In this document: one piece after another, positions 1 through 37,796 of the stretch | Layout: each line of letters opens with the position of its first letter | Position numbering within the stretch: the stretch's first letter is position 1 | DNA from: a virus | Taxonomy: Duplodnaviria > Heunggongvirae > Uroviricota > Caudoviricetes | Reading direction: 5' to 3' (one strand) | DNA length: 37,796 bases | IMG/VR virus record: IMGVR_UViG_2897375277_000008 | Span: 1 to 37,796 of that record | Position numbers and translations under genes: made by a program | The notes under the pieces: model-generated | Seen by the model: only the letters and a program-made list of their open reading frames with translations | The model's database searches: none | What the model was told of the DNA's origin: nothing

Positions 1-1445
1 CTTTCTGGATCCACGTCATTCAGTTTGCACGTCCCGATCAGGCTGTACAGTAGCGCTCCCCGCTCACCACCATGGTCAGAGCCGAAGAACAGGAAGTTTT
101 TACGACCCAGACTGACCGCCCGCAGGGCATTTTCAGCGATGTTGTTGTCGATTTCCACCCAGCCATCGTTCGCATAGTACGTCAGTGCCGGCCACTGGTT
201 AAGTGCGTACGCGAACGCCTTCGCCAACTCTGAGTGTCGCGACAGGGTCTTCATCTTTTCACGCAACCAGCTTTCCAGGGATTTCAACAGCGGTTTCGTT
301 TTTCGCTGACGTTCAGCAAGCCGCTGCTCTGCCGGCATTCCCCTTATATCCGCCTCTATGGCGTACAACTGACCGATCTGCTCCAGGGCTTCTTCCGTCA
401 GTGCTGACGGGATGCGGACGTGCACATCGTGGATCTTTCGGCGGGCATGAGCCCAGCAGGCAGCTTCCGTTATCCCACCATTGCGATACAGCTCGTTGAA
501 CCCGGCGTACGCATCCGCTTGCAGCACACCGCTGAAGCAAGCAAGATGAGTCTGCGGATGGATGCCTTTCCTGTCCGGGCTGTAAGCGAACCACACTGCA
601 GGTGCCAACGCTGACCCGGCATTGCGGTCATCACGAACATACGCCCACAACCGCCCGGTCTTCGTCTTCTTATTACCCGGCAGCAGTACCTGGACCGGGG
701 TATCATCGGCATGGAGTTTGCCGTCAGTCATGACATAGCCATGAAGCGCCTCTTCCAGCGGAGACAGCAGCCGGCAGCATGCATCCACCCAGCCCGACAG
801 CAGTGAACGGCTCAGCTCCACACCTTGCCGGCCGTATATTTCTGACTGGCGATACAGCGGGGTGTGCTCTGCATACTTCGAGGTCAGCACGCGGGCCAGC
901 AGCCCCGGTCCGGCGATACCCCGCTCGATGGGCCGCGAAGGTGCAGGTGCCTGCACGATGGCATCGCACTGAGTACAGGCATGTTTTTCCCGTACCGTCC
1001 GGATAACCCGGAAGGCGCTACGCATCAACTCCAGCTGTTCGGCGGTATCCTCGCCCAGATAGCTCAGTGAACCGCCGCAGTTCGGGCAGCACGGCGCCGC
1101 AGGCAACAGTCGCTTTTCGTCACGGGGTAGTGATTCAGGGAACGGCTTACGGGTGCGGGTCTGACGCAACGGACGCTGTACTGCCGGGTCATACACCCTA
1201 CCAGTCAGCGTATCGCTCTCTTTCTGAAGCCGGTTCAGATCGGCTTCCATTTGTGCGATACGGCGGGAGACTTTTTCGGAACGACTGCCGAAGTTCATCC
1301 GGCGGAGTTTATCCAGCTGCGCCTGCAGATGGTCTATTTCGCGCTCCCGGTTGCTCAGCTTTTCCTGCAGGGCGTGGATCAGCGCTTCCTGTTCGGCCAG
1401 GCGCTGTTTCAGCAGGAAGATGTCGTCAGAAGAGATGTCGTTCAT
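1..1445 (-). CDS. tnpC: IS66-family transposase TnpC, 5' part (481 codons open to window edge)
   Basis: Minus-strand ATG at 1445; my hand translation starts [30 protein letters not shown] and contains CCPNCGG and a DDE-type core. Frame stays open to position 1, which is why it is absent from the ORF track. Confidence 0.8.
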
Positions 1446-1494
1446 AAGCCCGTATTTTACCGGGCTTATTCTGTGACAACCAGGATAAAGAGAT

Positions 1495-1842
1495 TTACAG
1501 CATGGTCAGGGAGGTCAGCAGCCGCTTAGGCTGTCGCCAGTCGATACCTTCCAGCAGCATCGCCAGCTGCGCCTGCGTAAGGAACACTTTGCCATCACGG
1601 GCTGACGGCCAGGCGAAGCGCCCACGCTCCAGCCGTTTGGTCAGGAGGCACAGCCCGTCACCGGTGGACCACAGCAGTTTAACCTGACTGCCGCTGCGGC
1701 CCCGGAAAATGAAAACATGGCCGGACATGGGATCGTCTTTCAGCGCCGTCTGTACTTTCGCAGCCAGGCCGTTGAAGCCATTTCTCATATCGGTGATACC
1801 GGCAACCAGCCAAATTTTGGTCCCGGAAGGTAACGGGATCAT
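1495..1842 (-). CDS. tnpB: IS66 Orf2 (TnpB)
   Basis: 115-aa [33 protein letters not shown]..., recognised as IS66 TnpB; overlaps tnpA by 4 nt. Confidence 0.85.
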
Positions 1843-2240
1843 CGCTTCAGTTCCTGTATCAGCAGAGTCAGGAGCTTTTCGCTGACATTGCCATTGAAGC
1901 GGAGCGTCCCGTGCCGGAACGTTACCTCACAGCTGATACTGAGGGTTTCCGGGTCCTCTGCGAGCGATTCTGGCTGTTCGGCAGCTGCATCGAGAGTCAC
2001 AGGAAGTAGCTGGGGGCTCTCTGAAGAAGGTAATAGCAGCTTTCCCTTGCGCCATTGTTGTCGCCATTTGAACAACAGATTGGCGTTAATGCCATTTTCA
2101 AGAGCAAGTTTTGAGATGGATATCCCGGGTTCACAGGAGGCAGCAACGAGCTGCTGTTTAAATTCGGGAGGATAATTAGGGCAGCCTTTTCGCCTGCCGG
2201 GAGTCACATTTTTCTGCATATCTGACACTTTGGTTCCCAC
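1839..2240 (-). CDS. tnpA: IS66 Orf1 (TnpA)
   Basis: 133-aa ORF MQKNVTPGRRKGCPNYPPEFKQQLVAAS..., recognised as IS66 Orf1; about 70 bp inside the IS end. Confidence 0.85.
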   Translation of the reverse strand: MGTKVSDMQKNVTPGRRKGCPNYPPEFKQQLVAASCEPGISISKLALENGINANLLFKWRQQWRKGKLLLPSSESPQLLPVTLDAAAEQPESLAEDPETLSISCEVTFRHGTLRFNGNVSEKLLTLLIQELKR

Positions 2241-2291
2241 TACTTATTTGGTGGACACCACTTTGTCTAATTCGTCAGATTCTGACCAGAC

Positions 2292-2311
2292 GGTTCAGGC
2301 TGTACGCTTAC
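2292..2311 (-). repeat. IS66 terminal inverted repeat (element end at 2311)
   Basis: Plus strand ggttcaggctgtacgcttac, reverse complement GTAAGCGTACAGCCTGAACC. Confidence 0.7.
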
Positions 2312-2312
2312 T

Positions 2313-2483
2313 TCTGTTCAGAATGCTGTATTTCTGAAAAAACGTGATGCTCTCATCGTCCACACCAATCTACGACTGAACATTCCACTTATAGTTAAGG
2401 ATAAATGGGATGAGGATGAAATCCTGGAGCGGGGTAAAAAGTTGGGGGAAATTGCATTGAAAGTATGGCCAAAACACGATTAA
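2313..2483 (+). other. 3' end of a plus-strand ORF abutting the IS66 end (possible IS-disrupted gene)
   Basis: Frame open from the IS junction to TAA at 2481..2483, ending ...KWDEDEILERGKKLGEIALKVWPKHD; no start codon in window. Confidence 0.25.
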
Positions 2484-2507
2484 TGCAATTAATAAAATAA
2501 TTATAAC

Positions 2508-2527
2508 GGCCTTACATTAGTAAGGCC
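2508..2527 (-). terminator. Hairpin, probable intrinsic terminator for minus-strand transcription
   Basis: Perfect 8-bp stem ggccttac/gtaaggcc with 4-nt loop; on the minus strand it is followed by a U-rich tract. Confidence 0.45.
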
Positions 2528-2578
2528 GCTACTCACTATTAAATCCTTTAATTTGCATCAAGAACAGCAGTGTCAGCC

Positions 2579-2707
2579 CTAGGTCTCGGACTTTGTACCG
2601 CTTATCTTGTCTTCAAAAATCAGCTCGCATCCTGCACAGTTCAGCGCATTACGTTGTAGATCTGTGTTCTGGTCATTTATTGATACGCGTACATAGCCAA
2701 TAAGCAT
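2579..2707 (-). pseudogene. pin: Truncated Gin/Pin/Hin-type serine invertase (N-terminal ~40 codons only)
   Basis: Minus-strand translation MLIGYVRVSINDQNTDLQRNALNCAGCELIFEDKISGTKSET-stop matches the invertase N-terminus including the catalytic-serine region, then hits a stop at codon 43 and no further invertase-like sequence follows. Confidence 0.75.
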
Positions 2708-2733
2708 AGTGGCTCCCTCTGACAAAAGCAGGA

Positions 2734-3312
2734 ATGATGCCATTTGCTCGTTATTTCTGCATTTTCATAAACGTTGGTTTGGGAGAAGGCTCTGCATTAC
2801 CGGTTGGGGTGCCTGTTCCGTGGCCTTCAGCCACTCCGCCAACAGGCTGGCTGAAATGCAATGGTGCGGCTTTTTCTGCTGAAGAATACCCGGAACTGGC
2901 AAAGGCTTACCCGACCAATAAATTGCCTGATTTACGCGGTGAATTTATTCGTGGCTGGGATGATGGACGTGGAGTGGATGCGGGGCGAGCCTTGCTAAGT
3001 CTTCAGAATGACTCTTTTGAAGCTCACAGGCATGAGTCCTTTTTTTACGCGGGTATTTCACGCAATGAAACACCATTAAAAAATCTTCCAAGTTCAGACG
3101 AGATGCTGACTTTAAGTTCCACAACTAATGCCTTGTCCCCGGACAGTATTGATGCCACCAATTCGTTAATTGGTAATGATGATTACAACTGTCTGATTGA
3201 AGGAAATAAAAATAACAAACGAACGGCAACGGGGTTGAGTACCAGTATTGTCGGTGCAGCAGAGACACGCCCACGTAATATTTCATTTAATTACATTGTG
3301 AGGGCTGCATGA
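2734..3312 (+). CDS. Alternative tail-fibre C-terminal cassette (silent in this orientation; no own start)
   Basis: ORF contains PVPWPSATPPTGWLKCNGAAFSAEEYPELAKAYPTNKLPDLRGEFIRGWDDGRG, the classic phage tail-fibre C-terminal motif; real coding starts at the crossover site around 2776. Confidence 0.7.
   Translation: MMPFARYFCIFINVGLGEGSALPVGVPVPWPSATPPTGWLKCNGAAFSAEEYPELAKAYPTNKLPDLRGEFIRGWDDGRGVDAGRALLSLQNDSFEAHRHESFFYAGISRNETPLKNLPSSDEMLTLSSTTNALSPDSIDATNSLIGNDDYNCLIEGNKNNKRTATGLSTSIVGAAETRPRNISFNYIVRAA
2762..2787 (+). other. Inversion crossover site (gix/pix-like), left
   Basis: 26-bp site ttttcataaacgTTggtttgggagaa; right half-site and central TT identical to the reverse complement of the site at 4598..4623. 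Confidence 0.7.
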
Positions 3313-3914
3313 TGTATAACGCCATCTTAAATAATAAATTTATTGCCACAAAGGCAGGAGAGATTACCGTTTATAACTATGACAGTGAGACACGGGAGTA
3401 TATTTCTGCATCAACTGAATATCTTGCTGTGGGTGTCGGTATCCCTGCATATTCCTGTTTAGATGCTCCTGGCACACATAAGGTTGGTTATGCAATCTGC
3501 CGTTCGGCAGATTTAAACTCATGGGAATATGTGCCAGACCATCGCGGTGAAGTTGTCTATAACACCGAAACGGGAGAATCAAAAGAAATCACAGCTCCGG
3601 GTGATTACCCTGAAAATACAACCACTATCGTCCCGTTAACGCCATACGATAAATGGGATGGTGAGAAATGGGTGACAGATACTGAGGCACAGCATAGTGC
3701 CGCAGTAGACGCGGCAGAAGCACAGCGCCAGTCGCTGATTGATGCTGCAATGGCTTCCATCAGTCTGATTCAACTGAAATTACAGGCCGGGCGGAAGCTG
3801 ACGCAGGCAGAAACAACCCGACTTAACGCCGTGCTGGATTACATTGACGCGGTGACGGTAACAGATACCAGCACCACGCCGGATGTCATCTGGCCTGAAC
3901 TGCCGGAGGCGTAG
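3309..3914 (+). CDS. Tail fibre assembly protein (alternative cassette)
   Basis: 201-aa ORF directly after the alternative fibre cassette; C-terminus ...[12 protein letters not shown] is Tfa-like. Confidence 0.7.
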
Positions 3915-4314
3915 GCCATTCAATATCGGGTGCTGTTGAAGTATCAACACGCATCAGCAGCACACGGTATTTCTTCCATTTGGTGAGAGTTGAAGTTTCT
4001 TCATCAGTTGCGATATCAGCATCAACAGCATCCTGACGCCAGGATATTTCACTGTCAGCTTTTTCCCGTAATTGGGATTTTTTAACTTCAGCAATAGCTA
4101 TTAATTCCTTTTTGGTCGGCTGAGGAATATCTATCAGTGCTGGTTTTCCATTCAGTGTTCCAATCTGTTTTCCTGGTAGAATATCCGTAAATAACTTTTT
4201 ATGTTCTTCCTCACTGACTATTACACCATCATCAGGCCACAGACCTGATGCCTCAAATTTTTCTTTCTCCGATATGGGGAAAAAGCCATTTGCTTTAGCG
4301 CTCCATACGTACAT
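3886..4314 (-). CDS. Tail fibre assembly protein (expressed cassette)
   Basis: 142-aa ORF after the tail-fibre gene, C-terminus ...[15 protein letters not shown]; converges on and overlaps the other tfa by 29 bp. Confidence 0.7.
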
Positions 4315-4315
4315 A

Positions 4316-4900
4316 TCAATACCCCACCGCTATAATGTCCACATTAAATCCCCCGGGACCTGCCTGCCAGATGCTGGCCCCTGTTAATGATTTTGTTTGA
4401 TGAACAACCGCCACATTTGCTGGCGATTGTGTTTCAGTTGTTACAGTACCGATATCATTCCAGTTAATTGAGATGGAATAGTTCGTTGTTGTAAACGACC
4501 GGGGGAAAGTTATGTGTCTTACATTGGTGCCGACAGGAAATCCAAGATAAACACGCTGAATTATCATTCCTCCAGGTAACATAACCCAGTTAGCACCTTC
4601 TCCCAAACCAAGGTTTTCGAGAGCTGTTTTCACCGTGCCATCCGATTTGATATCGCCAAACGGATTCTTGCGGCTTAACAGCAGCGCACGAAGCGCGGTA
4701 AGCAACTGGTCGTGCCGCGCCTTCTCCAGGCTGGCACCGGAGGCCTCCACCACGCTGCAGAGTTCTTCCTGCAACATGTCAAAGTAGTCATCATCCAGAT
4801 CGGTGGCAGGCGTGCCTGTCTGGGGGTTACCACGGGTAAAACCGTTCTTACCCGGGCCGAACTTATCCTTCTGCGCGGTTTTCGTGTCTATACGATGCAT
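4316..4900 (-). CDS. Tail fibre protein (constant N-terminus joined to current variable C-terminus)
   Basis: 194-aa ORF between the YmfQ-like gene and tfa; crossover site lies inside it at the LENLGLGEG codons. Confidence 0.65.
4598..4623 (-). other. Inversion crossover site (gix/pix-like), right, inside the tail-fibre gene
   Basis: Plus strand ttctcccaaaccAAggttttcgagag; reverse complement shares TTGGTTTGGGAGAA with the left site; both sites encode the shared GLGEG peptide. Confidence 0.7.
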
Positions 4901-4903
4901 GGA

Positions 4904-5488
4904 TTACTCCGGATATTTAAAAATTACGTAGGTATGCGACGGGCAGAGTTTGTTAAGCACACATTCGACGACGGTGTCGCCCCAGACACGCAGCGCGGAA
5001 TCACAGGGATCGCCACATGTCATCCAGGTGGTGTTGGTGGCGGCTGGCATGTTGACCTGCCAGTAATACCGCCATTCCGGCGCATTCACCGCGTCAGTAC
5101 AGGCAGATGAGCAGGTGAAAGTGCTTTTATCGTATCGCGTGATGGTGGCATCCGGTCTGCCCAGGGCAGCAAGCTGTGCAAGGTAAAAATCCTCATTGAT
5201 GCCGCCCGCCAGATTAACCTTCGCATCCAGCCGTTGCTGACGCTGGCGAAGGGTCTGCGTTCCCGCCGGAATACATTCATCCGGCAGGCCGCACAGACGC
5301 TCCCAGCGGTTTATCAGTTCAGTGGTGGTGCGCGGATCCAGCTCCCGCATCAGGGCATCCGCACGCTGATGAACGCGGGTTAATGACGGTGCCGCACCGG
5401 CAATCGCCGGATCGCTGACTGACCACGCCGGACCGGGCGGCAACAGTGCCGACAACAGACGGATATAATCATCGTTTGTCACGTCCAT
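4904..5488 (-). CDS. Tail/baseplate protein, YmfQ-like (Mu gp48-like)
   Basis: 194-aa ORF between baseplate J and tail fibre; family recalled from e14/Mu. Confidence 0.6.
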
Positions 5489-6537
5489 GAAATCGTCCCC
5501 AGAACTGCCAGCTCATTTTTTGCAATGGAGATATTGTCCGCCGGGGCAAGCAACTGATGGCTGTATTCCCCGTTCGCACCGGAAATCGCTTCACTGATAC
5601 GTGACACCTTCAGTTCTCCCTGCGGATAACCATCACGCAGCAGGAACGAACGCAACTCCGCGGTGATGGCGGCTCGTATTTCCGGTGTATCCGGCGTCAC
5701 ACGGATATGAAAATCCACTTTATGCGCCACCGGCCTGAATACATACAAATCAGAGCCTGCCACCGGGGCCAGTGGCTCGATATGTTGTCTTGCCGCCGTT
5801 TCCGTTGATTCTTCCGGAATGGGATTAATCAGGTCACTGCTGGCAATCATCACACCGACAGTTCCCGTTCCCATCCAGTGACGGTATGTCCATGCGCGGG
5901 TAATGCCGGGCACTTCTTTAGCCCAGACGACATAGTCCCCGTCAGCCCCGCCCTGAGGCGTCCAGTAATACCGCTCAATGACGCGGGCGCGCCACGTTTC
6001 CAGCTCTTCAGTATCAAATCCACCTGTCAGGGTATCTGCCACGCCGGAAGACGGCAGACCATTCACCGGCGTGACCAGGATTAATGACGTACCGTCGTCA
6101 GCGTTACCGACCGCGCCTGCACTTGAGCAGGCGATCGGCACGCGCAGGACACCACCGGAGCTGGTTGCATCGGCAGTTGCCGTGTACTGAACCAGGTCAT
6201 CGCGCTGAATAACACTCCCGGCGGTCACCTTCAGGCCATCGCTGACACCTTCCCAGCGCATATACCCGCTGGCAGTCGTGGCCCCCTTGCGCGGACACCG
6301 TTTCATCGCAGCATGTCGCGCCAGCCAGGACTCATCGCACAGGTCAGGCAGCATGTTCATTGCCAGATAATCGATGTACCCGTAAACCGTATGCAGCGCC
6401 GCCGCATACACCTTTGCCCGCACGTCTTCATCCATGCGCCGGAGCGTGTCGCTGACGTCCAGCCTGGCGAATAAATCGTTACGGAGCATACTGATATTTT
6501 CTGCCAGCGTCGGGCGCTGAAATTCACTGTCCGCCAT
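5479..6537 (-). CDS. Baseplate J-like protein
   Basis: 352-aa ORF in baseplate cluster; position and size fit Mu gp47 / P2 gpJ. Confidence 0.7.
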
Positions 6538-6952
6538 GCATTATCGCACTCCACAGATCATCAAAAGAAATCATTACCGGTCCGTCACGACGCCAGAGAG
6601 TGATACTGTTACCCAGTTCATTAATCCCGGTGCGGCGGATATCCAGATCAATACGGGACACCACACCGTCATCAATCATCCATTGCAGGCATTCGCGGAT
6701 ATACCCCCTTACCGTCTGCACCAGCTGATTGGTCAGTTTGCCGCGCTGAAGCAGCCACAGCCGGGAGCCGTAACGGTCATTCTGTACCGCAGGCCAGGTA
6801 TCCCCCCACCATCCCATCGGGACGTCGGCATTGTCATCAGGCTCCGCCCGCCGCCAGGTAAACAGGGAAATCACCACGGCGCGGGTCAGCGGATCCAGCG
6901 GTGCGCTGGCGCAGGTGCGTTTACCGTTCACCGTCAGCCACAGTTCCATCAT
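6524..6952 (-). CDS. Baseplate protein, Mu gp46-like
   Basis: 142-aa ORF overlapping neighbours in the baseplate operon. Confidence 0.55.
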   Translation of the reverse strand: MMELWLTVNGKRTCASAPLDPLTRAVVISLFTWRRAEPDDNADVPMGWWGDTWPAVQNDRYGSRLWLLQRGKLTNQLVQTVRGYIRECLQWMIDDGVVSRIDLDIRRTGINELGNSITLWRRDGPVMISFDDLWSAIMHGGQ

Positions 6953-7497
6953 GCCTCCATCGCTTTATCCGGTTTGTCGGTGTTACTGCCCTGACCGTTC
7001 TCTCTGTGACGATGGCCGTTATAGGCAAGCCGCATCGCTGACATGGTGGTGCCGCCGGAGTCGCACAGGTCTTTCACCTGTCCGGTCACTTCCAGGTCCA
7101 TTTCAAAACGTGCTTTAGGTGAATTGCGAAACGTGATCGTTTTACCTGCACCGTCCACCACGATCCCCTCCCGGGTCAGCGTCACGGACTGCCCCTGATC
7201 GTCATAGACAGCCACCTCACCCGTCTGCAGCCCTTTCAGGCGGTAGCGCCGGTCCGACACCGTAACAACCACCGCATGAGAACGGTCGCCATCCGGAAAC
7301 AACACCACCGCTTCCGCACCGCTGTTTGCCCTTGAGGTAAAACCGTAGGGTTCAAGATGTTCAACCCCTGCTTTGGGTTCACCGGCAATCAGGGACACAT
7401 CCACGGTCTGACATTTCGTGGCGGCACTGATGCTTTTCACCACGGCCCGCCCAATCAGGCCGAGGAGTTGTCGCTGCATGGCTTCAATCGTCCTCAT
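6949..7497 (-). CDS. Baseplate assembly protein V / spike
   Basis: 182-aa ORF MRTIEAMQRQLLGLIGRAVV...; gpV-like N-terminus. Confidence 0.65.
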   Translation of the reverse strand: MRTIEAMQRQLLGLIGRAVVKSISAATKCQTVDVSLIAGEPKAGVEHLEPYGFTSRANSGAEAVVLFPDGDRSHAVVVTVSDRRYRLKGLQTGEVAVYDDQGQSVTLTREGIVVDGAGKTITFRNSPKARFEMDLEVTGQVKDLCDSGGTTMSAMRLAYNGHRHRENGQGSNTDKPDKAMEA

Positions 7498-8576
7498 CAG
7501 AACGGATCCTCCTGTACTCTGGCTTTTTTCTTTTTCCGCGAGCCGGGGGCTTCGGGTTCAGGCAGATAAGCATCAGGCGGGCCGACACGGATTTCCGTCA
7601 GGGTGCCGTTCTGGTCCTGAGTAAACGTGACTTCCGAAACAAGCAGTTCGGTATTGTCGAAACCACAGACCGGATCGAAGACAATCACCCGCTGGTTGGG
7701 CTGCCACAGCGTACCGTTACCCTGTCGCCAGCCCTGCACCACATAGGTGGTTTCATCCGTCCGCGCCGCCCGTTGCCGGGCTTCAAAGTCAGCACGGGCA
7801 ATACAGCCTGCCCCCGTGGCCTGCCCTGTCTGCCTGATATACATCGGACGGTAACGGGCAATAAATGCGTCCTCTGTGCGGGCCCGCAGCGCGGTGGTGG
7901 TGGCCTCACCGAAATCATCGTCGTTTCCGGCACGCTGCCCCGCCACCTGGTAAACTGAAAACCGCTCCCGGATACTCTTCTCCGTATCACAGGAAAGGAT
8001 GTTTTCCCCAAGTACCAGCGCGGTATGTGCCCGCGTTGAGCCAATACCGCCAATCACCAGCCTGCCGTGCGGGTCGTCATAAGCCAGCGCCTGCTGCTGA
8101 CCGAGTATTTTGTTGATTACCTCAATCACCGTTTCACCGTGATCAGGCTGGACATCAGGAATAACACCCGACGGCGCACCGCTGTTCACCACCTCAATGC
8201 CGAAAGGCGCAGCAAGCGCCTGCGCAATCTGTACCAGCGATCGTCCGTTAAACTGTGTCGGTTCGGCTGCACAGTCAATCAGGTCAGCGGTCAGACTACG
8301 TCCGGCAATACCGGTGCTGACCGAACGGGCATCGTAACGAACGGGCGTCGCCTCCACCCAGCCAGTGATCACCAGCTCATCACCAATCAGCACTTCCACT
8401 TTTGAACCGTTTTTAATGCGCGGCTGAAGCGTGGTGATACCCTCATCTCCCGGCCACTGGCGGGTGATCTCCACACTGAAATCCCGCGCCAGTCGTTCAA
8501 CACCGGCACCGATGCGCACCGATGTCCAGCCATTCCACTCCCGGCCATTTACCCGTAGCGTGACGTTATCGTTCAT
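7497..8576 (-). CDS. Baseplate hub / late tail protein (Mu gp44, P2 gpD-like)
   Basis: 359-aa ORF between the gp43-like and gpV-like genes; start overlaps upstream stop. Confidence 0.55.
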   Translation of the reverse strand: MNDNVTLRVNGREWNGWTSVRIGAGVERLARDFSVEITRQWPGDEGITTLQPRIKNGSKVEVLIGDELVITGWVEATPVRYDARSVSTGIAGRSLTADLIDCAAEPTQFNGRSLVQIAQALAAPFGIEVVNSGAPSGVIPDVQPDHGETVIEVINKILGQQQALAYDDPHGRLVIGGIGSTRAHTALVLGENILSCDTEKSIRERFSVYQVAGQRAGNDDDFGEATTTALRARTEDAFIARYRPMYIRQTGQATGAGCIARADFEARQRAARTDETTYVVQGWRQGNGTLWQPNQRVIVFDPVCGFDNTELLVSEVTFTQDQNGTLTEIRVGPPDAYLPEPEAPGSRKKKKARVQEDPF

Positions 8577-9943
8577 TGCACTGGCACCTTCAGAGGGATC
8601 ACCGGCACAAAGCCGGGATGCGTAATGGCATTACGCCGGATAATGTCCCCGTCACGCGCCGCGTTATCAAACCAGGTCGCCGCCAGCACCAGCGCGGGTA
8701 AAACCTCATCCGGCGTGCGCTGAATGATCCGTGCAGACTGTTCAAGGCGCGTGTTGATATCCGCATTCAGATCTGCTTTCACCCGGCGCAGCGCCAGAAA
8801 CAGCGCATCACTGGTTGTACGGGACAACTCCTTATCAATTGCCGTATTCAGTGTGTCGCGAATGTCAGTCAGTTCTTCCCACGTTGGCAGGTCAACCGTG
8901 CTTTTCACCGCCGGTGCATTGTTCAGTGCCGGATGCGTGACGGAAGGCCAGCCAGTGCTCTGCGCGGGTGTTGTTGCCTGCCCCACTGCGGCATTCTGCA
9001 TCACCGCGGAAGTTGTTGGCGCAGGCAATCGGGTGACGGCATACGCCGCTTCGCTGATTGCGGTCGTACGAAGGATGCTGGCAACCACGTTACGCTGCTG
9101 TGTCGCCGTGGCGGTGGTTTTACTGTCCGTTTTCCAGACGCCGCGCGGTTGCAGATCGCTGCCAAGGCTGACACCGGAAAGCGTTTTGATCATGGTGACC
9201 AGGTCGCTGGCGTTACCATAAAGGCGTTTCCCGGTACGCCACATTTTCTGCACCTGCTCAACGAAATTTTTGCCTGACGATGGCGGCGGCAGAAGTACCG
9301 AGATATCCCCCTGCAACAGCCTGGCGGCATCCGATACGGCAGAATCCACCACTTTCATCGCATCAGAAACATACCCAAGCATTGTGCCGGCATTACCGAC
9401 GACGTCGTTCTGCACAAAATCTGCCACGCCATCGATACTGAAACTACTGAAACTGTCACTGATGCAGTCATCCAGTGCAGAACAGGATGACATCAGCGTC
9501 TGCGCCGTCGCCGCACCTGATGTGGGGTAAGAGAGTTCTCCCGCTTCGACAAACTTCAGGTCAAAGCGGACAATACGCCCTTCACTCTTCGATGTGCTGA
9601 CCCGAACCTCTCCGTCAACACAGACTTTCAGCTCACCGTAAGTCGGATGGACAAGCGTGCCAGGACCGGGTTTATTCAGCGCGTCAATCAGGCGATCGCG
9701 CTGGTCAAAGCAGTCATCTCCCACCACATAAGCCGTGATGGACGGGCGGAAAGTGATTTTCCCCAGGTCTTCGGTATAGGGTTTGTCGCGGTTCGGGTAT
9801 TCGTGCGTTTCCACACGACGACCGGTTCCCGTACTTTCTTCTTCAACCTTAAACGGCACACCGCGAAATGACGCGTCCTGAAGTCTGTCTTTCCACGTCA
9901 TATAAACTCCGTACATAAAAAATCCCACCGGAGTGGGACTCAT
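8573..9943 (-). CDS. Mu gpN-like DNA circularisation / tail protein
   Basis: 456-aa ORF directly downstream of the tape measure gene, as in Mu-type tails. Confidence 0.55.
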   Translation of the reverse strand: MSPTPVGFFMYGVYMTWKDRLQDASFRGVPFKVEEESTGTGRRVETHEYPNRDKPYTEDLGKITFRPSITAYVVGDDCFDQRDRLIDALNKPGPGTLVHPTYGELKVCVDGEVRVSTSKSEGRIVRFDLKFVEAGELSYPTSGAATAQTLMSSCSALDDCISDSFSSFSIDGVADFVQNDVVGNAGTMLGYVSDAMKVVDSAVSDAARLLQGDISVLLPPPSSGKNFVEQVQKMWRTGKRLYGNASDLVTMIKTLSGVSLGSDLQPRGVWKTDSKTTATATQQRNVVASILRTTAISEAAYAVTRLPAPTTSAVMQNAAVGQATTPAQSTGWPSVTHPALNNAPAVKSTVDLPTWEELTDIRDTLNTAIDKELSRTTSDALFLALRRVKADLNADINTRLEQSARIIQRTPDEVLPALVLAATWFDNAARDGDIIRRNAITHPGFVPVIPLKVPVQ

Positions 9944-9961
9944 TAACAGATTAATTTTTCA

Positions 9962-11797
9962 TTACCTGCCAAAGCACGTATAGCCAACATCATGGCTGAC
10001 ATCAAAACCGCTGGATCGCGTTTCCATAACCCGCATCCCCGGAGGCGAATTCACAAAAGAGACCTTGATCTCACCATCAACTTTTGGCGCAGAAGCTTTG
10101 TTAATCATGAAGGGATTCGAGCCTGTGGCACCGGAGGCGTTGTTTGACTGAGCCGGATCCACCGCCGGATAAGGTGTGTATCCCCGCGCCGGTATTCCCG
10201 TCCCATAAGCATCATAAGCACCCGCGCCCCACTGCGCAGAGTTAATGGCATCGACCGTGTCACCGGAACTGTCGGTAAACCACTCAATAATTGGCTTCAG
10301 CTTGTCCCACATATCCTGAAACCACTTAACAACCGGTCCCCAGTTATTGATCACCATCCCCAGCGGCGACCAGGCAAAAACCTTCTTAAGAAGTTCCCAG
10401 CCAGTCTCAAAATAAGGACCAATGGTTTCCCAGAGTTTCTTGAAATAAGGTCCGACAACATCCCAATTAGTGATAATTAATCCCGCAGCCAGGGCTATCG
10501 CCGTCGCAATCATGCCAATCGGCGTCATCGACATGATCCTGCTGACAATACTGATGGCACCGCCAACGCCCATCAATCCCAGTTTCAGAATCGCAAGACC
10601 GGCAGCAAGCCCGACGACACCGCGAATAACCCGGGGATTTTCATCCGCAAACTTCGTGAATTTTTCCCCTAACTCCCCCAGCCATTGCGTGATATTTTTG
10701 GCGTCACCAGAAAATGCGCCGCCAATAGCCGCAAGGCCGTTAGTTGCGGTCCCCGTCATTGCCTCCCACAGGTTGGACAGCGTACCAAGCTGGGCCTGAA
10801 CACGTTTATTCAGGCTGGCCTGTTTATTCATCTTCTGCTGGATCTGATCGTAGCCATCCTTTCCTTTATCGATTAGTGCATTGACCACCTGAAGGGTTTC
10901 GGCATCATCACCAAATATTGCCTTAAGTACACCTGTTCGCTTAACGTCGGTCAGTTTTCGCAGCTTTGCCAGTTGCCTGAACATGTTATCAAGACCGCCA
11001 AAACTTCCTTTGCCGTCAGTAAAATCGAGCTGTACCCCGAGTTTCTGGCGGGCCATGACTTTATTGACGTCCCTGATTTTCTTAACGCTTAATCCGGACT
11101 GGATAACTTTTCGCAGGGCATTACCTGCCGACTCCCCGTTCATCCCCATCTGATCCATCATAACGCTGATGGGGGCAAGGCTCTGTGCAGCCTGAAGACC
11201 GTCCTTGTTCACCATCTTCAGAACAGAACTGGTTTTAGTGAAGAAGGACAACATGTTGGTATCGTCAACGCCCAGATAAAACGCCTTCTGGATAGTGTCG
11301 AACAGCCCCATCATGTCTTCTGACGCCGTTCCGGTAGCATCCTGCATCTTTGCAGCAAACTCAGCAGCCGCTTCCGGTGTTTTTTTCAGTTGTACCGCAA
11401 GATAAGCTGTCGCTTTACCCACACCGCCAAGAATGTTTTCTGCCGGGATCCCCTGACGCACCAGCATCTGCATCATGTTCTGGAAATCAGCCGTTGTACC
11501 GGGTAGCTGGTTACCCAGGCCAATAGCCAGTTTATTGATGTCCTGAAAGCGCTTTCCGACCTCACCGTTCGCATCCATCATGGCAACTTTCAGCCCGGTG
11601 GCGGCGTTTTCCTGATCGGCATAAGATTTCAGGGAAAGCGTCAGACCCGCAGCCAGTCCGCCACCAAGCGCCAGCCCACCCTGTGACGCTTCTTCCGCCT
11701 GGCGTTTAAATCCCCGGATTTTCTTTTGCATTTTCGACAGCGCGGGAGAAAGCCTGTCGACACCGGTGATCAACGCCTTAAGCTCAAATTCAGCCAT
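9962..11797 (-). CDS. Tail tape measure protein
   Basis: 611-aa ORF, Ala/Gly-rich with a hydrophobic central segment, following the frameshifted chaperone. Confidence 0.8.
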   Translation of the reverse strand: MAEFELKALITGVDRLSPALSKMQKKIRGFKRQAEEASQGGLALGGGLAAGLTLSLKSYADQENAATGLKVAMMDANGEVGKRFQDINKLAIGLGNQLPGTTADFQNMMQMLVRQGIPAENILGGVGKATAYLAVQLKKTPEAAAEFAAKMQDATGTASEDMMGLFDTIQKAFYLGVDDTNMLSFFTKTSSVLKMVNKDGLQAAQSLAPISVMMDQMGMNGESAGNALRKVIQSGLSVKKIRDVNKVMARQKLGVQLDFTDGKGSFGGLDNMFRQLAKLRKLTDVKRTGVLKAIFGDDAETLQVVNALIDKGKDGYDQIQQKMNKQASLNKRVQAQLGTLSNLWEAMTGTATNGLAAIGGAFSGDAKNITQWLGELGEKFTKFADENPRVIRGVVGLAAGLAILKLGLMGVGGAISIVSRIMSMTPIGMIATAIALAAGLIITNWDVVGPYFKKLWETIGPYFETGWELLKKVFAWSPLGMVINNWGPVVKWFQDMWDKLKPIIEWFTDSSGDTVDAINSAQWGAGAYDAYGTGIPARGYTPYPAVDPAQSNNASGATGSNPFMINKASAPKVDGEIKVSFVNSPPGMRVMETRSSGFDVSHDVGYTCFGR

Positions 11798-11972
11798 GTG
11801 TGCGTTTCTCCTGCTCTATCCTGTTTGCCTGACTGACCAGCAAGGGAATTTCACTGATCGGCATATTCAGCAATTCGAAGGGATTAATGCGCCAGTAGCT
11901 GGCGCAGTCAAAGAAGCGATCAGTGAGGTATTCAGCCGTCAGGCCTGGAGGAAAAAACCGGCCACAAGCCAC
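11790..11972 (-). CDS. Tail assembly chaperone, -1 frameshift extension
   Basis: ORF in the -1 frame overlapping the chaperone 3' end; shift at the heptamer gives ...VAGFF-PPGLTAEYLTDRFF... Confidence 0.6.
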   Translation of the reverse strand: MACGRFFPPGLTAEYLTDRFFDCASYWRINPFELLNMPISEIPLLVSQANRIEQEKRTHG

Positions 11973-12208
11973 GCCGCTGCATTCAGGTCTGCCGGAGACA
12001 TCTGGTCGACAGAGCTTTGCGGCACTTTCGCCAGCCGCACAATGTATTTCGACACCACATGCGCCAGAAGTCTGACGGACTCATCCTGATTCATCTGGTA
12101 GGGATACCCCAGCTCGCGGACATCCTTCCCGGTGGGTTCATCAAACTCCAGTACGGAGAGTGTCTCGCCATGAGCAATAATCGGTTTCTTTAACTCAAGC
12201 TCTTTCAT
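11939..12208 (-). CDS. Tail assembly chaperone (zero-frame product)
   Basis: 89-aa ORF between tail tube and tape measure, ending ...AAWLVAGFFLQA. Confidence 0.65.
   Translation of the reverse strand: MKELELKKPIIAHGETLSVLEFDEPTGKDVRELGYPYQMNQDESVRLLAHVVSKYIVRLAKVPQSSVDQMSPADLNAAAWLVAGFFLQA
11951..11957 (-). other. Slippery heptamer U-UUU-UUC for programmed -1 frameshift
   Basis: Plus strand gaaaaaa; on the mRNA GG-UUU-UUU-C in the zero frame, inside the overlap of the two chaperone ORFs. Confidence 0.6.
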
Positions 12209-12564
12209 TACTGGTAATCCCCTTCTTCACCGTGGAACTCAAGATCAACCGTGCCTTCTTCGGCATTATGGTTCGCTTCGCCGTGCAGCCAGGCAGACGA
12301 CAGTACATAGACCTGACCGTTCGCCAGCTCGGCAGTGATTGTCATCTCATCAGACGAGGTGATTTTGCTCACCGGAAAATTCTTCGGCACCTTGAAGGTC
12401 CCTTTGACATAAGGCGCACGGTGAGTTTCCTTGCGGTCCACTGAACCGTCCAGGCCGATGATGTCATCATTGACCGTCCTGTTCATGGGCACCTCAATGC
12501 CGCCGGTCAGCGATAGCTGCTGACCGTCAATTTTGAAATAACAGGTTCCCCCGATACGGGCCAT
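12208..12564 (-). CDS. Tail tube protein
   Basis: 118-aa ORF immediately after the sheath gene. Confidence 0.65.
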   Translation of the reverse strand: MARIGGTCYFKIDGQQLSLTGGIEVPMNRTVNDDIIGLDGSVDRKETHRAPYVKGTFKVPKNFPVSKITSSDEMTITAELANGQVYVLSSAWLHGEANHNAEEGTVDLEFHGEEGDYQ

Positions 12565-14060
12565 TATGCGGACTCCTCTGAATACTGAAGACGGAACTGG
12601 TTAACCACGGCAAAGACACGCAACTGGTTAACATAGTCAGGCGGGAACAGCGTGTTCAGGCGGTTCGGATCGCTGGCATCACGCTCCACAACCAGGTACT
12701 GCTTAAAAAGTTCGTAGTTTTCCACGATCCCCGCACGCTCAAGCTGACGGTAGGTTGCCAGCAGTTCCCCTTTGATCACCGCCTGGGTGACAATCGCCTG
12801 ACCGGGACCAAAGCGGGTACCGTCGCTGGCAAGCTTGTGACGCCCGTACTTACTGGTAATGACGGATTTCAGTTTGCGCAGTACATACGCACTGGTATGC
12901 AGCGTCTCGCTGTCGAGGTAGCTGTTATCCGCAACCCCGTAAGCGTTTTTCCTGTACGTGGTGACATCACGCTGAATGCGCAGTACCCCGCTTTCGACAT
13001 ACGCCGTTGCCACGCCATGAGACAGCAGGGTCTGTTGTTCGGTCATCGTGAACCGTTTCCCCTTCGGCGCAGGCAGCATACCCACCAGCTCACCGGTCTG
13101 CGTGGGACGTGCCGGATCGTTGCGGATAAACACCGCTGCGCGGGCGGTACGGCTTGCCGCCAGCTCGTCGGCAGGCGTCTGGGTCTCTTTTTCGTACCCC
13201 GCCAGGGTAATGTGCTGCTGGTTAAACTGGTCACCTGCGGTCACCAGTTCTGACAGCGTGCCGATCTTTGCCGTATACACATGACCATACAGCTGACGCG
13301 CATAGCTCCAGCGACCGCTGGTATCGTTCATCTCGGTCACCAGCGTGTTAACGGAGGCCGTGTCGTTGAACGGCAGGCCGATATAATCAAACGGCTCATC
13401 CGCCATTGCAGCCACCGCGCCGGTGAGAACAGGAGAACCCGTTCCGGCGGTACCCGTCGCCACGGCAATCTGTACGCCCGCTGGCAGCACTTCGCCCCCA
13501 CCAAAGCCGTAGTAATTGAGGCTGACAGGAATTTCATTCCCGCAAAGCCCCTTATGACGCGCGGTCAGTGTGACCACGCCAGCCGAAGATGAAGCTGTAA
13601 ACGGCAGAGTCGGAACGGCATTGATGGCATCCTGGATACTGCCGGCAATCGTCGCGACGTTATCGCCATTGGTCACCGGTGCCTGCACGCGGGTACGTCC
13701 CACATAAACATTCACCGTGCCGGTTTCGGTTGCCGCCCCGGTCACCGTCAGCGTAACCGTTGCCGCCGCGCCTGTGGCTTCCGGAACGGCAATCACATAC
13801 AGCTCGCCAAACGGGTCAGTCTGGCGATAAGCCTCGACCATACGCGCCAGCTGACTTCCCGCACCACAAATCTGGAGTGCATAGTCTGCCGACGGCATCA
13901 GTACCAGACTGTTGGCAACAATCTCTGCACCGTTATTGGCATGACCAATCAGCAGCGATGCTCCGCTGTCCTGTGCAGTATTCGCCGCCTGGTTATCCAT
14001 TTCCGCATAAAACAACGGAACCAGCGTATTCGACGGAATGGTGTTAAAGCTTATCGTCAT
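12564..14060 (-). CDS. Contractile tail sheath protein
   Basis: 498-aa ORF MTISFNTIPSNTLVPLFYAEMDN..., sheath-like; followed by tube, chaperone and tape measure. Confidence 0.85.
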   Translation of the reverse strand: MTISFNTIPSNTLVPLFYAEMDNQAANTAQDSGASLLIGHANNGAEIVANSLVLMPSADYALQICGAGSQLARMVEAYRQTDPFGELYVIAVPEATGAAATVTLTVTGAATETGTVNVYVGRTRVQAPVTNGDNVATIAGSIQDAINAVPTLPFTASSSAGVVTLTARHKGLCGNEIPVSLNYYGFGGGEVLPAGVQIAVATGTAGTGSPVLTGAVAAMADEPFDYIGLPFNDTASVNTLVTEMNDTSGRWSYARQLYGHVYTAKIGTLSELVTAGDQFNQQHITLAGYEKETQTPADELAASRTARAAVFIRNDPARPTQTGELVGMLPAPKGKRFTMTEQQTLLSHGVATAYVESGVLRIQRDVTTYRKNAYGVADNSYLDSETLHTSAYVLRKLKSVITSKYGRHKLASDGTRFGPGQAIVTQAVIKGELLATYRQLERAGIVENYELFKQYLVVERDASDPNRLNTLFPPDYVNQLRVFAVVNQFRLQYSEESA

Positions 14061-14222
14061 CGGTATTCACCTTTTTATTCACGCGCCGGATATCACCCGC
14101 TGCTTCACGGCGCAGCCAGTAGTTGTTCTCGTCAACATTTCGCCCTTCGGCGGGCAAAAGGTCGCCGCGGGCAGGGTCAGGAACTGACCGCCCTTTAACA
14201 GGTTTGACAAACATGAGGATCC

Positions 14223-14783
14223 TCAGGAAGGAAGGGTTATTTCGGTGTGATGTTCGATATCGCCGTCAGGCCCGTTACCGGGCTCGAGATAATCAACATC
14301 AATCGCCAGCGTTTGCAGTTCATCCAGACTGTTCAGATCATCCTGCTGGCGGGTATCGTCTTCAGTCAGCTCGCTGATGACCGAAAAATCGAACTGATAA
14401 ATCAGCTCATGACGATTCAGATCCAGCAGCGTGCCGCCGTCATAGGTAATCGGGTTACCGCACGCCTCCGGGTTCCAGCCCAGCAGAGCCTTAAAGAGCA
14501 TCTGCCGGACATCGTCCACCACATCATACGAGGCAAACTGACCGCGCTCATCACGCCCGTTACTCAGTATGACAACCACGGAGAAACCCTCTTTCAGCTC
14601 CTGCCAGTAGTCGGTCTGGCTTTTGTTTTCTCCCGGAGAATCATCACCCGGTACAACATATGCCGCCGGGAGTTTCAGCTTTCCGACCTCCGGCAGATTT
14701 TTGAACTGGGCCGCGCCTGCAACCCGGTTTTCAAAATACGGACAGCGGGCACGCAGTGCAGCAATAACAGGCGTCAGTTTCAT
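14223..14783 (-). CDS. Tail completion/terminator-like protein
   Basis: 186-aa ORF between head-tail joining genes and sheath; assignment by position only. Confidence 0.4.
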   Translation of the reverse strand: MKLTPVIAALRARCPYFENRVAGAAQFKNLPEVGKLKLPAAYVVPGDDSPGENKSQTDYWQELKEGFSVVVILSNGRDERGQFASYDVVDDVRQMLFKALLGWNPEACGNPITYDGGTLLDLNRHELIYQFDFSVISELTEDDTRQQDDLNSLDELQTLAIDVDYLEPGNGPDGDIEHHTEITLPS

Positions 14784-15286
14784 CTGTGTCGTCGCTCCGG
14801 CTTCAGTGATTTACGCAATTCCCGCGCCAGAAAATAGCGTGTCCAGCTGCGGTTCTTTTCAAGAGTTTCCACCATGAAGTTATTACGTGGAGCCAGTCGC
14901 CAGCCGCTGCCACCGGATGCACCACGATGATGGCTGCGACGACGCTTTGCCCCTCTCTTCACGCCATAGAACAAAAAAGCCGGATAAAAATCACCGGTGA
15001 TGCGGCGGTTTCCCTCACCATTACGCTGGTTAGGGGCTATACGAGCCATAAAACCGGGGCGATGTTTACTGGCTCTGGGTACCATATAACCAATCGAACG
15101 TGCCAGGCGTCCGGTCTGATAACCGGGGTTTTCACCCGGTGCCGACCGCGCACGGCGCATCACCAGCCGACGGGCATCACGCATATGACGCTGACCAATC
15201 GTGACAAACGCCCGCCGGACACGGGCGCGGTTAAAGCGCATCTCCGCGGGCTGCTGAAAATCAACGTGCAAAAAGGAAGTCGCCAT
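14780..15286 (-). CDS. Virion morphogenesis protein (HK97 gp10-like)
   Basis: Track ORF 14780..15355; start moved to the internal Met (MATSFLHVDFQQ...) at 15286, which has a GGAGG Shine-Dalgarno upstream. Confidence 0.55.
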   Translation of the reverse strand: MATSFLHVDFQQPAEMRFNRARVRRAFVTIGQRHMRDARRLVMRRARSAPGENPGYQTGRLARSIGYMVPRASKHRPGFMARIAPNQRNGEGNRRITGDFYPAFLFYGVKRGAKRRRSHHRGASGGSGWRLAPRNNFMVETLEKNRSWTRYFLARELRKSLKPERRHR

Positions 15287-15671
15287 TGTTGCCTCCGTGA
15301 CTCTGCCTACATTCGCCCAGCTCCGTACACTCCAGCAGCAGAAAGCGCCGCGCACCGTTCAGATCGCGCTGACGTTTCACCCGGTACACACTATCACCGC
15401 AGACCACCTCATAATCAGCGGTGATCCCCCGGCGGTAGCGAATGGTGATGTAATGGGTGATGGCGTCTCCGGTCTGCGCGGTTTCCTGCCAGGTGGTGGC
15501 ACTGGTCTGGACAACCTTCGCCCATGCCCGGAACGCAACCGGGTATTGAGGCTCCACGCCAAAGTTATCCGAGGGCATATCCACCCGCTGGCGGATCAGG
15601 ACGCGTTTATTCAGTTCGCCGGGGTCCGGCAGAATGTAGGTTGCGCTGGTCTGCGCCTGACGAATTTTCAT
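15261..15671 (-). CDS. Head-tail joining/adaptor protein
   Basis: 136-aa ORF in the head-tail connector cluster. Confidence 0.5.
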   Translation of the reverse strand: MKIRQAQTSATYILPDPGELNKRVLIRQRVDMPSDNFGVEPQYPVAFRAWAKVVQTSATTWQETAQTGDAITHYITIRYRRGITADYEVVCGDSVYRVKRQRDLNGARRFLLLECTELGECRQSHGGNNGDFLFAR

Positions 15672-15991
15672 TGCGGAAAGTACCTGTACGGGCCGACAAG
15701 CCAGCCAAAACTCTGCGGCATGTCGAGTTTCTCCACTTCCGTAACCGAAGAGCGGTTTTCGTAAAAATGGCTGATAAGCATCAGCATCCCCAGACGAATA
15801 TCATCCGGTAGGTGCAGCCCGTCCGGATCGCTGTCCGGAATGGTTTCATCCGGTGCATAGAGCTTCCGGTTCAGATACGTTTCCGTCCGCTTTTGTGCCG
15901 CACATGCCAGCAGTTGCAGATGGCGGTCATCAGTATCGAAATCCTCATCCAGCCGGAGTTGGGCTTTAATCTCTTCCATTGTCAGAAGCAT
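15668..15991 (-). CDS. Head-tail connector protein (gp6-like)
   Basis: 107-aa ORF MLLTMEEIKAQLRLDEDFDTDD...; typical size and position. Confidence 0.6.
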   Translation of the reverse strand: MLLTMEEIKAQLRLDEDFDTDDRHLQLLACAAQKRTETYLNRKLYAPDETIPDSDPDGLHLPDDIRLGMLMLISHFYENRSSVTEVEKLDMPQSFGWLVGPYRYFPQ

Positions 15992-15993
15992 AC

Positions 15994-16194
15994 TCAGCCC
16001 TCTTTACTGGTCGTGGCTTTTTTCTCTTTTGCCGCTTTACTGCTTTTTGCACTGATTCCGCGCTCTGCTAACCCGGCCTGAAGTGCAATCTCCTGCACCC
16101 GGGCAGGAAGCGCCCCGTCGTCATACTCACCGGCCCGAATGACCTCAACACGCATACCGTCCGGTGACCATTTCAGATCTTGTTTCAGGATCAT
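15994..16194 (-). CDS. Hypothetical protein
   Basis: 66-aa ORF after the capsid gene with a Lys/Ala-rich tail. Confidence 0.35.
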   Translation of the reverse strand: MILKQDLKWSPDGMRVEVIRAGEYDDGALPARVQEIALQAGLAERGISAKSSKAAKEKKATTSKEG

Positions 16195-16243
16195 GATTCT
16201 TCACCCGTCAGAACAGGGGGCGCGGTTCCGCGCCCCTGAGTGA

Positions 16244-17449
16244 TTACGCCGCTGCAATCTTCAGCAGTTTGATGGCCTGCGAATCGACCAGCATGCCGCC
16301 GGTGCGTTTGGTGGTATAAAAACCGACAAACGGTTTATTGGTGTACGGGTCACGCAGAATGCGGGTGCCGATACGGTCAACGATGGTGTAACCCCGTTTG
16401 AAGTTACCAAATGCAATGGCTTTCGCATCAGCGGCGATATCCGGCATCTGTTCGTTTTCAGCGATACCGTAACCCGCCAGAGAGGACGGCTGCCCCAGCT
16501 CCAGCCCCGGACGCCACAGATAGTTACCCTCGCTGTCTTTCAGCAGACGGATGGCAAACAGGCTGTTGTTGTTCATCATGAACTTCGCACCGGTGCGGTG
16601 TGCCTTACGCAGCGTGTAAATAAGTTTGATAATGGCGTCTGCGGTCACCGCAGTCGCTTCGCCGGATACAATATGCTGAAGTTTGCCGAACGCCCGGACC
16701 TTATCGGTTTCATCAGTGGATTCATACGCCAGGAACCCTTTCGGCTTCTTGGTGCCATCGCCTGAGGTAAAGGCAATTTCTTCCTGTTCGGCAAATTCGG
16801 TTGCCAGCTCGCTGTTGATCCAGGCCTCCACGTTGAAGAAGGCATCGTCCAGCATTTTCTGGGTGGCCTGCGGGTTGCCGTAGATTTCCCCCATGAGAGG
16901 TTCAATCAGCTCCAATCTGGAGGTGGCAGTCTGGGATCGCGTATCCGTTTCCCCCACCCATCCGGAAGCCGTGCCGCCCAGATTCACCAGTTTTTTGTAG
17001 TCGGAACCGCCAACGGTGATCACCGTGGCTTCCTGGCGCATCACCACTTCATCTTTCAGCAGGGTGAGAATGTTGCGATCCAGCGCTTCCGGCACGGCAT
17101 AGCCACCGTCTTCATCGGTGCCCACCTGCAATGCCTTACGCTCCAGATCGCGCAGACCATCTTCACGGCCTTTACGCAGGAAGCCCACAAACGCTTCTTT
17201 ATGCTCGGTGGCCAGTTTATTTTGCGCACCACCTGCCGGACGTTTCAGCTCAAGCAGCTCTTTTTCAAGATCGCTTTTGAGGTTTTCCAGCTCGCTGAGT
17301 TTTCCGTTCAGGGTTTCCACCTGCCCGGCAAGTTTGCCTTTTTCCTGCTCAATCGCATCCACGCGCTTGTCGTTCTTTGCTTTGAAGTCGTCAAACTTCT
17401 GCTGCAGCTCCTGCGCGACCTGTTCGACATCTTTAATATCTACCGCCAT
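16244..17449 (-). CDS. Major capsid protein, HK97 fold with N-terminal coiled-coil domain
   Basis: 401-aa ORF after the prohead protease; N-terminal coiled coil (…QVAQELQQKFDDFKAKNDKRVDAIEQEK…). Confidence 0.85.
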   Translation of the reverse strand: MAVDIKDVEQVAQELQQKFDDFKAKNDKRVDAIEQEKGKLAGQVETLNGKLSELENLKSDLEKELLELKRPAGGAQNKLATEHKEAFVGFLRKGREDGLRDLERKALQVGTDEDGGYAVPEALDRNILTLLKDEVVMRQEATVITVGGSDYKKLVNLGGTASGWVGETDTRSQTATSRLELIEPLMGEIYGNPQATQKMLDDAFFNVEAWINSELATEFAEQEEIAFTSGDGTKKPKGFLAYESTDETDKVRAFGKLQHIVSGEATAVTADAIIKLIYTLRKAHRTGAKFMMNNNSLFAIRLLKDSEGNYLWRPGLELGQPSSLAGYGIAENEQMPDIAADAKAIAFGNFKRGYTIVDRIGTRILRDPYTNKPFVGFYTTKRTGGMLVDSQAIKLLKIAAA

Positions 17450-17463
17450 CGTATTTCTCCTGA

Positions 17464-18150
17464 TTAGAAGTTCAGATTTTTCAGTGCATTCAGTGCAGAG
17501 CTCACATCCTCAGCGTCGCGCAGGGACAGTGCGCTATAGCCCCCGGCCATGAATGCTTTGGCCTGGGTACGGGAGAGTCCGACATCACGCAGGACTCTTT
17601 CGATTTTTTTCTGTTCGGGGATTTCCCCGCGGGCTAGCGCGTTCTTGACGTCGCTGATCCGTGCCTCGTCGTTAGACGGGAACGTCACCAGACTGACTTC
17701 CCAGAGGTCGATTTCTTTCAGCAGAAAGGCTTCTTTCGTCCGGTCGTATTCCCAGTCCTTCAGGACGTACCCAATAGAAAGGCCGGTTAACGAACCGGCC
17801 TTCATGTGTGCATGTGCGCGTTTTGCCAGGGGATCATCATCAATGAGCAACCGCCCCCTGACGTAAAGCCCGACATCGTCTTCCTTCATTTCGGTGTAAA
17901 CACCGATGGGCTCATCCATGCGGTGCTGCCAGAGCAGCGCAGGTAACGCTTTTCTGTCACTCCACGCCCGCAGGGAAGCAGCAAATGCCCCGGACATCAC
18001 CACATCATCGTGGCTGTCCTTTACACCAAAGACGGAGCCATACCCTTCAAACTCCCCGGAGTCACTGACAGATTTCAGACTCAGCGGTACATCAAGACGT
18101 TGTTTCGTCTGCATTGGCGTTATCCTTCTGCTTACCGGCTTTACTGCCAT
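17464..18150 (-). CDS. Prohead protease (HK97 family)
   Basis: 228-aa ORF between portal and capsid; overlaps portal 3' end. Confidence 0.8.
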   Translation of the reverse strand: MAVKPVSRRITPMQTKQRLDVPLSLKSVSDSGEFEGYGSVFGVKDSHDDVVMSGAFAASLRAWSDRKALPALLWQHRMDEPIGVYTEMKEDDVGLYVRGRLLIDDDPLAKRAHAHMKAGSLTGLSIGYVLKDWEYDRTKEAFLLKEIDLWEVSLVTFPSNDEARISDVKNALARGEIPEQKKIERVLRDVGLSRTQAKAFMAGGYSALSLRDAEDVSSALNALKNLNF

Positions 18151-19333
18151 CGGAGGGTTTCGTGGTCATGTTCATCGGTGTGAGATAGACATCACCACCG
18201 GGACGCGGATTCATATCTTCCAGGTCGCGGCAGTCATTGGGAGAGTAAATTCCCCAGTTGATCCCGGTGGCGTAGGCTTCAAAACGGGACTTCATATCCC
18301 CGCGCAGTAACGCCCCGGCGTTAAATTTGGCGTAATAAACGCCCTGCTTACTTTTTCGTACCAGTCCGGTGTTGATCCGCTGTTCGATGCGGGTCAGATA
18401 CGGCACCAGTGAATAGTTGATAAATCCCAGCCCCAGCTCTTCGATATTGTTGAAGGTGGCGCGATCGGTGTTCTGCACCATGTGCAACGGCACCCGGAAC
18501 AGACGACAGATTTCTTCAAGCTGAAACTTGCGGGTTTCCAGGAACTGGCTGTCCTCGGCGTTCAGCGCCATCGACTTCCAGTCCAGCCCCATCTCAAGGA
18601 TCATCGGGCGGTGAGCATTGCCAAGCCCGGTGTGACGCTCCTCAAAATCTTTCTTCAGGCGCTCATAAGCCTGATCTGACAACGTCTGCTCTGTACGCAA
18701 CACACCCGACGTCACCGCGCCATTGCTGAACAGTCTGGCCCCGTGCTCTTCGGTCGCTGCCGCCAGCGATATTGCCTCGCGGGCATAGGCGATGGGATTC
18801 AGCCCCACCAGTCCGTCCAGCGTCAGCGTGCGCACATGCCAGATATCCTCCTGGCTCAGTACATCCGTGGAGCCATCCGGGAATGTGACCTGATAGACCG
18901 GCTCCCAGCTACTGTTAAGCTTCGGTACCACACAGCCGGGATCGACGGGCAGCAGTTCAGCCACTTCGCCAAATGCTTTCACTTTGTAGGCGTAAAAGTT
19001 TCCCCGCAGGCACAGACAGGTGACCACCAGCTCCCAGAACTCCTGCGGCGTCATATAGCCATTGGGATGCGTGGAGATCAGCTTATGCAGACGTTCGCCG
19101 GTGGCTCTCTGCTTCAGGCTGCCGTTCAGGTGATACAGGTTGCAGGGCAACATCCCGACCGACTCCGCCAGCACCCTGACACAGGAAAAAACCGCCGTCA
19201 GTCGCATGGCCCTCTGGCTGCTGATCTGCTTTCCGGTATAGGTGTCGTAGGACAACCCGATAGCATCCGCCAGCTCTGCTGGCGTGGTCACCGGTGCGTC
19301 ACTTTTTCGTTGAAATAATCCCGAAAAGAACAC
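18092..19333 (-). CDS. Portal protein (HK97 family)
   Basis: 413-aa ORF downstream of terminase large subunit. Confidence 0.8.
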   Translation of the reverse strand: MFFSGLFQRKSDAPVTTPAELADAIGLSYDTYTGKQISSQRAMRLTAVFSCVRVLAESVGMLPCNLYHLNGSLKQRATGERLHKLISTHPNGYMTPQEFWELVVTCLCLRGNFYAYKVKAFGEVAELLPVDPGCVVPKLNSSWEPVYQVTFPDGSTDVLSQEDIWHVRTLTLDGLVGLNPIAYAREAISLAAATEEHGARLFSNGAVTSGVLRTEQTLSDQAYERLKKDFEERHTGLGNAHRPMILEMGLDWKSMALNAEDSQFLETRKFQLEEICRLFRVPLHMVQNTDRATFNNIEELGLGFINYSLVPYLTRIEQRINTGLVRKSKQGVYYAKFNAGALLRGDMKSRFEAYATGINWGIYSPNDCRDLEDMNPRPGGDVYLTPMNMTTKPSDGSKAGKQKDNANADETTS

Positions 19334-19515
19334 TATTTACCTCCGCCGACAGACGACTGTGTACGGTCGAGATATCGCGCCACCAGCCACGACCAGAACA
19401 GGCACAACGCCCCGACAACAACAAACCCCGCCGGGGGATAAATCAGCCAGGCACCATAAGCCAGCAAAAGCGCCCCCAGCACGCCCACCAGAGGCGCGAG
19501 AATCAGCATGATCAT
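19333..19515 (-). CDS. Small hydrophobic protein
   Basis: 60-aa ORF with two hydrophobic stretches between terL and portal. Confidence 0.35.
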
Positions 19516-19526
19516 AATTACCTCAG

Positions 19527-21260
19527 TTAAAGCGAGCGGATCCCATAGGACTCAATGTGGTCAGACAGCGTGTCTTCTTTCTCGTACAGCATGGCTCTGC
19601 CAACCGCCATAATCAGCGCAACTGCACCATCGATTTTGTTTTCCGCCTGCTCTTTGACGGGCTTCACCACATCATCGTTACCCGGAATGGTTTTGCCGAC
19701 CACGTTGCCGATACACCAGGTCATGATGGGATTGCCATCATGATGAAAGCGCCCCGATTCAATTGCCGCTTCCAGCTCTTTCATCGGGTCGGACATGTTG
19801 GTGTAGTTCTGAATGATAGTTATGGGGTTCAGGTCTTCATCAGCAAGGTCATGTGACAACCCGGTCGCCCCGAAGGGGTCGATGGGTGACTCACTGACCG
19901 GGCTGATTTTGTTCGCCGCTTTGGCCTCCTCGAGGATGTAGCGATAATCCACCTCCGCACCATCGGTAACGGTCAGAACGCCCATTTCCACCCATTTCTG
20001 AAAGCGTTCGGCTGTCCGTCGATCTTCATTTTTCTCGACGCTGTACACCGTGTCATACGGTACCCAGAAACGCGGGGCCACACTGTAGTAATGCGTTTTA
20101 CCGTCAATCTCGCGGGTATAAAGTCGCGCCATGCTGTTCATATCCAGCTTACGCGCCAGGTCAAAGGCCAGAATGCACGGCTGCCCCTCGAACTGCTCAA
20201 GGGTCAGTGATTTATCCTCGCAGCTCTGCCAGCTCACCAGGTTGAAATACGCCGAACGCGCCGACACCCAGATATTGAGGTGTTTTGTTTTAAAGACGTT
20301 TGCCAGACGGGCGTTATTTTTCGCACGTTGCTGCTGGCTTAACAAAAACTCGCGATAAACCGACACACCAATATTTGGATTGGCTTTTTCCAGCACCTGC
20401 GGGTCGGTCCAGTCGTCACCTTCATCAACGGTATAGATGATCCCGAACAGTTCATCGTTGGGCACCGAGCCGTTGAGCATCTCGATGACTTCCCGCCGTT
20501 TGTCGTAGCACGGCCCCTCAATGTTGTACCCGGCGGTGGTAATGGCCCACATCAGTGGCTGGCGTCGCGCCCCCATCCCGGTAAGCATCGTGGTGTAAAG
20601 CGCATCTGTGGCGTGCTCGTGATATTCATCCACCACCGCACAGTGGGGTGATGAACCATCACCGGGGTTACCGATCAGCGGTTCAAAACGCGCACCATCC
20701 TCCGGACGGTTCATGTTTGAGGCGTTAACCTCAATCCCGAACGCTTCCGTCAGCATGGGTGTGCGTTTACACATCAGTCTTGCCGGACGAAAGACTTCCC
20801 ATGCCTGTTTCTCCGTCGTGGCACCGGAATACACTTCCGCGCCGAACTCGTTATCACAGGCAAAACAATACAGGGCGACACCGGCAGAGATTGCCGATTT
20901 GCCGTTCTTACGGGGGATTTCGGTATACACCTCACGGAAGCGGCGCAGCCGGGAGCCTTTATTGACCCAGCCAAACGCGCAGCAGATCACAAAGAGCTGC
21001 CACGGCTCCAGCGTGATGGGCATCCTCTTAAATGCCCACTCACCCTTGGTGTGCGGCAACAGCTGAATAAATTTGGCGGCCCGTTCAGCCAGGTCCTTGT
21101 CGAAGCGGTAACGAAACGACTTACTTTTTTCCGCCATCAGGTCATCAAGATGGCGCTGGCAGGCCTGAATCACAAACTGGCAGGCCACAATCTTTCCGCG
21201 CACGACATCCCGGGCATACTGATTTGCAGCATTTACGTTGGGGTAAGATTTCCGGCTCAT
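19527..21260 (-). CDS. Terminase large subunit
   Basis: 577-aa ORF with Walker A-like [10 protein letters not shown] and acidic nuclease-domain residues. Confidence 0.9.
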
Positions 21261-21760
21261 GATTCGATAATTTTCAGAAACGGGTTAGTGGCTTTCTTCT
21301 GCCCCGCCAGGCCAATCAGACGCTGGCGGCTGCTGGGGTCGAGTCCGAGCATTGCCCCCGTACTGCTCATCTCGGACTCCTGTTCTTTTTTGGCGGTCAG
21401 CTCCGGATTTTTGACCATGCCGCCCATTGCACCGGTGATGGTGTTGCCCTGTCTGGCAATATTTTTCACGGCACGTCGCCAGAACTCATAGGCCACGCAC
21501 CACCGCTCAAGCACTGCGAGGTCAGTCACGCACAGCAGGCCCTGACCGCAGAGTTCTTTGGTTGTCAGTTGCCACATGATCGTGGCGAGAGGAAGCTCTT
21601 CTTCAGCGAACCACTCCGGTGGCTCAACACCTTTGATGGGCGTAAAAACAGGTTCATCTTTGTTCAGGGCTCGCTTGCCGGGGTTTCCGGCCAGCGCCTT
21701 GCGCGCCGTTGGCTTAGGGCGACGCCCGGAACGCCCCGCCGTTCCAGCCATATGCGGCAC
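21257..21760 (-). CDS. Terminase small subunit (P27-like)
   Basis: 167-aa basic ORF overlapping the terL start. Confidence 0.7.
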
Positions 21761-21876
21761 TCCTGGTTAAATTTCATTTTTCGCGGGTATAAAAAAACGA
21801 TGGGGCGGGCAGTCCGGAAGACGTCAGGTCACAGGGATTTGACCCGCCCCTCCCCTCAGACAGTTGAGAGTTATTA
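21761..21876 (-). other. Candidate cos / packaging initiation region
   Basis: Intergenic between HNH and terS; GC-rich inverted elements ggggcggg and cccgcccc and a GACCT element. Confidence 0.3.
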
Positions 21877-22227
21877 TCACTTTAACCGTTCACGGGCCGT
21901 CTTCGCCTTATGACACGGCCAGCACAGACTCTGCAGATTACAGTCGGCATCAGTGCCGCCATGCGCTTTAGGGATGATGTGGTCAACGGTTTTCGCCTCA
22001 CGCACCACACCGGCACGCAGACATAACTGACATAAACCTTTGTCACGCTTCAGGACGCGCACGCGGATAGCGTCCCACTTCGAACCATAACCGCGCTGAT
22101 GACGGGACAGGCCGCGTTGATATTGGATCCATCCTTCACCACGATGTTTAACACAATACCCAGAATTGTCTGTTGTAGTCCCCGCACACCCGTGCTTACG
22201 ACATGCTCGGGGAATTCGTGACGCCAT
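21877..22227 (-). CDS. HNH endonuclease (terminase-associated)
   Basis: 116-aa ORF with Cys clusters and HNH-type motif ...VDHIIPKAHGGTD...CWPCH. Confidence 0.85.
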   Translation of the reverse strand: MASRIPRACRKHGCAGTTTDNSGYCVKHRGEGWIQYQRGLSRHQRGYGSKWDAIRVRVLKRDKGLCQLCLRAGVVREAKTVDHIIPKAHGGTDADCNLQSLCWPCHKAKTARERLK

Positions 22228-22264
22228 ATTATCTCCAATAAAAAACCCGCTAAAGCGGGTCTTG

Positions 22265-22507
22265 TTAGCAACTTATTAACATTGCATGGTTATTTAGCAT
22301 CCAGTCGTTTAACTCATTTTCTGCCCATTCTACGTCTATAAGCACTTTGCATAAATTCGCAGGTTTAAGAAGTTCACCTGCTGACTCCCCTGAAGGCCAA
22401 AAATGCACAGCTACATAATTTTGAGTTACATATGTTTTTTTTATAGTTTGTCGTGTTTCGATTGAGACAATCACATCCGATATTTTACATTTTCTTTTTT
22501 TGACCAA
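22265..22507 (-). CDS. Hypothetical protein
   Basis: 80-aa ORF at the edge of an AT-rich stretch. Confidence 0.3.
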   Translation of the reverse strand: MVKKRKCKISDVIVSIETRQTIKKTYVTQNYVAVHFWPSGESAGELLKPANLCKVLIDVEWAENELNDWMLNNHAMLISC

Positions 22508-23064
22508 AAAATCATGAATTCGCTCCCCAACAGCTTCCTTAAAAATAGTTGAGTTAGCATGTTAATCAAATGTTGCAAAAATAAGTTTAAGTTCGCAATT
22601 TAAAGCCTTAGCTTTTGATATTCCTAATTGCATAGCCTTGTGAGCAGCTAGTATATGATTGCTATTTGCCCTGATTACATACTTTTCCATATTCGCTCTC
22701 CCAAAAAATCAGAGGTATATAATAAGAACACAGAAAAATTTATCAATAAAATCAGCAACAAAAGTAGCTCATCAGCATTACTGACTAAAAGTTCTAATAT
22801 CATTAACAAACGAGTATTGCACTGTACACTTTTTCAAAACGGACAAGTCTTTCAGATACTCACATCGACAACCAATAAAGAACACCAATTGTACTCATCT
22901 CGCGTCAATTCATTGTAGCCTGTGAGCCTATGCTTTCTGATCACAACGCTACCAGTATTATCGCTTCAAGCAGGAATGAACTCCGTATTTTAGCATCCAA
23001 AGGAATTAGCTGTCCCCAAACAGGGTATTAGAACGTAATAATATCACTTTACTAATATAATCAG

Positions 23065-23526
23065 CTAGTTAACACACTGCGCTCTAATGTATTCCTGTAG
23101 GTAATTAACCTGCGCAGTTATCTTGTCGATTCCACTTCGGAGACGGTAATAATTGAATTCAGCATCTGCTGTAAGTCTTGGGCTTTCTCCATCGCCCATG
23201 CCGCTGGCTCTGGTCGTTGATTTTGCACAGGTGGCGGCGACTTGCAGGCGCTTACGCCCAGCAGAAACATCAGCACGGAGGCTTTCGATAGTCGCGTTAG
23301 CATCAGCAAGCTCCTTTGTGTATCTGGCGTCAAGTTCTGCTACGTCACGTTGACGCTTCTGCATATCAGAAATGGTCGCCATAGCCGAATCTAATGCCAT
23401 AGCATTCTCATCACGCTGCTTTTTGTATTCAATAGCTTTATTGTGGTAATGATTCGCTGAACAGATAAAAGAACCAATGACAGTAACGAAGAAAGCAGCG
23501 ATAACCAGCTTATAGCTCAACTTCAT
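23065..23526 (-). CDS. Rz-like i-spanin
   Basis: 153-aa ORF with N-terminal membrane helix and coiled-coil periplasmic part; overlaps endolysin 3' end. Confidence 0.8.
   Translation of the reverse strand: MKLSYKLVIAAFFVTVIGSFICSANHYHNKAIEYKKQRDENAMALDSAMATISDMQKRQRDVAELDARYTKELADANATIESLRADVSAGRKRLQVAATCAKSTTRASGMGDGESPRLTADAEFNYYRLRSGIDKITAQVNYLQEYIRAQCVN
23118..23303 (-). CDS. Rz1-like o-spanin embedded in Rz
   Basis: +1-frame ORF inside Rz; from the internal Met gives MLTRLSKASVLMFLLGVSAC (lipobox) then a Pro-rich segment; track ORF extends to 23333. Confidence 0.6.
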   Translation of the reverse strand: MLTRLSKASVLMFLLGVSACKSPPPVQNQRPEPAAWAMEKAQDLQQMLNSIITVSEVESTR

Positions 23527-23986
23527 TTACCACCCCACCAGCCTCTTTAAATCGGGCAATCAGGTCACCGATTTTATGCTCATACTGACCGTAACCTGCA
23601 CCGGGTAATGACGCCCAGATATTGCTGCAACGATCGATAGCCTGACGGATATCACCGCGATCAATCATCGGTAAAGCACCACGCTCTTTAATCTGCTGCA
23701 ATGCCACTGCGTCCTGGCTTTTGGGGGAGAAGTCTTTCAAACCAAGCTGTTTACGGTAAGCATCCCACCAGCGTGAAAGAAGCTGATAACGCCCGGCGGC
23801 TGTTGATTTGAGTTTGGGGTTTAGCGTGACAAGTTTGCGAGGGTGATCGGAGTAATCAGTAAACAGTTCGCCGCCAACAATAACATCATAACCGTGGTTA
23901 CGTGTCGGTTGTCGCCCGTTATCCGTTCCTTCTGACCATGCCACCATATCGAGGAAAGCTTTACGCTGGGAATTTAGTACCTGCAT
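23510..23986 (-). CDS. Endolysin, lambda R-like lytic transglycosylase
   Basis: 158-aa ORF; long stretches match my recollection of lambda R (…NQRKAFLDM…AWSEGTDNGRQ…NHGYDVIVGGELFTDYSDHPRKLVTLNPKLKST…). Confidence 0.85.
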   Translation of the reverse strand: MQVLNSQRKAFLDMVAWSEGTDNGRQPTRNHGYDVIVGGELFTDYSDHPRKLVTLNPKLKSTAAGRYQLLSRWWDAYRKQLGLKDFSPKSQDAVALQQIKERGALPMIDRGDIRQAIDRCSNIWASLPGAGYGQYEHKIGDLIARFKEAGGVVNEVEL

Positions 23987-23989
23987 AAA

Positions 23990-24316
23990 TTACTCCTTAG
24001 AGCCACCAAACTTGTTACCGATTACTCTCATTGCAGCCCCACGAATAGCATCGACACCGATCAGCCCCACCCCACCACCAATGGCAACAGATAGTGATTT
24101 AGGCCATCCGACATACTCAAGAGCGGATGCAAAAGTCAGCGTCAGAGCGCCACAGAGTAGAATTTCGAGTGTTTTTCGCTTCCAGCCGCCACCACCGCCA
24201 AAATAGGCAATACGTAAACCAGCCATAACAATCGACATAATCACTGCGCCCAGCGGTGTGTCTCCACGCCACCAGCTCTGGACCAACTCCAGCCAGGTAT
24301 TTGGGTTATGAGGCAT
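23990..24316 (-). CDS. Putative holin
   Basis: 108-aa ORF with hydrophobic segments and charged C-terminus immediately upstream of the endolysin. Confidence 0.6.
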   Translation of the reverse strand: MPHNPNTWLELVQSWWRGDTPLGAVIMSIVMAGLRIAYFGGGGGWKRKTLEILLCGALTLTFASALEYVGWPKSLSVAIGGGVGLIGVDAIRGAAMRVIGNKFGGSKE

Positions 24317-24468
24317 TTGTAGTTATCTCTCACCTCGCTGATACAGCAGGTGCAAATTGAGGGAACATCATGTACCGCAAATCAGAAGCGGAAACGTCAA
24401 AGAAGCCGAGCCAATGGATAACTGCGGGATAGACCAGGCCCAACGAATCCCTAGGCCCAGAAACGACA

Positions 24469-24490
24469 AAACCCGCTCAGCGGCGGGTTT
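24469..24490 (-). terminator. Hairpin terminator upstream of the holin gene
   Basis: Stem aaacccgc/gcgggttt with 6-nt loop; on the minus strand followed by UUUUGUCGUUU. Confidence 0.5.
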
Positions 24491-24535
24491 AAGTTGTGTG
24501 GCGAAGTAACCACTCTTAACACGATACAATACTTT

Positions 24536-24565
24536 TTGCGTACGCGTTAGTGAAAAATATATACT
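24536..24565 (+). promoter_or_regulatory. Candidate sigma70 promoter for the two-gene insert
   Basis: TTGCGT (24536..24541), 18-bp spacer, TATACT (24560..24565); AAGGAA Shine-Dalgarno before the ATG at 24645. Confidence 0.35.
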
Positions 24566-24644
24566 ATCAAGCACAATCAGTTAACCTTTGGTTCTGCTGA
24601 ACTAAAAACAGCAATCAGTATTAGTGCTCGTATAAGGAACAGAT

Positions 24645-25580
24645 ATGCTCTTGGGAGATAATGAACGTTTCATGATCAAATGCCAGGTTACTTTAAAGAA
24701 GTATCCTAATGACGCACCTGACATGCCTTTAGTAAACTGTATTCCTGTTTTAAAAAATCGCTATAACAAAGGAGAAGCTGTTTACGAATTAAACAAAGGA
24801 CGTTCTGTCATAAGATTGCTATCCATAAAAGACGATGAAAATTACCTGAAATTGCTTTTTCAATATATAAATAAAGATGCTTCTGATCCCGCCTTTTCCA
24901 ACATAAAAACTGGTGAAACCAGAATTGAGAAAAAGCAAAATGATGAAGGTATGGGGTACTCTGCTCATGTGCTTATCAAAAAAAGACCGAGCGACTCATC
25001 ATTCCAAGATTGTTATGAGGCAATTTTAGAAGAAGTTCCGGGCATTACCAGAGGTTTATTAGCCCAAGCTTTAACTTATTTCCTGCGAGAAAATAATTTT
25101 TCCTTTATCCGTTCAGGAGGGAAAAAAGAACTTAAGTGCAGACCTATTTTCGACATTGATTTTTTGGCTGCAATAACACTTGAGCAATCTCTATCCACTG
25201 GTTATTTATGTGGACTTACTGCTACTCGTCGCTTTAAAGATAACTCTTTAGATGATGATGGCACAGTAATGGTTGAAGAAGAAACACTAAAGCTATCAAC
25301 AAAAATACGTCGCGGAGAGGGTGCAATTAAGGCGATTAAGTCTGCATATGACAAACTTCGTGGTAGAAAGTATACAATGTTAAGAATTTCTTATAAAGAC
25401 AAAAATAAACGCGTTTCATCAGATCTTGTTTCCATCGGAAAAGAAATGAGCTTACAGGAACTCGCAACAGCACAATTGGCACAACGTGAAAAAGCAGTGT
25501 TGGCATCAACAATTGCCGTTTGCCAAACAGCATTTCACGAAGAACTTCTCGCAAAAATGCAAAACTTTATGTTAAAGTGA
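24645..25580 (+). CDS. Hypothetical 311-aa soluble protein, first gene of the AT-rich insert
   Basis: Long ORF with AAGGAA Shine-Dalgarno; no Walker, HNH or other motif I recognise; codon usage visibly AT-rich; opposite strand to the late operon. Confidence 0.7.
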   Translation: MLLGDNERFMIKCQVTLKKYPNDAPDMPLVNCIPVLKNRYNKGEAVYELNKGRSVIRLLSIKDDENYLKLLFQYINKDASDPAFSNIKTGETRIEKKQNDEGMGYSAHVLIKKRPSDSSFQDCYEAILEEVPGITRGLLAQALTYFLRENNFSFIRSGGKKELKCRPIFDIDFLAAITLEQSLSTGYLCGLTATRRFKDNSLDDDGTVMVEEETLKLSTKIRRGEGAIKAIKSAYDKLRGRKYTMLRISYKDKNKRVSSDLVSIGKEMSLQELATAQLAQREKAVLASTIAVCQTAFHEELLAKMQNFMLK

Positions 25581-25612
25581 AGGCATGGAAAACCTGTCAA
25601 AAGGAGGCATAT

Positions 25613-26182
25613 ATGTATGTTTTATCTAAGGTTTTTACACCTATAGACTACCTACGCATAAAGCATCCTGAGAAGCGATTTTTTGACTGGGTTTTACCCA
25701 TTTTCACTGCTGCAATTATTACTTTATCCATCTATTACTTACCGAAAACCATCTCACTTCTCGGGAAGGATAGTCTTGTGTCTTTAGTAAACGGGATACT
25801 TCAAATACTATCTGGTTTTTACATTGCATCTATGGCTGCAGTTGCAACCTTCAGTAAGGATGGTATGGATGAAGTTATGCATGGCATACCTCCGGTATTA
25901 AAAGGTAAAAAACTTACAAGGCGTAAATTCCTCACTTATCTATTTGGTTATTTAGCGTTTATGAGCATCGCGCTGTATTTCGTTGGAGGAGCACTTCAAC
26001 TAACCAGTGCAAGCATCAAGGAATTACACCTTTCATCATATCCACTAGTGAAATCATTACTTTTGTTTATTTATTTAAGTACCATATGCAACATTATATA
26101 CACAACGGCATTAGGTATGTATTTTATGATAGACAAAATGCATGATGAAAAATCGAAACTTATAATTAAAGATAAAGAATGA
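25613..26182 (+). CDS. Hypothetical 189-aa membrane protein with four predicted TM helices
   Basis: Start set at ATG 25613 (AAGGAGG 5 nt upstream; track ORF begins 25520). Four hydrophobic segments of about 20 to 28 aa and a Lys-rich tail. Confidence 0.65.
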   Translation: MYVLSKVFTPIDYLRIKHPEKRFFDWVLPIFTAAIITLSIYYLPKTISLLGKDSLVSLVNGILQILSGFYIASMAAVATFSKDGMDEVMHGIPPVLKGKKLTRRKFLTYLFGYLAFMSIALYFVGGALQLTSASIKELHLSSYPLVKSLLLFIYLSTICNIIYTTALGMYFMIDKMHDEKSKLIIKDKE

Positions 26183-26206
26183 GGCTTACGCCTCATTCTT
26201 TTTAGA
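26175..26206 (+). terminator. Intrinsic terminator between the convergent insert and Q gene
   Basis: Perfect 11-bp stem aagaatgaggc/gcctcattctt, loop ttac, then T-run; overlaps the insert gene stop and the Q stop codon. Confidence 0.7.
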
Positions 26207-26564
26207 ACTCAATCAAACAAATACATCCTTCAACAAACCCCAAGGCAGTCTGCAATTTTTTCCTAACTGTGCCATCTGAACATCTTCTCTTCTTGGCAAT
26301 AGTGCGTAATGAGATACCAATGACAAAGTGAGCTATGATTAGCTCATATTCCTCTGGTTTATACTTTCTCAACCGAGCCACACAACTGTCTATCATAATG
26401 CCTTCGTCATCATCACACTGAACCCGGGACTTTTTGCCATGAGGTAAAAGCCCCTTGAAGCCTGCAGCTATCGGCTGCCAGTCCACGCCACTGTTATCTG
26501 CTGCAGCCCATGCTCCCCAGCGGTCCAATACTTCATACATATCACGCATCAACTTTCTCCACAA
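26202..26564 (-). CDS. Late antiterminator Q (QuuD-like small Q family)
   Basis: 120-aa ORF with ...VLDRWGAWAAADN...IAAGFKGL...; matches my recollection of DLP12 QuuD; sits upstream of the lysis genes. Confidence 0.7.
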   Translation of the reverse strand: MWRKLMRDMYEVLDRWGAWAAADNSGVDWQPIAAGFKGLLPHGKKSRVQCDDDEGIMIDSCVARLRKYKPEEYELIIAHFVIGISLRTIAKKRRCSDGTVRKKLQTALGFVEGCICLIEF

Positions 26565-26566
26565 AA

Positions 26567-27562
26567 TCAGGCCAGCACGCCAATTGCCAGCGCACGATCG
26601 ATAAAACGAAATATCAGCTCCAGCTGGGAGCCATACTTCTCTTCAAATGCCACGGTATCCGCATGCAGCTCGTCGTGATGCTTTCTGCACAAAGGCAACA
26701 CAAAGAGGTCATGCGCTTTTGTTCCCATTCCACCCTGACCGTGACCTATCAGGTGGTGGGGATCATCAGCAGGCTTTCCACAACATGCACACGGCTGTGT
26801 CTTAACCCAGCGCGTGTACTTTTCATTAACCCAGCGGCGACGTTTTGGGCGTAACATAAAAGACCCCGGCGACTCCGGATCCACTTTCAGCGCCAGCACC
26901 TTTTTCGCTTTATCCTGGATGATGCTGGTGGCAGGAACCGAAGGCACAAGGTCACTTTCCCGGGTAACAGACGGCACAACAGGCTTCGGTAATCTCAGTG
27001 CCTTACGGGCTGCACTTTCCGGTAAGGCATCCGCCAGGTCATTACGAACCAGCCACCAGCACAGTTCCGGCATTGTCACAACGTGACTATCATCAAAACC
27101 GAGATCACGGCGCACAACAGATAACACCCAGCGGGCACAGTTATCCGTTGCCATTGATTCCAGCCGTTCCGTGAACTGATCACGCAACTGGTTATCGCAG
27201 TGCCAACACAGACGGATTACGCCCGGCGCGCGTCGCATTGTGGTCATGTTCTCGCTGTGCCAGTCGGAATGAGGCCACTGACAGCCCTTTTCACGAAGTA
27301 ACCAGCTTTCAAGACATTCCACGCCACCAGCACGACGGATCACTGCCTCATTGCGGAACACGGCCCGAACGGCAGGATCATCCGCCAGCGGTTGTGATGC
27401 CGCTGGAACGGCACCACTGGCGAAAGATGAATAACGCTCCGGCTCAGGCTCCAGCAGGACACGCCCCTGCATAAACAGGGGCATCAGCTCTGAACCAGGC
27501 CTGAACAATACGATCCCCATACGCGGGGCAATTTCAGGGGTCAGTAGTGCTCTCACGGTCAC
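26567..27562 (-). CDS. Nin-region protein, DUF968-like, with C-terminal Cys/His cluster
   Basis: 331-aa ORF; C-terminus CACCGKPADDPHHLIGHGQ...CRKHHDELH suggests a metal-binding or HNH-like module. Confidence 0.5.
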   Translation of the reverse strand: MTVRALLTPEIAPRMGIVLFRPGSELMPLFMQGRVLLEPEPERYSSFASGAVPAASQPLADDPAVRAVFRNEAVIRRAGGVECLESWLLREKGCQWPHSDWHSENMTTMRRAPGVIRLCWHCDNQLRDQFTERLESMATDNCARWVLSVVRRDLGFDDSHVVTMPELCWWLVRNDLADALPESAARKALRLPKPVVPSVTRESDLVPSVPATSIIQDKAKKVLALKVDPESPGSFMLRPKRRRWVNEKYTRWVKTQPCACCGKPADDPHHLIGHGQGGMGTKAHDLFVLPLCRKHHDELHADTVAFEEKYGSQLELIFRFIDRALAIGVLA

Positions 27563-27563
27563 C

Positions 27564-28394
27564 TCAATGAACGGTATCGAGCAGCTTTAACAGCTCAGGG
27601 AATCGGGATTCGAAGAAATGCGGCTGCGTCTCGCGCGGATTTGCAGGACTGGTGATGTTCTTGCCGAACATGCAGCCTTTCGCCGTTAGCGACCAGAATT
27701 TTTTGATGTTGTTAATCGCGGTACGGCTGTATCGTTCGCGTTGTTCAACGATCCCCAGCTTCACCATCTGGTGATATGCCTGATTAGCCGTCAGGCGGAT
27801 ACCATACTGCTTCAGCAGTGCACTCAGCGACAGCGTGGGGCGACTTGAGCCATCGTGTGCATCAGCAGGAGCATCAACGGCATAGCGCGGTGCCAGATTC
27901 GGTAAGCCAACAGCCTCCTGGAGTTTCTGACAGGCCCCAAGCACAGATGAGTTAGACAGGTTTAACTCCCGACGCATAAAGTCCAGCAGAATCACTCCAG
28001 CCTGCATCTTGTCAGCAGCCTGTCCGGATAATTTTTCCGGTGCGCTGGTTACCATGTCGAAAGTACGGATCACCTTCAGATGGAATGACGGGCTGATCCA
28101 CATTGCATAGGCATACACCAGTTCCTTACAGACATACGTCCCCTGATTATTTCCGCCGCGAATAACGTTAACTGGCTCTATATTGACCGAGTTGCAAATC
28201 TGCAACTCGCTTATTAAACGTTCAGTTTGCTCATTGCGGAGCCAGAATGCAGGCTTATGCTTATCCAGAGAACCGGCAGCCCTGTGCAGATCGTTCAGGC
28301 TGTAACGCCCATAAGCATCACGACGAACTTCAATACCATCAATGACCATCAGATTATTCATACTTCGTTTCTCCTCTTGATCAGGCGGCTGCAC
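27564..28394 (-). CDS. KilA-N domain protein (antirepressor-like)
   Basis: 276-aa ORF; N-terminal region ...MVIDGIEVRRDAYGRYSLNDLHRAAG... is KilA-N-like. Confidence 0.55.
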   Translation of the reverse strand: MQPPDQEEKRSMNNLMVIDGIEVRRDAYGRYSLNDLHRAAGSLDKHKPAFWLRNEQTERLISELQICNSVNIEPVNVIRGGNNQGTYVCKELVYAYAMWISPSFHLKVIRTFDMVTSAPEKLSGQAADKMQAGVILLDFMRRELNLSNSSVLGACQKLQEAVGLPNLAPRYAVDAPADAHDGSSRPTLSLSALLKQYGIRLTANQAYHQMVKLGIVEQRERYSRTAINNIKKFWSLTAKGCMFGKNITSPANPRETQPHFFESRFPELLKLLDTVH

Positions 28395-28770
28395 CCGCCG
28401 TTTTCTCGTACTTACTGATAGTGATCTCGACCTTCCCTTCCGGGATAACCGGTCCCCACTCCACCAGCATTCTTTTCACCTGGCTGTCGTCTTCCCACAC
28501 ACCCGCGTGGGTCAGGGCGTCAAACAGTGCCTTGTTATAGTTGTCCAGATCGCGGATCCGGTTATCCGGAGGAAACAACACAATCTCCACTGAAGCAGGT
28601 GCCGACGTTGGTTTCGGCAGACGACGTAACTGCTCAACTATTGCTGCGCACGCCGCGCTCTGGAATTTTCGCCCCGCCGCACTTATCAGGCTCTTACCAG
28701 CAAATGCCCCTTTGTTGGGGTGTCGCCAGTAGGTGTTCACGCTGGGCGGAAAAGGCAGGATCAGCTTCAT
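28381..28770 (-). CDS. rusA: RusA-type Holliday junction resolvase
   Basis: 129-aa ORF MKLILPFPPSVNTYWR... with acidic catalytic residues (…DLDNYNKALFDALT…). Confidence 0.85.
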   Translation of the reverse strand: MKLILPFPPSVNTYWRHPNKGAFAGKSLISAAGRKFQSAACAAIVEQLRRLPKPTSAPASVEIVLFPPDNRIRDLDNYNKALFDALTHAGVWEDDSQVKRMLVEWGPVIPEGKVEITISKYEKTAGAAA

Positions 28771-29093
28771 ACTTTCAGGGCCCTCTCATGTAACCAGTAG
28801 GTTGCACGCAGCCTGGCGTTTTCCTCACAAGCAAGCAGTGCGCGGATAATCCCGACCGCCTCGCTGTCGTCATCCTTCACCGCGGTATGAAGCGTTATCC
28901 CCCGGGCCACGCCACGCTTTATCGTGATGACGCCTTTTTTCTCCAGTGCGCGAAGATGCTCCACCGCTGCATTCACTGAACGGTATCCCAGCATGGTTGC
29001 CACCTCCTGATTGGTTGGCGGAAAGCCACGCTCTTTCTGGTAAGAAATCAGCATATCCAGCACCTGCTGCTGGCATTGAGTTAACGTCGTCAT
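28767..29093 (-). CDS. LexA-N-like winged-helix DNA-binding protein
   Basis: 108-aa ORF ...LTQCQQQVLDMLISYQKERGFPPTNQEVATMLGYRSVNAAVEHLRALEKKGVI...; no peptidase domain. Confidence 0.5.
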   Translation of the reverse strand: MTTLTQCQQQVLDMLISYQKERGFPPTNQEVATMLGYRSVNAAVEHLRALEKKGVITIKRGVARGITLHTAVKDDDSEAVGIIRALLACEENARLRATYWLHERALKV

Positions 29094-29776
29094 GCCGCCA
29101 TCTCCCTGACCAGTTTTTCTGCCTGCTGGCGAACCTGCGCCAGAAAGGCCTCACCACATGCCTCAAGTTCATCGCGCCCGATATAGCTGATTGCCGATCC
29201 CTTCCAGGTCTTATCGAAAACAGCAATAGCACCAGCGAAGAACGCTCCTGTCGGCACCTGCTTCTCATCCTTCGGGATAAACCAGACAGGCAGTTCAAAA
29301 CCAATACGCCCGCGAATAAAAGCAATATGGTCTGCATCTTCCGGCCACCACACTTCGCTGGTGGCAGCTTTGATCAGGAAAACATAGCGCCCGCCCTTAT
29401 CACGCATGGCACTGGCATGTTTCATGATGTAACGCATGCCGGTGATGTATTGCCCCTCATGCTGACTGGCGCGGCTGTATGGGGGATTACCAAAGGCAGC
29501 ACCTTTAAGCTCCGCAAGACGTTCTGACCAGTCATGCGCCAGCGCGTTGTCTTCCGCCGTGTAATACGCAGCACATTTGGTGTTATCACCGTCAGTGAAC
29601 AGATCCAGAACAAACGGGCCAAACAGGGTGTTAATTCCCCAGAAAATGTTGTCCGGCGTGCGCCACTGATCGCCCACTTCCTTCAGTTCATGGGCTGGTT
29701 TGTTCCGCAGTTCCACCAGCGCCTGGCAATATTTATTACTCATTAAGCCCCCACGTAATTCCCTGACAGATACCAC
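29090..29776 (-). CDS. Orphan DNA N6-adenine methyltransferase (phage Dam-like)
   Basis: 228-aa ORF containing the motif FGNPPYS (NPPY catalytic motif); no adjacent restriction gene. Confidence 0.7.
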   Translation of the reverse strand: MVSVRELRGGLMSNKYCQALVELRNKPAHELKEVGDQWRTPDNIFWGINTLFGPFVLDLFTDGDNTKCAAYYTAEDNALAHDWSERLAELKGAAFGNPPYSRASQHEGQYITGMRYIMKHASAMRDKGGRYVFLIKAATSEVWWPEDADHIAFIRGRIGFELPVWFIPKDEKQVPTGAFFAGAIAVFDKTWKGSAISYIGRDELEACGEAFLAQVRQQAEKLVREMAA

Positions 29777-30237
29777 TCTTCACCCGATGCAGCGCGCTTG
29801 CTGCTTTTCCGTAAGCACCGCTCACGACGCGCCAGAAAATTGTTTCGTTCTGGCTGGGAGTGGCTTTCACGGAATGCCGCCATCCACACCGTTGCAGCAC
29901 GACGGTATAAGCCCCTGGACTCCAGTTCTTCAGCCTGGCGGGTCAGGCACAAAATCTCCCGCGGGTCGTTAGTGCCGACATAGAAATTGCGCACAGGTCT
30001 GGTTTCACGAACTGGTTGCGGTTCCGCCTCCTGCGCTCTCTCAGTCAGGCGCGGGAAATGTCTGCGTGTATCCCCTTCACAACGGTGAGCCACACGACCA
30101 CTCTGACGTAACTTGCTTGCTGACTGCAGAACGCGCTGCCGTGAGTAACCTGCAAAAGCATCCGCAATGTCTCCGGAAGTACAGCCCGGATGGGCTTCAA
30201 TGAATTTCTGAACGTCATTCAAAAGACTCATGCTCAC
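29743..30237 (-). CDS. Hypothetical basic protein (possible regulator)
   Basis: 164-aa Arg-rich ORF downstream of the replication initiator. Confidence 0.4.
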   Translation of the reverse strand: MSMSLLNDVQKFIEAHPGCTSGDIADAFAGYSRQRVLQSASKLRQSGRVAHRCEGDTRRHFPRLTERAQEAEPQPVRETRPVRNFYVGTNDPREILCLTRQAEELESRGLYRRAATVWMAAFRESHSQPERNNFLARRERCLRKSSKRAASGEEWYLSGNYVGA

Positions 30238-31175
30238 CCCCTGAATCCTGCCGGGATCTGGCTGTAGTCCACATTGTCGTAACTGGCTTTGAAGTACGGG
30301 TCTTCGCGTTTTTCTGTGTACGTGCTGACGGACGGCGATAAGCGCAGGGAAAGCTCATCCCATTTTTCCCGCAGCTTCGACGGGCTGAGCACGTTACGGC
30401 ACCAGAACGGATCGCGGCTGACGCGGCTGTACATCTCGCAGATTTGTTTGTGAGTACGACCATCCTGCACACACATCAGGCGTATTTCGTTTGCCCATGC
30501 TGTCCAGTTCGGTTCTTTGGGACGTACCACTTCGCCGTCACATTCGGCGGCCTGCTCGTACAGAGCGATGATTTTTTTCCAGAGCCACTGTGCGCAGGTC
30601 AAATCATCCTGCGTCCCCCACTGGCGCTTTTTAGGGCTGAATACAACCGCATCAGGATGGCGAGTTAAAAAATCCTGTTCAGCCGTCTGCGTGTCCGGTT
30701 GCGAAGCGTCCGGACGAGAAGGTTTTTTATCTGACGGATCATGTTTTGATTTTACTGACGGATCCCCGCCAGATTCTGACGGGTGAAAACCCGCTTTTTT
30801 GCCAGATTTCGACGCATCAAATTTTGACGGGTCAGATTTTGATGCGTCAGATTTTGACGGGTCAGAATCTGACAGTTGAGAAAATGCCGCTGCCTGAAGC
30901 TTCGCAACGTTAAGCTGATAAACATTCGACGCATTGCGGTTACCCTGGCGACGCGCCTTACGCGTTAACCAGCCTTCTGCTTCCAGCCGTGCGATAGCCG
31001 TTCTGACGGTACTCATCCCCGCGCCAATCTGACGGGCAATGGTTTCAATTGATGGCCAGCACACACCTTCGTCATTACTGAAATCAGCCAGGCGGGCCAT
31101 AATTGCCACGCTGGATAACTTCATGCCTGATGCAGCGCAACCATCCCATACATAGCCGGTTAATTTAGTGCTCAT
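30234..31175 (-). CDS. Replication initiation protein (O-like, N-terminal winged helix, iterons inside gene)
   Basis: 313-aa ORF; N-terminal HTH-like region; central repeated peptide DPSKSDASKSDPSKFDASKSG encoded by the DNA iterons. Confidence 0.7.
   Translation of the reverse strand: MSTKLTGYVWDGCAASGMKLSSVAIMARLADFSNDEGVCWPSIETIARQIGAGMSTVRTAIARLEAEGWLTRKARRQGNRNASNVYQLNVAKLQAAAFSQLSDSDPSKSDASKSDPSKFDASKSGKKAGFHPSESGGDPSVKSKHDPSDKKPSRPDASQPDTQTAEQDFLTRHPDAVVFSPKKRQWGTQDDLTCAQWLWKKIIALYEQAAECDGEVVRPKEPNWTAWANEIRLMCVQDGRTHKQICEMYSRVSRDPFWCRNVLSPSKLREKWDELSLRLSPSVSTYTEKREDPYFKASYDNVDYSQIPAGFRG
30722..30881 (-). repeat. Origin iterons (about 8 tandem ~15-bp repeats)
   Basis: Repeats of attttgacgggtcag-like units, e.g. 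30822..30836, 30837..30851, 30852..30866, with degenerate copies upstream. Confidence 0.65.
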
Positions 31176-31184
31176 GACCGACCT

Positions 31185-31523
31185 CTATTTCCCTGAATTT
31201 ACGACGAAACTGTTCGAGCGGACTGAAGCATTCATGCTCATAACCTTCGCGGAGGTAGATAACCCGTTGTGTTTCCGGCTCCCAACGAATGACTCTGACG
31301 GGCACTCCGTAGTGATCTTTGAACCAGCGGTTAACTTGTCGCAAAGGACTGTCTCCTTCTGCCGGTTGAAATCCCCCACAGCCCACTCTGCAAAGCTGTG
31401 GGTTACAATTTCCCTGTCACCTGGTACATTCACTGCATAGCAATACTCCACCTTCGCTTTTCCACCCGGAACCGGAAGCGCAATCAGTTGCGAGCGACGG
31501 TAGTGTGTTGTTAAACTGTTCAT
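31185..31523 (-). CDS. Hypothetical protein (e14 YmfM-like by size and position)
   Basis: 112-aa ORF between the CII-like gene and the replication gene; overlaps an alternative-frame 73-aa ORF. Confidence 0.4.
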
Positions 31524-32083
31524 GCGTTAGTTTCTCCACAGTCACGACACGCCACGGCGCCCGGAGCTGCACACTCGCGGGCGTCACTACTTTCTGAAAC
31601 GCAAAAGATTTTGTAGACCAGTGCTGCATGCTCCTGCAGCTTCGAAATTGAGAGGTACAGCTCATCGTTAATTGCTGTCTTCTCATGCGGTTCCACTACA
31701 CCGTCTTCAATTGCTGAACGAATCTGTTTTGAATAACTGCCGATCTGTTCAATGACCTCCAGCAGGCGTTGGTTGATATCGGCGTTGTCCACATCCTCGA
31801 CGTCAGGAAGAGACACAAAGACGCCATTTGCAGACTGCGCCACAGCATCAGCAATGAAGTGAGTGCCACCAGCACGCTGTAAAACCATTGCCCATCCCAG
31901 CGGGAAAATCTGATCGCCATCTGCACGAAGGCGGTTGAATAAAGCGTTTTCTGTTACATCGAGCCAGTCAGCCGCTTCAGCGTAACCACCCGGCAACGCC
32001 GCGATAGTTTTTCTGACAGCTTTCACGTACCACTCAGGCTGTTTTTCTATTTTCCAGTGATGCTTACCCACGATTAGCCTCAT
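31520..32083 (-). CDS. CII-like early regulatory protein (CP76 type)
   Basis: 187-aa ORF directly downstream of cro; family assignment from memory. Confidence 0.5.
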
Positions 32084-32114
32084 CGTTCTGTGGTTAAAAA
32101 TTGAAAGTGTTCTG

Positions 32115-32315
32115 CTAATCTTTCGGATAGATATCCGGTCTTAAGTCAGATTTCGTAATTGCACCTGATGTGTATTGCTCAAGTTTTTTAGCCAGCACAA
32201 AACTGGCTTTTTTATAGCCATTGAAAACCAGCCGTAAGTAGCCAGGTGTTGAGCCAACTTTTCCGGCCAACTCGCCCTGCTGTTCTTTGGTTAAAGAGTC
32301 CCAATACGCTTTCAT
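32115..32315 (-). CDS. cro: Cro-like repressor
   Basis: Start set at the Met of MKAYWDSLTKEQQGELAGKVGSTPGYLRLVFNG... (66 aa) with GGAGG Shine-Dalgarno; track ORF 32115..32618 is over-extended through the operator region. Confidence 0.7.
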   Translation of the reverse strand: MKAYWDSLTKEQQGELAGKVGSTPGYLRLVFNGYKKASFVLAKKLEQYTSGAITKSDLRPDIYPKD

Positions 32316-32405
32316 ACAATATGTACCTCCGGTATACATATTACATGATTGAAATGAACCTTCAAGATACTTGTACCTTAACGGTACAAGGGTTTTAATT
32401 TCGTT
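32316..32405. promoter_or_regulatory. Right operator/promoter region (divergent P_R and P_RM)
   Basis: 19-bp motif ATGTACCTCCGGTATACAT (32321..32339) and perfect 8-5-8 palindrome cttgtacc-ttaac-ggtacaag (32370..32390). P_R on minus: -35 at 32360..32365, -10 at 32338..32343. P_RM on plus: TTGTAC 32371..32376, N17, TTTAAT 32394..32399, about 7 nt from the cI ATG. Confidence 0.55.
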
Positions 32406-33080
32406 ATGAAAACAATCCATGACATCCGGCGGTCTAACGCCAGAAAACTGAGAGATGGTGTTGGCGGGAATTCTTCCTTTGCCACTATGATTGATCGCGA
32501 GCCAACCCAGACCAGCAGGTTTATGGGAGATGGTGCTACTAAAAATATCGGTGACAGCATGGCACGACACATCGAAAAATGTTTCGACCTGCCTGTCGGA
32601 TGGCTCGATCAAGAACACCAGACAACGAACATCACAAAAAAACCTGATGTTTCAATCACTAATAAACAAATCACATTAGTCCCTGTCATATCATGGGTAC
32701 AGGCCGGAGCATGGAAAGAAGTTGGATATTCTGAGGTTGATTTGAGCACAGCAGAAACGTATCCCTGCCCTGTACCCTGTGGGGAAATGACTTATATCTT
32801 GCGGGTGATAGGTGATTCAATGATTGATGAGTACCGCCCGGGAGACATGATTTTTGTCGATCCTGAAGTACCTGCCTGCCACGGTGACGACGTTATTGCA
32901 TTGATGCACGATACAGGTGAAACCACCTTCAAAAGGTTGATAGAAGATGGGACACAGCATTATCTCAAAGCGTTAAACCCAAACTGGCCTGAGCCTTACA
33001 TTAAGATCAACGGTAATTGCTCTATAATTGGAACTGTGATTTTCTCAGGAAAACCAAGAAGATACAAAATCAAAGCCTAA
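32406..33080 (+). CDS. cI: CI-type repressor (HTH plus S24 LexA-like peptidase domain)
   Basis: 224-aa ORF divergent from cro; C-terminal half ...LRVIGDSMIDEYRPGDMIFVDPE...GDDVIALMHDTGETTFKRL... is S24 autopeptidase-like. Confidence 0.85.
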   Translation: MKTIHDIRRSNARKLRDGVGGNSSFATMIDREPTQTSRFMGDGATKNIGDSMARHIEKCFDLPVGWLDQEHQTTNITKKPDVSITNKQITLVPVISWVQAGAWKEVGYSEVDLSTAETYPCPVPCGEMTYILRVIGDSMIDEYRPGDMIFVDPEVPACHGDDVIALMHDTGETTFKRLIEDGTQHYLKALNPNWPEPYIKINGNCSIIGTVIFSGKPRRYKIKA

Positions 33081-33092
33081 TCAATGTTTATG

Positions 33093-33115
33093 AACCTGCT
33101 TCGGCAGGTTTTTTT
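33093..33115 (+). terminator. Intrinsic terminator after cI
   Basis: Stem aacctgc/gcaggtt, loop ttcg, then TTTTT. Confidence 0.7.
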
Positions 33116-33119
33116 ATAC

Positions 33120-33153
33120 TTGACAATGTACCCTTAAGATACATAATGTACCC
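33120..33153 (+). promoter_or_regulatory. Candidate P_L-equivalent promoter with operator motif
   Basis: TTGACA (33120..33125), N17, ATAATG; overlapped by ATGTACCCTTAAGATACAT (33126..33144), same 19-bp pattern as in O_R, plus a second ATGTACCC at 33146..33153. Confidence 0.5.
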
Positions 33154-33314
33154 AAGAGAAACAACAAACAGGCAGGACGCCCACGAAGTAGCCGCCTGGG
33201 GCATATGAAGTCCAGGATGATTCGTTAGCAACAAAAAAGCGCCCTACAGGACGCTTAGCTCTTTAACAATCTGGTCCCCATCAACAAGTAACTGATAACT
33301 TGAGGAGGTGTGAA

Positions 33315-33521
33315 ATGCACAAAACAGAACCAAAAATCGTCGCGCCCGGATACACAAATGAGGAAATTTACGAGTGGATGGCAAAGAAGCTGGCAGCTAT
33401 AAACCAGCTTCGTGAAGTGCTGTCTTATCGACAGGAAACAATAGACTCCTTAAAAAAACTGGATCAGGAAATCACGGTTTTATCACAGGATGTTACTTTA
33501 GATATTGTGCAGACAAATTAG
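33315..33521 (+). CDS. Hypothetical 68-aa protein (first gene after P_L-like promoter)
   Basis: Start at ATG 33315 with strong GAGGAGG Shine-Dalgarno (track ORF starts 33300); predicted helical, not Arg-rich. Confidence 0.5.
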   Translation: MHKTEPKIVAPGYTNEEIYEWMAKKLAAINQLREVLSYRQETIDSLKKLDQEITVLSQDVTLDIVQTN

Positions 33522-33927
33522 GATCCCATTCATTTTCGTCAAAATCATCAAAGTGATGAATTTGTGATCTCCAGTCTCGATAATCTAAAAATTTCTGGGC
33601 GGTTACGCTTATTTTATCAAGCGTGAGTTCATCCTGAATTGAAAGAAGAAGTTCATCAAATTTCATCTCATTAATCTGTTTTGGCATCCAGTGATGCTTC
33701 ATCAGAATAAGGTGAACCAGAGCTTTTTTCCCATTCAACTGATTATAGGGAGTGCCGAATTTCTTCCGGTGCTCATGTAAGACAAGGTCCAGAAGAGTAA
33801 GTAATGTTGCCCTTGATTCAACTTTGCTTATTTCGACTGATGACACTACCCCACTGATTTCAATGCCCCGATACTTTCCAACATTTTCACAGTGGGATTT
33901 GTACAGCGTATAGATATTACCGGACAT
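33493..33927 (-). CDS. Hypothetical 144-aa protein in the immunity region
   Basis: ORF convergent with and overlapping the 68-aa gene by 29 bp; AT-rich; direct repeats in its upstream region. Confidence 0.5.
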   Translation of the reverse strand: MSGNIYTLYKSHCENVGKYRGIEISGVVSSVEISKVESRATLLTLLDLVLHEHRKKFGTPYNQLNGKKALVHLILMKHHWMPKQINEMKFDELLLSIQDELTLDKISVTAQKFLDYRDWRSQIHHFDDFDENEWDPNLSAQYLK

Positions 33928-33942
33928 TTCTTTTCCTTTTGC

Positions 33943-33993
33943 GTTGTTGGGGATAACCAGATTAACCGAATCCTTGTTGTTGGGGAATAACCA
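33943..33993 (-). repeat. Direct repeats upstream of the 144-aa gene
   Basis: gttgttggggataaccag (33943..33960) and gttgttggggaataaccag (33975..33993), 32 bp apart, 16 to 66 bp upstream of the start codon. Confidence 0.55.
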
Positions 33994-34210
33994 GGTCCAC
34001 CTCGCCTGATGTGGCTAAAAGCAGGCACATAACAGCTAAGTATTTTCAACCAGAGAGAATCCTTAGCGTTGTGGTGAATGCGGCTCAGCGCACGCGGGTT
34101 AAGGTTGAGGCTGACAGTCGACCTTCTGTGGATACCCACCCGTCTGGTGTGCAACCTTCGCTAGGCACCGGGAAGCACCCGGCACCACAACTTTATGCTG
34201 TGTGTAGTCT

Positions 34211-34259
34211 TGACGGTACCAGTTTGTACCCTTGCTTCCGGCTGGTACCGTCCTTTTTA
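34211..34259 (+). terminator. Intrinsic terminator-like hairpin
   Basis: 11-bp perfect stem gacggtaccag/ctggtaccgtc with 19-nt loop, then cttttt. Confidence 0.5.
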
Positions 34260-34347
34260 CAAAACAGAGAAGAGCATCACCGGACGACGGGCTCATAACC
34301 CAATCCATCCGGGCGGCAGTCATCGCAGGTGTTCTTCTCTGTTTTGT
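34259..34347 (+). repeat. Long inverted repeat (17 of 18 bp arms, 53-bp spacer) upstream of xis
   Basis: acaaaacagagaagagca (34259..34276) pairs with tgttcttctctgttttgt (34330..34347). Confidence 0.6.
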
Positions 34348-34420
34348 GGAGAAACTAACCGACCTTGCAGGGTCGATATGCAGAGACTGAACAGTTATTG
34401 AAGTAATAAGGTGATCGCAT

Positions 34421-34666
34421 ATGCTTCAAATGTTAACTCTTGAAGAATGGGCTTCTGAAAAATACAGAAGTAATCCTCCAAGCGTTTCCACGTTGCGTCG
34501 TTATGCTAAGCAGAATTTGTTTTGTCCACCGGCAATGAAACAAGGTCGGTTATGGCGAGTGCGTGAGGACGCCGAGTTAGTTGGAGAGCTGGTAACACCA
34601 GTAATTAAGAAAAATGACTCATTACTTTTGCAACGGATTTTGAGTGATGGCAGCCAGACCGCGTAA
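34421..34666 (+). CDS. xis: Excisionase-like protein
   Basis: 81-aa ORF immediately upstream of and overlapping the integrase gene. Confidence 0.6.
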   Translation: MLQMLTLEEWASEKYRSNPPSVSTLRRYAKQNLFCPPAMKQGRLWRVREDAELVGELVTPVIKKNDSLLLQRILSDGSQTA

Positions 34667-35774
34667 GAATAATGTTTCAGTCCCTAACTTATATCCGCTT
34701 TATAGCCGAAAGGTAAATAAAGTCTATTGGCGGTATAAGCATCCAATAACAGGGAAATTCCATGCTTTGGGAACAAACGAAGCTGAAGCTATCGCTATTG
34801 CCACTGAAGCCAATACGCGCCTGGCTGAACAAAGAACCCGGCAGATTCTGGCCATCAGTGACAGGATCGCAACCAGCAAAGGGAAAGCAATCACAACGTC
34901 AACTTGGTTAGATCGCTATCAAGCGATCCAGAATGACAGGCTGCAAAGTGGTGATATAAAGCTCAACACCTACAAGCAGAAAGCCAAACCTGTCTCCTTA
35001 CTTAGAGAACGGGCAGGATTGAAGCTAATTTCAGCTGTTGATGTCCGGGATATTGCACAATTACTTGATGAGTATATTGCCGCTGGGCAACCGAGAATGG
35101 CACAAGTAGTTCGCTCCGTCCTGATTGATGTTTTCAAAGAGGCGCAGCACTACGGAGAAGTACCTCCTGGCTATAACCCTGCATTAGCTACTAAACAGCC
35201 AAGAAGAAAAATTACCCGACAACGGCTGAGCCTCGAAGAATGGAAAAAAATATTCGATATCGCAGATGCCAGCCATCGTTACATGGGAAATGCCATGCTG
35301 CTAGCCTTGGTTACTGGTCAGCGGTTAGGTGATATTTCACGTATGAAATTTAGCGATATTTGGGATGATCATCTGCATGTCATTCAGGAAAAAACCGGGA
35401 GCAAAATCGCCATCCCGCTTTCCCTGCGCCTCAATGCGATTAACTGGAGTTTGCGCGATGTAGTAGCCCGTTGCCGTGACTATGCTGTCAGCCCATACCT
35501 TGTACATTTTTTTCGTACTACTTCACAGGCTGAACGCGGCGCACAGGTTAAAGCCAATACCTTGACTATGAATTTCAGTAAAGCAAGAGATTTAGCAGGA
35601 ATTGACTGGGGTGAAGGTTCTCCCGCAACATTTCATGAACAAAGGTCTTTATCAGAACGTTTGTATAAAGAACAGGGTTTAAATACACAAAAATTACTTG
35701 GTCATAAAACACAACAACAAACCGATCGTTATCATGACGATCGAGGCAAGGGATGGAGCAAAGTAGCGTTGTGA
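34644..35774 (+). CDS. int: Tyrosine integrase, lambda Int family
   Basis: 376-aa ORF; parallels lambda Int as I recall it (…VTGQRLGDISRMKFSDI…, …TFHEQRSLSERLYKEQ…, …LLGHKTQQQTDRYHDDRG…, with the C-terminal catalytic Tyr). Confidence 0.9.
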   Translation: MMAARPRKNNVSVPNLYPLYSRKVNKVYWRYKHPITGKFHALGTNEAEAIAIATEANTRLAEQRTRQILAISDRIATSKGKAITTSTWLDRYQAIQNDRLQSGDIKLNTYKQKAKPVSLLRERAGLKLISAVDVRDIAQLLDEYIAAGQPRMAQVVRSVLIDVFKEAQHYGEVPPGYNPALATKQPRRKITRQRLSLEEWKKIFDIADASHRYMGNAMLLALVTGQRLGDISRMKFSDIWDDHLHVIQEKTGSKIAIPLSLRLNAINWSLRDVVARCRDYAVSPYLVHFFRTTSQAERGAQVKANTLTMNFSKARDLAGIDWGEGSPATFHEQRSLSERLYKEQGLNTQKLLGHKTQQQTDRYHDDRGKGWSKVAL

Positions 35775-35924
35775 AAATTTAACATTAATCTTAGATAAAA
35801 GTCTCTAGTAGTTCTTCAACGTCGAAAGCTAACCACCGAAATCAAATATGATAACGGTGGTCATTCGATACTAAAATGTCAAGCTTTTATCGGTAACAAA
35901 AATTCAATAAAAGTGAGTCGGCCC

Positions 35925-37796
35925 TTAAACCACGATTCCTAAATGGCATGGTTGCTCACCTTCAAGAGAGGCTCTCATTAAGGTCAGGAATTGGGATAAA
36001 TTATTTCTAAAATCAGAACCACTATCTTCCGCCATTCCTGGAGCTAACGAACTTACTAATAAAGCAGGTGTGATAGGTCTTGTTCCGTAAATACTATATT
36101 TCTCATGATGGAAATGACGAGTCTCGCAAGATTCACTTGGATTTACAATCATCAGCCCAGAAGACAAACTTTTTCCAGTATTTTTTTCATGTATACCATG
36201 AAGGTATTTCATAGTGAGTTCGGGGAGGTAATGTGTAAACGCTTTTTTACTGGTAGTATACTTTGCATCTAGGATTAATTGCCTTTGTTCACCCGTAGGC
36301 GTTGAAATGCAAACTATCATGTCTGGTGATCGATTAGCATTAGGACCTTGCTGCCCTCTAGGCTTCAATTTACCTTTCACGGTGTCTAGAGTCCACCCTT
36401 CGGAGTTAATTAGGGAAGCCCCAAAAGAGCTTGCATGATCATGAGTCCAAATTTTCATCTCATAGATAAGCTGTACAGTAAAACCTCCCCAGTCATACTC
36501 AAAATTATTCCGTTCTATTACAGGGCCATTCACTAGCTCAAACTTCATGCCCAATAACCGTACGTTGTCAAAGTGATACTTAATTAAAAATAATAGGTAG
36601 TATTCAAAAAGTTTTGGGATACTTTGTATCGAAAATAGCTCTTCCTGTACGCTCCAATCAGGTGCGCCGAATCTATGCCAAGCAATTATTTTATGAAAAA
36701 CCTTCTGATAATGAAGGTTGTATCTAGCTTTTCTTGTGAATTGCGGAGTGCCAATGATAATATTAGTTACAGGAACCCGCTCATCAAAAGTTCGTTTCAA
36801 ACGCTGTAGATTAATAATCAATTCTTTACATCGTGAAACTTTATTTTTATTTACAACCTTTGCAAACTTACTTAGCTGTGCAAAAAATGAAATATACCCG
36901 GATATGCTCGACTGTTCACGAATTCTGGAAGAAGGATACTCTTCAAGCCGACTCAAGATCTCCGATGCAGCACGCATAAGGGATACTATAAAGCCATGGA
37001 CAACTTGATTTTCATAAATATTCAAATCCTCTTTTAGATGATTTTCTAATATTCGTTCCGATGAATAATATGTGCCATCTAGTTCCAATATTGCGCGGGT
37101 CTGATCATTAACTGGATAAAGGTTGTCAGAGTTTTCTGAAATCCAAGCTAAAGTGGTGTCATCGATAACAGAGTTTTCAGATACTACGACAACTTTAGTC
37201 ACTGGTGTAAGTTTTGCGATTGGCCTGGAATAGATATTTGGAATCTCGGTCATTAACAATAAAACATTTCGTTCGAGTTGTTCAATCAAAAAGCTAACCG
37301 ATCTTTCTCCTTCTTTGAATCCTGCATTTATACGAGTTACTCTAAAAAATGCTGCTAGAGCATCATTATCATGACACGCTAAGAAATCGAGCATTTTTTC
37401 TGCCCGTTCAGCATTCAATTTTTTGGCAAATACTTCAACCGGAGAATATTGTTCAATAATAACTCTTTCGCCAACTCCATCGATTTTCGTTACTATCGAT
37501 AGCTCTGCCATACCATAATAGTTATGAAAAAAGCATTCGTATGTTGATCGATATATAGATTTTGGTTTCCATTCGTAAATCCATAGGCCATCGTATTCTT
37601 TGCTAGAAGTTATTCCTATTTCATTTTCATGAAGACATAAAAAAACATCATCCAACGGAACAGATGCTTCCAGCCTAAACTCTAGAGCTTCGTCTTCCAG
37701 AAAATAAATCTGATTAGAGGACTGAAGACCAAAGGGAGTCAACCCTATCTCTAGACCACTTCTCCTGCCGTTTATTATCTTCGCAGTAAACCTCAT
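35925..37796 (-). CDS. McrC-like PD-(D/E)xK nuclease family protein (start codon at window edge)
   Basis: 623-aa AT-rich ORF; C-terminal ...SPDMIVCISTPTGEQRQLILDAKYT... parallels the McrC catalytic region (…DITIRSSEKILIVDAKYY…) as I recall it. Confidence 0.6.
   Translation of the reverse strand: MRFTAKIINGRRSGLEIGLTPFGLQSSNQIYFLEDEALEFRLEASVPLDDVFLCLHENEIGITSSKEYDGLWIYEWKPKSIYRSTYECFFHNYYGMAELSIVTKIDGVGERVIIEQYSPVEVFAKKLNAERAEKMLDFLACHDNDALAAFFRVTRINAGFKEGERSVSFLIEQLERNVLLLMTEIPNIYSRPIAKLTPVTKVVVVSENSVIDDTTLAWISENSDNLYPVNDQTRAILELDGTYYSSERILENHLKEDLNIYENQVVHGFIVSLMRAASEILSRLEEYPSSRIREQSSISGYISFFAQLSKFAKVVNKNKVSRCKELIINLQRLKRTFDERVPVTNIIIGTPQFTRKARYNLHYQKVFHKIIAWHRFGAPDWSVQEELFSIQSIPKLFEYYLLFLIKYHFDNVRLLGMKFELVNGPVIERNNFEYDWGGFTVQLIYEMKIWTHDHASSFGASLINSEGWTLDTVKGKLKPRGQQGPNANRSPDMIVCISTPTGEQRQLILDAKYTTSKKAFTHYLPELTMKYLHGIHEKNTGKSLSSGLMIVNPSESCETRHFHHEKYSIYGTRPITPALLVSSLAPGMAEDSGSDFRNNLSQFLTLMRASLEGEQPCHLGIVV

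Follow-up and report, generated by a model that had tools for sequence, protein, structure and literature searches.

The described systems closest to the locus analysed here include the GmrSD Type IV restriction enzymes, the e14 prophage of Escherichia coli K-12 and the insertion sequence ISEc8. Cleavage of DNA containing hmC or glucosyl-hmC, together with restriction of T-even phages, has been demonstrated experimentally for the Eco94GmrSD, CT596 and UTI89 enzymes (PMC4437046). Six positions were mutated in Eco94GmrSD (D507, H508, C517, N522, N528 and N535), N522 proved essential by experiment, and the enzyme's gene sits immediately beyond prophage tail-fibre genes (PMC4437046). In addition, a modelling study predicted a D-H-N-N His-Me-finger motif, with a residue offset of 394 (PMC4619093).

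Here we analysed a window of 37,796 nucleotides (positions 1 to 37,796 of IMG/VR virus record IMGVR_UViG_2897375277_000008, Caudoviricetes), the left end of which carries most of an insertion sequence (IS), a coding fragment that lacks a start and a truncated invertase gene. The IS shares with ISEc8 its length (2442 bp), its three genes (tnpA, tnpB and tnpC), its GTAAGCG ends and its 8-bp target duplication, with no detectable difference; it is a further copy of ISEc8 that occupies a new site, here in the genome of Escherichia albertii. The restored open reading frame (ORF) of the interrupted gene is 629 aa long, the length of Eco94GmrSD, and has the DUF262 and DUF1524 domains of the Eco94GmrSD, UTI89 and CT596 GmrS-GmrD enzymes; it lies in the same place as that of Eco94GmrSD, just past prophage tail-fibre genes; unlike in these systems, the gene here is broken after codon 575, and codons 574-629 alone fall within the window. 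The prophage resembles K-12 e14 in its integration at icd, the icd' remnant at attR, intE/xisE, ymfQ, the invertible stf/tfa segment and a terminal pair formed by pin and a gene for Type IV restriction. It differs from e14 in that pinE has only 41 codons left, a 2.8-kb cassette with gmrSD stands in place of mcrA, transcription of the restriction gene runs towards pin and not in the opposite direction, and the head and Mu-like tail genes are present as a full set. As set out below, the arrangement very probably reflects a simple insertion of ISEc8 into a prophage-borne gmrSD gene, with the truncation of pin being both older and unrelated.

Results

The IS, its target duplication and the adjoining gene fragment occupy the first 2,483 nucleotides of the window, as follows.

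1..2311, minus strand: ISEc8 (IS66 family), 2311 of its 2442 bp lying in the window
3..1445, minus strand: tnpC (DDE transposase), codons 1-481 of 512, its 3' end cut by the window start
1495..1842, minus strand: tnpB (IS66 accessory protein), 115 aa (Pfam TnpB_IS66, E = 1e-38; NCBIfam IS66_TnpB)
1839..2240, minus strand: tnpA (IS66 accessory protein; Pfam HTH_Tnp_1; NCBIfam IS66-like TnpA)
2299..2311, minus strand: core of the terminal inverted repeat, GTAAGCGTACAGC, at the tnpA-proximal end of the IS (13-mer search and comparison of the ends)
2312..2319, plus strand: right-hand copy of the 8-bp target-site duplication, TTCTGTTC, equal to gmrSD nucleotides 1719-1726
2313..2483, plus strand: 3' fragment of gmrSD, S574-D629 and stop, without a start codon (translation; Pfam GmrSD_C)

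An earlier note on this DNA, made from the letters alone, had recognized an IS66-family element at the left end, and profile searches agree with that reading: within 1..2311 all three genes, in the order tnpA-tnpB-tnpC, are matched by both Pfam and NCBIfam (for tnpC, Pfam DDE_Tnp_IS66 at E = 4e-107, LZ_Tnp_IS66 and zf-IS66, and NCBIfam transpos_IS66 at 451 bits). The last 131 bp of the element and its other inverted repeat lie directly left of the window. The portion inside is identical to positions 9858..12168 of the corresponding locus in E. albertii CP024282.1 (L012) and to positions 1913..4223 of an IMG/VR contig (L009), and in both of these the complete tnpC ORF encodes 512 aa. Both ends of the IS start with GTAAGCG and agree at 13 of 13 terminal bases, the match becoming imperfect further in; the core repeat GTAAGCGTACAGC occurs once in the window, against 0.03 occurrences expected by chance. 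Several E. coli plasmids carry copies that are 100% identical to the element over all 2442 bp, and thousands of records contain copies at 99% identity or higher. On this identity the element is assigned to ISEc8, a name taken from the RefSeq product name of the identical plasmid copies ('IS66-like element ISEc8 family transposase'). The tnpA product is 133 aa from a GTG start or 126 aa from an ATG at 2219, the latter being the start called in the CP024282.1 record (L012 11696..12076). With tnpA, tnpB and tnpC all intact, this copy of ISEc8 appears able to transpose.

To the right of the IS, the stretch 2313..2483 translates as SVQNAV...LKVWPKHD*, stop-free inside and without a usable start, and when searched alone matches positions 93-137 of the 138 in Pfam GmrSD_C (E = 4.5e-5; 23.8 bits against a cut-off of 23). 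When window 2200..2800 was searched against 5,426 complete E. coli genomes, many records matched only from position 2312 on, the best being E. coli H22 (99.8%). Window 2312..2789 differs from H22 by a single base that lies downstream of the gene, and the fragment thus corresponds to the 3' end of the H22 gmrSD. In H22 the gene (L001:4283-6172; 1890 nt, 629 aa, annotated as a DUF262 domain protein) encodes Pfam GmrSD_N (E = 1e-33) and GmrSD_C (E = 9e-21) in one chain (DUF262 plus DUF1524), and the PADLOC mREase_IV (Type IV) model matches the 629-aa protein over its full length with 1497 bits. No NCBIfam model matched the GmrSD protein, and a PDB sequence search with it returned one distant DUF262 homolog, 9jfl. 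Both the restored and the IS-free gene specify D507, H508, C517, N522, N528 and N535 as in Eco94GmrSD, in a protein of the same length, and the offset of 394 places the predicted motif at D507, H508, N563 and N572; these four residues and N522 are all encoded in the 5' part of the gene, left of the window. By these matches, the split gene is that of a GmrSD Type IV modification-dependent restriction enzyme, a predicted ortholog of Eco94GmrSD and of UTI89 GmrSD (UTI89_C2960, published as the "UT enzyme"; 93.6% DNA identity).

A three-way alignment that included the IS-free H22 set the boundary between IS and host exactly between 2311 and 2312, in accord with the IS end that the earlier note had placed at 2311. 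The H22 gene runs uninterrupted across this point, and TTCTGTTC is single-copy at the matching position. Only the right-hand copy of TTCTGTTC falls within the window, and the far side of the element was therefore read from two other sources. CP024282.1 matches window 1..8000 with 0 mismatches (window position 1 being L012 9858) and carries the IS at L012 9727..12168, with TTCTGTTC at both flanks (9719-9726 and 12169-12176) and no host bases missing at the insertion. In IMG/VR the exact junction was found in one contig, L009, with the whole 2442-bp IS, the 5' part of gmrSD, the same two junctions and TTCTGTTC at the other IS end (1774-1781). The flank beyond the IS in CP024282.1 carries the in-frame 5' part of gmrSD, and removal of the IS and one repeat from that record yields an ORF of 1890 nt with 1 synonymous difference from the H22 gene, the two alleles encoding identical proteins. 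The proposal that the IS splits a plus-strand gene, of which 2313..2483 is the 3' end, and duplicates TTCTGTTC at its far end is thereby borne out; neither outcome that the earlier note had named as refuting it, an unrelated flank or a missing duplication, is seen in CP024282.1. The exact junction was not found in GTDB species-representative genomes, nor was the window's junction among the 5,426 complete genomes of E. coli, in keeping with a source in E. albertii.

The 5' part of gmrSD in L009 contains eight one-base insertions or deletions in ~320 bp, most of which lengthen or shorten short runs of a base. Decay of a pseudogene after the insertion was considered as their origin and is unsupported, since the changes are mostly of run length, are clustered and are absent from CP024282.1.

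We then considered gmrSD in other strains. Of the 5,426 complete E. coli genomes, 306 carry it on the chromosome. No copy was found in the sequenced-phage collection, the pin portion alone being matched there. Three avian E. coli strains (IMT5155, DE17 and VTB96815v) carry another IS66-family element in gmrSD, with its own duplication, CTTTGCTT. This insertion is like that in the window in the gene hit, the orientation, the length of the element (2442 bp), the 8-bp duplication and its position in the region of the HNH motif. It is unlike it in its site (25 bp upstream, where it removes N572), in its IS (94.9% identical to ISEc8, with 125 differing positions), in the gmrSD allele that it interrupts and in its location, an island near ssrA rather than icd. 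From comparison of the alleles, the IMT5155-type insertion is an independent event. Derivation of the window's allele from it by a 25-bp adjacent deletion was rejected, each allele having its own intact duplication; such an origin is also ruled out by the presence of the 25 bp left of the IS in L012 and L009 and by the 125 differences between the elements. In the record of VTB96815v, ~2.5 Mb separates the 5' half of gmrSD from the 3' half, which is on the other strand, and the IS abuts an unrelated truncated gene, indicating a later IS-mediated rearrangement in that strain; no such rearrangement is present in CP024282.1.

The existence of two independent insertions so close together raises the question of whether the His-Me-finger region of gmrSD is a hot spot for IS66-family elements or whether knock-outs there have been selected. 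Post hoc arithmetic gives a chance of ~1% for such closeness and a shared orientation under uniform targeting of the 1890-bp gene, but the test concerns just two events and was framed after they had been seen, and the two targets, TTCTGTTC and CTTTGCTT, share 4 of 8 bases. Moreover, of the 306 genomes that carry gmrSD, at least 299 show no break in the gene across 80% or more of its length, and an IS3-family insertion lies elsewhere in the gene. We thus regard a hot spot or selection as unlikely, and the further idea that IS66 attraction or repeated selection produced the pair, with insertion and excision of the IS acting as a crude on/off switch for defence, as slightly less likely again. If selection were at work, the benefit to strains of switching off this Type IV enzyme might be, for instance, tolerance of modified DNA that enters the cell. 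As it stands, the occurrence of two insertions within 25 bp is mildly unusual and, with two events, cannot be told apart from coincidence.

To return to the ISEc8 insertion in the window's gmrSD, its effect on the enzyme can be predicted from the reading frame. The insertion falls in the last tenth of the gene, and the predicted 5' product would consist of native residues 1-575 followed by 43 IS-encoded residues (RKRTARAV...), 618 aa in total, with a stop that ends one base before the window start. This hybrid is an exact match to WP_232529584.1 of E. albertii, a protein encoded on CP024282.1 and annotated by RefSeq as an ordinary DUF262 protein. Because the break lies three residues past Asn572, the predicted metal-binding Asn, and the insertion removes GmrSD_C profile positions 93-137 of 138 (the last third), restriction of phage DNA containing glucosyl-hmC or hmC is likely lost or badly impaired. 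It seems improbable that the hybrid is still a working Type IV nuclease, or one of altered specificity: although it keeps the DUF262 NTPase domain and the motif residues D507, H508, N522, N563 and N572, and although its ORF is open and is annotated as a normal protein, the sequence directly after the predicted ligand N572 has been swapped for unrelated residues, the end of the GmrSD_C profile is gone, and in the solved DUF262 homolog 9jfl the aligned segment reaches the end of the chain, which suggests that this segment is part of the folded domain.

Three further features lie beyond the gmrSD stop.

2503..2532, no strand assigned: GC-rich terminator-like hairpin between the gmrSD stop and the pin remnant
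2579..2707, minus strand: pin remnant (PinE-type serine invertase), the first 41 codons followed by Thr and stop (Pfam Resolvase N-terminal; alignment with K-12 PinE)
2769..2789, no strand assigned: crossover site bounding the invertible tail-fibre segment, with its partner at 4596..4616

The hairpin, which has a stem of 13 bp with a T-rich tail after it on the minus strand, is kept in IS-free relatives. The full-length PinE protein is 184 aa; the remnant retains residues 1-41, including Ser9, and the full catalytic domain and C-terminal helix-turn-helix of an invertase of ~184-190 aa are absent, so that the remnant, as judged from its translation, is a pseudogene. An exact look-up of the 54-aa ORF that contains it returned no record, and that of the neighbouring 192-aa tail-fibre protein returned IS-free relatives only. 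The two crossover sites form a 21-nt inverted repeat (95% complementary), and the segment that they bound lies in H22 and L009 in the opposite orientation to that in the window; these sites belong to the surroundings of the IS insertion and have no part in it.

DNA homology to K-12 e14 extends from the tail-fibre genes through the pin codons and ends at approximately window 2573-2586; beyond gmrSD none is seen until the prophage boundary and the icd' remnant are reached. This gap indicates that the 3' three-quarters of pinE, together with mcrA, up to attR, have been replaced by a ~2.8-kb gmrSD cassette. The icd' remnant lies upstream of gmrSD in L012, L008 and H22, and intE, xisE and icd are found at the opposite end of the H22 prophage (99.9% identical); with integration at icd, a duplicated icd 3' fragment at attR and intE/xisE (the latter seen in H22), the prophage is e14-like. 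The earlier note had pointed out that in e14 this end carries mcrA; in the prophage analysed here it is gmrSD that is found there, in the opposite orientation. The identical pin remnant, hairpin and junction adjoin an intact 629-aa gmrSD in IS-free genomes such as those of H22, UTI89 and APEC O1, and the IS therefore played no part in the truncation. A single IS-mediated rearrangement or deletion that removed the rest of pin and mcrA, for which the earlier note had taken the nearness of IS and truncated invertase as a sign, is accordingly very unlikely, despite the short distance between the IS junction (2311) and the pin breakpoint (~2573-2586) and the capacity of IS66-family copies in gmrSD to drive rearrangements (as in VTB96815v), given the same remnant and hairpin beside intact gmrSD in IS-free genomes, the intact 8-bp duplication with no loss of host bases, and the undisturbed gmrSD 3' end and terminator-like hairpin that separate the pin breakpoint from the IS.

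Discussion

The history that best accommodates a simple ISEc8 insertion beside an older pin truncation has two steps. In an ancestor of all the gmrSD-bearing relatives examined, the DNA from approximately pinE codon 41-45 through mcrA to the prophage end was very probably replaced by the ~2.8-kb gmrSD cassette. Later, one simple transposition put an intact 2442-bp ISEc8 into gmrSD at the attR end of the e14-like prophage integrated at icd in E. albertii CP024282.1, entering at gmrSD nucleotides 1719-1726, duplicating TTCTGTTC and deleting nothing. The gene was thereby split into a 5' part extended by 43 IS-encoded residues and a 3' part (residues 574-629) without a start.

As such, the insertion is an ordinary event, a known IS in a known prophage-borne Type IV gene, with nothing novel in either. 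For this E. albertii strain, a practical consequence follows from the listing of the hybrid in RefSeq as an ordinary DUF262 protein: inventories of defence systems would score the strain as GmrSD-positive despite the split gene. More broadly, and with current understanding unchanged by either point, the locus shows Type IV restriction cargo being exchanged at a prophage end, which carries mcrA in K-12 and gmrSD here, and such cargo being eroded by IS elements.

This e14-like prophage has gmrSD at its attR end, where mcrA sits in e14 of Escherichia coli K-12, so that at this end one gene for Type IV restriction has taken the place of another. A 2.8-kb gmrSD cassette stands in place of 1.6 kb (window 2312..2586 compared with K-12 sequence L010, 5821..7406) and is transcribed opposite to the K-12 segment that it replaced; the replacement also destroyed pin. 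Beside the pin remnant lies the following feature:

2769..4616: invertible tail-fibre segment, bounded by crossover repeats (2769-2789 and 4596-4616)

The orientation of this segment in the window is that of three comparison sequences (L003, L006 and L008), and it is reversed in E. coli H22 and in the IMG/VR contig L009. Because L009 and the window share the same ISEc8 insertion and an identical common flank (window 2312-2789) but differ in segment orientation, the inversion postdates the insertion. The resident pin retains only 41 codons, yet the segment has inverted, which implies either that a trans-acting invertase is at work or that the two repeats recombine with each other.

Within L009, eight one-base indels, the majority altering the lengths of short base runs, fall within about 320 bp of the 5' part of gmrSD (L009 486..806; gene nucleotides 428-746). 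None of the eight occurs in the E. albertii source genome (L012), and no such indels were found in the adjoining 2,442-bp IS of L009; they are probably local assembly errors, not decay. In RefSeq, the 618-residue IS-truncated hybrid (WP_232529584.1; L012 8001..9857, directly left of the window) is annotated as a normal 'DUF262 domain-containing protein', with its final 43 residues encoded by the ISEc8 end.

Further insertions were observed in the same gene. E. coli IMT5155 (L002 3671..6112) and E. coli VTB96815v (L013) have an independent IS66-family insertion in the same orientation, 25 bp upstream, and VTB96815v also has an IS3-family insertion, in the 5' half of gmrSD. The two gmrSD halves of VTB96815v lie about 2.5 Mb apart, and this arrangement indicates an IS-mediated rearrangement.

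Gene content also differs in the interval from intE to icd. In e14 of K-12 this interval contains lit, ymfD and ymfE; in the window it contains:

35925..37796, minus strand: DUF2357-domain gene (623 residues), continuing past the right end of the window

In H22, this gene is adjoined by a hypothetical gene of 848 residues. The DUF2357-domain gene region, which matched no PADLOC model, may be further defence cargo. At icd, H22 and one other genome carry two prophages in tandem, with a second lambdoid prophage directly past the icd' remnant (L001 1..3435 and L006 1..6771, respectively); its gene content includes exo, a recT-like gene, xis and int, the last a pseudogene in H22.

Finally, the window prophage and that of H22 (NZ_CP120563.1, 2912-2947 kb) are 99.9% identical across 24.8 kb, with 1 of the 1,890 gmrSD nucleotides differing. 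By contrast, no complete E. coli genome is more than 96.1% identical to the E. albertii source in the chromosomal flank. These identities suggest that the prophage was recently transferred between E. albertii and E. coli, with the IS arriving later.

Follow-up and report, generated by a model that had tools for sequence, protein, structure and literature searches.

Invertible tail-fibre segments are a textbook system. A broken invertase gene beside such a segment is normally dismissed as decay, but the truncated allele described here is common and is present in model ExPEC strains. The stretch of DNA analysed here (37.8 kb, hereafter the window) carries a tail-fibre segment flanked by inverted crossover sites, and the adjoining pin gene is cut short. 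The question is whether such a segment is locked in one orientation or can still be inverted. The prophage of the window is apparently complete and of the myovirus type, with genes for tape measure, sheath, head, portal, terminase and integrase, whereas the e14 element of Escherichia coli K-12, which has a similar segment, is a remnant. The features of the invertible segment are as follows.

2762-2787: crossover site adjoining the pin stub, pix-type, 12+2+12 bp, core TT at 2774-2775
4598-4623: crossover site within the fibre gene, core AA at 4610-4611
2776-4609: invertible segment, 1,834 bp between the core dinucleotides
4900-4316, minus strand: expressed tail-fibre gene, 194 aa, Gp53-like_C domain at the C-terminal end
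4900 to about 4610, minus strand: constant N-terminal part of the fibre
4609-4316, minus strand: variable Gp53-like C-terminus of the fibre
4314-3886, minus strand: tfa, chaperone of the expressed cassette, Pfam Caudo_TAP
2776-3312, plus strand: silent fibre C-terminus of the tail-collar / short-fibre receptor-binding type, Pfam Collar and S_tail_recep_bd
3309-3914, plus strand: tfaE-like assembly chaperone of the silent cassette, Pfam Caudo_TAP

The site at 2762-2787 reads TTTTCATAAACG TT GGTTTGGGAGAA, and the site at 4598-4623 reads TTCTCCCAAACC AA GGTTTTCGAGAG. The inner half-sites of both sites are perfect inverted copies of each other, and the core dinucleotides TT and AA are complementary in the inverted sense. 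The pair has the form known from the Hin/Gin/Cin/Pin (Din) systems: two inverted 26-bp sites, imperfect 12-bp half-sites around a 2-bp core, and core dinucleotides that match for the religation of exchanged ends. The half-site TTCTCCCAAACC is located at only two places in the 37.8 kb, both at the crossover sites (0.24 expected by chance), and the full 26-mer occurs once in the window (0 expected). An inverted repeat arising by chance is ruled out by these expected counts. Further crossover sites, as in a multi-inversion system, were sought in the window and none was found.

The crossover position corresponds to the GLGEG codons. Inversion of 2776-4609 in silico resulted in an in-frame fibre of 275 aa with Collar and S_tail_recep_bd domains, and the two domains of the silent cassette were scored on this inverted product. 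Both cassettes are intact open reading frames, each with an intact tfa. The constant N-terminus is fused in frame to alternative C-termini, each accompanied by a Tfa, as in the S/U-S'/U' type of Mu. An earlier reading made from the sequence only had claimed two 26-bp inverted sites sharing a half-site and central dinucleotide, a flanked segment of about 1.8 kb, and a crossover inside GLGEG by which inversion swaps the receptor-binding C-terminus. The sequences of the sites, the 1,834-bp segment with its two convergent fibre-C-terminus and tfa cassettes, and the in-frame products of 194 and 275 aa agree with these claims. Inversion of 2776-4609 would exchange both the receptor-binding C-terminus and the Tfa that belongs to it, giving a 194-aa Gp53-like or a 275-aa collar-type fibre.

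Both 26-bp sites have the same sequence as their counterparts in the e14 P segment of K-12, which carries stfP/tfaP/tfaE/stfE with pinE. The layout is also the same: ymfQ, the constant part of the fibre, two convergent C-terminus and tfa cassettes, and pin. The collar-type cassette and tfaE of e14 are about 90% identical to those of the window, and at the nucleotide level the tfaE-like gene at 3309-3914 is 89.6% identical to the tfaE region of K-12. Three relatives (L001, L005 and L008) carry the element at the same icd site as e14. However, StfP of e14 is unrelated to the second (Gp53-like) cassette of the window. In e14, pinE is intact and is followed by mcrA, whereas pin of the window breaks off after about codon 41, and the gene beyond it is another type IV restriction gene, on the opposite strand. 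The features on this side of the segment are as follows.

2707-2579, minus strand: pin (DNA invertase) stub, 42 codons and TAG; pinE homology reaches to about 2584-2586
2618-2689, minus strand: homologue of the stretch annotated as recombinational enhancer in P1 cin (cin nucleotides 19-90)
2503-2532, minus strand: hairpin with a 13-bp stem and a T-rich tail, between the stop of the restriction gene and the pin stub
2311-2483, plus strand: 3' remnant of a type IV restriction gene (DUF262/GmrSD type), final ~56 codons, Pfam GmrSD_C
1-2310, minus strand: IS66-family insertion sequence, ending at about 2310, Pfam TnpB_IS66 and HTH_Tnp_1
1839-2240, minus strand: tnpA of the IS66-family element
1495-1842, minus strand: tnpB of the IS66-family element
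Cut by the start of the window, minus strand: tnpC of the IS66-family element

When 2579-2707 is aligned to pinE, the stub matches nucleotides 1 to about 122 with two mismatches (98% identity), and the homology is then lost. The stub covers Pfam Resolvase positions 2-48 of 145. About 100 of the 145 catalytic-domain positions and the whole DNA-binding (HTH) domain are missing, so the adjacent serine recombinase of the Din systems, with its complete catalytic domain and C-terminal helix-turn-helix, is not present here. The stub is non-functional. A second invertase was not detected in the 37.8-kb window by tblastn with PinE. A nonsense or frameshift mutation in a full-length pin is ruled out, since the pinE homology ends at about nucleotide 122-125 and the DNA beyond is unrelated. 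The position of the breakpoint is uncertain, from about codon 41 to 50, because a weak similarity is left over for about 25 nucleotides past the break (KSESLGLTLL versus KSERPGLKKLL, L001 allele). In relatives, the same stub carries the RefSeq label 'recombinase family protein, incomplete, missing C-terminus', and its status as a partial recombinase is already known from that annotation.

The type IV restriction gene, not IS66, abuts the stub and replaced the 3' three-quarters of pin. The restriction gene is interrupted by the IS66-family element at 2310/2311, and homology to uninterrupted relatives starts at 2312. An intact gene of 629 aa is present in L001, L003 and L005, and the restriction gene of the intact relatives matches PADLOC mREase_IV over 1-629 of 629. 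A full-length protein carrying DUF262 at the N-terminus and the DUF1524/GmrSD_C nuclease domain at the C-terminus, as in GmrSD-like systems, is not found in the window, where only ~56 codons are left. IS66 is ruled out as the cause of the truncation: its end lies 268 bp off the stub, and the junction between the stub and the restriction gene is common to 288 of 5,426 complete E. coli genomes. In all six stub carriers inspected, the restriction gene is uninterrupted. The hairpin is part of the incoming cassette and not of pin. The sequence-only reading described a Pin/Gin N-terminus of about 40 codons followed by a stop, a terminator hairpin and the IS66 end; the 42 codons with TAG and the hairpin hold, but the adjacency of IS66 does not. 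The invertase gene of the element was destroyed when a convergent restriction gene cassette took the place of all of pin 3' of about nucleotide 122, and the IS66-family element entered the restriction gene later, in the genome of the window.

The module of stub and restriction gene is present in ~290-320 of the 5,426 complete E. coli genomes (~5-6%), including UTI89, S88, IHE3034 and APEC O1. With 328 places in 323 genomes, the restriction gene is nearly always single-copy; each of the 60 cases listed also has the stub annotated next to it. The cassette adjoining the stub differs among carriers, with the UTI89 type in 79 genomes, the collar type in 67 and the Gp53-like type in 12.

The orientation of the segment was compared between closely related stub carriers. 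Between UTI89 and IHE3034, the segment is exactly inverted with no interior mismatches, and the flanks are 100% identical over 4,889 and 2,588 bp. Between MEI148 and LST200A, the segment is likewise exactly inverted between identical flanks, with no interior mismatches. The window and its closest relative, H22, also show an inverted segment between identical flanks, with one interior mismatch. In all three pairs, one of which includes the window, the end-points of the two orientations are located at the crossover sites. All these genomes carry the stub; therefore, the inversions at the crossover sites occurred after the truncation. The number of independent events, counted from the pairs of genomes, is at least three.

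Invertase-like loci elsewhere on the chromosome were counted as places matching the 3' part of pinE or pinQ, using a chimeric blastn query with the marker copy number controlled. Extra loci were found in 55 of the 60 listed stub carriers of non-ST95 type, and H22 has two. Among the 60 listed carriers of the UTI89 type, 33 have extra loci, and in the other 27 the blastn probe detected no second chromosomal locus. Across the carriers of the UTI89 type with no second locus, PMV-1 and ZJ3920 for example, both orientations nevertheless occur. In these carriers the flips may be old, or the enzyme may have since been lost or be too divergent to detect. Separately, a PinE scan of species-representative genomes returned many invertases of Enterobacterales and nothing useful on stub-carrying E. 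coli.

Action in trans has parallels. Kutsukake et al. are said to have found in 2006 that Fin of Fels-2 acts in trans on the H segment of Salmonella. According to PMC12529663, the e14 P segment, whose inverted repeat TTGGTTTGGGAGAAGG is the same as here, is inverted by PinQ, PinR and PinE. With PinQ and PinR, the orientation of the e14 segment is set by an invertase encoded elsewhere, which is the mechanism proposed here. In both of these cases, however, the segment keeps its own invertase, whereas that of the window is gone, and action in trans would be required.

The G segment of Mu with Gin and the C segment of P1 with Cin belong to the same class of switch, and the invertase gene adjoins a segment that swaps the fibre C-terminus and its chaperone. 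In these systems the 5' end of the invertase gene contains the enhancer; over that stretch, identity of the stub to gin and cin is 76-79%. Mu and P1 encode their own active invertase, whereas the window does not. The fibres and segments of Mu and P1 (segments of 3 and 4.2 kb) are larger than those of the window, and cin of P1 is oriented the other way, with its 3' end towards the segment. The enhancer was placed according to the GenBank annotation of P1, statements in PMC3798978 and the titles of papers. The homologous stretch at 2618-2689 falls entirely within the pin stub; its identity is 99% with pinE of K-12 and 78% with cin. Fis-core-like 15-mers are located at 2672-2686 and 2623-2637; their G-N13-C cores are 49 bp apart from centre to centre, and the proximal one is centred ~96 bp from the centre of the nearer crossover site. 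By homology, Fis would be expected to bind at the stub. Few substitutions are seen across eight aligned loci, too few to judge selection on the enhancer. We suggest, quite tentatively, that the stub may be kept for its Fis-dependent enhancer, making the locus a cis-only 'orphan' switch set obligatorily by the invertases of other mobile elements (PinQ/PinR-type or Gin/Cin-type).

According to these results, the switch of the window is probably an orthologue of the e14 P segment, of the Fis/enhancer-dependent Hin/Gin/Cin/Pin class, that has been orphaned but is still flipped by invertases encoded elsewhere. The surviving apparatus in cis consists of both 26-bp sites and the enhancer-homologous region within the 129-bp stub. 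This substrate would not flip alone, and would flip when another invertase is in the cell. Candidate enzymes are of the Pin/Gin/Cin or PinQ/PinR type and could be supplied by a second prophage, by a plasmid or by a superinfecting phage; one of these may also flip the segment in the genome of the window.

Alternatively, the segment could be a relic locked since the truncation, with one fixed fibre and a silent cassette as decaying baggage; the sequence-only reading had considered the switch probably frozen. The 37.8-kb window has no intact invertase, the stub lacks ~100 of 145 catalytic positions and the DNA-binding domain, and for 27 of the 60 UTI89-type carriers the blastn probe gave no second locus. 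The deletion of pinE in K-12 is also reported to lock the segment despite pinQ and pinR (PMC12529663). That lock could reflect insufficient native levels of the paralogous invertases, or the pinE deletion may have taken the enhancer away too. Against a locked segment, three otherwise identical pairs of stub carriers differ by exact inversion, both cassettes are still intact reading frames with intact tfa, and other invertase-like loci are present in most carriers of non-ST95 type. Thus we regard the relic as unlikely. The same reading had allowed for a trans-acting invertase as the exception, and this proviso, with the enhancer region kept and the extra loci in 55 of 60 and 33 of 60 carriers, is the likely reality.

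RecA-dependent recombination at the ~20-bp inverted repeats, or horizontal replacement of the region, is a very improbable source of the orientation differences. In its favour, the 21-nt stretch common to both arms (95% complementary) could in principle allow rare homologous exchange, and the trans-acting enzymes named above are candidates. Against it, repeats of 20-21 bp do not exceed the shortest length that RecA-dependent exchange uses efficiently, and so rare a process would hardly be expected to yield three or more independent events with unchanged flanks. The end-points coincide with genuine invertase sites, the same as in e14, and horizontal replacement would need crossovers within the ~70-190 bp that separate the stub breakpoint from the site.

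Since the orientation here still changes without a neighbouring recombinase, inverton surveys and annotation pipelines that rely on one would wrongly call such loci fixed. The restriction gene displaced mcrA and part of pin, an example of defence-gene turnover at prophage termini harming neighbouring functions. The locus is a natural test of whether an enhancer inside the gene suffices in cis, and of which heterologous invertases serve an orphan site. If the switch is indeed set by enzymes from elsewhere, the choice of fibre would be coupled to whichever other prophages or plasmids the cell contains or has induced. The same coupling might extend to an anti-phage surface phenotype derived from the fibre, as the case of StfE2 in K-12 suggests by analogy. 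The locus would then be a natural switch of host range or defence, wired across prophages after its own recombinase was lost.

The two crossover sites named in the sequence-only reading are borne out by a reading of positions 1–6000, the ORF list and the repeat finder. The inner half-site of one is a perfect inverted copy of that of the other, with complementary 2-bp cores. Across the 37.8 kb of the window, this half-site is found nowhere else (0.24 expected), and there is a single occurrence of the full 26-mer (0 expected). Two convergent cassettes sit between the sites, and the pin stub lies beside them, as listed below.

2762–2787: crossover site, TTTTCATAAACG-TT-GGTTTGGGAGAA (sequence reading and repeat finder)
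4598–4623: crossover site, TTCTCCCAAACC-AA-GGTTTTCGAGAG (sequence reading and repeat finder)
4900–4316, minus strand: expressed fibre gene (194 aa), C-terminus matching Pfam Gp53-like_C
4314–3886, minus strand: chaperone of the expressed fibre (Caudo_TAP)
2776–3312, plus strand: silent fibre cassette, Collar and short-tail-fibre receptor-binding domains (Pfam, inverted product)
3309–3914, plus strand: second Caudo_TAP gene (Pfam), after the silent cassette
2707–2579, minus strand: pin stub, encoding MLIGYVRVSINDQNTDLQRNALNCAGCELIFEDKISGTKSET and a stop, matching Pfam Resolvase profile positions 2–48 of 145

On in-silico inversion of 2776–4609, the silent cassette continues in frame from the ~98 residues of the constant N-terminal part. 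The resulting fibre would be 275 aa long and carry Collar and short-tail-fibre receptor-binding domains.

The claim of a truncated invertase was checked by alignment of the stub to pinE of K-12 and of APEC37. The serine-invertase match covers nucleotides 1 to ~122 with two mismatches, and homology is lost beyond. The sole coding difference is C29T (Thr10Ile, window 2679); the UTI89 stub retains the ancestral C. No other invertase was detected across the window by tblastn with PinE. A 1-bp indel polymorphism is present at the breakpoint (window 2583/2584) among the stub carriers: in the window, in H22 and in UTI89 the stop is at codon 43, and in MEI148 and LST200A (L001 and L008) one additional G keeps the frame open for 48 codons (KSESLGLTLLFLMQIKGFNSE and a stop). 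The weak resemblance of this open frame to KSERPGLKKLL suggests that the true breakpoint may lie near codon 50. In relatives, RefSeq labels the stub 'recombinase family protein, incomplete, missing C-terminus'; the stub thus already has a pseudogene annotation.

In the Hin/Gin/Cin/Pin class, the Fis-dependent enhancer lies within the 5' end of the invertase gene (P1 GenBank annotation; PMC3798978). The P1 GenBank record places the Cin enhancer at cin nucleotides 19–90, and in Salmonella the proximal Fis site is ~100 bp from hixL (PMC3798978). The homologous pin stretch, window 2618–2689, is 99% identical to K-12 pinE and lies entirely within the stub; thus the truncation appears to have spared all known cis elements. 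Two G-N13-C Fis-core-like 15-mers are present in this stretch (2672–2686 and 2623–2637), and the centre of the proximal one is ~96 bp from the crossover. C29T falls at this centre and makes the 15-mer more A/T-rich. Judging from homology, Fis would bind at the stub. The putative retention of the enhancer is a new point.

The region downstream of the stub contains the following features.

2503–2532: hairpin with a 13-bp stem
2311–2483, strand opposite to the stub: last ~56 codons of a DUF262/GmrSD_C gene (Pfam)
ending at ~2310, inside the restriction gene: IS66-family element (TnpB_IS66 and HTH_Tnp_1)

In uninterrupted relatives, the restriction gene encodes a 629-aa protein that matches the PADLOC type IV methyl-directed restriction enzyme model (mREase_IV) end to end. 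The IS66-family insertion point, 2310/2311, corresponds to codon ~573 of the 629. At the corresponding place, K-12 e14 has the rest of pinE and then mcrA, and the type IV restriction gene stands where mcrA does there. From about codon 41–50 onwards, the 3' part of pin was replaced by the cassette with this gene. The insertion at 2310/2311 is present in no complete E. coli genome of the collection; therefore it is later and specific to the window genome. The sequence-only reading, with the stub followed by a terminator hairpin and the IS66 end, implies another order of events: the cassette came first and the IS66 element entered it afterwards.

The restriction-gene/stub junction (window 2400–2775, at least 80% coverage) was found in 288 of 5,426 complete E. 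coli genomes, including UTI89, S88, IHE3034, APEC O1, NU14 and ATCC 11775. The restriction gene itself is present in 323 genomes (300 at coverage of at least 80%) and is essentially single-copy, with 328 places in total and one place in 59 of the 60 genomes listed. The stub is annotated next to it in all 60. In the phage collection, no record has the stub; the matches are intact invertase genes, and most alignments end at or before the breakpoint.

Genomes carrying this stub were compared for the segment in either direction. The window's closest relative is H22 (flanks 99.8–99.96% identical); the 1,834-bp segments of the two are reverse complements with a single mismatch in the interior. Between UTI89 and IHE3034, the flanks are 100% identical across 4,889 bp and 2,588 bp, and the two 1,925-bp segments are exact reverse complements (0 mismatches). 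MEI148-20EC and LST200A are 100% identical across 2,487 bp (restriction gene and stub), and their segment is also exactly inverted with 0 mismatches. The end-points of the three inversions fall in the crossover sites. The three pairs represent three allele backgrounds; therefore the truncation was followed by three or more inversions. By orientation-specific queries among carriers, the cassette adjoining the stub is UTI89-type (n=79), collar-type (n=67) or Gp53-like (n=12). Therefore the proposal that the switch is probably frozen is unsupported at the population level. Repeated inversion since invertase loss, seen in related genomes, is a new point.

Candidate loci for a trans-acting enzyme were counted with a chimeric query (restriction-gene marker, pinE 3' part and pinQ), using the marker alone as the control; the extra loci are thus counts of probe-matching places. 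At least one further chromosomal locus that matches an invertase probe was detected in 55 of the 60 non-ST95-type carriers listed (H22 has 2, LST200A 2 and MEI148 4). The UTI89-type (ST95-like) carriers are much poorer in additional pinE/pinQ-like loci, with one or more in 33 of the 60 listed. No second invertase-like locus was detected in the other 27, so some lineages may by now have an effectively locked switch. Among UTI89-type carriers, both orientations are present, including in genomes without a detectable second locus (PMV-1 versus ZJ3920).

According to published work, PinQ and PinR of Qin and Rac act in trans on the e14 P segment and invert it; the repeat of that segment, TTGGTTTGGGAGAAGG, is identical to window 2774–2789 (PMC12529663). 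Deletion of pinE in K-12 is reported to lock the segment despite intact pinQ and pinR (PMC12529663). We infer that this could be because the deletion also takes out the enhancer within pinE nucleotides 19–90, whereas the natural stub keeps it. That paper makes no mention of the enhancer and does not discuss Fis.

The DNA around the switch looks like a complete prophage with a Mu-like tail, judging from its genes: Mu Gp48/YmfQ, baseplate J, gp46, V, tape measure and sheath, and further major head, portal, terminase, replication protein and integrase. Two ORFs of 311 and 220 aa (24645–26182) lie on the plus strand, whereas the rest of the prophage is read on the minus strand. They may represent a moron or cargo module; the only matches of the first are PHROGs without a known function. 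One further gene flanks the prophage.

35925–37796, minus strand: 623-aa protein with DUF2357 and PD-(D/E)XK (PDDEXK_7), just past the prophage integrase (34644–35774)

PADLOC gave no hit for this protein, which may be another nuclease-type defence gene. In MEI148, LST200A and H22, the stub-carrying prophage adjoins an icd pseudo-duplicate, like e14. In H22 (locus L005, 1–1850), xis/int of another element abuts it, which suggests tandem prophages. The prophage neighbours differ in UTI89 (locus L003, 1–2700) and IHE3034 (LEM-3-like GIY-YIG, DinI-like).

The observation in the sequence-only reading is confirmed, and its interpretation is supported in part. The switch is of a well-known kind, here in an orphaned variant. 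With the known cis elements apparently spared, the segment would probably still flip when the enzyme is supplied in trans from another locus.

Follow-up and report, generated by a model that had tools for sequence, protein, structure and literature searches.

The question raised by this locus is whether a prophage that pairs a lambdoid early region with a contractile tail is a complete relative of e14, the cryptic prophage of E. coli K-12 that is reportedly integrated in icd. The stretch analyzed here (the window; all 37,796 nucleotides of IMG/VR record IMGVR_UViG_2897375277_000008) was described in a first-pass annotation as such a mosaic between positions 2579 and 35774, and the open reading frames and Pfam matches place every module it named in the order given. 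These positions form one colinear prophage with lambdoid immunity, replication, nin, Q and lysis regions, an HK97-type head, and a Mu-type sheath, tube and baseplate, a composition that matches published SfV-type phages as well as our Pfam results. Taken together, the comparisons make it very probable that this is the whole genome of a temperate phage from the SfV/SfII/SfIV/e14 group, integrated in an E. coli chromosome (icd being the all but certain site), and that e14 is a relative with two deletions. The late and early genes occupy the minus strand from 4316 to 32315, while cI, xis and int are on the plus strand. No stop codon interrupts a structural or early gene: the reading frame is open throughout in each of the 24 genes for tail, neck, head and packaging and in every early gene, and nearly all prophage proteins are 95-100% identical to those of SfV or of vB_EcoM-689R6 (ON470584, a prophage record).

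The tail genes, all on the minus strand, begin with a baseplate set comprising YmfQ/Mu gp48 (4904-5488; Pfam Phage_Mu_Gp48), baseplate J/gp47 (5479-6537; Baseplate_J), gp46 (6524-6952; GP46), V/gp45 (6949-7497), the P/gp44 hub (7497-8576; GpP-like domains, GpP/gp44) and the N 'DNA circularisation' protein (8573-9943; DNA_circ_N). Their products share 97.6-99.4% amino acid identity with SfV orf15-20, whose annotation likens them to Mu N, P and gp45-48. The tape measure (9962-11797), tail assembly chaperone (11939-12208), tail tube (12208-12564; Tail_tube), contractile sheath (12564-14060; Phage_sheath_1, sheath domII and sheath 1C) and a DUF2635/Mu gp38-like protein (14044-14214) follow at 98-100% identity to SfV. 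The tail had been called Mu/P2-type; a Mu-type contractile tail with baseplate is borne out, but the P2 part is not, as the Pfam matches are to Mu families specifically. Intact genes for a tail terminator, tail completion/neck, head closure and head-tail connector proteins and a 66-aa protein (14223-16194, minus strand; RefSeq names in the E. coli H22 prophage described below) lead into the head, with a match to PHROG 879 (tail completion/Neck1).

The head is HK97-type as proposed, given its major capsid protein (16244-17449; Pfam Phage_capsid, PF05065, 4.9e-79), prohead protease (17464-18114; Peptidase_S78, PF04586, 1.2e-31) and portal (18092-19333; Phage_portal, PF04860, 4.4e-108); the E-values for these and the Mu-type tail families span 1e-26 to 1e-108. 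YmfR (19333-19515) completes this minus-strand module. A packaging module on the same strand follows, with TerL (19527-21260; TerL_ATPase, TerL_nuclease), a P27-type TerS (21257-21751; Terminase_4) and an HNH endonuclease (21877-22227; HNH). When the linear SfV virion genome is mapped onto the window, its two ends fall side by side, defining a cos junction at 21818|21819. Clustered genes for a Mu-type sheath, tube and baseplate, along with alternative tail fibers, could also mark a domesticated contractile-tail bacteriocin (tailocin) locus instead of a phage, and the source strain of the H22 prophage is, we presume, known for bacteriocin production. Tailocin loci are, however, without the head, portal, protease, terminase, cos, replication, immunity, integrase and excisionase modules that are intact here, so that gene content contradicts the tailocin interpretation and leaves it a very slim chance.

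In the lysis region, also on the minus strand, are an Rz spanin (23065-23526; RefSeq lysis protein), an endolysin (23510-23986; RefSeq GH24 protein) and a holin S (23990-24316; Pfam Phage_holin_3_1, RefSeq lambda-family holin). Upstream of the holin gene lies a putative late-promoter region (24469-24584, minus strand), in which a consensus scan predicted a pR'-like promoter (24584-24556) and a tR'-like terminator (24490-24469). About 1090 E. coli genomes have this stretch in conserved form, which is not true of the adjoining cargo. The minus strand then encodes the Q antiterminator (26202-26549; Phage_antitermQ, 5.5e-46) and, in a nin-like/replication region, proteins named by RefSeq as DUF968 (26567-27556), KilA-N (27564-28361) and RusA (28381-28770), followed by a 108-aa LexA-like protein, Dam methylase (29090-29743) and YfdN/PerC (29743-30237; both RefSeq names), and an O-like initiator (30234-31175; HTH_36) whose gene contains four 15-bp iterons (30803-30866; TRF). 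The proteins of 26202-31175 are 88-99% identical to those of SfV and 689R6. Neither an N-like antiterminator nor a P-like helicase loader was identified in the prophage.

Immunity genes comprise the YmfM division inhibitor (31185-31523), the CII-like YmfL (31520-32071) and Cro/YmfT (32115-32315) on the minus strand, an operator spacer (32316-32405), and on the plus strand the S24-type repressor cI/YmfK (32406-33080), with a predicted terminator at 33092-33111 and a predicted leftward promoter, overlapped by an operator, at 33120-33152. Pfam finds Peptidase_S24 and Phage_CP76 in this region, identity to the e14 proteins is 95-100%, and operator-like TGTACC/GGTACA repeats are enriched (6 found, 1.2 expected). 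Beyond it, a 68-aa ORF (33315-33521, plus strand), an ECs1072-family ORF (33493-33927, minus strand) and a ymfH-like pseudogene (34071-34390, plus strand) with two internal stops, annotated as 'frameshifted' in H22, stand in place of ymfI/ymfJ of e14; the PHROG matches of 33315-34390 (1744 and 5286) are both of unknown function. The excisionase (34421-34666; Exc) and a lambda-type tyrosine integrase with an arm-binding domain (34647-35774; Arm-DNA-bind_1, Phage_integrase), both on the plus strand, are 97.5% and 97.1% identical to XisE and IntE. By sequence they belong to the e14 (icd-specific) type and have no similarity to the SfV Int and Xis.

The likeness to e14, first suggested by gene order and several protein lengths, was judged by alignment. 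The lengths were right (Xis 81 aa, Int 375 aa or 376 from a GTG start, cI 224, Cro 66, YmfL 183-187 depending on the start codon, YmfM 112, YmfQ 194), and the Int, Xis, cI, Cro, YmfL, YmfM and YmfQ proteins are 95-100% identical to those of e14. The proposed alignment, run with BLASTN against K-12 e14, gave six colinear blocks at about 90-98% identity (89.6-98.1%), at window positions 2586-3006 (91.2%), 3260-3948 (89.6%), 4590-6266 (96.0%), 18926-20663 (97.9%), 30942-33229 (98.1%) and 33997-35782 (91.2%), with no BLASTN match to e14 for 33230-33996. Identity across the shared genes is thus high: cI/YmfK 99.6%, Cro/YmfT 100%, YmfL 95.1%, YmfM 99.1%, YmfR 98.3%, YmfQ 97.4% and TfaE 89.1%. Pseudogene fragments of e14 correspond to intact window genes, namely oweE to the O-like gene (98.7%), aaaE to TerL (99.5%), beeE to the N-terminus of the portal (98.6%) and jayE to baseplate J (92.2%). 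Missing from e14 are window positions 20664-30941, from within the O-like gene (its C-terminal part) to the N-terminal part of TerL, and 6267-18925, from the portal C-terminus to the baseplate J N-terminus; each deletion junction has 3-4 bp of microhomology. The window prophage is accordingly an apparently complete relative, as had been suspected, e14 being a genome of this type minus two deletions.

The two prophages also differ. In e14 pin is intact, the cargo is lit, ymfD/E and mcrA, and the ymfI/ymfJ region is unlike its counterpart; the window has a truncated pin, and its cargo is a GmrSD gene split by an insertion sequence, a DUF2357 gene and a PDC-M53-like pair. Since block identities are 89.6-98.1%, some segments (the ymfI/ymfJ region and all cargo genes) have been replaced and the state of pin differs, the window prophage is a mosaic sibling of the ancestor of e14 and not its literal progenitor.

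Among characterized phages, the serotype-converting Shigella flexneri myoviruses SfII, SfI, SfIV and SfV are about 97% identical in nucleotides to the window from baseplate to terminase genes, and SfIV, SfII and SfV are 95-98% identical in the early region. SfV shares the cos junction, cI (99.1%) and Cro (98.5%), while its portal, protease and capsid are of another type (portal and major capsid protein 25-28% amino acid identity); the window type is common to SfII, SfI and e14. The Sf phages carry a gtrABC O-antigen modification cassette, which the window prophage is without, and their thrW-specific Int and Xis are unrelated to its icd/e14 type. Q and the cargo between Q and S also differ in the Sf phages. 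SfII, SfI, SfIV and SfV have contractile tails by electron microscopy (PMC3636060), a morphology that may be predicted for the window prophage. SfI, about 97.5% identical to the window in tail and head genes, is inducible (PMC3636060), and a full-length 'e14' has been described in E. coli S88 (PMC3636060).

The closest relative is a prophage of about 41 kb in E. coli H22 (NZ_CP120563.1, 2909365-2950330), 99.8-99.9% identical over window positions 2312-37796 and carrying the same cargo at all sites. As this copy extends from an icd 3' fragment to icd, the locus in which e14 is also inserted, both attachment sites of the window prophage must lie outside the window; its integration at icd consequently rests on the H22 twin. 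Positions 2579 and 35774 are thus not the prophage ends, which are beyond the window on both sides. Another prophage, with a pseudogene for its integrase, forms a tandem with the H22 twin. Prophage 689R6, which covers about 77% of the window at 97% identity, likewise adjoins icd and has an e14-type Int; it differs from the window in its intact pin and mcrA (as in e14), its cI (41.6% amino acid identity over a partial alignment), and its Q-S and icd-side cargo. Sharp GC shifts at module borders and an insertion sequence at the window edge might suggest that the mosaic is an assembly artefact joining different prophages. Against this, H22, an independent complete genome, is arranged identically across 35 kb (99.8-99.9% identity); at least 85% of 25 kb recurs in two other genomes, and the backbone order is kept in hundreds. 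These genomes contradict the artefact explanation, to which we assign almost no weight. Relatives covering at least 50-60% of the 25 kb number roughly 600-800 E. coli records.

Toward the left end, e14 and the window have in common Pin-type crossover sites and an invertible fiber segment. In the window this 1848-bp segment (2769-4616), the counterpart of the e14 P segment, has a 21-nt inverted repeat at each end, at 2769-2789 (AAACGTTGGTTTGGGAGAAGG) and 4596-4616 (CCTTCTCCCAAACCAAGGTTT). The expressed 194-aa tail fiber (4316-4900, minus strand; intact) joins its constant N-terminus, of which 114 aa are conserved with e14 StfP, 689R6 and H22, to a variable C-terminus at the 4596-4616 crossover, and is accompanied by an intact 142-aa assembly chaperone gene (3886-4314, minus strand); for this pair the H22 annotation gives a gp53-like domain protein and a tail fiber assembly protein. 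A silent alternative C-terminus (2734-3312) and TfaE-like chaperone (3309-3914), both on the plus strand, are cut off from the constant N-terminus in the present orientation; the former equals the C-terminus of the fiber expressed in H22 (99.4%). At 99.8% identity, the entire segment has the opposite orientation in H22, although pin in the window is reduced to its first 41 codons (2585-2707, minus strand; 97.6% identical to the first 41 residues of e14 PinE). RefSeq describes the H22 pin equivalent as an incomplete recombinase with its C-terminus missing.

AT-rich cargo had been placed at both ends and at the Q-S junction, and the AT-rich segments are real: GC content is 38.5% at 2312-2584, 37.6% at 35925-37796, 36.1% in the Q-S cargo and 35.1% at 22230-23064, in a backbone of 53-56%. 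The end cargo, however, sits just outside 2579-35774, and the AT-richness within the left border of that interval belongs to the invertible fiber segment and not to cargo. At the left end, in the position that mcrA has in e14, the cargo is a GmrSD-family type IV restriction gene that an IS66-family element has split. What remains is its last 56-57 codons (2312-2483, plus strand; matching H22 L001 1913-2084), and the full H22 protein matches Pfam GmrSD_N and GmrSD_C and PADLOC mREase_IV (1497 bits). The inserted ISEc8-like element (1-2311, minus strand), cut by the left window edge, has tnpA near 1839-2219, tnpB at 1495-1842 and a tnpC that runs off the end; it is 99.7% to 100% identical to annotated ISEc8 copies. 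Its IS66-type inverted repeat is the terminal sequence ...GTACGCTTAC at 2311, and homology to the uninterrupted H22 gene picks up again at 2312. On the right, between int and the icd attachment site, a gene on the minus strand (35925-37796) encodes a 623-aa DUF2357 and PD-(D/E)XK nuclease-like protein (DUF2357 2.2e-9; weak PDDEXK_7 match). Its 848-aa AAA-type partner is just past the window edge, and the H22 gene upstream of DUF2357 has weak AAA/AAA_5 matches and a PDC-M26A match (1.8e-15).

Between Q and pR', antisense to the late operon, are two plus-strand genes (24645-26182) encoding a 311-aa soluble protein (24645-25580; PADLOC PDC-M53A, 3.5e-17) and a 189-aa protein with four hydrophobic helices (25613-26182; PDC-M53B, 1.6e-39), which we consider a PDC-M53-like two-gene defense candidate. 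Neither has a Pfam or NCBIfam match, and a PDB fold search gave no significant match of any kind; the adjacent pair is conserved in prophages of other genera. A soluble protein of about 300 aa followed by a small four-helix hydrophobic protein in temperate phages recalls the RexA/RexB exclusion module of lambda, and in Pasteurella prophages the pair is directly downstream of cI and co-oriented, like rexAB in lambda. In the window the pair is unlike rexAB in lying between Q and pR' instead of beside cI, and sequence or profile similarity to RexA/RexB was undetectable (hhalign probability 0.2%). A further AT-rich insert (22230-23064, 35% GC), between the HNH gene and Rz, contains a decayed ORF with an internal stop that is intact at 141 aa in H22, and 220 bp (22806-23025) absent from H22; among 5426 complete E. 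coli genomes, a single one carries the insert, and none of the phage records searched does.

The IS of about 2.4 kb and the extra 220 bp bring the element to an estimated 43.6 kb. As the virion genomes of characterized relatives are 37.1-41.5 kb, packaging could be compromised, and a prophage whose gene set looks complete may be cryptic and no longer make infectious particles, whether because the IS made the DNA over-length, because an essential function that went unrecognized was lost, or because regulation decayed. The broken genes (truncated pin, a frameshifted ymfH-like gene, and the small ORF at 22265-22690) are consistent with that possibility, and the tandem neighbor of the H22 twin, with its pseudogene integrase, suggests an old, settled locus. 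Yet it is accessory genes that are broken. The 24 genes for morphogenesis and packaging and every recognizable early gene are intact and match their counterparts in viable phages at 95-100% identity, and there is conservation of the cos region; phages of the cos type generally accept DNA a few per cent over length, as the packaging limits of lambda illustrate. We regard loss of infectivity as possible but rather unlikely, and the prophage as apparently complete.

In a complete prophage of this kind, the LexA-like self-cleaving cI/YmfK would keep the divergent promoters closed via the TGTACC-type operators. Its SOS-induced cleavage may then lead to production of Cro, the CII-like YmfL, the division inhibitor YmfM, the O-like initiator, which would act on the iterons within its own gene, and Q. 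Antitermination by Q at pR'/tR' would yield a single long late transcript for lysis genes, HNH-TerS-TerL with cos cutting at 21818|21819, head, and contractile tail with baseplate. The short tail fiber would set host range, with the 1.85-kb inversion able to swap its C-terminus and chaperone, and the e14-type Int and Xis would carry the genome into and out of icd.

The overall type is not new, with close kin in SfII, SfI, SfIV and SfV, the H22 copy and hundreds of E. coli genomes; it is a common, well-described temperate phage type of E. coli and Shigella, and this prophage is ordinary apart from its accessory defense-like genes. These are a GmrSD type IV restriction enzyme inactivated by the IS, a DUF2357/AAA nuclease pair, and a membrane-associated two-gene defense candidate. 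At classical moron positions, the three or four AT-rich accessory loci probably serve the lysogen.

The window is nearly all prophage. By ORF listing and base composition, a run of minus-strand genes (4316-32315), broken by several AT-rich islands, is followed by cI, xis and int on the plus strand at 32406-35774. Read from gene order, with the Pfam domains agreeing, the arrangement is lambdoid, int-xis through cI-cro-cII-O-nin-Q-S-R-Rz-terminase-head-tail, and internal stops are absent from all structural, packaging and early genes. Pfam identified an early and control set made up of an S24 repressor, a CII-like YmfL, an O-like helix-turn-helix protein, a lambda-type Int with an arm-binding domain and Xis, together with a packaging and lysis set of TerL, a P27-type TerS, an S-type holin, the Q antiterminator and an HNH endonuclease. 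The endolysin has no Pfam match at E <= 1e-3 and is called GH24 on the strength of its RefSeq annotation. Cargo, lysis and fibre proteins gained no further names from NCBIfam. ARAGORN detected neither tRNA nor tmRNA in the window, and searching all of it against Rfam at gathering thresholds returned no family. No N-like gene could be recognised, and the early-left region (33315-34390) is short. A ymfH-like gene at 34071-34390 carries a frameshift and has two internal stops, a lesion also annotated in the prophage copy that E. coli H22 (NZ_CP120563.1) carries at icd.

The first-pass annotation described a mosaic of a lambdoid early region, an HK97 head and a Mu-type contractile tail, and each module is borne out by Pfam. 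The span it gave, 2579-35774, is sound as a description of module content but not as the prophage ends, since these positions mark the remnant of the pin invertase gene and the end of int. The head genes are adjacent in portal-protease-capsid order at 16244-19333, with matches to Phage_portal (PF04860, 4.4e-108), Peptidase_S78 (PF04586, 1.2e-31) and Phage_capsid (PF05065, 4.9e-79). For the tail, the set looked for was the sheath, the tube and homologues of Mu N, P (gp44), gp45, gp46, gp47 and gp48; Phage_sheath_1 and 1C (three sheath domains in all), Tail_tube, DNA_circ_N, GpP-like/Gp44-like, GP46, Baseplate_J and Phage_Mu_Gp48 were found in the Mu order, and the same Mu similarities were noted in the annotation of the Shigella phage SfV. 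Mu likeness is confined to the tail. A Mu-like transposable phage is not what the rest of the genome describes: the backbone annotation has no transposase (MuA/MuB), bar that of an inserted IS, while it has genes for Int and Xis and an O-like initiator gene containing iterons.

Several control signals could be placed. When the linear SfV virion genome is mapped to the window, its two ends (positions 1 and 37074) fall on the adjacent bases 21818 and 21819, which would put the cos junction at 21818|21819, between terS and the HNH endonuclease gene. In HK97-like phages this arrangement is familiar from HNH-assisted cleavage at cos. Four tandem 15-bp repeats (30803-30866, consensus CAGATTTTGACGGGT) lie within the O-like replication gene, and such repeats are typical of lambdoid origin iterons. 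Repeats of TGTACC/GGTACA occur six times where 1.2 are expected, in the cI-cro spacer (32315-32390) and at 33120-33152, where they overlap a near-consensus promoter (TTGACA-16-CATAAT) just after the cI terminator. These repeats are candidate operators and are common to the window, e14 (the deleted prophage remnant at icd in K-12) and SfV; homoimmunity of all three is therefore predicted. Upstream of the holin gene lies a pR'/tR'-like pair.

A relationship with e14 had been proposed from gene order and protein lengths. The alignment recommended as a check, local BLASTN of the K-12 e14 sequence against the window, supports this interpretation, as identity is high rather than low. e14 matches in six colinear blocks at 89.6-98.1% identity, which take in all of its backbone blocks, pseudogene fragments included; the block at 30942-33229 is 98.1% identical. 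Protein identities to e14 are 97.1% for IntE (375 aa), 97.5% for XisE (81 aa), 99.6% for cI/YmfK, 100% for Cro/YmfT, 95.1% for YmfL, 99.1% for YmfM, 98.3% for YmfR, 97.4% for YmfQ and 89.1% for TfaE, and the Arm-DNA-bind_1, Phage_integrase and Exc domains confirm an IntE/XisE-type pair. Four e14 pseudogenes map to parts of genes that are intact in the window: oweE to residues 1-79 of the O-like protein, aaaE to the final 378 residues of TerL, beeE to residues 1-139 of the portal and jayE to the final 281 residues of baseplate J. Given these positions, the e14 backbone is the window genome minus two segments, 20664-30941 (10.3 kb) and 6267-18925 (12.7 kb), with ACC and TACC microhomologies at the deletion junctions. 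Among ranked E. coli matches to window positions 13000-37796, K-12-type remnants appear at 23% coverage.

Because the block identities differ, the ymfI/ymfJ region is replaced and both the cargo and the state of pin differ, e14 and the window prophage are best described, by their sequences, as mosaic siblings. The ymfI/ymfJ region of e14 has been replaced in the window at 33230-33996, and pin is intact in e14 whereas it is truncated here. The e14 cargo genes lit, ymfD, ymfE and mcrA have no BLASTN match in the window, which carries other cargo at the same positions. The e14 sRNA C0293 lies within the icd-side cargo of that element, a region likewise unmatched in the window by BLASTN. A second sRNA, NC-SV/svsR, described in a 2026 paper from a prophage at icd, was set aside as it belongs to a lambda-like siphovirus, a different phage.

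Phages of the SfV group are close relatives. By megablast against phage records, about 17 kb from baseplate to terminase is 97.0-97.7% identical in nucleotide sequence to the Shigella phages SfII, SfI, SfIV and SfV, and the early region matches SfIV, SfII and SfV at 95-98%. Unlike the window, these phages carry a gtrA-gtrB-gtr(type) cassette for O-antigen glucosylation next to int; tblastn with the SfV proteins GtrA, GtrB and GtrV returned nothing below E = 1 in the window. Their integrase is also different, being specific for thrW: SfV Int and Xis have no significant match in the window, and the window Int is unmatched in SfV at E <= 1e-5. The heads differ as well, as the SfV portal, protease and capsid are 25-28% identical to those of the window or unmatched, whereas the e14 portal fragment is 98.6% identical and the portal, protease and capsid of the prophage record vB_EcoM-689R6 (ON470584) are 97-100% identical; SfII and SfI have a head type in common with the window at the DNA level. 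The 16244-19333 interval is the site of a head-module swap within the family; on either side of it, the terminase and tail genes match those of SfV at 97-100% identity. The full-length "e14" prophage of E. coli S88 was found to be 97% identical to the morphogenesis half of SfI (PMC3636060). The family, its mosaic nature and the e14 link have thus been published before, and the prophage is of an ordinary, already described kind.

Among complete E. coli genomes, H22 has a 99.9% identical copy. Its RefSeq annotation uses the e14 gene names xisE, intE, ymfK, ymfT, ymfL, ymfR and ymfQ and places the element beside icd, with icd flanking one end and an icd 3' pseudogene fragment forming the far end. 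The ends of the window's own prophage lie outside the window and, as the H22 element is about 41 kb, so do both attachment sites. H22 also has a second lambdoid prophage (exo/bet/gam, with an integrase pseudogene) in tandem at the same icd site, at 1-5365 of the region left of the first (L005), with the icd 3' fragment between them. Related elements are widespread: in a sample of ranked matches, roughly 600-800 E. coli records cover at least 50-60% of window positions 13000-37796 at about 96-97% identity.

At its left end the window begins with an ISEc8-like element of the IS66 family (1-2311), inserted in a GmrSD type IV restriction gene of which the last 56-57 codons remain (2312-2483). The H22 version of this gene is intact; its product has both a GmrSD_N and a GmrSD_C domain and matches PADLOC mREase_IV. 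In APEC IMT5155 the gene is also hit by an IS66-family element, but by a different copy, about 95% identical, placed about 28 bp from this one and in the same orientation. Two IS66-family insertions in one GmrSD gene suggest either independent hits or a local insertion hotspot.

Next to the GmrSD remnant, pin is reduced to 41 codons (2585-2707), as it is in H22. Adjoining it is a tail-fibre segment of 1848 bp (2769-4616) bounded by 21-nt inverted repeats of the Pin/Gin type, which is inverted relative to the H22 copy. In the window orientation the expressed fibre is a 194-aa protein, accompanied by a 142-aa chaperone, and the alternative 181-residue C-terminus and a TfaE-like chaperone are silent. 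Given 99.8% identity between the copies, the flip is recent, and it must have been catalysed either in trans or before pin was truncated; an invertase supplied in trans likely caused it. In the Pin family of invertases the Fis-dependent enhancer is located within the 5' portion of the invertase gene, and the pin remnant may therefore still contain it.

Cargo is also found at the other end and in the late region. A gene encoding a 623-aa protein with DUF2357 and a PD-(D/E)XK-like nuclease domain occupies 35925-37796, its start codon falling on the last base of the window. In H22 it is preceded by a gene for an 848-aa AAA-type partner, outside the window (37182-39728 in H22 prophage coordinates, L001), which matches the PADLOC defence candidate class PDC-M26A at 1.8e-15. 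The two proteins together look like an McrBC-like nuclease/NTPase pair. In the same slot e14 has lit and the Shigella phages have gtrABC. Between the HNH gene and Rz lies an AT-rich insert of 835 bp (22230-23064, 35% GC), whose only other occurrence is in H22. The 141-aa ORF that it holds, intact in the H22 copy, is broken and decayed in the window, where 220 bp (22806-23025) have no counterpart in H22; no third copy was found in the collections searched.

The near-identity to SfI, SfII and SfIV strongly suggests that this copy would be inducible and its particles contractile-tailed; by analogy with SfI, the head would measure about 55 nm and the tail about 110 nm. The main reason for caution on both is the size of the IS-enlarged element, estimated at 43.6 kb. 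A search of the literature turned up no relevant work on phage production by H22.

While the prophage backbone offers nothing new, the cargo between Q and the pR'-like promoter is the sole part with some potential for novelty. AT-rich cargo had been noted at the Q-S junction, and it proves to be two genes at 36% GC, A (311 aa, 24645-25580) and B (189 aa, 25613-26182). The two are encoded on one strand, antisense to the late genes, with 33 bp between them and a hairpin with a 12-bp stem after the pair. Neither gene has a match in Pfam or NCBIfam. They match PDC-M53A (3.5e-17) and PDC-M53B (1.6e-39), the two profiles of the PADLOC candidate PDC-M53; the PDC systems are 145 "guilt-by-embedding" candidates (bioRxiv 10.1101/2024.01.29.577857). 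The pair occurs in 4 of 5426 complete E. coli genomes, but as a cassette it recurs in the prophages of many Gammaproteobacteria: adjacent-pair homologues are found in Salmonella, Enterobacter, Yersinia, Serratia, Xenorhabdus, Proteus and Pasteurellaceae, and homologues of B also in Vibrio, Shewanella and Aeromonas. The slot between Q and the holin gene is likewise the one used in Enterobacter prophages, whereas those of Pasteurella multocida have the pair directly downstream of cI.

AlphaFold predicted the structures of A and B with confidence (pLDDT 81 and 85). The first is modelled as a soluble alpha/beta protein in which the loop at residues 80-101 is invariant but poorly modelled, and B, from its model and hydropathy, as four long hydrophobic helices. 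Structure searches with both gave nothing significant in the PDB, and in BFVD A matches only four uncharacterised phage proteins. Homology to lambda RexAB was considered and rejected, as hhalign gave a probability of 0.2% for both RexA and RexB and no significant PDB fold match was obtained; the likeness to RexAB is kept as an architectural analogy only. It is possible, though short of probable, that the pair is a real, uncharacterised phage-exclusion module, RexAB-like in function yet unrelated, in which a soluble sensor of about 310 aa with a fold unseen in solved structures would act with a four-helix membrane effector. Under this tentative reading, the pair would travel as a cassette among unrelated temperate phages, settling in "moron" slots that are expressed in the lysogen: Q-pR' in Escherichia and Enterobacter and directly behind cI in Pasteurella.

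For phage biology the prophage adds little that is new; in practice it can serve as a reference annotation of a prophage type that is very common in E. coli. It also shows three accessory loci in their native setting: GmrSD, the DUF2357/AAA pair and the PDC-M53-like pair, two of which have putative functions. How e14 arose from a myovirus of the SfV type, through two deletions mediated by microhomology, is cleanly illustrated by it. Within the family, the E. coli members carry restriction or defence genes where the Shigella members carry genes that modify the O-antigen.

Follow-up and report, generated by a model that had tools for sequence, protein, structure and literature searches.

A probable P2-type programmed -1 frameshift in the tail assembly chaperone gene of an SfV-like prophage

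Introduction

A conserved frameshift in the tail assembly chaperone genes is reportedly shared by long-tailed phages and is said to have been described by Levin and colleagues in 1993 and by Xu, Hendrix and Duda in 2004, 2013 and 2014. In lambda and other long-tailed phages, the major tail or tube gene and the tape measure gene enclose two overlapping open reading frames (ORFs), and a heptamer near the end of the first ORF directs a -1 shift at low frequency, from which a short and a long protein that share their N-terminus arise, G and GT in lambda (PMC5009743). The E / E+E' pair of phage P2 is likewise attributed to a programmed -1 frameshift, by Christie et al. (2002) as cited in PMC3091744 and in the annotation of NC_001895, and a 2- to 3-fold higher frameshift efficiency is given for P2 (PMC5009743). 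For Mu, the tail assembly chaperone gp41 is credited with a -2 frameshift (Xu et al., 2004, as cited in PMC2628397 and PMC5009743).

The DNA analysed here, referred to as the window in its full length of 37,796 nucleotides, is an SfV/SfI/SfII-type prophage, that is, an SfV-like prophage of Escherichia coli and Shigella. An earlier reading of its sequence alone (the sequence-only reading) had proposed a G/GT- or E/E'-type frameshift in the tail assembly chaperone gene, and genomic context, membership of the family PF10109, a frozen heptamer, coding in the -1 frame only and alignment with the P2 site all argue for this proposal. Because gene order, family assignment and comparative sequence evidence agree, we consider a programmed -1 ribosomal frameshift of the G/GT or E/E+E' type by far the best reading of the locus, with a probability of roughly 0.87. 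In the following sections we describe the gene and its predicted slippery site, weigh the alternatives and compare the locus with the known systems.

The chaperone gene and its neighbours

The late tail operon occupies the minus strand, where the sheath gene is followed by those for tube, chaperone and tape measure. The chaperone gene (12208..11939, minus strand), the counterpart of P2 E and lambda G, has a zero-frame product of 89 aa, which ends in AAWLVAGFFLQA directly before the stop. Together with the overlapping second ORF it sits between the tail tube gene upstream (12564..12208, minus strand; PF10618 Tail_tube, E 2.4e-33) and the tape measure gene downstream (11797..9962, minus strand; PF10145 PhageMin_Tail, E 5.2e-27), the latter being so annotated in SfV and in E. 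coli H22. The 89-aa product matches the Pfam family PF10109 (Phage_TAC_7) with an E-value of 2.4e-15 over residues 4-86, covering profile positions 2-78 of 79 and scoring 56.7 bits against a cut-off of 25; it also matches phrog_166 ('tail protein', E 4e-23), and the protein of E. coli H22, which is 100% identical here, bears the PGAP name 'phage tail assembly protein'. The neighbouring genes are Mu-like and comprise sheath L, tube M, a gp38-like DUF2635 gene, tape measure and the DNA circulation protein N. No solved structure matched the chaperone family at E-values up to 1, and an AlphaFold model of the fused protein, built without an alignment, had a pLDDT of 45.6, too low for the model to be of use. 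Scans of the window for tRNAs and Rfam families returned no matches.

The slippery heptamer and the predicted fusion

The sequence-only reading had placed the chaperone ORF at 11939..12208 and an overlapping -1-frame ORF at 11790..11972, and both sets of coordinates hold, on the minus strand. Within the overlap, the plus strand reads GAAAAAA at positions 11951..11957, giving TTTTTTC on the coding strand (11957..11951), and the zero-frame codons GCC GGT TTT TTC CTC CAG GCC TGA set this heptamer in the X_XXY_YYZ phase (T_TTT_TTC), with GGU UUU UUC encoding G84, F85 and F86. The slippery heptamer U-UUU-UUC that had been named at this position can thus be read directly, in sequence as well as in phase, and it lies 16 nt before the chaperone stop (TGA, 11941..11939). 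Translation across a -1 slip yields the predicted sequence ...VAGFF-PPGLTAEY..., as had been foreseen, within a fused product of 139 aa (about 15.7 kDa) whose predicted junction peptide spans ...LVAGFFPPGLTAEYLTDR. Because neither G nor GT is found in mature lambda virions (PMC5009743), virion mass spectrometry is ill-suited to the detection of this product, and lysates of infected cells or of induced lysogens are the right material.

The extension in the -1 frame (11951..11790, minus strand), the putative counterpart of P2 E' and lambda T, comprises 53 codons and a TGA stop (PPGLTAEYLTDRFFDCASYWRINPFELLNMPISEIPLLVSQANRIEQEKRTHG). This stop overlaps the start codon of the tape measure gene as ATGGCTGA (11797..11790, minus strand), a layout often seen where translation is coupled, and the AGGAG Shine-Dalgarno (SD) sequence of the tape measure gene (11812..11808, minus strand; anti-SD duplex -7.4 kcal/mol) lies within the extension ORF.

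The heptamer alone is not unusual, as TTTTTTC occurs 19 times on the two strands of the window against 9.9 copies expected. An in-phase copy within the last 90 nt is found in 7 of the 101 window ORFs of at least 80 aa in six frames, and among these seven it is only in the chaperone gene that the -1 frame runs on past the stop for 40 codons or more.

Conservation among relatives

The comparison set consisted of 22 distinct genome loci with 38-100% chaperone protein identity, which range from E. coli to Derxia and include Shigella, Edwardsiella, Citrobacter and Pantoea, among others; the four further phages AH07, F1055, phiP27 and BgVeeders33 were compared as well. An in-phase slippery sequence in the ORF overlap, T_TTT_TT[C/T] at the G-F-F position, is kept in all 22 distinct loci and in all four further phages, and TTTTTTC is kept in 80 of 80 IMG/VR loci. 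The T run numbers seven rather than six in four of the loci (L100, L101, L105 and L106) and in F1055 and phiP27. The codons of the heptamer are frozen, with GGT and TTT each present in 22/22 loci, while 13 other invariant or nearly invariant degenerate residues use two to five synonymous codons each. Among relatives, the distance from heptamer to zero-frame stop varies between 16 and 73 nt, and the -1 frame always extends to the tape measure start. The short product accordingly measures between 88 and 109 aa, whereas the length of the fused product stays within 136-148 aa, and all related loci have the same kind of stop/start overlap or a gap of 2-4 nt.

The extension is conserved protein-coding sequence, with a coding signature in the -1 frame only. 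In 10 of 10 ungapped relatives, the -1 frame carries no stops and the other frames carry one to six. Codon differences in the -1 frame are 617 synonymous versus 548 non-synonymous (53% synonymous), compared with 98/1067 and 112/1038 in the other two frames (8-10% synonymous). The motif F-D-C-A-x-Y-W-R-I-N-P...Q-A-N-R-I is conserved, protein motifs of the extension are kept out to Pantoea, Burkholderia and Derxia, and conservation of the extension persists down to 38% identity of the N-terminal domain. The extension matches phrog_32181 (E 3e-41), and searches of the Pfam and NCBIfam families returned no match for it. In particular, hmmscan at E-values up to 10 found no match to PF06528 (Phage_P2_GpE, the P2 E' domain), either with the fused protein or with four diverse extensions; P2 E+E', used as a positive control, scored 1.2e-21.

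Proposed mechanism and alternative explanations

Judging from the ORF and its family assignment, most ribosomes would terminate at the TGA at 11941..11939 and release the 89-aa chaperone. A minority would slip back by one nucleotide with UUU in the P site and UUC in the A site of U_UUU_UUC, whereupon both tRNA-Phe(GAA) would re-pair with UUU and 53 more codons would be read in the -1 frame. This slip is predicted to yield a 139-aa protein that keeps the N-terminal domain of the short form and gains a different C-terminal domain. If the locus works as lambda G/GT and P2 E/E+E' do, the N-terminal domain present in both forms would coat the tape measure protein, the extension, found in the rare long form alone, would bring in tail tube subunits, and the mRNA itself would thereby set a low and constant proportion of long to short product. 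For genes of this class, tail assembly is predicted to require both of the proteins that share an N-terminus, made at a constant ratio. The stop of the long form, situated on the tape measure start and just 3' of AGGAG, may in addition couple some of the tape measure translation.

The downstream ORF might instead be a small gene in its own right, with its start at GTG 11972 or at another internal codon. An ORF tool does list a -1-frame ORF of 60 aa from this GTG (minus strand, 11972..11790), the record of vB_EcoM-689R6 (60 aa) and several protein database entries have it as a stand-alone 'hypothetical protein', and the ORF has a PHROG family of its own, phrog_32181. However, GTG 11972 has no SD pairing: its anti-SD duplex energy is +0.4 kcal/mol, compared with -7.9 kcal/mol at the chaperone start and -7.4 kcal/mol at the tape measure start. 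No other start codon precedes the conserved part in this frame. Moreover, 12 of the 22 distinct related loci have no ATG, GTG or TTG in the -1 frame before the conserved motif, and the pairing at such starts, in the relatives having one, amounts to 0.3 to -3.1 kcal/mol. The second ORF thus overlaps the first in another frame and is devoid of initiation signals of its own, in line with the earlier statement that it has no plausible independent start. A separate gene, which we regard as very improbable, would also leave unexplained why the conserved protein region starts directly at the heptamer, why the GGT and TTT codons are frozen and why the fused length is constant. Scarcely credible is the complete absence of recoding, by which the 141-nt stretch between chaperone and tape measure genes would be an untranslated spacer and the heptamer a by-product of Gly-Phe-Phe coding. 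The abundance of TTTTTTC in the window and the lack of annotation for this stretch from every annotation pipeline inspected would suit such a view, but it is contradicted by the strong frame-specific coding signature, by a -1 frame that is stop-free across relatives, by protein motifs retained in distant genera and by the synonymous-site constraint on the heptamer.

The identical long protein (..GFFPPGL..) would also result from transcriptional slippage, if RNA polymerase added one U on the T6 run. The site is indeed a homopolymer, lengthened to seven T in the loci and phages named above, and keeping GGT and TTT under selection makes the run longer, an effect that suits either mechanism equally. 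Productive slippage by bacterial RNA polymerase, however, generally needs about 8-9 or more A/T, as in IS elements, Thermus dnaX and Shigella mxiE, and runs of six give very little of it, which counts against this explanation. The scarcity of UUUUUUU in E. coli genes has been ascribed partly to transcriptional slippage, but the same study measured U_UUU_UUC as a ribosomal -1 site in E. coli (PMC4066793), and the homologous P2 site (T6G) is described as translational, at least in its annotation and in papers citing the original work. Transcriptional slippage is therefore considered improbable, and a programmed ribosomal frameshift is the reading followed below.

Stimulatory signals and efficiency

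The sequence-only reading had suggested a check for a downstream stimulatory RNA structure; no conserved one was found. The 70 nt that follow the heptamer fold differently from one relative to another, RNAalifold detected no conserved helix near the site in 18 diverse sequences (consensus -3.66 kcal/mol), and the window sequence 3' of the heptamer folds no better than its shuffles (z-score -0.41), on which grounds a conserved downstream RNA stimulator was rejected. Upstream of the heptamer, an SD-like G-rich stretch is present in many relatives, reaching -11.5 kcal/mol in locus L098, and hints at an upstream SD-like stimulator; in the window this stretch is at background level (-2.5 kcal/mol). 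A perfect 8-bp hairpin (11906..11888) lies 44 nt downstream of the heptamer.

In E. coli, U_UU.U_UU.C is functional as a -1 heptamer, with an efficiency of 0.121% by itself, which the IS911 stimulator raises to 0.89% and that of IS3 to 7.6% (supplementary table of PMC4066793), and the type H_HH.U_UU.Y belongs to the most efficient heptamer classes (PMC4066793). Because no conserved RNA stimulator is evident, the efficiency at the present site is probably low, between 0.12% (bare heptamer, reporter) and the several percent reported for P2, and a useful efficiency is an assumption, given that the SD-like stretch is at background in the window and the bare heptamer yields about 0.1%. Since these reporter values are so low and no classical stimulator occurs in the window, the site might depend on an unrecognised enhancer, which we consider unlikely; candidates would be the nascent peptide ...W-L-V-A-G-F-F, the 3' context CCUCCAGG or the hairpin at 11906..11888, which could make one ribosome pause and the next one queue behind it near the heptamer. 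If this were true, SfV/P2-type sites would provide a compact model of stimulator-independent or collision-assisted bacterial -1 frameshifting.

Annotation and significance

No joined CDS for a frameshift product is present in the records of SfV, SKA5, AH07, F1055, phiP27, BgVeeders33 and vB_EcoM-689R6 or in the PGAP annotation of E. coli H22, and for SfI and SfII no frameshift product is among the features listed under the match. In the inspected records about 140 nt are left as a gap with no explanation, in place of which vB_EcoM-689R6 has its stand-alone protein. The literature searched, which lacked the genome paper of SfV as well as Christie et al. (2002) and Xu et al. (2004), yielded no explicit description of the frameshift in SfV, ST64B or related phages. 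The chaperone region is present in 1086 of 5426 complete E. coli genomes, or about one in five. The predicted 139-aa product would complete the tail assembly gene set of the serotype-converting Shigella phages, a medically relevant group. The main value of the finding lies in annotation, and knowledge of frameshifting or of tail assembly as such is unchanged.

Comparison with Mu, lambda and P2

The genes surrounding the chaperone gene resemble those of Mu, and the Pfam description of PF10109 names gp41 alongside P2 E. Mu gp41, however, has 144 aa, belongs to phrog_508 and has its extension in the +1/-2 frame, whereas the extension here is in the -1 frame and the +1 frame closes 7 nt past the chaperone stop. 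Among most relatives, the +1 frame closes within 7-82 nt, and in the Derxia locus L107 it does so after 154 nt. Comparison of an SfV-type chaperone profile, itself shallow, with the single Mu gp41 sequence revealed no direct similarity. In this tail module, Mu-like genes for sheath, tube and baseplate would go together with a P2-type -1 site and not with the -2 site of Mu.

With lambda and other long-tailed phages, the locus shares the two overlapping ORFs between tube and tape measure genes, the heptamer shortly before the first ORF ends and, by prediction, the low-frequency -1 shift that yields a short and a long protein of common N-terminus. It differs from lambda in that chaperone and extension have no detectable sequence similarity to G or T, in its heptamer, which is G_GGA_AAG in lambda, and in its contractile tail.

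The likeness to P2 is closest. Both N-terminal domains match PF10109 over profile positions 2-78, both genes are positioned after the tube and before the tape measure gene, and reciprocal cross-matches link the chaperone and P2 E to phrog_166 and phrog_103. Because these Pfam and PHROG matches are shared, the predicted chaperone domain is homologous to P2 E, a closer relation than the 'analogous' of the sequence-only reading; single-sequence profile comparisons are too shallow for this purpose. The T6N heptamers occupy one alignment column at V/A-G-F (GGT TTT TTC here, GGT TTT TTG in P2) with a -1 shift in both, product sizes are 89/139 aa here and 91/142 aa in P2, and the long-form stop overlaps the tape measure ATG in each case (ATGGCTGA here, ATGAGTAA at P2 E+E'/T). 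For P2, PMC3091744 reports no recognised RNA structure downstream, and none that is conserved was detected here either. There are also differences: the heptamer ends in C or U here and in G in P2, so that the A-site codon is Phe UUC instead of Leu UUG; a strong SD-like AAGGTGG stands just 5' of the P2 heptamer and is lacking in the window; and the remainder of this tail module (sheath, tube, DNA circulation protein) resembles that of Mu and not that of P2. In contrast to P2 E', the extension has no PF06528 match, and it resembles E' weakly, though collinearly (hhalign E 0.0026 over 32 columns, probability 11%). Taken by its sequence, the putative site is an ordinary example of a well-known kind of frameshift, in the position experimentally shown for P2 E/E+E'.

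Genomic context of the tail assembly chaperone

The interval 9900-14100 shares 98% identity with the Shigella/Enterobacteria phages SfI, SfII and SfV, and positions 11700-12300 match a prophage of the E. coli H22 chromosome at 100% identity; 1086 of 5426 complete E. coli genomes contain DNA resembling this shorter interval. The minus strand encodes the tail genes, which include the tail sheath (14060..12564; PF04984, PF17482, PF17481), the tail tube (12564..12208; PF10618), an 89-codon chaperone ORF (12208..11939) matching PF10109, 'Phage tail assembly chaperone proteins, E, or 41 or 14' (E 2.4e-15), the tape measure protein (11797..9962; PF10145) and a Mu N-like DNA circulation protein (9943..8573; PF07157). 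The longest ORF of the latter spans 456 aa, but the RefSeq annotations have it shorter, at 1344 nt in SfV and 1329 nt in E. coli H22, and its true start is probably an internal ATG (MTWKDRLQ...).

The slippery heptamer and its reading frames

The coding strand at the 3' end of the chaperone reads GCC GGT TTT TTC CTC CAG GCC TGA, and the heptamer at plus-strand coordinates 11951..11957 is thus T_TTT_TTC in the X_XXY_YYZ phase. Reading in the -1 frame meets no stop from 123 nt 5' of the heptamer until a TGA at 11792..11790, and a -1 slip is predicted to yield a product of 139 aa, MKEL...WLVAGFF-PPGLTAEYLTDRFFDCASYWRINPFELLNMPISEIPLLVSQANRIEQEKRTHG. The extension ends in ATGGCTGA and overlaps the ATG of the tape measure gene (11797..11795), which follows the AGGAG of that gene by 10 nt; the +1 frame is shut 7 nt beyond the chaperone stop. 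The sequence-only reading had placed the heptamer in the overlap of the chaperone and a -1-frame ORF, with a fused product ...VAGFF-PPGLTAEY..., which is exactly what the coding strand gives.

The heptamer alone is not rare: TTTTTTC occurs 19 times on both strands of the whole window, whereas dinucleotide-preserving shuffles lead one to expect 9.9 and stayed below 19 in all 100 cases. A six-frame screen of the 101 ORFs of 80 aa or more singled out the chaperone alone as combining an in-phase heptamer within the final 90 nt with a -1 frame that remains open over 40 codons or more beyond the stop; the other TTTTTTC copies went unflagged in this screen.

Comparative evidence for programmed frameshifting

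Scanning one genome per species with an alignment of chaperone homologues as query yielded 23 loci (38-100% protein identity) from Shigella, Edwardsiella, Buttiauxella, Citrobacter, Kluyvera, Erwinia, Pantoea, Kosakonia and the betaproteobacterium Derxia. Querying phage genomes by tblastn with the fused protein brought in SfIV, ST64B, phiP27, F1055, Pantoea AH07, Edwardsiella EPP-1 and Burkholderia BgVeeders33, in each of which the match is split into two pieces, i.e., two frames. All loci examined carry an in-phase T_TTT_TTC or T_TTT_TTT at a conserved G-F-F, and their -1 frame remains open up to the tape measure start. The zero-frame stop lies 16 to 73 nt 3' of the heptamer. Short products range from 88 to 109 aa, and fused products keep to 136-148 aa.

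Beyond the zero-frame stop, 10 ungapped relatives have no stop in the -1 frame, where codon differences are 617 synonymous to 548 non-synonymous; the two other frames give 98/1067 and 112/1038 and contain 1-6 stops. The extension carries the motif F-D-C-A-x-Y-W-R-I-N-P...Q-A-N-R-I, of which A, W, P, R and I are invariant in 15 diverse sequences. In 22 distinct sequences the heptamer's Gly and first Phe codons are GGT and TTT without exception, and the 13 other invariant or near-invariant degenerate chaperone residues all use 2-5 synonymous codons; TTTTTTC is kept in 80/80 close IMG/VR loci. Taken together, these patterns show that the heptamer is under selection as nucleotide sequence and the -1 frame as protein. 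Just these two signals are expected from a programmed frameshift, but not from a spacer or an independent gene.

The downstream ORF could instead be a separate small gene, as listed in a single GenBank record, that of vB_EcoM-689R6, and in a few database entries, where it is a stand-alone hypothetical protein. However, the sole -1-frame start codon 5' of the conserved part is a GTG at 11972, for which pairing of the preceding 17 nt with the anti-Shine-Dalgarno sequence has an energy of +0.4 kcal/mol, compared with -7.9 and -7.4 kcal/mol for the genuine chaperone and tape measure starts, and 12 of 22 distinct related loci lack any ATG, GTG or TTG from the upstream -1-frame stop to the conserved motif. 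This makes independent initiation very unlikely, in line with the earlier remark that this ORF has no plausible start of its own, and with the -1-frame coding signature and the frozen GGT TTT codons also speaking against it, a separate gene is highly improbable. The same signature, codons and start-codon analysis make an untranslated spacer scarcely credible. RNA polymerase slippage on the T6-T7 run would produce an identical protein, and the codon choices suit it equally well, but we consider it unlikely because such short runs are poor slippage sites in bacteria and the homologous site of P2 is described as translational. A programmed -1 frameshift in the tail assembly chaperone, as originally proposed, is hence the interpretation that the comparative evidence supports.

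Two prophage contigs that are otherwise 99% identical (IMG/VR UViG_2585427747_000001, L005:1735-1775; IMG/VR UViG_2585427730_000011, L006:1735-1775) carry GGG for GG immediately before the T6 run (GGCTGGGTTTTTTCC). The extra G joins chaperone and extension in one 139-codon frame, so that only the long form is predicted, constitutively; this reflects either a sequencing error in the homopolymer or a naturally occurring mutant, which should be tail-defective. A few metagenome-derived 'fused' chaperone entries (P0013, P0016, P0127) have 137-139 aa; P0013 and P0127, both aligned, switch frame at positions other than the heptamer and for this reason look like assembly indels and not genuine fusions.

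Efficiency and stimulatory elements

E. coli decodes UUU and UUC alike with its one tRNA-Phe (anticodon GAA), which allows both tRNAs to re-pair well after a slip. U_UU.U_UU.C is a measured -1 heptamer in this species (Sharma et al., 2014, PMC4066793, supplementary table), its shift frequency being 0.121% for the heptamer alone and rising to 0.89% when the IS911 stimulator is added and to 7.6% with the IS3 pseudoknot; the same paper places H_HH.U_UU.Y among the efficient classes. A conserved downstream stimulatory RNA structure, for which the sequence-only reading had advised checking, was not found: folds 3' of the heptamer vary among relatives, RNAalifold on the relatives returned no conserved structure near the site, and the window sequence 3' of the heptamer folds no better than shuffles. 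A Shine-Dalgarno-like G-rich element 5-12 nt 5' of the heptamer is present in many relatives and P2 (GGGAGGTGG at L098:1733-1751, a related locus; AAGGTGG at L110:2665-2685, P2) and absent in the window, which has GTGG only; it may be a variable upstream stimulator of the dnaX kind. P2-like phages lack a recognisable downstream structure (PMC3091744) and yet, according to PMC5009743, reportedly shift 2- to 3-fold oftener than lambda with its ~1 in 30. On this basis, an efficiency of ~0.1-10% is plausible for the chaperone site.

A perfect hairpin of 8 bp with a 3-nt loop (UGCGCCAG-CUA-CUGGCGCA; 11888..11906, minus) lies 44 nt 3' of the heptamer, within the conserved C-A-S-Y-W-R codons of the extension, and is too distant for a classical frameshift stimulator. 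It is kept in close relatives and in some distantly related loci (L103, L104) but broken in others (L097, L099, L102); its conservation may be either RNA-level or protein-level.

Annotation status and relation to known systems

Frameshifts of this class are textbook knowledge, known from lambda G/GT and P2 E/E+E' and surveyed by Xu et al. (2004). A fusion annotation is absent in SfV RefSeq, SKA5, AH07, F1055, phiP27, BgVeeders33, vB_EcoM-689R6 and the PGAP-annotated E. coli H22, and no fusion product appears among the features listed for the matches to SfI and SfII. In the literature searched there was no description of the frameshift in SfV-type phages; Xu et al. (2004), Christie et al. (2002) or the SfV genome paper may already list the site. 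The practical value lies in annotating a missing gene of a very common prophage family.

The annotation of P2 (NC_001895) lists E (91 aa) and E+E' (142 aa), the latter as a joined CDS with '-1 translational frameshift', between the tube gene FII and the tape measure gene T; the site is GGT TTT TTG (V-G-F-L), and the E+E' end ATGAGTAA overlaps the T start. P2 E and the window chaperone both match PF10109 over profile positions 2-78, and have reciprocal PHROG matches (phrog_166/phrog_103), and when the two are aligned jointly, their heptamer G-F codons share one column. This makes the chaperone a P2 E homologue with its site at the same position. The proposed analogy to P2 E/E' accordingly holds as homology for the chaperone domain, and the extension is more diverged. 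The two extensions are collinear (D-x-A-x-x-[FW]-x-x-x-P-x-E-L...A-x-R), but the profile comparison is weak (E 0.0026, 32 columns, probability 11%), and the window extension gives no match to PF06528, the Pfam E' model, to which P2 scores 1e-21. The sheath, tube and baseplate genes of Mu resemble those of the window prophage, whereas the extension of Mu gp41 (144 aa, phrog_508) lies in the +1/-2 frame and that of the window in the -1 frame; the gp41 frame agrees with the -2 shift that Xu et al. (2004) ascribed to Mu, according to PMC2628397 and PMC5009743. By analogy with the lambda model, as summarised in PMC5009743, the tape measure protein would be bound by the short form and by the N-terminal portion of the long one, the extension would bring in tube subunits, and neither form would be part of the virion.

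Follow-up and report, generated by a model that had tools for sequence, protein, structure and literature searches.

A phage late-control cassette of the Q21/Q933W type, probably split by a cargo slot that holds a candidate defence gene pair

Gene content between Q and the lysis genes

The window analyzed here, a 37,796-nucleotide stretch of caudoviricete phage DNA (IMG/VR record IMGVR_UViG_2897375277_000008), carries on its minus strand an antiterminator gene Q (26202..26564) and, further along the same strand, a lysis cassette (23065..24316), with a pair of plus-strand genes between them. This arrangement had been described in the initial annotation; the open reading frames and Pfam searches agree with it, and the features lie no more than one or two bases from the coordinates given there. 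A copy of this prophage with 99.9% identity is present in E. coli H22. The Q protein belongs to the Q21/Q933W family (PF06530 Phage_antitermQ, E 6.4e-46, profile positions 1-113 of 118), and matches the solved Q21 structures 6P18 and 6JNX weakly (E 1e-3). Alignment with relatives indicates that its true start is likely to be the ATG at 26549, giving 115 aa; for instance, the Q of Stx1_14040, which is 88% identical, begins at the equivalent of M6.

The lysis cassette was delineated using Pfam, the list of open reading frames and the annotations of near-identical E. coli loci. It comprises a holin (23990-24316; PF05106, E 6e-25), an endolysin-type ORF between holin and Rz (23510-23986) and Rz (23065-23526; PF03245), all on the minus strand, together with a candidate Rz1-type ORF from the ORF list in a different frame within Rz (23118-23333). 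A Pfam search with the 23510-23986 ORF of the window returned no match; in related records it is labelled a glycoside hydrolase family 24/104 protein, and its assignment derives from those annotations.

The two plus-strand genes are adjacent and match both profiles of the PDC-M53 system in PADLOC, in the order A then B. The first (24645..25580) codes for a 311 aa PDC-M53A-like protein (PDLC04696, E 3.5e-17), for which Pfam and NCBIfam searches gave no family; the second (25613..26182), preceded by a ribosome-binding site AGGAGG at 25602-25607, codes for a 189 aa PDC-M53B-like hydrophobic protein, predicted to be a membrane protein, that covers positions 2-186 of the 188 in its profile (PDLC04699, E 2.7e-39). 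Their PHROG matches, phrog_16499 and phrog_8257 respectively, are both families lacking an assigned function. With a GC content of 0.33-0.39 against 0.49-0.55 in the flanks, the insert is compositionally distinct. On the basis of the PADLOC profiles we consider the pair a candidate defence system, its protective role being likewise a candidate one. The one paper found to mention PDC-M53 is a genome survey. The 5' flank of the insert (24551..24644, plus) is cargo-specific, not being conserved where the cargo differs, and presumably contains the insert's own promoter.

At the convergent junction of Q and the insert, folding and a terminator scan identified a two-way hairpin terminator with a 12-bp stem (26174..26201, both strands), with a predicted dG of -17.4 kcal/mol on the plus and -20.0 kcal/mol on the minus strand (z = -6.6 on either) and a T-rich tail following it on the minus strand. 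The initial annotation had proposed a bidirectional hairpin overlapping the stop codon of Q. A strong, two-way hairpin is indeed present; it overlies the second insert gene's stop codon and abuts that of Q (26202-26204), which is touched only by its plus-strand T-tract. The 19 bp between the Q stop and the end of the insert consist entirely of this hairpin. It is part of the insert cassette, the sequence following the Q stop being cargo-specific, and it is not general to such loci, since of 51 distinct sequences at the Q/cargo junction, only 24 form a hairpin with a dG of -7 or better close to the Q stop.

A conserved block with a predicted late promoter beyond the insert

Directly past the insert on the minus strand lies a block of about 90 bp (24458-24550) whose homologues in 933W/Sp5 and in DLP12 comprise the late promoter and the first hairpin. 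By homology to the 933W pR' and to the start sites of Sp5 and DLP12, we place a predicted late promoter, pR', at 24514..24550 (minus), with CTAACG (24550..24545) as its -35 element, TATCGT (24526..24521) as its -10 element and the A at 24514 as +1. A search of the window for homologues recovered one copy of the block, and neither a promoter scan nor a homology search detected a promoter-like minus-strand site or a further copy of the block inside or after Q. As a consensus promoter pR' is weak (-35, 3/6; -10, 4/6; spacer, 18 bp), and a generic promoter scan missed it. The same block is present in 358 phage records; in Stx2_14040 it lies 15 bp past the Q stop, and in 933W, where pR' is annotated as TTTACG-16-TATCAT, it overlaps the Q stop.

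We examined sequence conservation across 69 unique sequences of relatives, obtained from 115 loci with the same Q clade. This revealed T at -12, A at -11, T at -7 and G at -6 in all 69, with variation at -10..-8 that yields 13 different TAnnnT hexamers. The region from -35 to -19 (TAACGCGTACGCAAAAA) is invariant or nearly so and contains a putative Q-binding element, ACGCGTACGCAAAAA (24547..24533, minus; -33..-19), as well as the motif GCGTACGC upstream of the -10, a palindrome at -31..-24 (24545-24538) that is constant across the 69 relatives. Downstream, AGTGGT at +1..+6 is nearly invariant. When relatives are compared by Q identity, the spacer motif shifts with the type of Q: Stx1_14040, with its closely related Q, has the motif of the window; QuuD and Q933W (78% identity) have TTTACGnnCGTAAAAA in common; and the window Q and QuuD (47% identity) are accompanied by different motifs. 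From these comparisons we infer that in the window phage the promoter would be active, dependent on Q and bound by it.

Loading of Q21-type antiterminators requires a pause element (PMC6606751). A search of +1..+20 in the 69 unique relatives recognized no conserved TAnnnT as a -10-like pause element; the window has TACTTC at +7..+12, in which the last T is missing, and C occupies +7 in 22/69. Searches of the whole window against Rfam gave no family above threshold, and sub-threshold hits to isrK, isrJ and Hrs10 over the pR' block were rejected as chance-level.

The hairpin at 24469-24490, which had been annotated as a minus-strand terminator ahead of the holin, was found again by the terminator scan and folds as predicted. 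We regard it as the late terminator tR' (24458..24490, minus), with a stem at 24490..24469 of sequence AAACCCGCCGCTGAGCGGGTTT, then TGTCGTTT, and a T-rich tail. Its stem begins at +25, and it is the sole terminator-like site from the promoter to the holin, in a region in which such sites number 10 against 2.6 expected. A hairpin with a T-tract starting at +15 to +40 (mostly +24 to +38) occurs in 53 of the 69 unique relatives, with stems that differ in other genera. The first 16 nt of the predicted late transcript fold into a small leader hairpin, GUGGU...GCCAC (24498..24513, minus), and an untranslated leader from tR' to the holin start codon (24317..24457, minus) is common to SfII and to E. 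coli loci with the same holin.

Start sites mapped in relatives bear on the position of +1. Sy et al. located the PR' start of Sp5 by dRNA-seq, together with a 3' end 258 nt downstream (PMC7547250). In Sp5, exactly 258 nt (both ends counted) run from the A of GATAAG-A-GTGG to the final T of the second terminator, and this A aligns to 24514 in the window. At 258 nt, the mapped RNA evidently extends through the homologous first hairpin of Sp5, and the efficiency of termination at 24469-24490 is therefore uncertain. In DLP12, which has the porin gene nmpC in antisense orientation between quuD and the pR' block, the homologous A is NC_000913.3:577229, which we take to be U00096.2:576452 from the 777-bp offset between the versions; a plus-strand start is listed by Cappable-seq at exactly that base, with a low read score of 1.7. 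The homologous base is a start site by dRNA-seq in Sp5/Sp15 and by Cappable-seq in DLP12. DLP12 also has a far stronger plus-strand start at U00096.2:576081 (score 90), within the flank on the cargo side and upstream of the block. The DLP12 reporter fragment described as '-121..+650' (PMC7918800) was set aside as representing another promoter: it begins at L008:1555, which puts its start close to L008:1676, some 355 nt ahead of the pR'-like one. Sakai Sp15, examined for antisense cargo between Q and the promoter, has none.

The interval between Q and the promoter as a cargo slot

The textbook layout, with the promoter directly after Q, is not seen in the window, where the promoter-marking motif lies 1654 bp from the Q stop; across all 115 loci of the Q clade the corresponding distance is 616-3753 bp. 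Loci with the same Q and holin and four different cargos have sequence in common only from 24549 downward; from 24551 to the start of the cargo the sequence is cargo-specific, and on the far side conservation ends at the Q stop. The insert therefore lies upstream of the late promoter, in a cargo slot of a known type. As a general observation, placing the promoter after Q is a habit and not a functional requirement.

The slots of the 115 loci contain 34 gene arrangements, with 190 of the 192 cargo ORFs oriented against Q, and their hosts include E. coli, Shigella, Enterobacter, Klebsiella, Citrobacter, Serratia, Yersinia and others. Among the cargo, which amounts to about 50 protein clusters, the majority of them unannotated, are Kiwa, PDC-M53, NA37-family proteins, a STAND NTPase and many unannotated cassettes. 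PADLOC searches with ten other cargo representatives returned a second PDC-M53A variant as their sole match, and Pfam searches on other cargo added NA37, metallophosphatase and NACHT domains. Our literature search found no published descriptions of a slot between Q and its promoter.

While the finding on this particular insert is ordinary, the slot makes a useful hotspot: the Q-promoter gap is a variable slot in which defence systems could be sought, as was done for the P2/P4 hotspots. A more specific version of this idea holds that the gap is a dedicated, orientation-locked slot of one Q clade in Enterobacterales, whose defence genes, by virtue of lying upstream of pR' and antisense, would be expressed from promoters of their own in the lysogen, insulated from the lysis genes and shut down at induction by convergent early (pR to Q) read-through. 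In this form the silencing proposed in the initial annotation would be due to the early transcript and not to the late one. Taken as a whole we judge this quite unlikely; if true, the slot would be a rich, unexplored source of new defence systems.

A model for late control, its alternatives and related systems

Taken together, the homology, the pattern of conservation, the covariation with Q type and the start sites mapped in relatives point to a late-control cassette of the Q21/Q933W type interrupted by a cargo slot, with the late start at 24514 and the insert outside the late transcript; we give this reading a probability of roughly 85%. According to this model, Q (26202-26564) would be made from the early rightward operon and would work in trans at a promoter 1.65 kb further on, with its +1 at 24514, followed by tR' at +25 and then by the holin, endolysin and Rz genes. 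In the lysogen the promoter would yield only a short RNA of about 50-57 nt. Upon induction Q would load onto RNA polymerase, probably via the invariant ACGCGTACGC between -35 and -10, and the Q-loaded polymerase would pass tR' into the lysis genes. The PDC-M53 pair would lie between the Q stop and the -35, divergent from pR' and converging on Q, from which the 26174-26201 hairpin would separate it. An insert so placed falls outside the late transcript, which, starting downstream of the insert, cannot cover it.

The initial annotation had left two courses for late transcription, a start past the insert or antisense reading through it. The former is the one supported, by the promoter block at 24550-24514, which homology places within roughly 24500..24640, the interval where a late promoter had been named as speaking against antisense silencing; the latter, with its view of the insert as lying in the path of the late operon, is not supported, given the position, between insert and holin, of a promoter homologous to mapped ones. 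With the insert off the late-transcription path, special antisense silencing by the late operon is not needed, and antisense RNA over the insert could possibly come only from early transcription past Q.

Such early transcription forms an addition to the main model: with the promoter as we propose, the early Q transcript might run past the Q stop and dampen the insert from the antisense strand. Q and the insert converge with no spacer except the hairpin, and 27 of the 51 distinct junctions have no hairpin of dG -7 or better, so that relatives must commonly show read-through. Early transcription modified by N continues beyond Q in lambda. The antisense bias of the cargo (190/192 ORFs) would also find an explanation, but it is equally explained by the need to keep cargo transcription out of pR' and the lysis genes in the lysogen. 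In the window itself, the junction hairpin with its T-rich tail is strong on the minus strand (dG -20, z -6.6). Moreover, no N-like antiterminator was recognized in the short leftward arm, and the early polymerase may therefore be terminator-sensitive. We accordingly hold early read-through over the insert to be a possible but somewhat unlikely contribution.

It may also be asked whether the conserved block is a transcribed leader with a terminator, the promoter being supplied by the cargo flank, here TTAACT-17-TATATT at 24584..24556 (minus). The generic scan does report this pair (9/12) and not the conserved one, and the strong DLP12 start at U00096.2:576081 similarly lies upstream of the block. 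However, loci with different cargo lack the hexamers; the region's promoter-like sites (2 against 6.9 expected) are at chance level or below; Q loading needs a site embedded in the promoter, which a variable flank cannot supply; the TAnnnT conservation at -12..-7 would be unexplained in a mere leader; and transcripts in Sp5 and DLP12 start at the conserved A. A cargo-flank promoter is thus very improbable, and both this pair and an intragenic site at 25397..25369 were rejected as late promoters, being cargo-specific and at chance level.

The remaining alternative, and the one behind the silencing proposed in the initial annotation, is that the late promoter adjoins Q and that Q-modified polymerase reads the ~1.7 kb insert antisense during lytic growth; it has in its favour the lambdoid textbook position of pR' directly after Q, as in 933W, and the antisense defence gene of phi80 Tai/Ati, which is under late-transcript control and whose Tai product is lowered by Q expression (PMC11364771), but we consider its chances close to negligible, as the 19 bp after the Q stop are all hairpin, the sequence there is not conserved among loci that share this Q, neither a promoter-like site nor a copy of the block adjoins Q, the Q-covarying block is on the far side of the cargo in 115/115 loci, and in DLP12, which also has antisense cargo, the start maps beyond it.

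The split-cassette model offers a late-promoter prediction at base level for a widespread clade of Q, and suggests GCGTACGC as a candidate Q-binding motif distinct from the solved Q21 site. It concerns the Stx phages too, in which the same module drives toxin expression. Indeed, 933W, Sp5 and Sp15 share with the window a Q of the PF06530 family, the homologous block, the same -10 position, a first hairpin with T-tract at about +25 and the start context (T/A)TAAG-A-GTGGTTAC. They differ in that their promoter overlaps the Q stop, whereas 1.65 kb of antisense cargo intervene in the window, and in the spacer motif (TTTACGATCGTAAAAA versus CTAACGCGTACGCAAAAA), in step with a Q identity of 45%. Furthermore, in Stx phages a second terminator 258 nt out gives rise to the small RNA StxS, a 258-nt PR'-tR' transcript whose 3' 74 nt form an Hfq-binding sRNA, whereas the predicted transcript of the window runs straight to the holin; a homology search of the window found neither the second terminator nor the StxS-S sequence, the homology being confined to the first ~50 nt.

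The closest layout is that of the qsr' region of DLP12/PA-2 (quuD - nmpC/lc - essD), which likewise has Q, an opposite-strand gene expressed in the lysogen, the block and the holin in this order, although its cargo is a porin, its Q is 47% identical, its spacer motif is different, its holin is S21-like and it has the extra strong start on the cargo side. Phage 21 Q, which acts at PR'21, belongs to the same Pfam family as the window Q (~30% identity over ~80 residues, E 1e-3), and its logic, in which Q binds between the -35 and -10 elements, polymerase pauses in a sigma-dependent way and a nearby terminator is then read through, would be expected in the window; its site is a direct TGAGCA repeat with contacted C:G pairs at -21 and -13, whereas the window element is the palindrome at -31..-24. 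The window was also assessed against phi80 Tai/Ati, which it resembles in having a prophage defence gene opposing the late genes; the phi80 gene lies antisense inside the late transcript, whereas late transcription in the window, starting at 24514, would begin only after the pair at 24645-26182. Finally, like the P2/P4 hotspots (Rousset 2022; Vassallo 2022), the Q-promoter slot is a fixed position in temperate phages that receives many unrelated, low-GC and mostly uncharacterized cassettes of 1-3 genes, with Kiwa, PDC-M53 and a STAND NTPase as catalogued defence systems among them, but in another phage family, at another position and with a near-absolute rule of orientation.

Gene content of the late-control region

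Read on the minus strand, the 22-28.5 kb part of the window is a lambdoid prophage's late-control region, with genes for a KilA-N protein (27564-28394), a DUF968/YdfU protein (26567-27562), the Q antiterminator (26202-26564; PF06530, E = 6e-46), a holin (23990-24316; PF05106), an endolysin-type ORF (23510-23986) and Rz (23065-23526). Between Q and the holin lies an insert of two plus-strand genes, coding for proteins of 311 aa (24645-25580) and 189 aa (25613-26182), which respectively match components A (E = 3.5e-17) and B (E = 2.7e-39) of the PADLOC candidate defence system PDC-M53, so that both components are represented. No Pfam or NCBIfam family was found for either protein. The GC content of the insert is 0.33-0.39, versus ~0.5 in both flanks. 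The orientations of Q and holin, opposed to that of the insert, are as the initial annotation described them, as is the minus-strand hairpin at 24490..24469, which is followed by a T-tail.

A 2.8-kb query (23900-26700) aligned over its full length with 99.9% identity to the E. coli H22 chromosome (NZ_CP120563.1). The Q-holin frame recurs in thousands of E. coli genomes, but what it encloses varies: PDC-M53, Kiwa KwaA/KwaB or the SfII_49/50 pair, among others. Of 5426 complete E. coli genomes, just 4 have the window's cargo in this frame. Directly downstream of Rz there is a second low-GC stretch (22250-23000; 0.32-0.36), with only short ORFs of 80 aa (22265-22507, minus) and 87 aa (22655-22918, plus) neither of which matches a PHROG; the stretch could represent a remnant or a further moron. 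Elsewhere, a 144-aa ORF (33493-33927, minus) between the repressor and xis/int, opposing the leftward operon direction, codes for an 'ECs1072 family phage-associated protein' (NF033230, E = 2e-46).

A predicted late promoter downstream of the insert

Aligning four loci, each with different cargo, delimited the conserved sequence: on the holin side it begins abruptly at 24549 and continues through the hairpin to the holin, with 24551-24644 being cargo-specific, and on the Q side similarity ends at the Q stop codon. Given these two borders, partner elements of Q must sit at or below 24550; the space next to Q contains neither a promoter-like site nor a second copy of the conserved block (24458-24550, minus strand). 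Relatives of this block were recovered in 358 phage records. In Stx2_14040 it occurs 15 bp after the Q stop, ahead of the methylase, tRNAs and stx2, and the annotation of 933W, where the block overlaps the Q stop, gives it as the late promoter, TTTACG-16-TATCAT, with GATAAGAGTGGTTAC and a hairpin terminator after it.

For the Sakai prophages Sp5 and Sp15, dRNA-seq by Sy et al. placed the PR' start 258 nt upstream of a 3' end (PMC7547250). Counted inclusively, the Sp5 sequence from the A of GATAAG-A-GTGG, 7 nt past TATCAT, through the final T of the second terminator is exactly 258 nt long. In the DLP12 prophage of E. coli K-12, quuD and the block are separated by the porin gene nmpC in antisense orientation, and the base homologous to the Sp5 start A is NC_000913.3:577229. 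We take this to be U00096.2:576452, assuming a version offset of 777 bp (a 776-bp IS1 plus 1 bp upstream of the site). Precisely this base, U00096.2:576452, is among the plus-strand starts that Ettwiller et al. tabulate from Cappable-seq (PMC4782308 supplement). The start has therefore been mapped at the homologous base both without cargo (Sp5/Sp15) and with antisense cargo (DLP12). Judged by this homology, the block downstream of the insert is the late promoter of the window, with predicted minus-strand elements -35 CTAACG (24550..24545), -10 TATCGT (24526..24521) and +1 A (24514), and the tR' stem (24490..24469) starting at +25.

The Sp5 counterpart of this hairpin (766-794 of the Sp5 locus), which comes ~25 nt after the late start and has a T-tract, resembles a good terminator, yet must be at least partly read through without Q, because the mapped StxS precursor is 258 nt long and ends at the second terminator. 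Between late promoter and holin, the window has just the first hairpin. In DLP12, a much stronger Cappable-seq start (U00096.2:576081, plus strand; score 90 vs 1.7 at the pR'-like start) is found in the nmpC-side flank, ~370 nt upstream of the pR'-like start and aimed at essD, 16 nt from where the published '-121..+650' DLP12 reporter fragment would place its start. Promoters of their own, directed at the lysis genes, can thus be present in cargo flanks.

Conservation of the block and a putative Q site

From viral contigs and one genome per species we collected 112 loci with relatives of the window Q (the genomes including Shigella, Enterobacter, Klebsiella, Citrobacter, Kosakonia, Raoultella, Serratia, Pantoea, Erwinia, Yersinia and other genera); adding the window and some further loci brought the set to 115, with 69 distinct block sequences. 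Across these 69, little or no variation occurs from -35 to -19 (TAACGCGTACGCAAAAA), every sequence has -12T, -11A, -7T and -6G, -10 to -8 are free to vary (13 different TAnnnT hexamers), and +1 to +6 (AGTGGT) is nearly invariant. A hairpin and T-tract starting at +15 to +40, mostly +24 to +38, is seen in 53, its stem often differing in other genera (CCTCGC...GCGGGG). Such a pattern is the signature of selection on a -10 element, with a terminator downstream that is conserved in function. No conserved -10-like pause element was found in the early transcribed region of the 69 sequences.

The sequence between -35 and -10 differs by Q type: ACGCGTACGCAAAA is shared within the window clade including Stx1_14040 (88% Q identity), and TTTACGnnCGTAAAAA by the loci of QuuD and Q933W (78%), whereas the window motif differs from that of QuuD (47% identity) and from that of Stx2_14040 (GTGCGGTCCGCAAAAAG; 56%). 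As the Q21 binding site sits between -35 and -10 (PMC6606751), the invariant motif there is the likely Q site. Its palindrome, GCGTACGC, at -31 to -24 (24538-24545, minus), invariant in the 69 relatives and changing with Q type, is a candidate for Q binding; in phage 21, by contrast, the site is a TGAGCA direct repeat, and the window palindrome is further upstream.

The cargo slot and antisense transcription

The most useful by-product of the analysis is the slot between Q and promoter (24551-26201 in the window). At all 115 Q-clade loci the gap between Q stop and block is occupied (616-3753 bp). Its genes belong to 50 protein clusters and occur in 34 arrangements, and of the 192 slot ORFs with 100 aa or more, 190 run antisense to Q. 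Among the contents identified are Kiwa, two PDC-M53 variants, a metallophosphatase-NACHT STAND NTPase and several NA37-family proteins, one of which has a zinc-ribbon-like CxxC...CxxC motif at its N terminus. Most slot proteins are unannotated, many of them in pairs of a ~300-aa protein and a hydrophobic partner. A limited literature check found no description of the slot as a general orientation-locked hotspot; the layout itself is already visible in DLP12/PA-2 (nmpC/lc) and SfII. Phage '434B' (OL657227) has the Q-nmpC::IS5-holin order of K-12 DLP12, including the IS5-interrupted nmpC, in a segment its record labels as a region of 434 non-homology; from gene order, the segment appears to have been acquired from the host's DLP12.

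At the Q/insert junction, the two-way hairpin reported initially is present and very stable on both strands (26174-26201; 12-bp stem, z = -6.6) and is followed, when read from Q, by a T-rich tail. The hairpin abuts rather than overlaps the Q stop codon and fills the entire 19 bp between Q stop and insert end. Among relatives, a strong hairpin close to the Q stop is found in only 24 of 51 distinct Q/cargo junction sequences. Antisense RNA over the insert could still come from early transcription of Q, which converges on it; we expect most of this transcription to stop at the window's junction, given the strong two-way hairpin and no N-like gene or antiterminator being recognised in the short leftward arm of the window. 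In the Q-clade family, early transcripts may often run on into cargo.

Of the two routes initially proposed for late transcription, initiation downstream of the insert agrees with the predicted start at 24514. Since this start is already past the insert, the insert would lie outside the late-operon path, a geometry in which Q-modified polymerase cannot cross it, and its silencing by an antisense late transcript finds no support. The locus is a late promoter-terminator module of the Q933W/DLP12 type, in which a slot for morons or defence genes separates Q from the promoter. The proposed silencing is the mechanism known from phi80, where the late operon encloses the defence gene tai in antisense orientation and Q reduces tai expression (PMC11364771); the window differs in that its insert is upstream of the late start.

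Follow-up and report, generated by a model that had tools for sequence, protein, structure and literature searches.

Between the gene for the antiterminator Q and the gene for a lambda-type holin, the window (the whole stretch of 37,796 nucleotides that was analysed, from the viral record IMGVR_UViG_2897375277_000008) carries an insert of 1.66 kb with two genes, here called A and B (Table 1). The GC content is 0.36 over positions 24554-26210, compared with 0.46-0.58 in the flanks and 0.509 in the whole window. Megablast and alignment showed that the homology to related E. coli prophages with different cargo stops at both ends of the insert. The carrier is an e14-like E. coli prophage. The allele is rare: a survey of 5,426 complete genomes of E. 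coli found it in 4, and the copies in these four genomes are at least 99.8% identical. The strains H22, D1, MLI104K1 and 3045 of E. coli are natural lysogens. A neighbouring cargo gene within the window has a premature stop.

Table 1. Features of the insert and its surroundings (positions in the window)
Feature	Position	Strand	Description and evidence
Lambda-family holin gene	23990..24316	-	left neighbour; PF05106 5.7e-25; phrog_126
Conserved late-leader block	24465..24552	-	alignment A5 invariant columns, terminator scan
Candidate promoter TTGCGT-N18-TATACT	24536..24565	+	weak; seen in sequence
AT-rich cargo insert	~24553..~26211	strandless	megablast breakpoints, junction alignment, GC values
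Gene A Shine-Dalgarno AAGGA	24634..24638	+	6 nt 5' of ATG; read from sequence
Gene A	24645..25580	+	311 aa, ATG start; PDC-M53A / RexApp family
Gene B Shine-Dalgarno AGGAGG	25602..25607	+	5 nt 5' of ATG 25613; read from sequence
Gene B	25613..26182	+	189 aa, four TM; PDC-M53B / RexBpp family
Hairpin	26174..26201	either	12-bp perfect stem, 4-nt loop; terminator scan and sequence
Q antiterminator gene	26202..26564	-	right neighbour; PF06530 6.4e-46; phrog_79

The product of gene A is a soluble, basic protein without a single hydrophobic segment; its pI of 9.1 is compatible with DNA binding. Gene B follows after an intergenic gap of 32 nt. It is contained in a longer open reading frame (25520-26182), and we assigned its start to the ATG at 25613, since the Shine-Dalgarno sequence, the start annotated by PGAP in E. 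coli H22 and the N-termini of the homologues all agree on this position. Four hydrophobic segments were found in B by hydropathy, and the AF2 model (pLDDT 83.1) shows four long helices at residues 19-42, 55-79, 103-130 and 144-177. Lysine and arginine residues are concentrated in the N-terminus (5), the loop between TM2 and TM3 (7) and the C-terminus (5), with 2 and 1 in the remaining loops, and this distribution gives a topology with both termini inside.

B and Q converge, with their stop codons at 26182 and 26202, and the hairpin that sits between the two stops, AAAGAATGAGGC-TTAC-GCCTCATTCTTT, is a putative bidirectional terminator. At the other end of the insert lies the late-leader block, which contains a terminator-like hairpin at 24490-24469 with a T-rich tail after it; the conserved piece found by megablast covers query positions 479-564. 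This block is common to all seven of the compared prophages, irrespective of the cargo or the downstream gene, and would represent the cognate late promoter/terminator region of Q. The candidate promoter of the two genes spans the junction, with its -35 element in conserved backbone DNA and its -10 element in insert-specific DNA, as seen in the junction alignment.

Much of this layout had been proposed in a preliminary description of the sequence, which had placed an AT-rich unit of two genes between Q and the holin and on the strand opposite to the late genes. The GC values, the Pfam matches of the two neighbours and the strands of the four genes bear this out, and the coordinates given there for the insert are approximately those obtained from the prophage comparison. 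Strong Shine-Dalgarno sites had been reported as well and are present upstream of both genes, the second protein has the four membrane helices that it had been credited with, and the perfect terminator hairpin is there with a stem of 12 bp instead of 11 bp. The promoter fared less well: the sequence TTGCGT-N18-TATACT is present, but the call is weak, since its -35 element agrees with the consensus at only 3 of 6 bases and a consensus promoter scan did not call it. Promoter-like sites are also not enriched in this region (2 observed, compared with 5.8 +/- 2.9 in shuffled sequences).

Both proteins can be assigned to a family, in contrast to the preliminary description, which could not place either of them and took the pair as its top candidate for an undescribed module. 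Protein A matches five PDC-M53A models of PADLOC (best E value 3.5e-17), and B matches PDC-M53B with an E value of 2.7e-39, the match covering positions 2-186 of the 188 in the profile. A member of this family from Pseudomonas putida was characterised in January 2026: RexABpp, encoded by PP_5643/PP_5644, is a defence system of prophage P1 (Rosendahl et al., Sci Rep 2026, PMC12894663). We retrieved these two sequences from IMG/VR with a 20-mer from the published primers, with two primers agreeing, and the 37.5-kDa mass and six of seven published residues confirmed their identity. PP_5643 matches the same PDC-M53A models as A does (best 8.4e-157) and PP_5644 matches PDC-M53B (3.3e-70), and HMMs built around the window proteins detect RexApp (2.8e-35, A) and RexBpp (3e-31, B). 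A and RexApp share 22% identity, with a BLASTP E value of 3.5e-8, and B and RexBpp share 34.6% by BLASTP (1.6e-19). From these shared matches we conclude that PDC-M53, RexABpp and the pair in the window make up a single family. PDC-M53 is itself an unpublished PADLOC candidate, and we found no paper linking it to RexABpp. Among the homologues of a Pseudomonas family member PP_5643 was absent. A seven-residue "fingerprint" of RexBpp that matched the B family at five of seven positions at offset -27 proved to be a coincidence, since the real RexBpp sequence aligns near offset 0, with its start one codon upstream.

The family is large, since PDC-M53 alone comprises at least 754 representative clusters (50% identity) from throughout the Proteobacteria, and the pairing of the two genes is strict. 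Whether they co-occur elsewhere had been proposed as a check, and in all 97 evaluable loci across Proteobacteria (29 of 29 genome loci and 68 of 68 viral loci) an A homologue lies 5' of B on the same strand. The two genes are directly adjacent in every one of these loci except L094, in which A is interrupted; a strict adjacency filter was passed by 96 of 101 loci, and four A-centred checks concur with the order A then B. All near-invariant residues of the family are present in the window proteins, both of which are full length, and RexApp retains seven of the ten near-invariant residues of the A family. Conserved polar residues in A are R8, R93, E101, H108, E129 and D203, and a motif at residues 80-108 is strongly conserved although disorder is predicted for it. 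The best-conserved part of the whole system is TM2 of B.

The usual neighbours of family members are cI-type repressors or Q, holin and lysozyme genes, which are classic cargo positions in prophages. In P. multocida prophages, the order is cI-A-B, exactly as in cI-rexA-rexB of lambda. In the group of E. coli prophages to which the window belongs, cargo is exchanged in the interval between Q and the holin, and part of this cargo is defence-like. This agrees with the earlier idea that the position is a cargo site, since sister prophages carry unrelated genes there, including the defence-like PDC-S20, which is a KAP NTPase and a relative of PifA/QatA. Two further pairs of a soluble and a multi-TM protein were found in the same slot of sister prophages, L110 (273 and 161 aa) and L114 (308 and 182 aa). 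Neither has a PADLOC or Pfam assignment, and HMM comparison ruled out that they are homologues of A and B. These pairs could be further unrecognised Rex analogues.

The similarity to lambda RexA/RexB (PF15969/PF15968; PDB 8TWQ) is one of structure and architecture. In both systems a soluble protein is followed by a small four-TM protein in one operon, the presumed logic is that of a sensor activating a membrane effector, and both pairs are prophage-encoded, expression in the lysogen being a feature of lambda. Protein A has a RexA/RdgC-like, DNA-clamp-like fold, and lambda RexA was its top structural match. In contrast, A exceeds RexA by 32 residues and B exceeds RexB by 45, and rexA and rexB lie 3' of cI in the immunity operon, whereas A and B are found between Q and the holin. 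At the sequence level no homology was detected. Protein A had no match to the Pfam or PADLOC RexA models at E values up to 1, against which lambda RexA itself scores 1e-97 (Pfam) and 9e-110 (PADLOC), and B had no match to the RexB models of either collection. Comparison of the family profiles with the single lambda sequences and with four-sequence profiles by hhalign gave probabilities of 0.7% (A3 against RexA) and 0.2% (RexB), and on these results we rejected direct sequence homology to the lambda pair. For RexApp, a RexA hit with a probability above 90% has been published. The sequence family of lambda RexA is narrow (7 viral contigs and 19 phage records, with 46-100% identity), and thus no deep RexA profile can be built. 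A Foldseek search with A matched just four uncharacterised siphovirus proteins, RexA not being among them, and with B there was no match in BFVD at an E value of 0.001 or better, RexB included. Searching the PDB sequences with the A profiles gave nothing meaningful.

Other known systems resemble the pair less closely. RdgC of E. coli (PDB 2OWL) is a recombination-associated DNA-binding ring, but it is encoded by a single housekeeping gene without a membrane partner, and A has no sequence or Pfam match to it. Kiwa also combines a four-TM protein with a soluble one of roughly 300 aa; its arrangement, in which the membrane protein KwaA is encoded 5' of a DUF4868-containing KwaB, is not found in the window pair. 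The Rex-like pairs of actinobacteriophages (Sbash gp30/31, CarolAnn gp44/43 and Butters gp30/31) are likewise two-gene exclusion systems of temperate phages with a soluble and a membrane protein. Their tie to Rex is mostly structural and architectural, and their hosts are Actinobacteria.

We therefore think it likely, on the basis of homology to the validated RexABpp, that the insert is a two-gene phage-defence module of the Rex type, belonging to the PDC-M53/RexABpp family and carried as cargo by the e14-like prophage. The preliminary guess of a RexA/RexB-like defence system is strongly supported by this homology. In P. putida, defence requires both genes, RexApp binds DNA non-specifically, and overexpression of RexApp leads to growth arrest and membrane permeabilisation that depend on RexBpp (PMC12894663). 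Overexpressed RexApp is harmless without RexBpp, suppressors map to RexBpp, and a two-hybrid assay did not detect an interaction between the two proteins (PMC12894663). RexBpp is also a four-helix membrane protein with both termini inside, like B. The P. putida pair differs in its host, Pseudomonas instead of E. coli, and in its location 3' of a cI-like repressor, whereas A and B occupy the interval from Q to the holin and are encoded on the opposite strand. With 22% (A) and 35% (B) identity to the validated pair, the trigger, the spectrum and even the activity may differ.

A mechanism can be drawn from the homology to RexABpp and the analogy to lambda Rex. If expressed from the prophage, A would be a putative DNA-binding sensor, a basic cytoplasmic protein with a RexA/RdgC-like fold that probably binds DNA as a dimer without sequence specificity. 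It would sense a cue specific to infection, either an intermediate of phage replication or recombination or a complex of phage protein with DNA, and would then activate B, a predicted inner-membrane protein and putative membrane-permeabilising effector. The small four-pass B probably oligomerises to form a channel or pore. Once active, it would harm membrane integrity and energy supply, and in E. coli the expected phenotype would be growth arrest of the infected cell and an aborted infection. It is also conceivable, although rather doubtful, that the motif at residues 80-108 together with the invariant R93, E101, H108, E129 and D203 constitutes a ligand-binding or catalytic site, in which case the role of A would exceed DNA clamping.

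Other functions of the pair have to be weighed against this. The two genes might mainly serve the life cycle of the prophage itself, with A binding DNA or the repressor and modulating induction and B being an accessory. The RexA-like fold of A and the numerous family members that directly adjoin cI-type repressors fit such a role, and lambda RexA has a second function of this kind: in the absence of RexB it tips the lysis-lysogeny switch towards the lytic side (PMC11077077). The module in the window is, however, remote from the immunity region and occupies a slot in which unrelated cargo is exchanged, the strict coupling of A and B argues that they act together, and defence by the validated homologue depends on both genes, so that we regard a mainly regulatory function as improbable. 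Regulation and defence are mutually compatible. Still less probable is a reversal of the roles, as in Butters gp30/gp31 of mycobacteriophage, where the soluble protein would be the toxic effector and would be sequestered by B until infection. Such a Rex-like variant has been described (PMC12894663), and the strongly conserved polar set of A would suit a toxic protein. But in P. putida the soluble protein is toxic with its membrane partner and harmless without it, with suppressors in the latter, and in our family TM2 of B is the most conserved part, as would be seen for an effector.

A small membrane protein with a partner, borne by a mobile element as prophage cargo, could also be an addiction or toxin-antitoxin-like module, or a superinfection exclusion system that blocks DNA entry instead of aborting the infection after entry. 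Membrane Sie proteins are common in prophages. Against both possibilities, the effector of the homologous system is activated from inside by a DNA-binding partner, and a cytoplasmic protein with a DNA-clamp-like fold would be of no obvious use to an entry blocker; we rate them lower again than the reversal of roles. The least probable explanation is that the cargo is decaying, with intact reading frames that are not expressed or not functional in this host. The weak promoter match, the rarity of the allele in E. coli and the premature stop in the neighbouring cargo gene would be expected for such cargo, but the reading frames are full length, the strong Shine-Dalgarno sites and the near-invariant residues are all kept, and the four copies in E. 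coli genomes are almost identical.

The assignment of the insert to a Rex-type defence module turns two "hypothetical proteins" of E. coli prophages into a system that can be tested, and it ties PDC-M53, a candidate in PADLOC, to a system with experimental validation. The Rex problem, now 70 years old, concerns what the sensor detects and how the membrane effector is opened, and no host is better suited to its genetic study than E. coli. In this group of E. coli prophages, defence-like cargo is exchanged between Q and its late leader, which makes the interval a good site to look for further systems. The size of the family and its distribution across Proteobacteria suggest that Rex-like immunity is far commoner than the handful of described cases. 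It is conceivable, although we hold this rather doubtful, that Rex-type systems of a DNA-clamp sensor with a small four-TM effector form a superfamily whose size and diversity go far beyond the "five described systems" of the literature.

By sequence homology, the two genes between Q and the holin gene of this E. coli prophage, A and B, can be assigned to a catalogued and now validated family, of which they are a divergent E. coli member. The two-gene insert itself was confirmed: both genes lie where a preliminary description had placed them, on the strand opposite to the late genes, in which lysozyme and then Rz follow the holin. The insert is indeed AT-rich, with a GC content of 0.36 (24554-26210) compared to 0.509 for the whole window. 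The start of B is preceded by the Shine-Dalgarno sequence AGGAGG, is the same in the PGAP annotation of E. coli H22 and agrees with the N-termini of homologues. The perfect hairpin, a putative terminator, was likewise recovered. For the proposed promoter the hexamers exist, but the -35 box matches in only three of six bases, the promoter scan does not call the site and the region shows no enrichment of promoter-like sites.

Features of the insert and of the cargo slot (window coordinates unless a locus is named; L110 and L114 are sister E. coli prophages)
Feature	Position	Strand	Remarks
Gene A	24645-25580	+	ORF, 311 aa
Gene B	25613-26182	+	189 aa from ATG at 25613, inside ORF 25520-26182
Q antiterminator gene	26202-26564	-	opposite to A/B; PF06530, 6e-46
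Lambda-family holin gene	23990-24316	-	opposite to A/B; PF05106
Perfect 12-bp hairpin	26174-26201		between convergent stops of B and Q; terminator scan
Candidate promoter TTGCGT-N18-TATACT	24536-24565		sequence present; weak
Slot cargo, sister prophage			KAP NTPase, PADLOC PDC-S20 (1e-175), related to PifA and QatA
Slot cargo, sister prophage			SDH-type Clp-fold serine protease
Slot cargo, sister prophages			single hypothetical genes
Slot cargo, alternative pair	L110:907-2237		soluble + multi-TM, one of two such pairs
Slot cargo, alternative pair	L114:1342-2803		soluble + multi-TM, one of two such pairs

Among the profile searches that had been proposed, Pfam returned nothing for A or B, as did NCBIfam, and PHROGs gave only families of unknown function, whereas PADLOC-DB matched both proteins: five PDC-M53A models hit A (best 3.5e-17), and PDC-M53B aligned with B over its full length (2.7e-39). 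The earlier view that neither protein can be placed in a known family thus has to be dropped. PADLOC PDCs are putative defence candidates from 'guilt-by-embedding' and mostly unvalidated (PMC12988326); the string 'PDC-M53' is absent from the papers in the literature searched. By a word-indexed search the A family counted only 39 clusters; searched exhaustively by profile at E up to 1e-3, it reached 754 representative clusters, almost all 305-330 aa long and aligned over their whole length. No Pfam domain is common to 61 diverse members.

Defence by PP_5643 and PP_5644 (RexApp and RexBpp, together RexABpp) of P. putida prophage P1 needs both genes (Rosendahl et al., Sci Rep 2026, PMC12894663). 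RexBpp has four TM segments, and excess RexApp leads to growth arrest and membrane permeabilisation, both dependent on RexBpp (PMC12894663); PADLOC is not mentioned in that paper (PMC12894663). We located the two genes by a 20-mer backed by two primers of the paper's supplementary table, which has one exact IMG/VR match, on contig IMGVR_UViG_637000222_000004. The recovered RexApp with a His6 tag has a computed mass of 37,467 Da, compared to the published 37.5 kDa, and the recovered RexBpp carries W25, F35, L55, S145, G153 and Y181 exactly as published; the ORFs on this contig are PP_5643 and PP_5644. RexApp matches PDC-M53A (8.4e-157) and RexBpp PDC-M53B (3.3e-70), while HMMs built around window A and B match them at 2.8e-35 and 3e-31, respectively. 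Pairwise identity is 21.8% for A (E 3.5e-8) and 34.6% for B (E 1.6e-19), and RexApp retains seven of the ten near-invariant A-family residues. These matches make a single family of the window pair, PDC-M53 and RexABpp. The Rex-like reading of the preliminary description is therefore borne out by homology to a validated system, but the pair can no longer be called undescribed, since its family is catalogued and has a validated member.

The two genes also occur together elsewhere. Fetching loci via B, which is better conserved than A, gave 31 B loci among species-representative genomes, in Gamma- and Alphaproteobacteria, Desulfobacterota and one Trueperaceae. In all 29 with upstream DNA, an ORF of 268-388 aa abuts B on the same strand and matches the A profile (E 3e-160 to 3e-8). 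Both genes are present in 68/68 evaluable loci on viral or prophage contigs; the exceptions examined were two contig-edge truncations (L025, L087) and an A gene interrupted by ~1.6 kb (L094). An A-centred search found the same pairing in four further loci. In 81 non-redundant loci, the pair is flanked mainly by cI-type repressors (Peptidase_S24/HTH_3) or by Q, DUF968, holin and lysozyme genes. Within the PDC-M53 family, three P. multocida prophages (L120-L122, 3239-5545) have exactly the lambda cI-rexA-rexB layout: the gene of a 229-aa cI-type repressor, then A (320 aa), then B (181 aa), all on the same strand, and a cro-like gene running divergently.

That B has four TM helices, as proposed, agrees with its hydrophobic segments and its long predicted helices, four of each; its K/R residues are gathered at both termini and in the TM2-3 loop, which gives an N-in/C-in topology. 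A is soluble and basic (pI 9.1). The most conserved motif of its family, SDPAF..TG..R...K..EG.G.SAH (residues 80-108, window 24882-24968), includes residues 80-85 and 90-102, the AF2 model's only segments of low confidence, and R8, R93, E101, H108, E129 and D203 are near-invariant polar residues. Similarity is remote: the Pfam RexA/RexB models match neither the window nor the P. putida proteins, compared to 1e-97 and 9e-92 for lambda's own, and hhalign was negative for the A profile with lambda RexA (0.7%) and for the B profile with lambda RexB (0.2%). For A, Foldseek found only four uncharacterised siphovirus proteins among viral models, RexA being absent. The B model (pLDDT 83) has no significant neighbour among viral proteins. 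The best match of A (E 1.3e-9) is a BFVD entry from Siphoviridae sp. ctylc9 (entries A0A8S5S8L2, A0A8S5S8H0), and the best, non-significant match of B comes from the same uncultured siphovirus; this shared origin suggests that a free phage genome encodes a highly diverged A/B pair.

Judged from its RexABpp homology and by analogy to lambda Rex, the pair most likely works with A as sensor and B as effector. A, probably a DNA-clamping dimer, would detect an infection-specific DNA or protein-DNA structure and switch on B, which is probably an oligomeric channel or pore and would collapse membrane integrity and stop growth, thereby aborting the infection. Our own results cover family membership, fold and topology, the pairing of the genes and their status as cargo, and the remaining mechanism we infer. 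The pair might instead serve the prophage's own switch, its roles might be reversed as in a Butters-type scheme, or it might act in addiction or entry exclusion or be silent cargo; all of these readings are weaker than the sensor-effector one.

Of 5,426 complete E. coli genomes, 4 contain the exact insert DNA, and no deposited phage genome has it. Its place in E. coli H22 is an e14-like prophage integrated at icd, where both genes are annotated as hypothetical. That prophage is collinear with the window except for 2769-3074, which is inverted, fitting an invertible tail-fibre segment. The window has a second AT-rich stretch (22230-23064, GC 0.31-0.36), with the HNH endonuclease gene on one side and Rz on the other, of which H22 misses 22806-23025 (220 nt). 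A 141-aa hypothetical gene of this stretch, intact in H22, has a premature stop at codon 43 in the window (ORFs 22562-22690 and 22265-22507). For the interval between integrase and icd, which corresponds to window ~35925-37796 (L001:31390-33261) and continues past the window end, the H22 annotation lists two proteins, one with DUF2357 and a hypothetical one of 848 aa; near the attachment site the prophage may thus carry further defence-type cargo.

With a holin-to-Q query, the match to thousands of other prophages is interrupted between ~24553 and ~26211, and in sister E. coli prophages (L110-L115) this slot holds other cargo, which always lies on the strand opposite to that of the late genes and directly adjoins the 3' end of Q. 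The Q-to-holin interval is a cargo swap slot in this prophage group. Its two alternative pairs (273 + 161 aa in L110; 308 + 182 aa, overlapping by 14 nt, in L114) resemble A/B in joining a soluble protein of 270-310 aa to a small multi-TM protein, match nothing in PADLOC, Pfam or the A/B profiles, and may be further Rex-like or analogous systems. A block at ~24465-24552 is kept in 7/7 compared prophages despite different cargo and downstream genes, and on the minus strand contains a terminator-like hairpin (24490-24469) and, after it, a T-rich tail. This block is probably the Q-cognate late promoter, leader and terminator, with promoter hexamers that are not confidently assignable; if it is Q's late leader, the cargo would lie between Q and its site of action, outside the late transcript. 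The novelty is modest and lies in equating PDC-M53 with RexABpp, in the family's size and in a swap slot between Q and its putative late leader, which holds further unrecognised pairs.

Follow-up and report, generated by a model that had tools for sequence, protein, structure and literature searches.

[quoted passage not shown]

The window analysed here, a stretch of 37,796 nucleotides of phage DNA taken at its full length, contains a minus-strand open reading frame for which the original prediction proposed an orphan adenine methyltransferase of the nin region, protecting the phage genome from host restriction and relevant in view of a McrC-like gene at the prophage end. The locus raises the question of whether this gene encodes a functional DNA methyltransferase, which sequence such an enzyme would mark, and what the phage would gain from the mark.

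The open reading frame at 29090..29776 is present on the minus strand in the ORF list of the window and comprises 228 aa when counted from its GTG start, as predicted, but the likeliest product is a shorter protein of 217 aa that starts at the ATG at 29743. In E. coli H22, the 100% identical gene is annotated by PGAP from the equivalent of this ATG (product WP_001373735.1, 217 aa), and homologues from other genera begin at the same equivalent position. The ATG is preceded by GGGGG-CTTA; the GTG sits within yfdN, with no spacer behind its purine run. The first 11 codons of the maximal ORF are probably untranslated and outside the protein because they are located inside yfdN. The features of the gene are as follows.

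29090..29743, minus strand: coding sequence of the phage N6-adenine DNA methyltransferase, stop codon included, 217 aa (H22 PGAP coordinates, PF05869, TIGR01712, PADLOC)
29744..29776, minus strand: 11 extra codons of the maximal ORF from the GTG start, inside yfdN (annotated start and homologue starts at ATG 29743)
29477..29488, minus strand: codons of catalytic motif IV, N86-P87-P88-Y89 (AAT CCC CCA TAC), invariant or nearly so in three alignments

Comparison of the protein to curated family models gave matches far above the curated cut-offs for Pfam PF05869 ‘Dam’ (153.7 bits vs. a cut-off of 28.1, E = 4.8e-45) and for NCBIfam TIGR01712 ‘phage N-6-adenine-methyltransferase’ (253.6 bits vs. 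a cut-off of 97.05, E = 5.8e-76), the latter an equivalog model that is matched over positions 1-165 of its 165, in agreement with the predicted identity as an adenine methyltransferase. PHROG 111 ‘DNA methyltransferase’ was also matched (E = 1.5e-89), and the protein covers the PADLOC MTase_II model PDLC03263 end to end (517 bits). The NPPY motif, on which the original prediction was based, corresponds to residues 86-89 of the 217-aa protein and does align with the catalytic motif of the family: NPPYS matches the T1, HP1 and VT2 Dam enzymes column for column, and in an alignment of 66 sequences that are 21-98% identical, D25, W27, D47, N54, W72, N86, P87, Y89, S90, I143, R146 and F149 are invariant and P88 is conserved in at least 90% of the sequences. 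Judged by the family matches and these alignments, NPPY is no chance motif in this protein.

The fold prediction depended strongly on the depth of the underlying alignment. An initial AlphaFold model, built from a shallow, bimodal alignment (40 sequences, either >76% or <29% identical), had a pLDDT of 53, whereas adding mid-range relatives, retrieved with a profile built from Chi-like, Proteus, Vibrio and Providencia phage homologues, raised this to 93 (AlphaFold2 model, pLDDT 93.3, pTM 0.89). The best solved Foldseek neighbours of this model are N6-adenine methyltransferases, namely PCIF1/CAPAM (E = 2e-4), M.TaqI, TrmM, the methylase domains of DrdV and LlaGI, BrxX and HsdM. Among viral proteins, phage N6-adenine methyltransferases come out on top (E down to 1.6e-11). 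At the sequence level, neither the protein nor the 40-sequence profile retrieved anything meaningful from the PDB, and no structure of the family is detectable in this way. The model shows a class I (Rossmann-like) SAM-methyltransferase fold as found in amino-methyltransferases, and the alignment, model and structural neighbours together suggest the motif order X-I-(II)-IV, as in gamma-class enzymes. There is no separate target-recognition domain. From its sequence, we assign the product to the phage ‘Dam’ family: a DNA N6-adenine methyltransferase that is small, built of a single domain and dependent on SAM.

An e14-like prophage at icd, which looks complete, carries the gene in the nin-equivalent part of its early-right operon (cro to Q). 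The gene order is O-like gene, yfdN, methyltransferase, LexA-like, RusA, KilA-N, DUF968 and Q, with the following landmarks.

30234..31175, minus strand: O-like replication initiation gene, bounding the nin-equivalent region upstream (PHROG 391, E = 7.9e-136)
29743..30237, minus strand: yfdN, a PerC-family regulator and the upstream gene, whose TAA stop shares one base with the methyltransferase ATG (TAATG)
28767..29093, minus strand: downstream gene for a 108-aa protein with a LexA DNA-binding domain only, whose ATG overlaps the methyltransferase TGA (ATGA)
28381..28770, minus strand: RusA Holliday-junction resolvase, next in the same tightly packed operon (profile matches, H22 annotation)
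26202..26549, minus strand: antiterminator Q-family gene, bounding the nin-equivalent region downstream (H22 annotation)
26201..26174: strong terminator-like hairpin after the Q-family gene (terminator scan)

The predicted placement in the nin region is therefore correct by position, between the O-like replication gene and Q and with overlapping gene ends; among the named nin-type genes, RusA alone has a counterpart here. Nin regions typically show overlaps of the ATGA type (PMC8022706), and the methyltransferase is probably translationally coupled to its neighbours. A scan of the minus strand for promoters detected nothing convincing immediately upstream of the gene, which would fit, if weakly, read-through from the early-right promoter. 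The description of the gene as an orphan also holds: no restriction endonuclease adjoins it, the neighbours being the PerC-like YfdN, the LexA DNA-binding-domain protein, RusA, KilA-N, DUF968 and Q, and none of the neighbouring proteins that were tested matched a PADLOC defence model.

A neighbour-joining tree of the family shows a deep split, with the window protein in a clade that is sister to the GATC-specific T1, HP1 and VT2 enzymes. Identity of the window protein to these three is 24-29%, compared to 31-36% among the three themselves. T1 Dam (M.EcoT1Dam), HP1 Dam and M.EcoVT2Dam match PF05869 like the window protein (218 bits for VT2 orf32), share with it the D-x-W-x-TP, LD, N and NPPYS motifs, and are likewise small orphan enzymes without a target-recognition domain; the VT2-Sakai homologue also lies in a nin region, between ninB and ninE. 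We infer that orf32 is M.EcoVT2Dam because it is the sole methyltransferase annotated in the VT2-Sakai record. In contrast to all three, the window protein carries two clade-specific insertions, the first being an insertion of 7-11 residues after NPPYS and the second belonging to a longer loop without the NNK motif of those enzymes, and it has a long C-terminal helix. The two clade-specific segments map to the following positions.

29441..29473, minus strand: insertion 1, residues 91-101, RASQHEGQYIT, predicted beta-hairpin (alignment insertion table)
29216..29275, minus strand: loop and strand, residues 157-176, PKDEKQVPTGAFFAGAIAVF, replacing the shorter NNK loop of the GATC clade (alignment columns)

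Insertion 1 directly follows motif IV, forms strands 93-95 and 98-101 in the AlphaFold model, and is absent from T1, HP1 and VT2. Both the hairpin insertion after NPPYS and the remodelled loop in place of NNK are common to the clade, which includes the methyltransferases of Chi-like (Chivirus) Salmonella phages and of Proteus, Providencia and Vibrio phages (PHROG 111 / PHROG 33262; 38-70% identical to the window protein). These relatives are borne by virulent phages, and some of them carry a C5-cytosine methyltransferase or PAPS-reductase domain in the same polypeptide. Several stand-alone copies in Chi-like phages are annotated ‘PAPS reductase’, which appears to be a misannotation. Given the sister-clade position, the two insertions and the missing NNK loop, GATC specificity cannot be assumed for the window protein; it is experimental for VT2 and T1 (and M.Btr190III; PMC6602927, PMC4996451), and for the virulent-phage relatives specificity is a matter of prediction (PMC9409062).

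The gene itself is already known, being named by the NCBI annotation pipeline and represented in curated models of Pfam, NCBIfam, PHROG and PADLOC. At ≥95% nucleotide identity it was found in 2,631 of 5,426 complete E. coli genomes, 1,725 of them with at least 80% coverage, and 48 sequenced phages carry it, including cdtI, Stx2c and Stx2k phages. YfdM of E. coli K-12 (b2356, cryptic prophage CPS-53) is identical to the window protein at 88 of residues 1-89 and likewise has yfdN upstream, but it is a 91-aa fragment that ends just past NPPY, in a different prophage from the e14-like element at icd, so that the window gene supplies the intact form of the K-12 fragment. This truncation, the coverage below 80% in 906 of the 2,631 matching genomes (about one third), and the lack of activity reports would be compatible with an inactive relic. 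We consider a relic highly improbable, however: the window copy is full length (217 aa) and identical to a widespread RefSeq protein, it retains every family-invariant residue and is modelled with a confident fold, it resides in a seemingly complete prophage, and near-identical genes occur in the genomes of sequenced, isolated phages.

Even less probable, in our estimate, is that the methyltransferase supplies the modification function of a restriction-modification or other defence system with a nearby nuclease, for which the DUF968 (HNH-like) protein, RusA and a McrBC-like DUF2357 module come into consideration. The DUF968 protein (26567..27562) has a match to HNHc_6 that is marginal (26.9 bits vs. 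a cut-off of 26.6) and none in PADLOC, and RusA is a junction resolvase; both were rejected as the cognate restriction enzyme. The gene previously described as McrC-like (35925..37796, minus strand) encodes a DUF2357 protein (37.4 bits) whose PDDEXK_7 signal is weak and under the cut-off (E = 1.4e-3), and its neighbour, of 848 aa in H22, has AAA and AAA_5 matches that are both sub-threshold; no PADLOC model matched either protein. It is plausible but unproven that the two form a ‘McrBC-like’ module. Although this weak PD-(D/E)XK signal at the prophage end could be taken to favour a nuclease partner, the DUF2357 gene was rejected as well, as it lies 6 kb from the methyltransferase gene in a separate transcription unit beyond int, and other phages carry the methyltransferase without any of these partners (alone in Chi-like phages, fused to a C5-methylase in a Providencia phage). 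Moreover, canonical McrBC recognises methylated cytosine, not m6A. The proposed relevance of the McrC-like gene to the methyltransferase is likewise not supported: with its weak PD-(D/E)XK and sub-threshold AAA matches, the module is carried by the same prophage and is therefore no host barrier for the phage to evade.

With regard to the target, we regard GATC as the best single guess, if still a doubtful one, followed by another defined motif and then by relaxed or non-specific recognition as the least probable of the three; that the sister clade as a whole (enterobacterial prophages and the Chi-like, Proteus, Providencia and Vibrio phages) has another motif or relaxed specificity rather than GATC can be proposed only tentatively. 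Single-stranded DNA or RNA is at best a very improbable preferred substrate, to which the model points solely in that the nearest solved fold is that of the RNA cap enzyme PCIF1. The window contains 140 GATC sites (observed/expected 0.73), a value that is mid-range among palindromic 4-mers and uninformative on specificity. In the literature, we found experimental specificities only for the clade of VT2, T1 and M.Btr190III and none for the window protein, yfdM or the enzymes of Chi-like phages.

Two further readings of the role follow from these targets, each of which we consider less likely than not to be correct. The enzyme could be a GATC-specific, Dam-like one whose main job is to keep fast-replicating phage DNA fully Dam-methylated rather than to counter restriction; uses of such methylation could include the regulation of phage promoters, the avoidance of MutH nicks at un- or hemimethylated GATC, and packaging signals. 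We regard this as possible but rather unlikely. The Pfam and NCBIfam families are the same, the members that we found characterised methylate GATC (PMC6602927, PMC4996451), and host Dam is reported to leave lambdoid virion DNA undermethylated, ‘possibly because replication outstrips modification’ (PMC8022706), but the protein belongs to the sister clade with its different putative recognition loops, we found no test of its GATC activity in the literature, and no GATC-dependent feature was identified within the window. Somewhat less likely still is a relaxed or non-specific adenine methyltransferase that provides blanket protection against many m6A-sensitive systems, like the unrelated M.EcoGII or Hia5. 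This would accord with the very small, single-domain protein that lacks a target-recognition domain, with the ‘significant off-target activity’ of the family member M.Btr190III (PMC4996451), with the frequent promiscuity and silence in lysogens of prophage methyltransferases (PMC4659465, PMC5778455), and with the occurrence of relatives fused to a C5-cytosine methyltransferase, an arrangement shared with multi-specific phage enzymes. GATC specificity is nonetheless retained by other small enzymes of the family, and the strong conservation of the clade-specific loops suggests defined contacts.

The reading that we consider likely is that of an orphan phage-family N6-adenine methyltransferase of the early-right operon that is made after induction and marks the phage DNA. 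We found no experiment in the literature on this protein or on any member of its clade, and its activity, target and timing of expression are therefore all inferred. The enzyme would be silent in the lysogen, as reported for prophage methyltransferases of other families (PMC4659465, PMC5778455), and would be expressed after induction, alongside the replication and recombination genes. It would then flip out adenines in its target and methylate them at N6 via the NPPY pocket, acting on replicating phage DNA before packaging, such that the progeny DNA would be fully m6A-marked whatever the methylation capacity of the host. The likely benefit would be resistance to m6A-sensitive restriction in the next host; with GATC as the target, the enzyme would also ensure complete Dam-type marking of DNA whose replication outpaces the host Dam. 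Protection from restriction is what is usually assumed of phage orphan methyltransferases. In a Dam+ host, a GATC enzyme would seem superfluous; the family members that we found characterised are GATC enzymes in hosts that are already Dam+, and their benefit is not settled (PMC6602927, PMC4996451), the function of phage Dam being described as ‘still not well understood’ (PMC7556043).

This is an ordinary, well-known prophage gene that matters little as a discovery. If, however, the clade is not GATC-specific, one third to one half of complete E. coli genomes would carry a silent methyltransferase that marks phage DNA only in lytic growth. GATC specificity should not be transferred from T1, HP1 and VT2 to the sister clade, and the target motif would aid both the reading of methylomes of induced lysogens and the prediction of the restriction systems that the phage escapes.

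Comparison with other adenine methyltransferases places the protein apart from the better-known enzymes of E. coli and its phages. The best solved structural neighbour, the cap-specific mRNA m6Am methyltransferase PCIF1/CAPAM (PDB 6irw; E = 2e-4, probability 1.0), is 13% identical to the window protein with a TM-score of 0.47, the likeness being confined to the catalytic core. PCIF1 carries an NPPF motif and, unlike the window protein, is a eukaryotic RNA enzyme with extra domains. A Pfam search of the protein at E-values up to 0.01 returned PF05869 alone, with no match to PF02086 or PF01555; M.EcoGI and M.EcoGII, as well as M.EcoMIV and M.EcoMV of ST131 prophages, were rejected as its identity, as these are PF02086 or beta-class enzymes of ~349 aa (PMC4659465, PMC5778455). 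Like the window protein, E. coli Dam and T4 Dam (alpha class, PF02086) and M.EcoGI and M.EcoGII are orphan m6A DNA methyltransferases, and the genes of the latter two likewise come from prophages and are not expressed in lysogens (PMC5778455, PMC4659465). All of them differ from the window protein in family and motif order, M.EcoGI and M.EcoGII being non-specific beta-class enzymes of 349 aa (PMC5778455) in which the catalytic motif precedes the SAM-binding motif.

The product of the minus-strand ORF 29090..29776 matched Pfam PF05869 'Dam' with 153.7 bits (cut-off 28.1), the NCBIfam equivalog TIGR01712 'phage N-6-adenine-methyltransferase' with 253.6 bits (cut-off 97.05) over the whole model, PHROG 111 'DNA methyltransferase' and, end to end, a type II methyltransferase model of PADLOC (517 bits, positions 1-217 of 217), in agreement with its original designation as an N6-adenine methyltransferase carrying NPPY. 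Alignment of the protein with T1 Dam, HP1 Dam and the only annotated methyltransferase of phage VT2-Sakai showed NPPYS to be invariant, along with the N-terminal motif D-x-W-x-TP and an LD pair; across 66 sequences (21-98% identity), the invariant residues were D25, W27, D47, N54, W72, N86, P87, Y89, S90, I143, R146 and F149. The NPPY residues therefore align with the catalytic motif of the family, so that the original prediction withstands the refutation it had itself proposed, and NPPY is more than a chance motif here. The features discussed here, besides the methyltransferase ORF, are:

26202..26549, minus strand, Q antiterminator
28381..28770, minus strand, RusA
28767..29093, minus strand, LexA DNA-binding-domain protein of 108 aa (PF01726, E=3e-19), downstream of the methyltransferase
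29477..29488, minus strand, NPPY motif, residues 86-89 of the methyltransferase (codons AAT CCC CCA TAC)
29743..30237, minus strand, PerC-family gene yfdN, upstream of the methyltransferase
30234..31175, minus strand, O-like replication gene, in the same gene order
35925..37796, minus strand, DUF2357 protein of 623 aa with a weak, sub-threshold PDDEXK_7 / PD-(D/E)XK match

Starting at a GTG, the earliest start codon available, the ORF would encode the 228 aa initially proposed. The ORF is real, and its counterpart in E. coli H22 (carrier of a near-identical prophage) is 100% identical across all 687 bases, but use of the GTG is unlikely, because PGAP starts the H22 gene at an ATG (window position 29743) to give the 217-aa WP_001373735.1, 'phage N-6-adenine-methyltransferase', because this ATG shares one base with the TAA stop of yfdN in a TAATG junction and has GGGGG four bases 5' of it, because the GTG falls within yfdN, and because homologues from Cronobacter, Enterobacter and Salmonella start at the ATG-equivalent position. 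At the 3' end of the methyltransferase gene, the TGA stop and the ATG of the LexA-like gene overlap in an ATGA junction. At the yfdN junction (29740..29780), many gene calls in the databases merge YfdN and the methyltransferase into a single protein, 376-382 aa long (P0004-P0011, P0145 and others). The reading frame of YfdN in P0011 passes into that of the methyltransferase shortly before the ATG ('...GNFVGGLMSNKY'). Such fusions come either from a frameshift variant that recurs or from an artefact of sequencing or gene calling.

No solved structure was detectable by sequence or profile search. A first AlphaFold2 model from a shallow alignment had a pLDDT of 53; after addition of mid-range relatives to the alignment, the model reached a pLDDT of 93.3 and a pTM of 0.89. 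The top Foldseek match in the PDB was the cap-specific adenosine N6-methyltransferase PCIF1/CAPAM (E=2e-4, TM-score 0.47), next in rank were lmo1582, M.TaqI, TrmM and KsgA, and after those came the DrdV and LlaGI methylase domains, BrxX and the EcoR124I methylase; these structural neighbours are amino-methyltransferases with gamma-like motif order. Among predicted viral structures, the best matches were phage DNA N6-adenine methyltransferases (E down to 1.6e-11). Taken with the alignment to the T1, HP1 and VT2-Sakai enzymes, the model suggests that the TP helix corresponds to motif X, that VLDLFTDGDN would form strand 1 and a degenerate SAM-binding loop, that E64 may be the ribose-binding acid, and that AAFG-NPPY probably comprises strand 4 and motif IV.

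From position 2312 onward, the window matches the H22 prophage at 99.8-99.9% identity, except for one inverted tail-fibre segment. Because the H22 prophage is bounded by a partial icd-like (isocitrate dehydrogenase) fragment on one side and by xisE, intE, two further genes and an intact icd on the other, the window prophage is e14-like and located at icd; its tail is contractile. The minus-strand gene order is croE-like ymfT, ymfL, O-like, yfdN, methyltransferase, LexA-like, RusA, KilA-N, DUF968 and Q, followed by lysis and structural genes. Lying between the O-like gene and Q, with overlapping gene ends of the kind described as a nin-region hallmark (PMC8022706), the methyltransferase stretch is the positional equivalent of the lambda nin region, and in VT2-Sakai a family member sits literally between ninB and ninE. 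No restriction endonuclease was present among the neighbouring genes. Apart from its start codon, the original prediction described the ORF correctly, and it was also right to place an orphan adenine methyltransferase in the nin-equivalent region. A scan revealed no strong promoter-like site upstream of the gene on its own strand, and a strong terminator-like hairpin follows Q. The methyltransferase would be a delayed-early gene that stays silent in the lysogen and is expressed once the prophage has been induced; prophage methyltransferases of other kinds are reported to behave in this way (PMC4659465, PMC5778455).

Several other features of the prophage were observed. The LexA-like protein (28767..29093, minus strand) comprises the LexA DNA-binding domain alone, without the S24 peptidase domain, and could be an uncleavable LexA mimic; its gene is translationally coupled (ATGA) to the methyltransferase, and the two are kept together in many E. 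coli prophages. The DUF968 protein (26567..27562, minus strand, E=1.2e-80), common in nin regions, has a marginal HNHc_6 nuclease match (26.9 bits, cut-off 26.6). Between Q and the holin, at the site that stx occupies in Stx phages, two plus-strand genes (24645..25580, and 25520..26182 with an H22 start at 25613) match components A (E=3.5e-17) and B (E=2.7e-39) of PDC-M53, a candidate defence system in PADLOC; neither has a Pfam domain, and both are annotated as hypothetical in H22. The inverted segment (2769..4616) holds tail-fibre and tail-fibre-assembly genes and, in H22, adjoins a recombinase (invertase) gene remnant, which fits an invertible host-range segment of the Pin/Gin type. The left end (1..2312) is unlike H22, with IS66-family orf1 and orf2 (HTH_Tnp_1, TnpB_IS66; 1495..2240, minus strand) in place of the H22 DUF262 gene, presumably at the mcrA position of K-12 e14.

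The methyltransferase gene was already annotated and is very common: of 5426 complete E. coli genomes, 2631 have it at ≥95% nucleotide identity, 1725 of them with nearly the full length, and 48 sequenced phages carry it, among them cdtI, Stx2c and Stx2k phages. E. coli K-12 yfdM, beside yfdN in the cryptic prophage CPS-53, is a 91-aa fragment (88/89 identical) that stops right after NPPY. After clustering at 50%, the number of representative clusters matched was 97 at E ≤1e-30 and 1353 at E ≤1e-3. Salmonella phage ST-101 gp46 (L006:2504-3190) and other Chi-like phages have stand-alone 228-aa proteins, 46% identical over 94% of the methyltransferase length and annotated 'phosphoadenosine phosphosulfate reductase'. 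That name probably derives from PHROG 33262, a 495-position profile that matches the methyltransferase over positions 283-492 only; genuine fusions with a PAPS-reductase domain exist, and for the stand-alone copies the annotation looks wrong. Providencia phage PSTRCR_117lys (L009:1424-3148) carries a 68% identical domain at the C-terminus of a C5-cytosine methyltransferase, one of several double methylases of 574-688 aa (also P0337, P0339, P0344), and relatives from Cronobacter, Citrobacter and Enterobacter have C-terminal extensions of 70-110 residues without a recognised domain.

That some relatives are joined to a C5-cytosine methyltransferase or PAPS-reductase domain fits a function in modifying DNA. 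The conventional hypothesis, an anti-restriction role in which the enzyme would shield progeny DNA from m6A-sensitive restriction, is plausible. If the enzyme is GATC-specific, it may instead complete Dam-type methylation where replication outpaces host Dam; undermethylated lambdoid virion DNA has been reported (PMC8022706). The original prediction had further linked the gene to the McrC-like gene at the prophage end. In H22, the upstream neighbour of the DUF2357 gene (L010:2200-4746, minus strand) encodes 848 aa with sub-threshold AAA and AAA_5 matches only; neither protein matched a PADLOC model, and it is a fair guess that the pair may form a McrBC-like two-gene module. The pair lies within the prophage, between intE and icd, and is therefore prophage cargo and not a barrier raised by the host. 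The base that canonical McrBC recognises is modified cytosine and not m6A. We found nothing connecting the module with the methyltransferase, and this link is unsupported.

M.EcoT1Dam is a GATC enzyme, as is M.Btr190III, with off-target activity too (both PMC4996451); M.EcoVT2Dam is given as a GATC enzyme in a passage of PMC6602927 citing Radlinska and Bujnicki 2001, and an entry in the reference list of PMC7556043 has HP1 Dam cloned as a Dam enzyme. The window protein is 24-29% identical to the T1, HP1 and VT2 enzymes, which are 31-36% identical among themselves, and in a neighbour-joining tree the family falls into two deeply separated clades, the second holding the window protein with its prophage relatives from Salmonella, Cronobacter and Citrobacter and with enzymes of Vibrio, Providencia, Proteus and Chi-like phages. 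In literature searches, no experimentally determined specificity emerged for second-clade enzymes, for which PMC9409062 offers prediction only, and GATC frequency in the prophage is unremarkable. We estimate that GATC has nearly an even chance of being the target, that another motif is possible at a distinctly lower probability, and that relaxed or non-specific methylation is somewhat less probable again. The T1, HP1 and VT2 clade has a conserved NNK loop, whereas all members of the second clade have a 7-11-residue insertion directly after NPPYS (a predicted hairpin, residues 93-101) and a longer loop at 157-176 that lacks the NNK of the GATC enzymes.

Follow-up and report, generated by a model that had tools for sequence, protein, structure and literature searches.

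Candidate replication origin in codon-phased 15-bp repeats within the initiator gene of an SfII/SfIV-like lambdoid prophage

The replication origin of the phage analyzed here is probably a segment of 183 bp (positions 30699-30881) located within its own initiator gene, in the portion that encodes the linker. The complete stretch of 37,796 nucleotides that was analyzed (37.8 kb, hereafter the window) corresponds to a lambdoid prophage resembling SfII and SfIV. The original prediction had proposed that a group of short repeats in this gene marks the likely origin and the sites bound by the initiator. At the sequence level, four lines of evidence favor cis-acting repeats bound by the initiator, as that proposal supposed, over a mere repetitive linker in the protein: near-invariant codons across the repeats, mosaic initiator genes, repeat periods that are not multiples of three in relatives, and covariation between repeats and the initiator N-domain.

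The repeat array and its position in the initiator gene

Eight copies of a 15-bp dyad-symmetric unit (TCTGAC-NNN-TCAAAA on the coding strand) were found at 30729-30881, occupying codons 99-149 between the two domains of the initiator (Table 1). The units were reproduced by Tandem Repeats Finder, which described 30803-30866 as 4.3 copies of period 15 (81% matches, consensus CAGATTTTGACGGGT) or, alternatively, as 2.1 copies of period 30 (88%), while a repeat search returned six copies from 30767 on (spacing 33, 15, 15, 15 and 15) and two further ones at 30729 and 30753. About eight tandem 15-bp repeats had been expected; eight units are indeed present, but only five of them are strictly tandem, the other three (U6, U7 and U8) being dispersed at spacings of 33, 21 and 24 bp. 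The array encodes ...SDSDPSKSDASKSDPSKFDASKS...HPSE..GDPSV..HDPSD, the peptides of the units being SDPSK, SDASK, SDPSK and FDASK, followed by HPSE, GDPSV and HDPSD, and the translation of the minus-strand ORF at 30234-31175 agrees with the SD(P/A)SK linker peptide that had been proposed.

Matches to the core GAYNNNTCARA numbered 14 in the window against 4.7 expected, a count reached in none of 100 shuffles, and 8 of the 14 fell within 137 bp (30730-30866); no second cluster of the repeat motif was found anywhere in the 37.8-kb window. The units are described as dyad-symmetric because this core is matched on both strands in U1-U3. Two candidate binding registers can be drawn, both of them palindromic: TGAC-NN-GTCA, centered on the free codon, and GTCA-N5-TGAC, centered on the junction between units. 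The period of 15 bp places neighboring sites on roughly opposite faces of the helix, and is unusual beside the spacing of 20-24 bp that is common to lambda and most plasmid iterons.

Table 1. Coordinates of the initiator gene, the repeat units and the associated features in the window.
Feature	Position	Strand or codons	Description
Replication initiator gene (rep), 313 aa	30234-31175	minus	winged-helix N-domain, disordered linker, lambda-O-like C-domain, short tail
Winged-helix N-domain coding region, aa 1-98	30882-31175	minus	presumed iteron reader; AlphaFold model, HTH_36
Proposed origin core (frozen zone)	30699-30881	aa 99-159	synonymous positions almost invariant in 36 homologues
Five tandem units U0-U4	30807-30881		codon-phased; S-D-x-S-K each; 12 flanking bp conserved, central codon free
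Iteron unit U0	30867-30881	read on minus (coding) strand	TCTCAACTGTCAGAT
Iteron unit U1	30852-30866	read on minus (coding) strand	TCTGACCCGTCAAAA
Iteron unit U2	30837-30851	read on minus (coding) strand	TCTGACGCATCAAAA
Iteron unit U3	30822-30836	read on minus (coding) strand	TCTGACCCGTCAAAA, as U1
Iteron unit U4	30807-30821	read on minus (coding) strand	TTTGATGCGTCGAAA
Iteron unit U6	30774-30788	read on minus (coding) strand	TTTCACCCGTCAGAA; 33 bp from U4; DNA near-invariant in all homologues
Iteron unit U7	30753-30767	read on minus (coding) strand	GGGGATCCGTCAGTA; GATC at 30761-30764
Iteron unit U8	30729-30743	read on minus (coding) strand	CATGATCCGTCAGAT; GATC at 30737-30740
19-bp near-palindrome	30765-30783		CCCGTCAGAATCTGGCGGG; spans U6 edge; most conserved stretch of the zone
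Candidate DNA-unwinding element	30716-30756	codons 140-154	68% AT; lowest stability of any 40 bp in the gene
C-domain, aa 165-277	30345-30683	minus	homologous to lambda O C-terminal domain by BLASTP
C-terminal tail	30237-30263	minus	SQIPAGFRG, like extreme C-terminus of E. coli DnaT, SQIPPGFRG

On the gene-distal side, the repeat cluster ends in the candidate unwinding element, which also falls within the zone of codon conservation described below; in a nearest-neighbor stability scan this element ranked in the top 4% of the window (z=1.85), and is a weak AT-rich element. The 19-bp near-palindrome at the edge of U6 was recovered as inverted repeats, and its columns were invariant in a 13-sequence alignment. 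No DnaA box was detected in the rep gene at <=1 mismatch. GATC sites were not enriched in the window (140 found vs. 143 expected); two of them are in the zone, within U7 and U8, and the GAT-CC codon pairs that contain them were invariant in homologues.

The initiator matched PHROG 391 ('replication initiation O-like') with E=8e-136, its residues 1-313 being aligned with the entire profile of 298 positions. The nucleotide sequences of rep in Shigella phages SfII and SfIV and in Escherichia phage Kati were 98-99% identical to that of its gene, and go under the annotations 'O protein family', 'primosomal protein' or 'replication protein O'. The score of the Pfam HTH_36 match, which covers aa 23-70 (E=4e-11), exceeded the gathering cutoff. 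No Pfam match of the window initiator to Phage_rep_O (PF04492) was obtained at E<=0.01, the matches being to HTH_36, GntR and similar families instead, while lambda O in the same type of scan matched PF04492 at E=6e-36. An AlphaFold model built on 27 sequences comprised an N-domain (aa 1-98, pLDDT about 70-86) with a helix-turn-helix followed by a beta-hairpin wing, a linker (pLDDT <50 over aa 103-186), and a helical C-domain (aa 189-278, pLDDT 75-86). Based on this model, the linker peptide encoded by the repeats is predicted to be disordered, and little constraint at the protein level would be expected on it because of the low pLDDT. The best Foldseek matches of the modeled N-domain were generic MarR-type dimeric wHTH regulators, with weak E values (~0.02).

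Homology of the C-domain was seen only by direct BLASTP comparison with lambda O (31% identical residues in a 216-aa alignment, densest over aa 182-277, E=7e-26), no matches to this domain being obtained in Pfam, NCBIfam or PDB sequence searches. The gene had been called O-like, a description which suits the C-domain but not the N-domain, since the latter is of the HTH_36 and not of the Phage_rep_O type. Regarding its genomic context, rep is preceded by cI, cro, a CII-like gene and small ORFs, and followed down to Q by genes for PerC-like, Dam, LexA_DNA_bind, RusA, KilA-N and DUF968/HNH proteins, with the Dam gene of the phage two genes downstream of rep. No P, DnaC-like or DnaB-like gene was found in the window phage, in agreement with the annotation of SfII.

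Codon conservation and inheritance of the repeats

For 36 Enterobacterales homologues of the N-domain plus linker, from different genera (60-100% amino acid identity, 35 of them collected at 60-84%), the codons used at conserved residues were compared between the N-domain (65 columns) and the alignable part of the linker. Conserved residues of the N-domain showed a mean top-codon fraction of 0.54 and 2.5 effective codons, vs. 0.93 and 1.18, respectively, in the linker block (Mann-Whitney p=5e-7). The Ser codons TCT and TCA accounted for 86% of the total in the linker vs. 19% in the N-domain. A sliding profile over 25 full-length genes gave the same picture, with top-codon fractions of 0.92-0.99 inside the zone vs. 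0.43-0.73 on both flanks.

Within this frozen zone, the central codon of the units was hypervariable (CCG, GCA, GCC, GCG, ACG, ACA, GGG, GTA, CTG, CAC, GAG and CGC), and when the first codon changed (TCT to TTT, ACT, TAT, CCT or ATT) its third base T was nearly always kept. Recent common ancestry does not account for the codon freeze, given that N-domain codons and central codons have diverged while the flanking bases have been held. As judged from these sequence comparisons, what is conserved in each unit is a set of twelve specific nucleotides and not the peptide, a pattern indicating that selection is acting at the DNA level.

Mosaic genes allowed the association between the repeats and each domain to be compared. 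In Citrobacter phage phiNP, the N-domain of the window and its 15-bp repeats (82.7% nucleotide identity) are followed by another C-domain, of the TIGR02220/PF09524 type, and the neighbors of its rep gene, encoding Rha and a methylase, are unlike those in the window. Conversely, mEp460_4F5 has the C-domain of the window (97% identity) with an unrelated N-domain, and the repeats that occupy this position are of another kind, with a 23-bp period plus a 12-bp triplet. A third HTH_36 N-domain, present in SfV, in Stx2a_WGPS2 (the 'Eru6' reference) and in cdtI, is accompanied by its own 21-24-bp repeats at codons 89-146, whose copy number is raised in cdtI by a 66-bp duplication. In the genes compared, the repeats are inherited with the N-domain and not with the C-domain.

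Of 39 distant homologues (27-47% identity), a set that includes Pseudomonas, Pigmentiphaga, Achromobacter, Psychrobacter, Thorsellia and others, 32 also had tandem repeats, located 245-400 nt from the start of the gene. The periods of these repeats were mostly 16, 17, 22 or 23 bp and, because these are not multiples of three, they are DNA repeats and not peptide repeats. Counting PHROG 391-type homologues together, lineage-specific tandem repeats directly after the winged-helix region were present in all 36 close and in those 32 of 39 distant ones. The presence of lineage-specific repeats after the winged helix is an observation of this analysis, and not part of a published definition of the HTH_36 family.

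The repeat core is uniform in the close Enterobacterales set, where the recognition-helix region varies at few positions, so covariation was analyzed in the distant clade. In the Pseudomonas-type clade, with loci picked by a peptide pattern from the N-domain, a recognition helix with Q..K and M, V or I in the wing was associated with CCCCGCA repeats (20/20 loci), while R..R with W in the wing was associated with CCCGGCA repeats (7/7 loci). The correspondence thus extended to 27/27 loci with no exceptions (Fisher p=1e-6, kinship ignored), and would be the pattern expected of a reader and its cognate sites.

Alternative readings and a proposed mechanism

It is unlikely that the repeats bind the initiator mainly for autoregulation or copy control, through a transcription roadblock or handcuffing, with strand opening taking place elsewhere. 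It is true that the sites lie inside the transcription unit of the initiator itself, that the adjoining AT-rich element is weak, and that less stable stretches occur in the immunity region (32100-33150); however, the absence of any other motif cluster from the 37.8-kb window, the extension of the frozen zone over the AT-richer end, and the fact that a matching layout in lambda is an origin (PMC7466680) all weigh against it. Autoregulation and origin roles can coexist. Several DNA-binding proteins are encoded nearby, and a protein other than the initiator N-domain (a PerC-like, CII-like or LexA-DBD-like phage protein, or a host factor) might bind the repeats instead. This seems quite improbable to us, considering that the repeats co-inherit with the N-domain even where neighbors and C-domain differ, as in phiNP, that their sequence covaries with residues of the recognition helix, and that rep lacks a DnaA box.

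We find it very improbable that the repeats matter as protein only, as a flexible SDxSK linker produced by slippage whose nucleotide conservation is a by-product. Fifteen is a multiple of three, the peptide is repetitive, and unit copy number differs among genera (6-11 units), all as such a linker would have it; yet synonymous positions hardly vary whereas the central residue does so freely, the linker segment is predicted to be disordered, the periods of 16, 17, 22 and 23 bp of the relatives cannot encode peptide repeats, and there was no length polymorphism among near-identical copies, the rep match being 313 aa long in 80/80 viral contigs among the matches listed. We give hardly any credence to the last alternative, in which the frozen zone reflects an overlapping feature such as a hairpin in the mRNA or an ORF in the antisense or +1 frame. 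The sense-strand RNA of the window does fold (z=-5.1), but the consensus fold of 13 homologues had a covariation term of -0.18 and one compensatory pair only, and among these homologues the window's long hairpin was not conserved; the folded RNA was judged a by-product, since tandem palindromic units yield hairpins automatically, and a conserved RNA structure was rejected given that there was essentially no covariation. Similarly, in each of the 36 homologues an antisense frame stays open for 53 aa or more, but the alternative-frame ORFs have TTG starts, encode low-complexity products and shift in length with copy number, and were rejected as the cause of the conservation. An overlapping feature would also leave the covariation with the N-domain unexplained.

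For the preferred reading, a replication origin within the initiator gene, we infer a route comprising physical binding, unwinding at the AT-rich end and helicase loading. The eight dyad-symmetric 15-bp units, whose consensus is TCTGAY-NNN-TCARAA, would serve as binding sites for dimers of the initiator N-domain (aa 1-98), and the nucleoprotein array formed on them would destabilize the adjacent, AT-richer 30716-30756. The lambda-O-like C-domain and the DnaT-like tail would then bring in the host DnaB helicase through host factors.

In lambda, the C-domain of O recruits P-DnaB. The window initiator has about 35 extra residues, which end in SQIPAGFRG and which lambda O lacks; by BLASTP, 8 of the 9 residues of this tail are identical to DnaT (pairwise E=0.009), and the match is C-terminal in both proteins. 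A related rep on a 16-kb circular record (NZ_CP148542.1) ends in SEPDTEIPPGFRG, vs. SEPDSQIPPGFRG at the end of DnaT, and is followed by a gene annotated as 'ATP-binding protein'. The latter is read as DnaC-like, judged by its position only, and the pair would echo the host dnaT-dnaC operon. Based on these sequence resemblances, the DnaT-like tail may be a handle for a host or phage loader. A more specific proposal, which we hold to be doubtful, is that of a one-gene lambdoid replicon whose initiator unites a reader of the HTH_36 type, 15-bp iterons in phase with the codons and a C-domain of the lambda O type, in which a tail derived from the host restart protein DnaT (SQIPxGFRG) would replace P/DnaC and load DnaB at the origin via host DnaT-DnaC, and in which the two conserved GATC sites at the unwinding end would tie firing to the phage Dam.

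Comparison with known origins and significance

The lambda paradigm, with iterons and an AT-rich tract in the middle of gene O, is experimentally established, and so are its variants in Stx phages (PMC7466680). In the lambda annotation, the iterons correspond to O codons 117-145, just upstream of the C-domain, with the AT-rich tract after them. The window shares with ori-lambda, as also found in Stx phages 933W and P27, dyad-symmetric direct repeats in the linker-coding middle of the initiator gene, a homologous C-domain right after the repeats and, less clearly, an AT-richer stretch on the gene-distal side, in addition to the location of the gene in the early-right operon after cro and cII. 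Differences were nevertheless evident: lambda O has a Phage_rep_O N-domain while the window rep has HTH_36; there are four iterons in lambda and six in Stx phages, of ~18-19 bp and spaced 20-24 bp, vs. eight codon-phased 15-bp units in the window; the AT-rich tract is marked in lambda and much weaker in the window; and lambda has a P gene, absent from the window phage, whereas the DnaT-like tail of the window rep is absent from lambda O. The same arrangement as in ori-lambda had been claimed for the window, and this applies to the placement of the repeats just upstream of a homologous C-domain, but not to the N-domain or to the strength of the AT-rich element.

Other lambdoid initiators have also been described with their own type of repeat within the coding region, as is the case of gene 18 of phage L (six imprecise 11-bp repeats) and of P22 (four ~20-bp repeats) (bioRxiv 10.1101/2020.10.05.325894). 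The repeat sequences of P22 and L are unrelated to those of the window, and their initiator is paired with a DnaB-type helicase (gene 12), while the window has no second replication gene. SfV orf39, Stx2a_WGPS2 'Eru6' and cdtI likewise resemble the window: their N-domain is of the HTH_36 type, their C-terminal tail is identical (REDPYFKASYDNVDYSQIPAGFRG), the linker contains repeats (aa 89-146 in their case), and PerC-like, Dam, LexA-DBD and RusA genes follow downstream. They differ from it in the N-domain sequence, in the C-domain core, and in the repeats, which are of 21-24 bp (GTGCAGGAGATTCACCAGGTA) with a 12-bp triplet vs. 15 bp in the window. Replication of the related, non-lambdoid 'Eru' modules, which have HTH proteins, has been described as uncharacterized (PMC8951638).

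A plasmid search for an independent replicon with this module returned matches that were mostly prophage-like or mis-typed records. In iteron plasmid origins, a winged-helix Rep protein recognizes several direct repeats located beside an easily melted region, as is proposed for the window. Plasmid iterons are usually intergenic, of 17-22 bp, and accompanied by DnaA boxes, while those of the window are intragenic and have no DnaA box nearby.

The genome paper of SfIV makes no mention of an origin (PMC3851460), and our literature search returned no paper mapping the origin for this HTH_36-type initiator family. The candidate described here is of a known kind, that is, an origin embedded in a lambdoid initiator gene, to which the SfII/SfIV-like rep adds a further member. 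Its unusual details are the HTH_36 reader domain, the 15-bp units that keep in phase with the codons and leave the central one free, and the lack of a helicase-delivery gene.

These results provide a candidate origin of ~180 bp for SfII/SfIV/Kati-type phages, which extends to a much larger set of Enterobacterales and Pseudomonas prophages with HTH_36 initiators, including the 'Eru'-type Shiga-toxin phages. The array would also be a natural case of dual coding, in which 12 of every 15 bases appear to serve as a protein-binding site and the central codon of the pentapeptide alone is free to change. Finally, the combination of no loader gene and a DnaT-like tail offers an entry point for asking how such phages recruit the host helicase.

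Initiator tail and gene content up to Q

The window initiator (rep) has a C-domain with homology to the domain through which lambda O binds P, yet no P, DnaC-like or DnaB-like gene was found from the initiator to Q (window 26202-30233), a stretch comprising PerC-like, Dam, LexA_DNA_bind, RusA, KilA-N, DUF968/HNH and Q genes. The tail at the end of the initiator is absent from lambda O; SfV-type reps have it too, as does the rep of mEp460_4F5 (a phage with a window-type C-domain and a different N-domain), and PF09524-type reps showed a similar ending (IPxxGFRG/S). Near rep, two ORFs overlapped in different frames, both with strong family matches, and public annotations have chosen either one or the other.

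The record NZ_CP148542.1 (L167), circular, 15,977 bp in length and typed as a plasmid, corresponded to a lambdoid early-to-lysis segment containing repressor, cro, a related rep, a gene annotated as 'ATP-binding protein', RusA, Q and lysis genes. The annotated 'ATP-binding protein' gene was read as DnaC-like from its position only. This rep had an internal stop in the linker and another codon-phased repeat (DPSNI/DPSTV/DPSNF). The record could represent a lambda-dv-like replicon or else an assembly artefact.

Features in and around rep in the window and in related loci
Feature	Location	Remarks
C-terminal tail SQIPAGFRG	window 30237-30263 (rep aa 305-313)	8/9 identical to E. coli DnaT extreme C-terminus (SQIPPGFRG)
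DUF4222 ORF	window 31165-31386, minus strand	E=3e-19
phrog_1170 ORF	window 31185-31523, minus strand	E=8e-70
14-bp direct repeat GTCCGGTTGCGAAG / GTCCGGACGAGAAG	window 30693-30721	copies 15 bp apart; peptide at the module junction SRPDASQPD
GATC in putative iteron unit U8	window 30737-30740	AT-richer end of cluster; invariant among homologues
GATC in putative iteron unit U7	window 30761-30764	AT-richer end of cluster; invariant among homologues
Phage Dam methylase gene	window 29090-29776	two genes downstream of rep
Second array (12-bp unit), SfV (L164) and L165	rep gene nt 391-420	
Second array (12-bp unit), cdtI (L166)	nt 457-486	
Second array (12-bp unit), L002	gene nt 454-491	
Second array (12-bp unit), L124		

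Repeat arrays and the module junction

Iteron copy number varied by unit duplication inside one rep type, since a 66-bp internal duplication in cdtI with respect to SfV (rep gene nt 266-436) raised the count of the 21-bp repeat from about 2.5 to 7.7. Several other rep types carried, after the main repeats, a second short array with 2.5-3 copies of a 12-bp unit (e.g. GAACCAGTCAAA), of which no clear equivalent was detected in the window's clade. The 14-bp direct repeat was located at the junction where N- and C-modules are exchanged between phages, a position coinciding with the edge of the frozen zone, where synonymous codons are almost invariant.

GATC sites and the phage methylase

In phiNP, a Citrobacter phage with a window-type N-domain and repeats, a methylase gene immediately followed rep. 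Together with the Dam methylase encoded in the window, the two invariant GATC sites may link methylation to origin firing.
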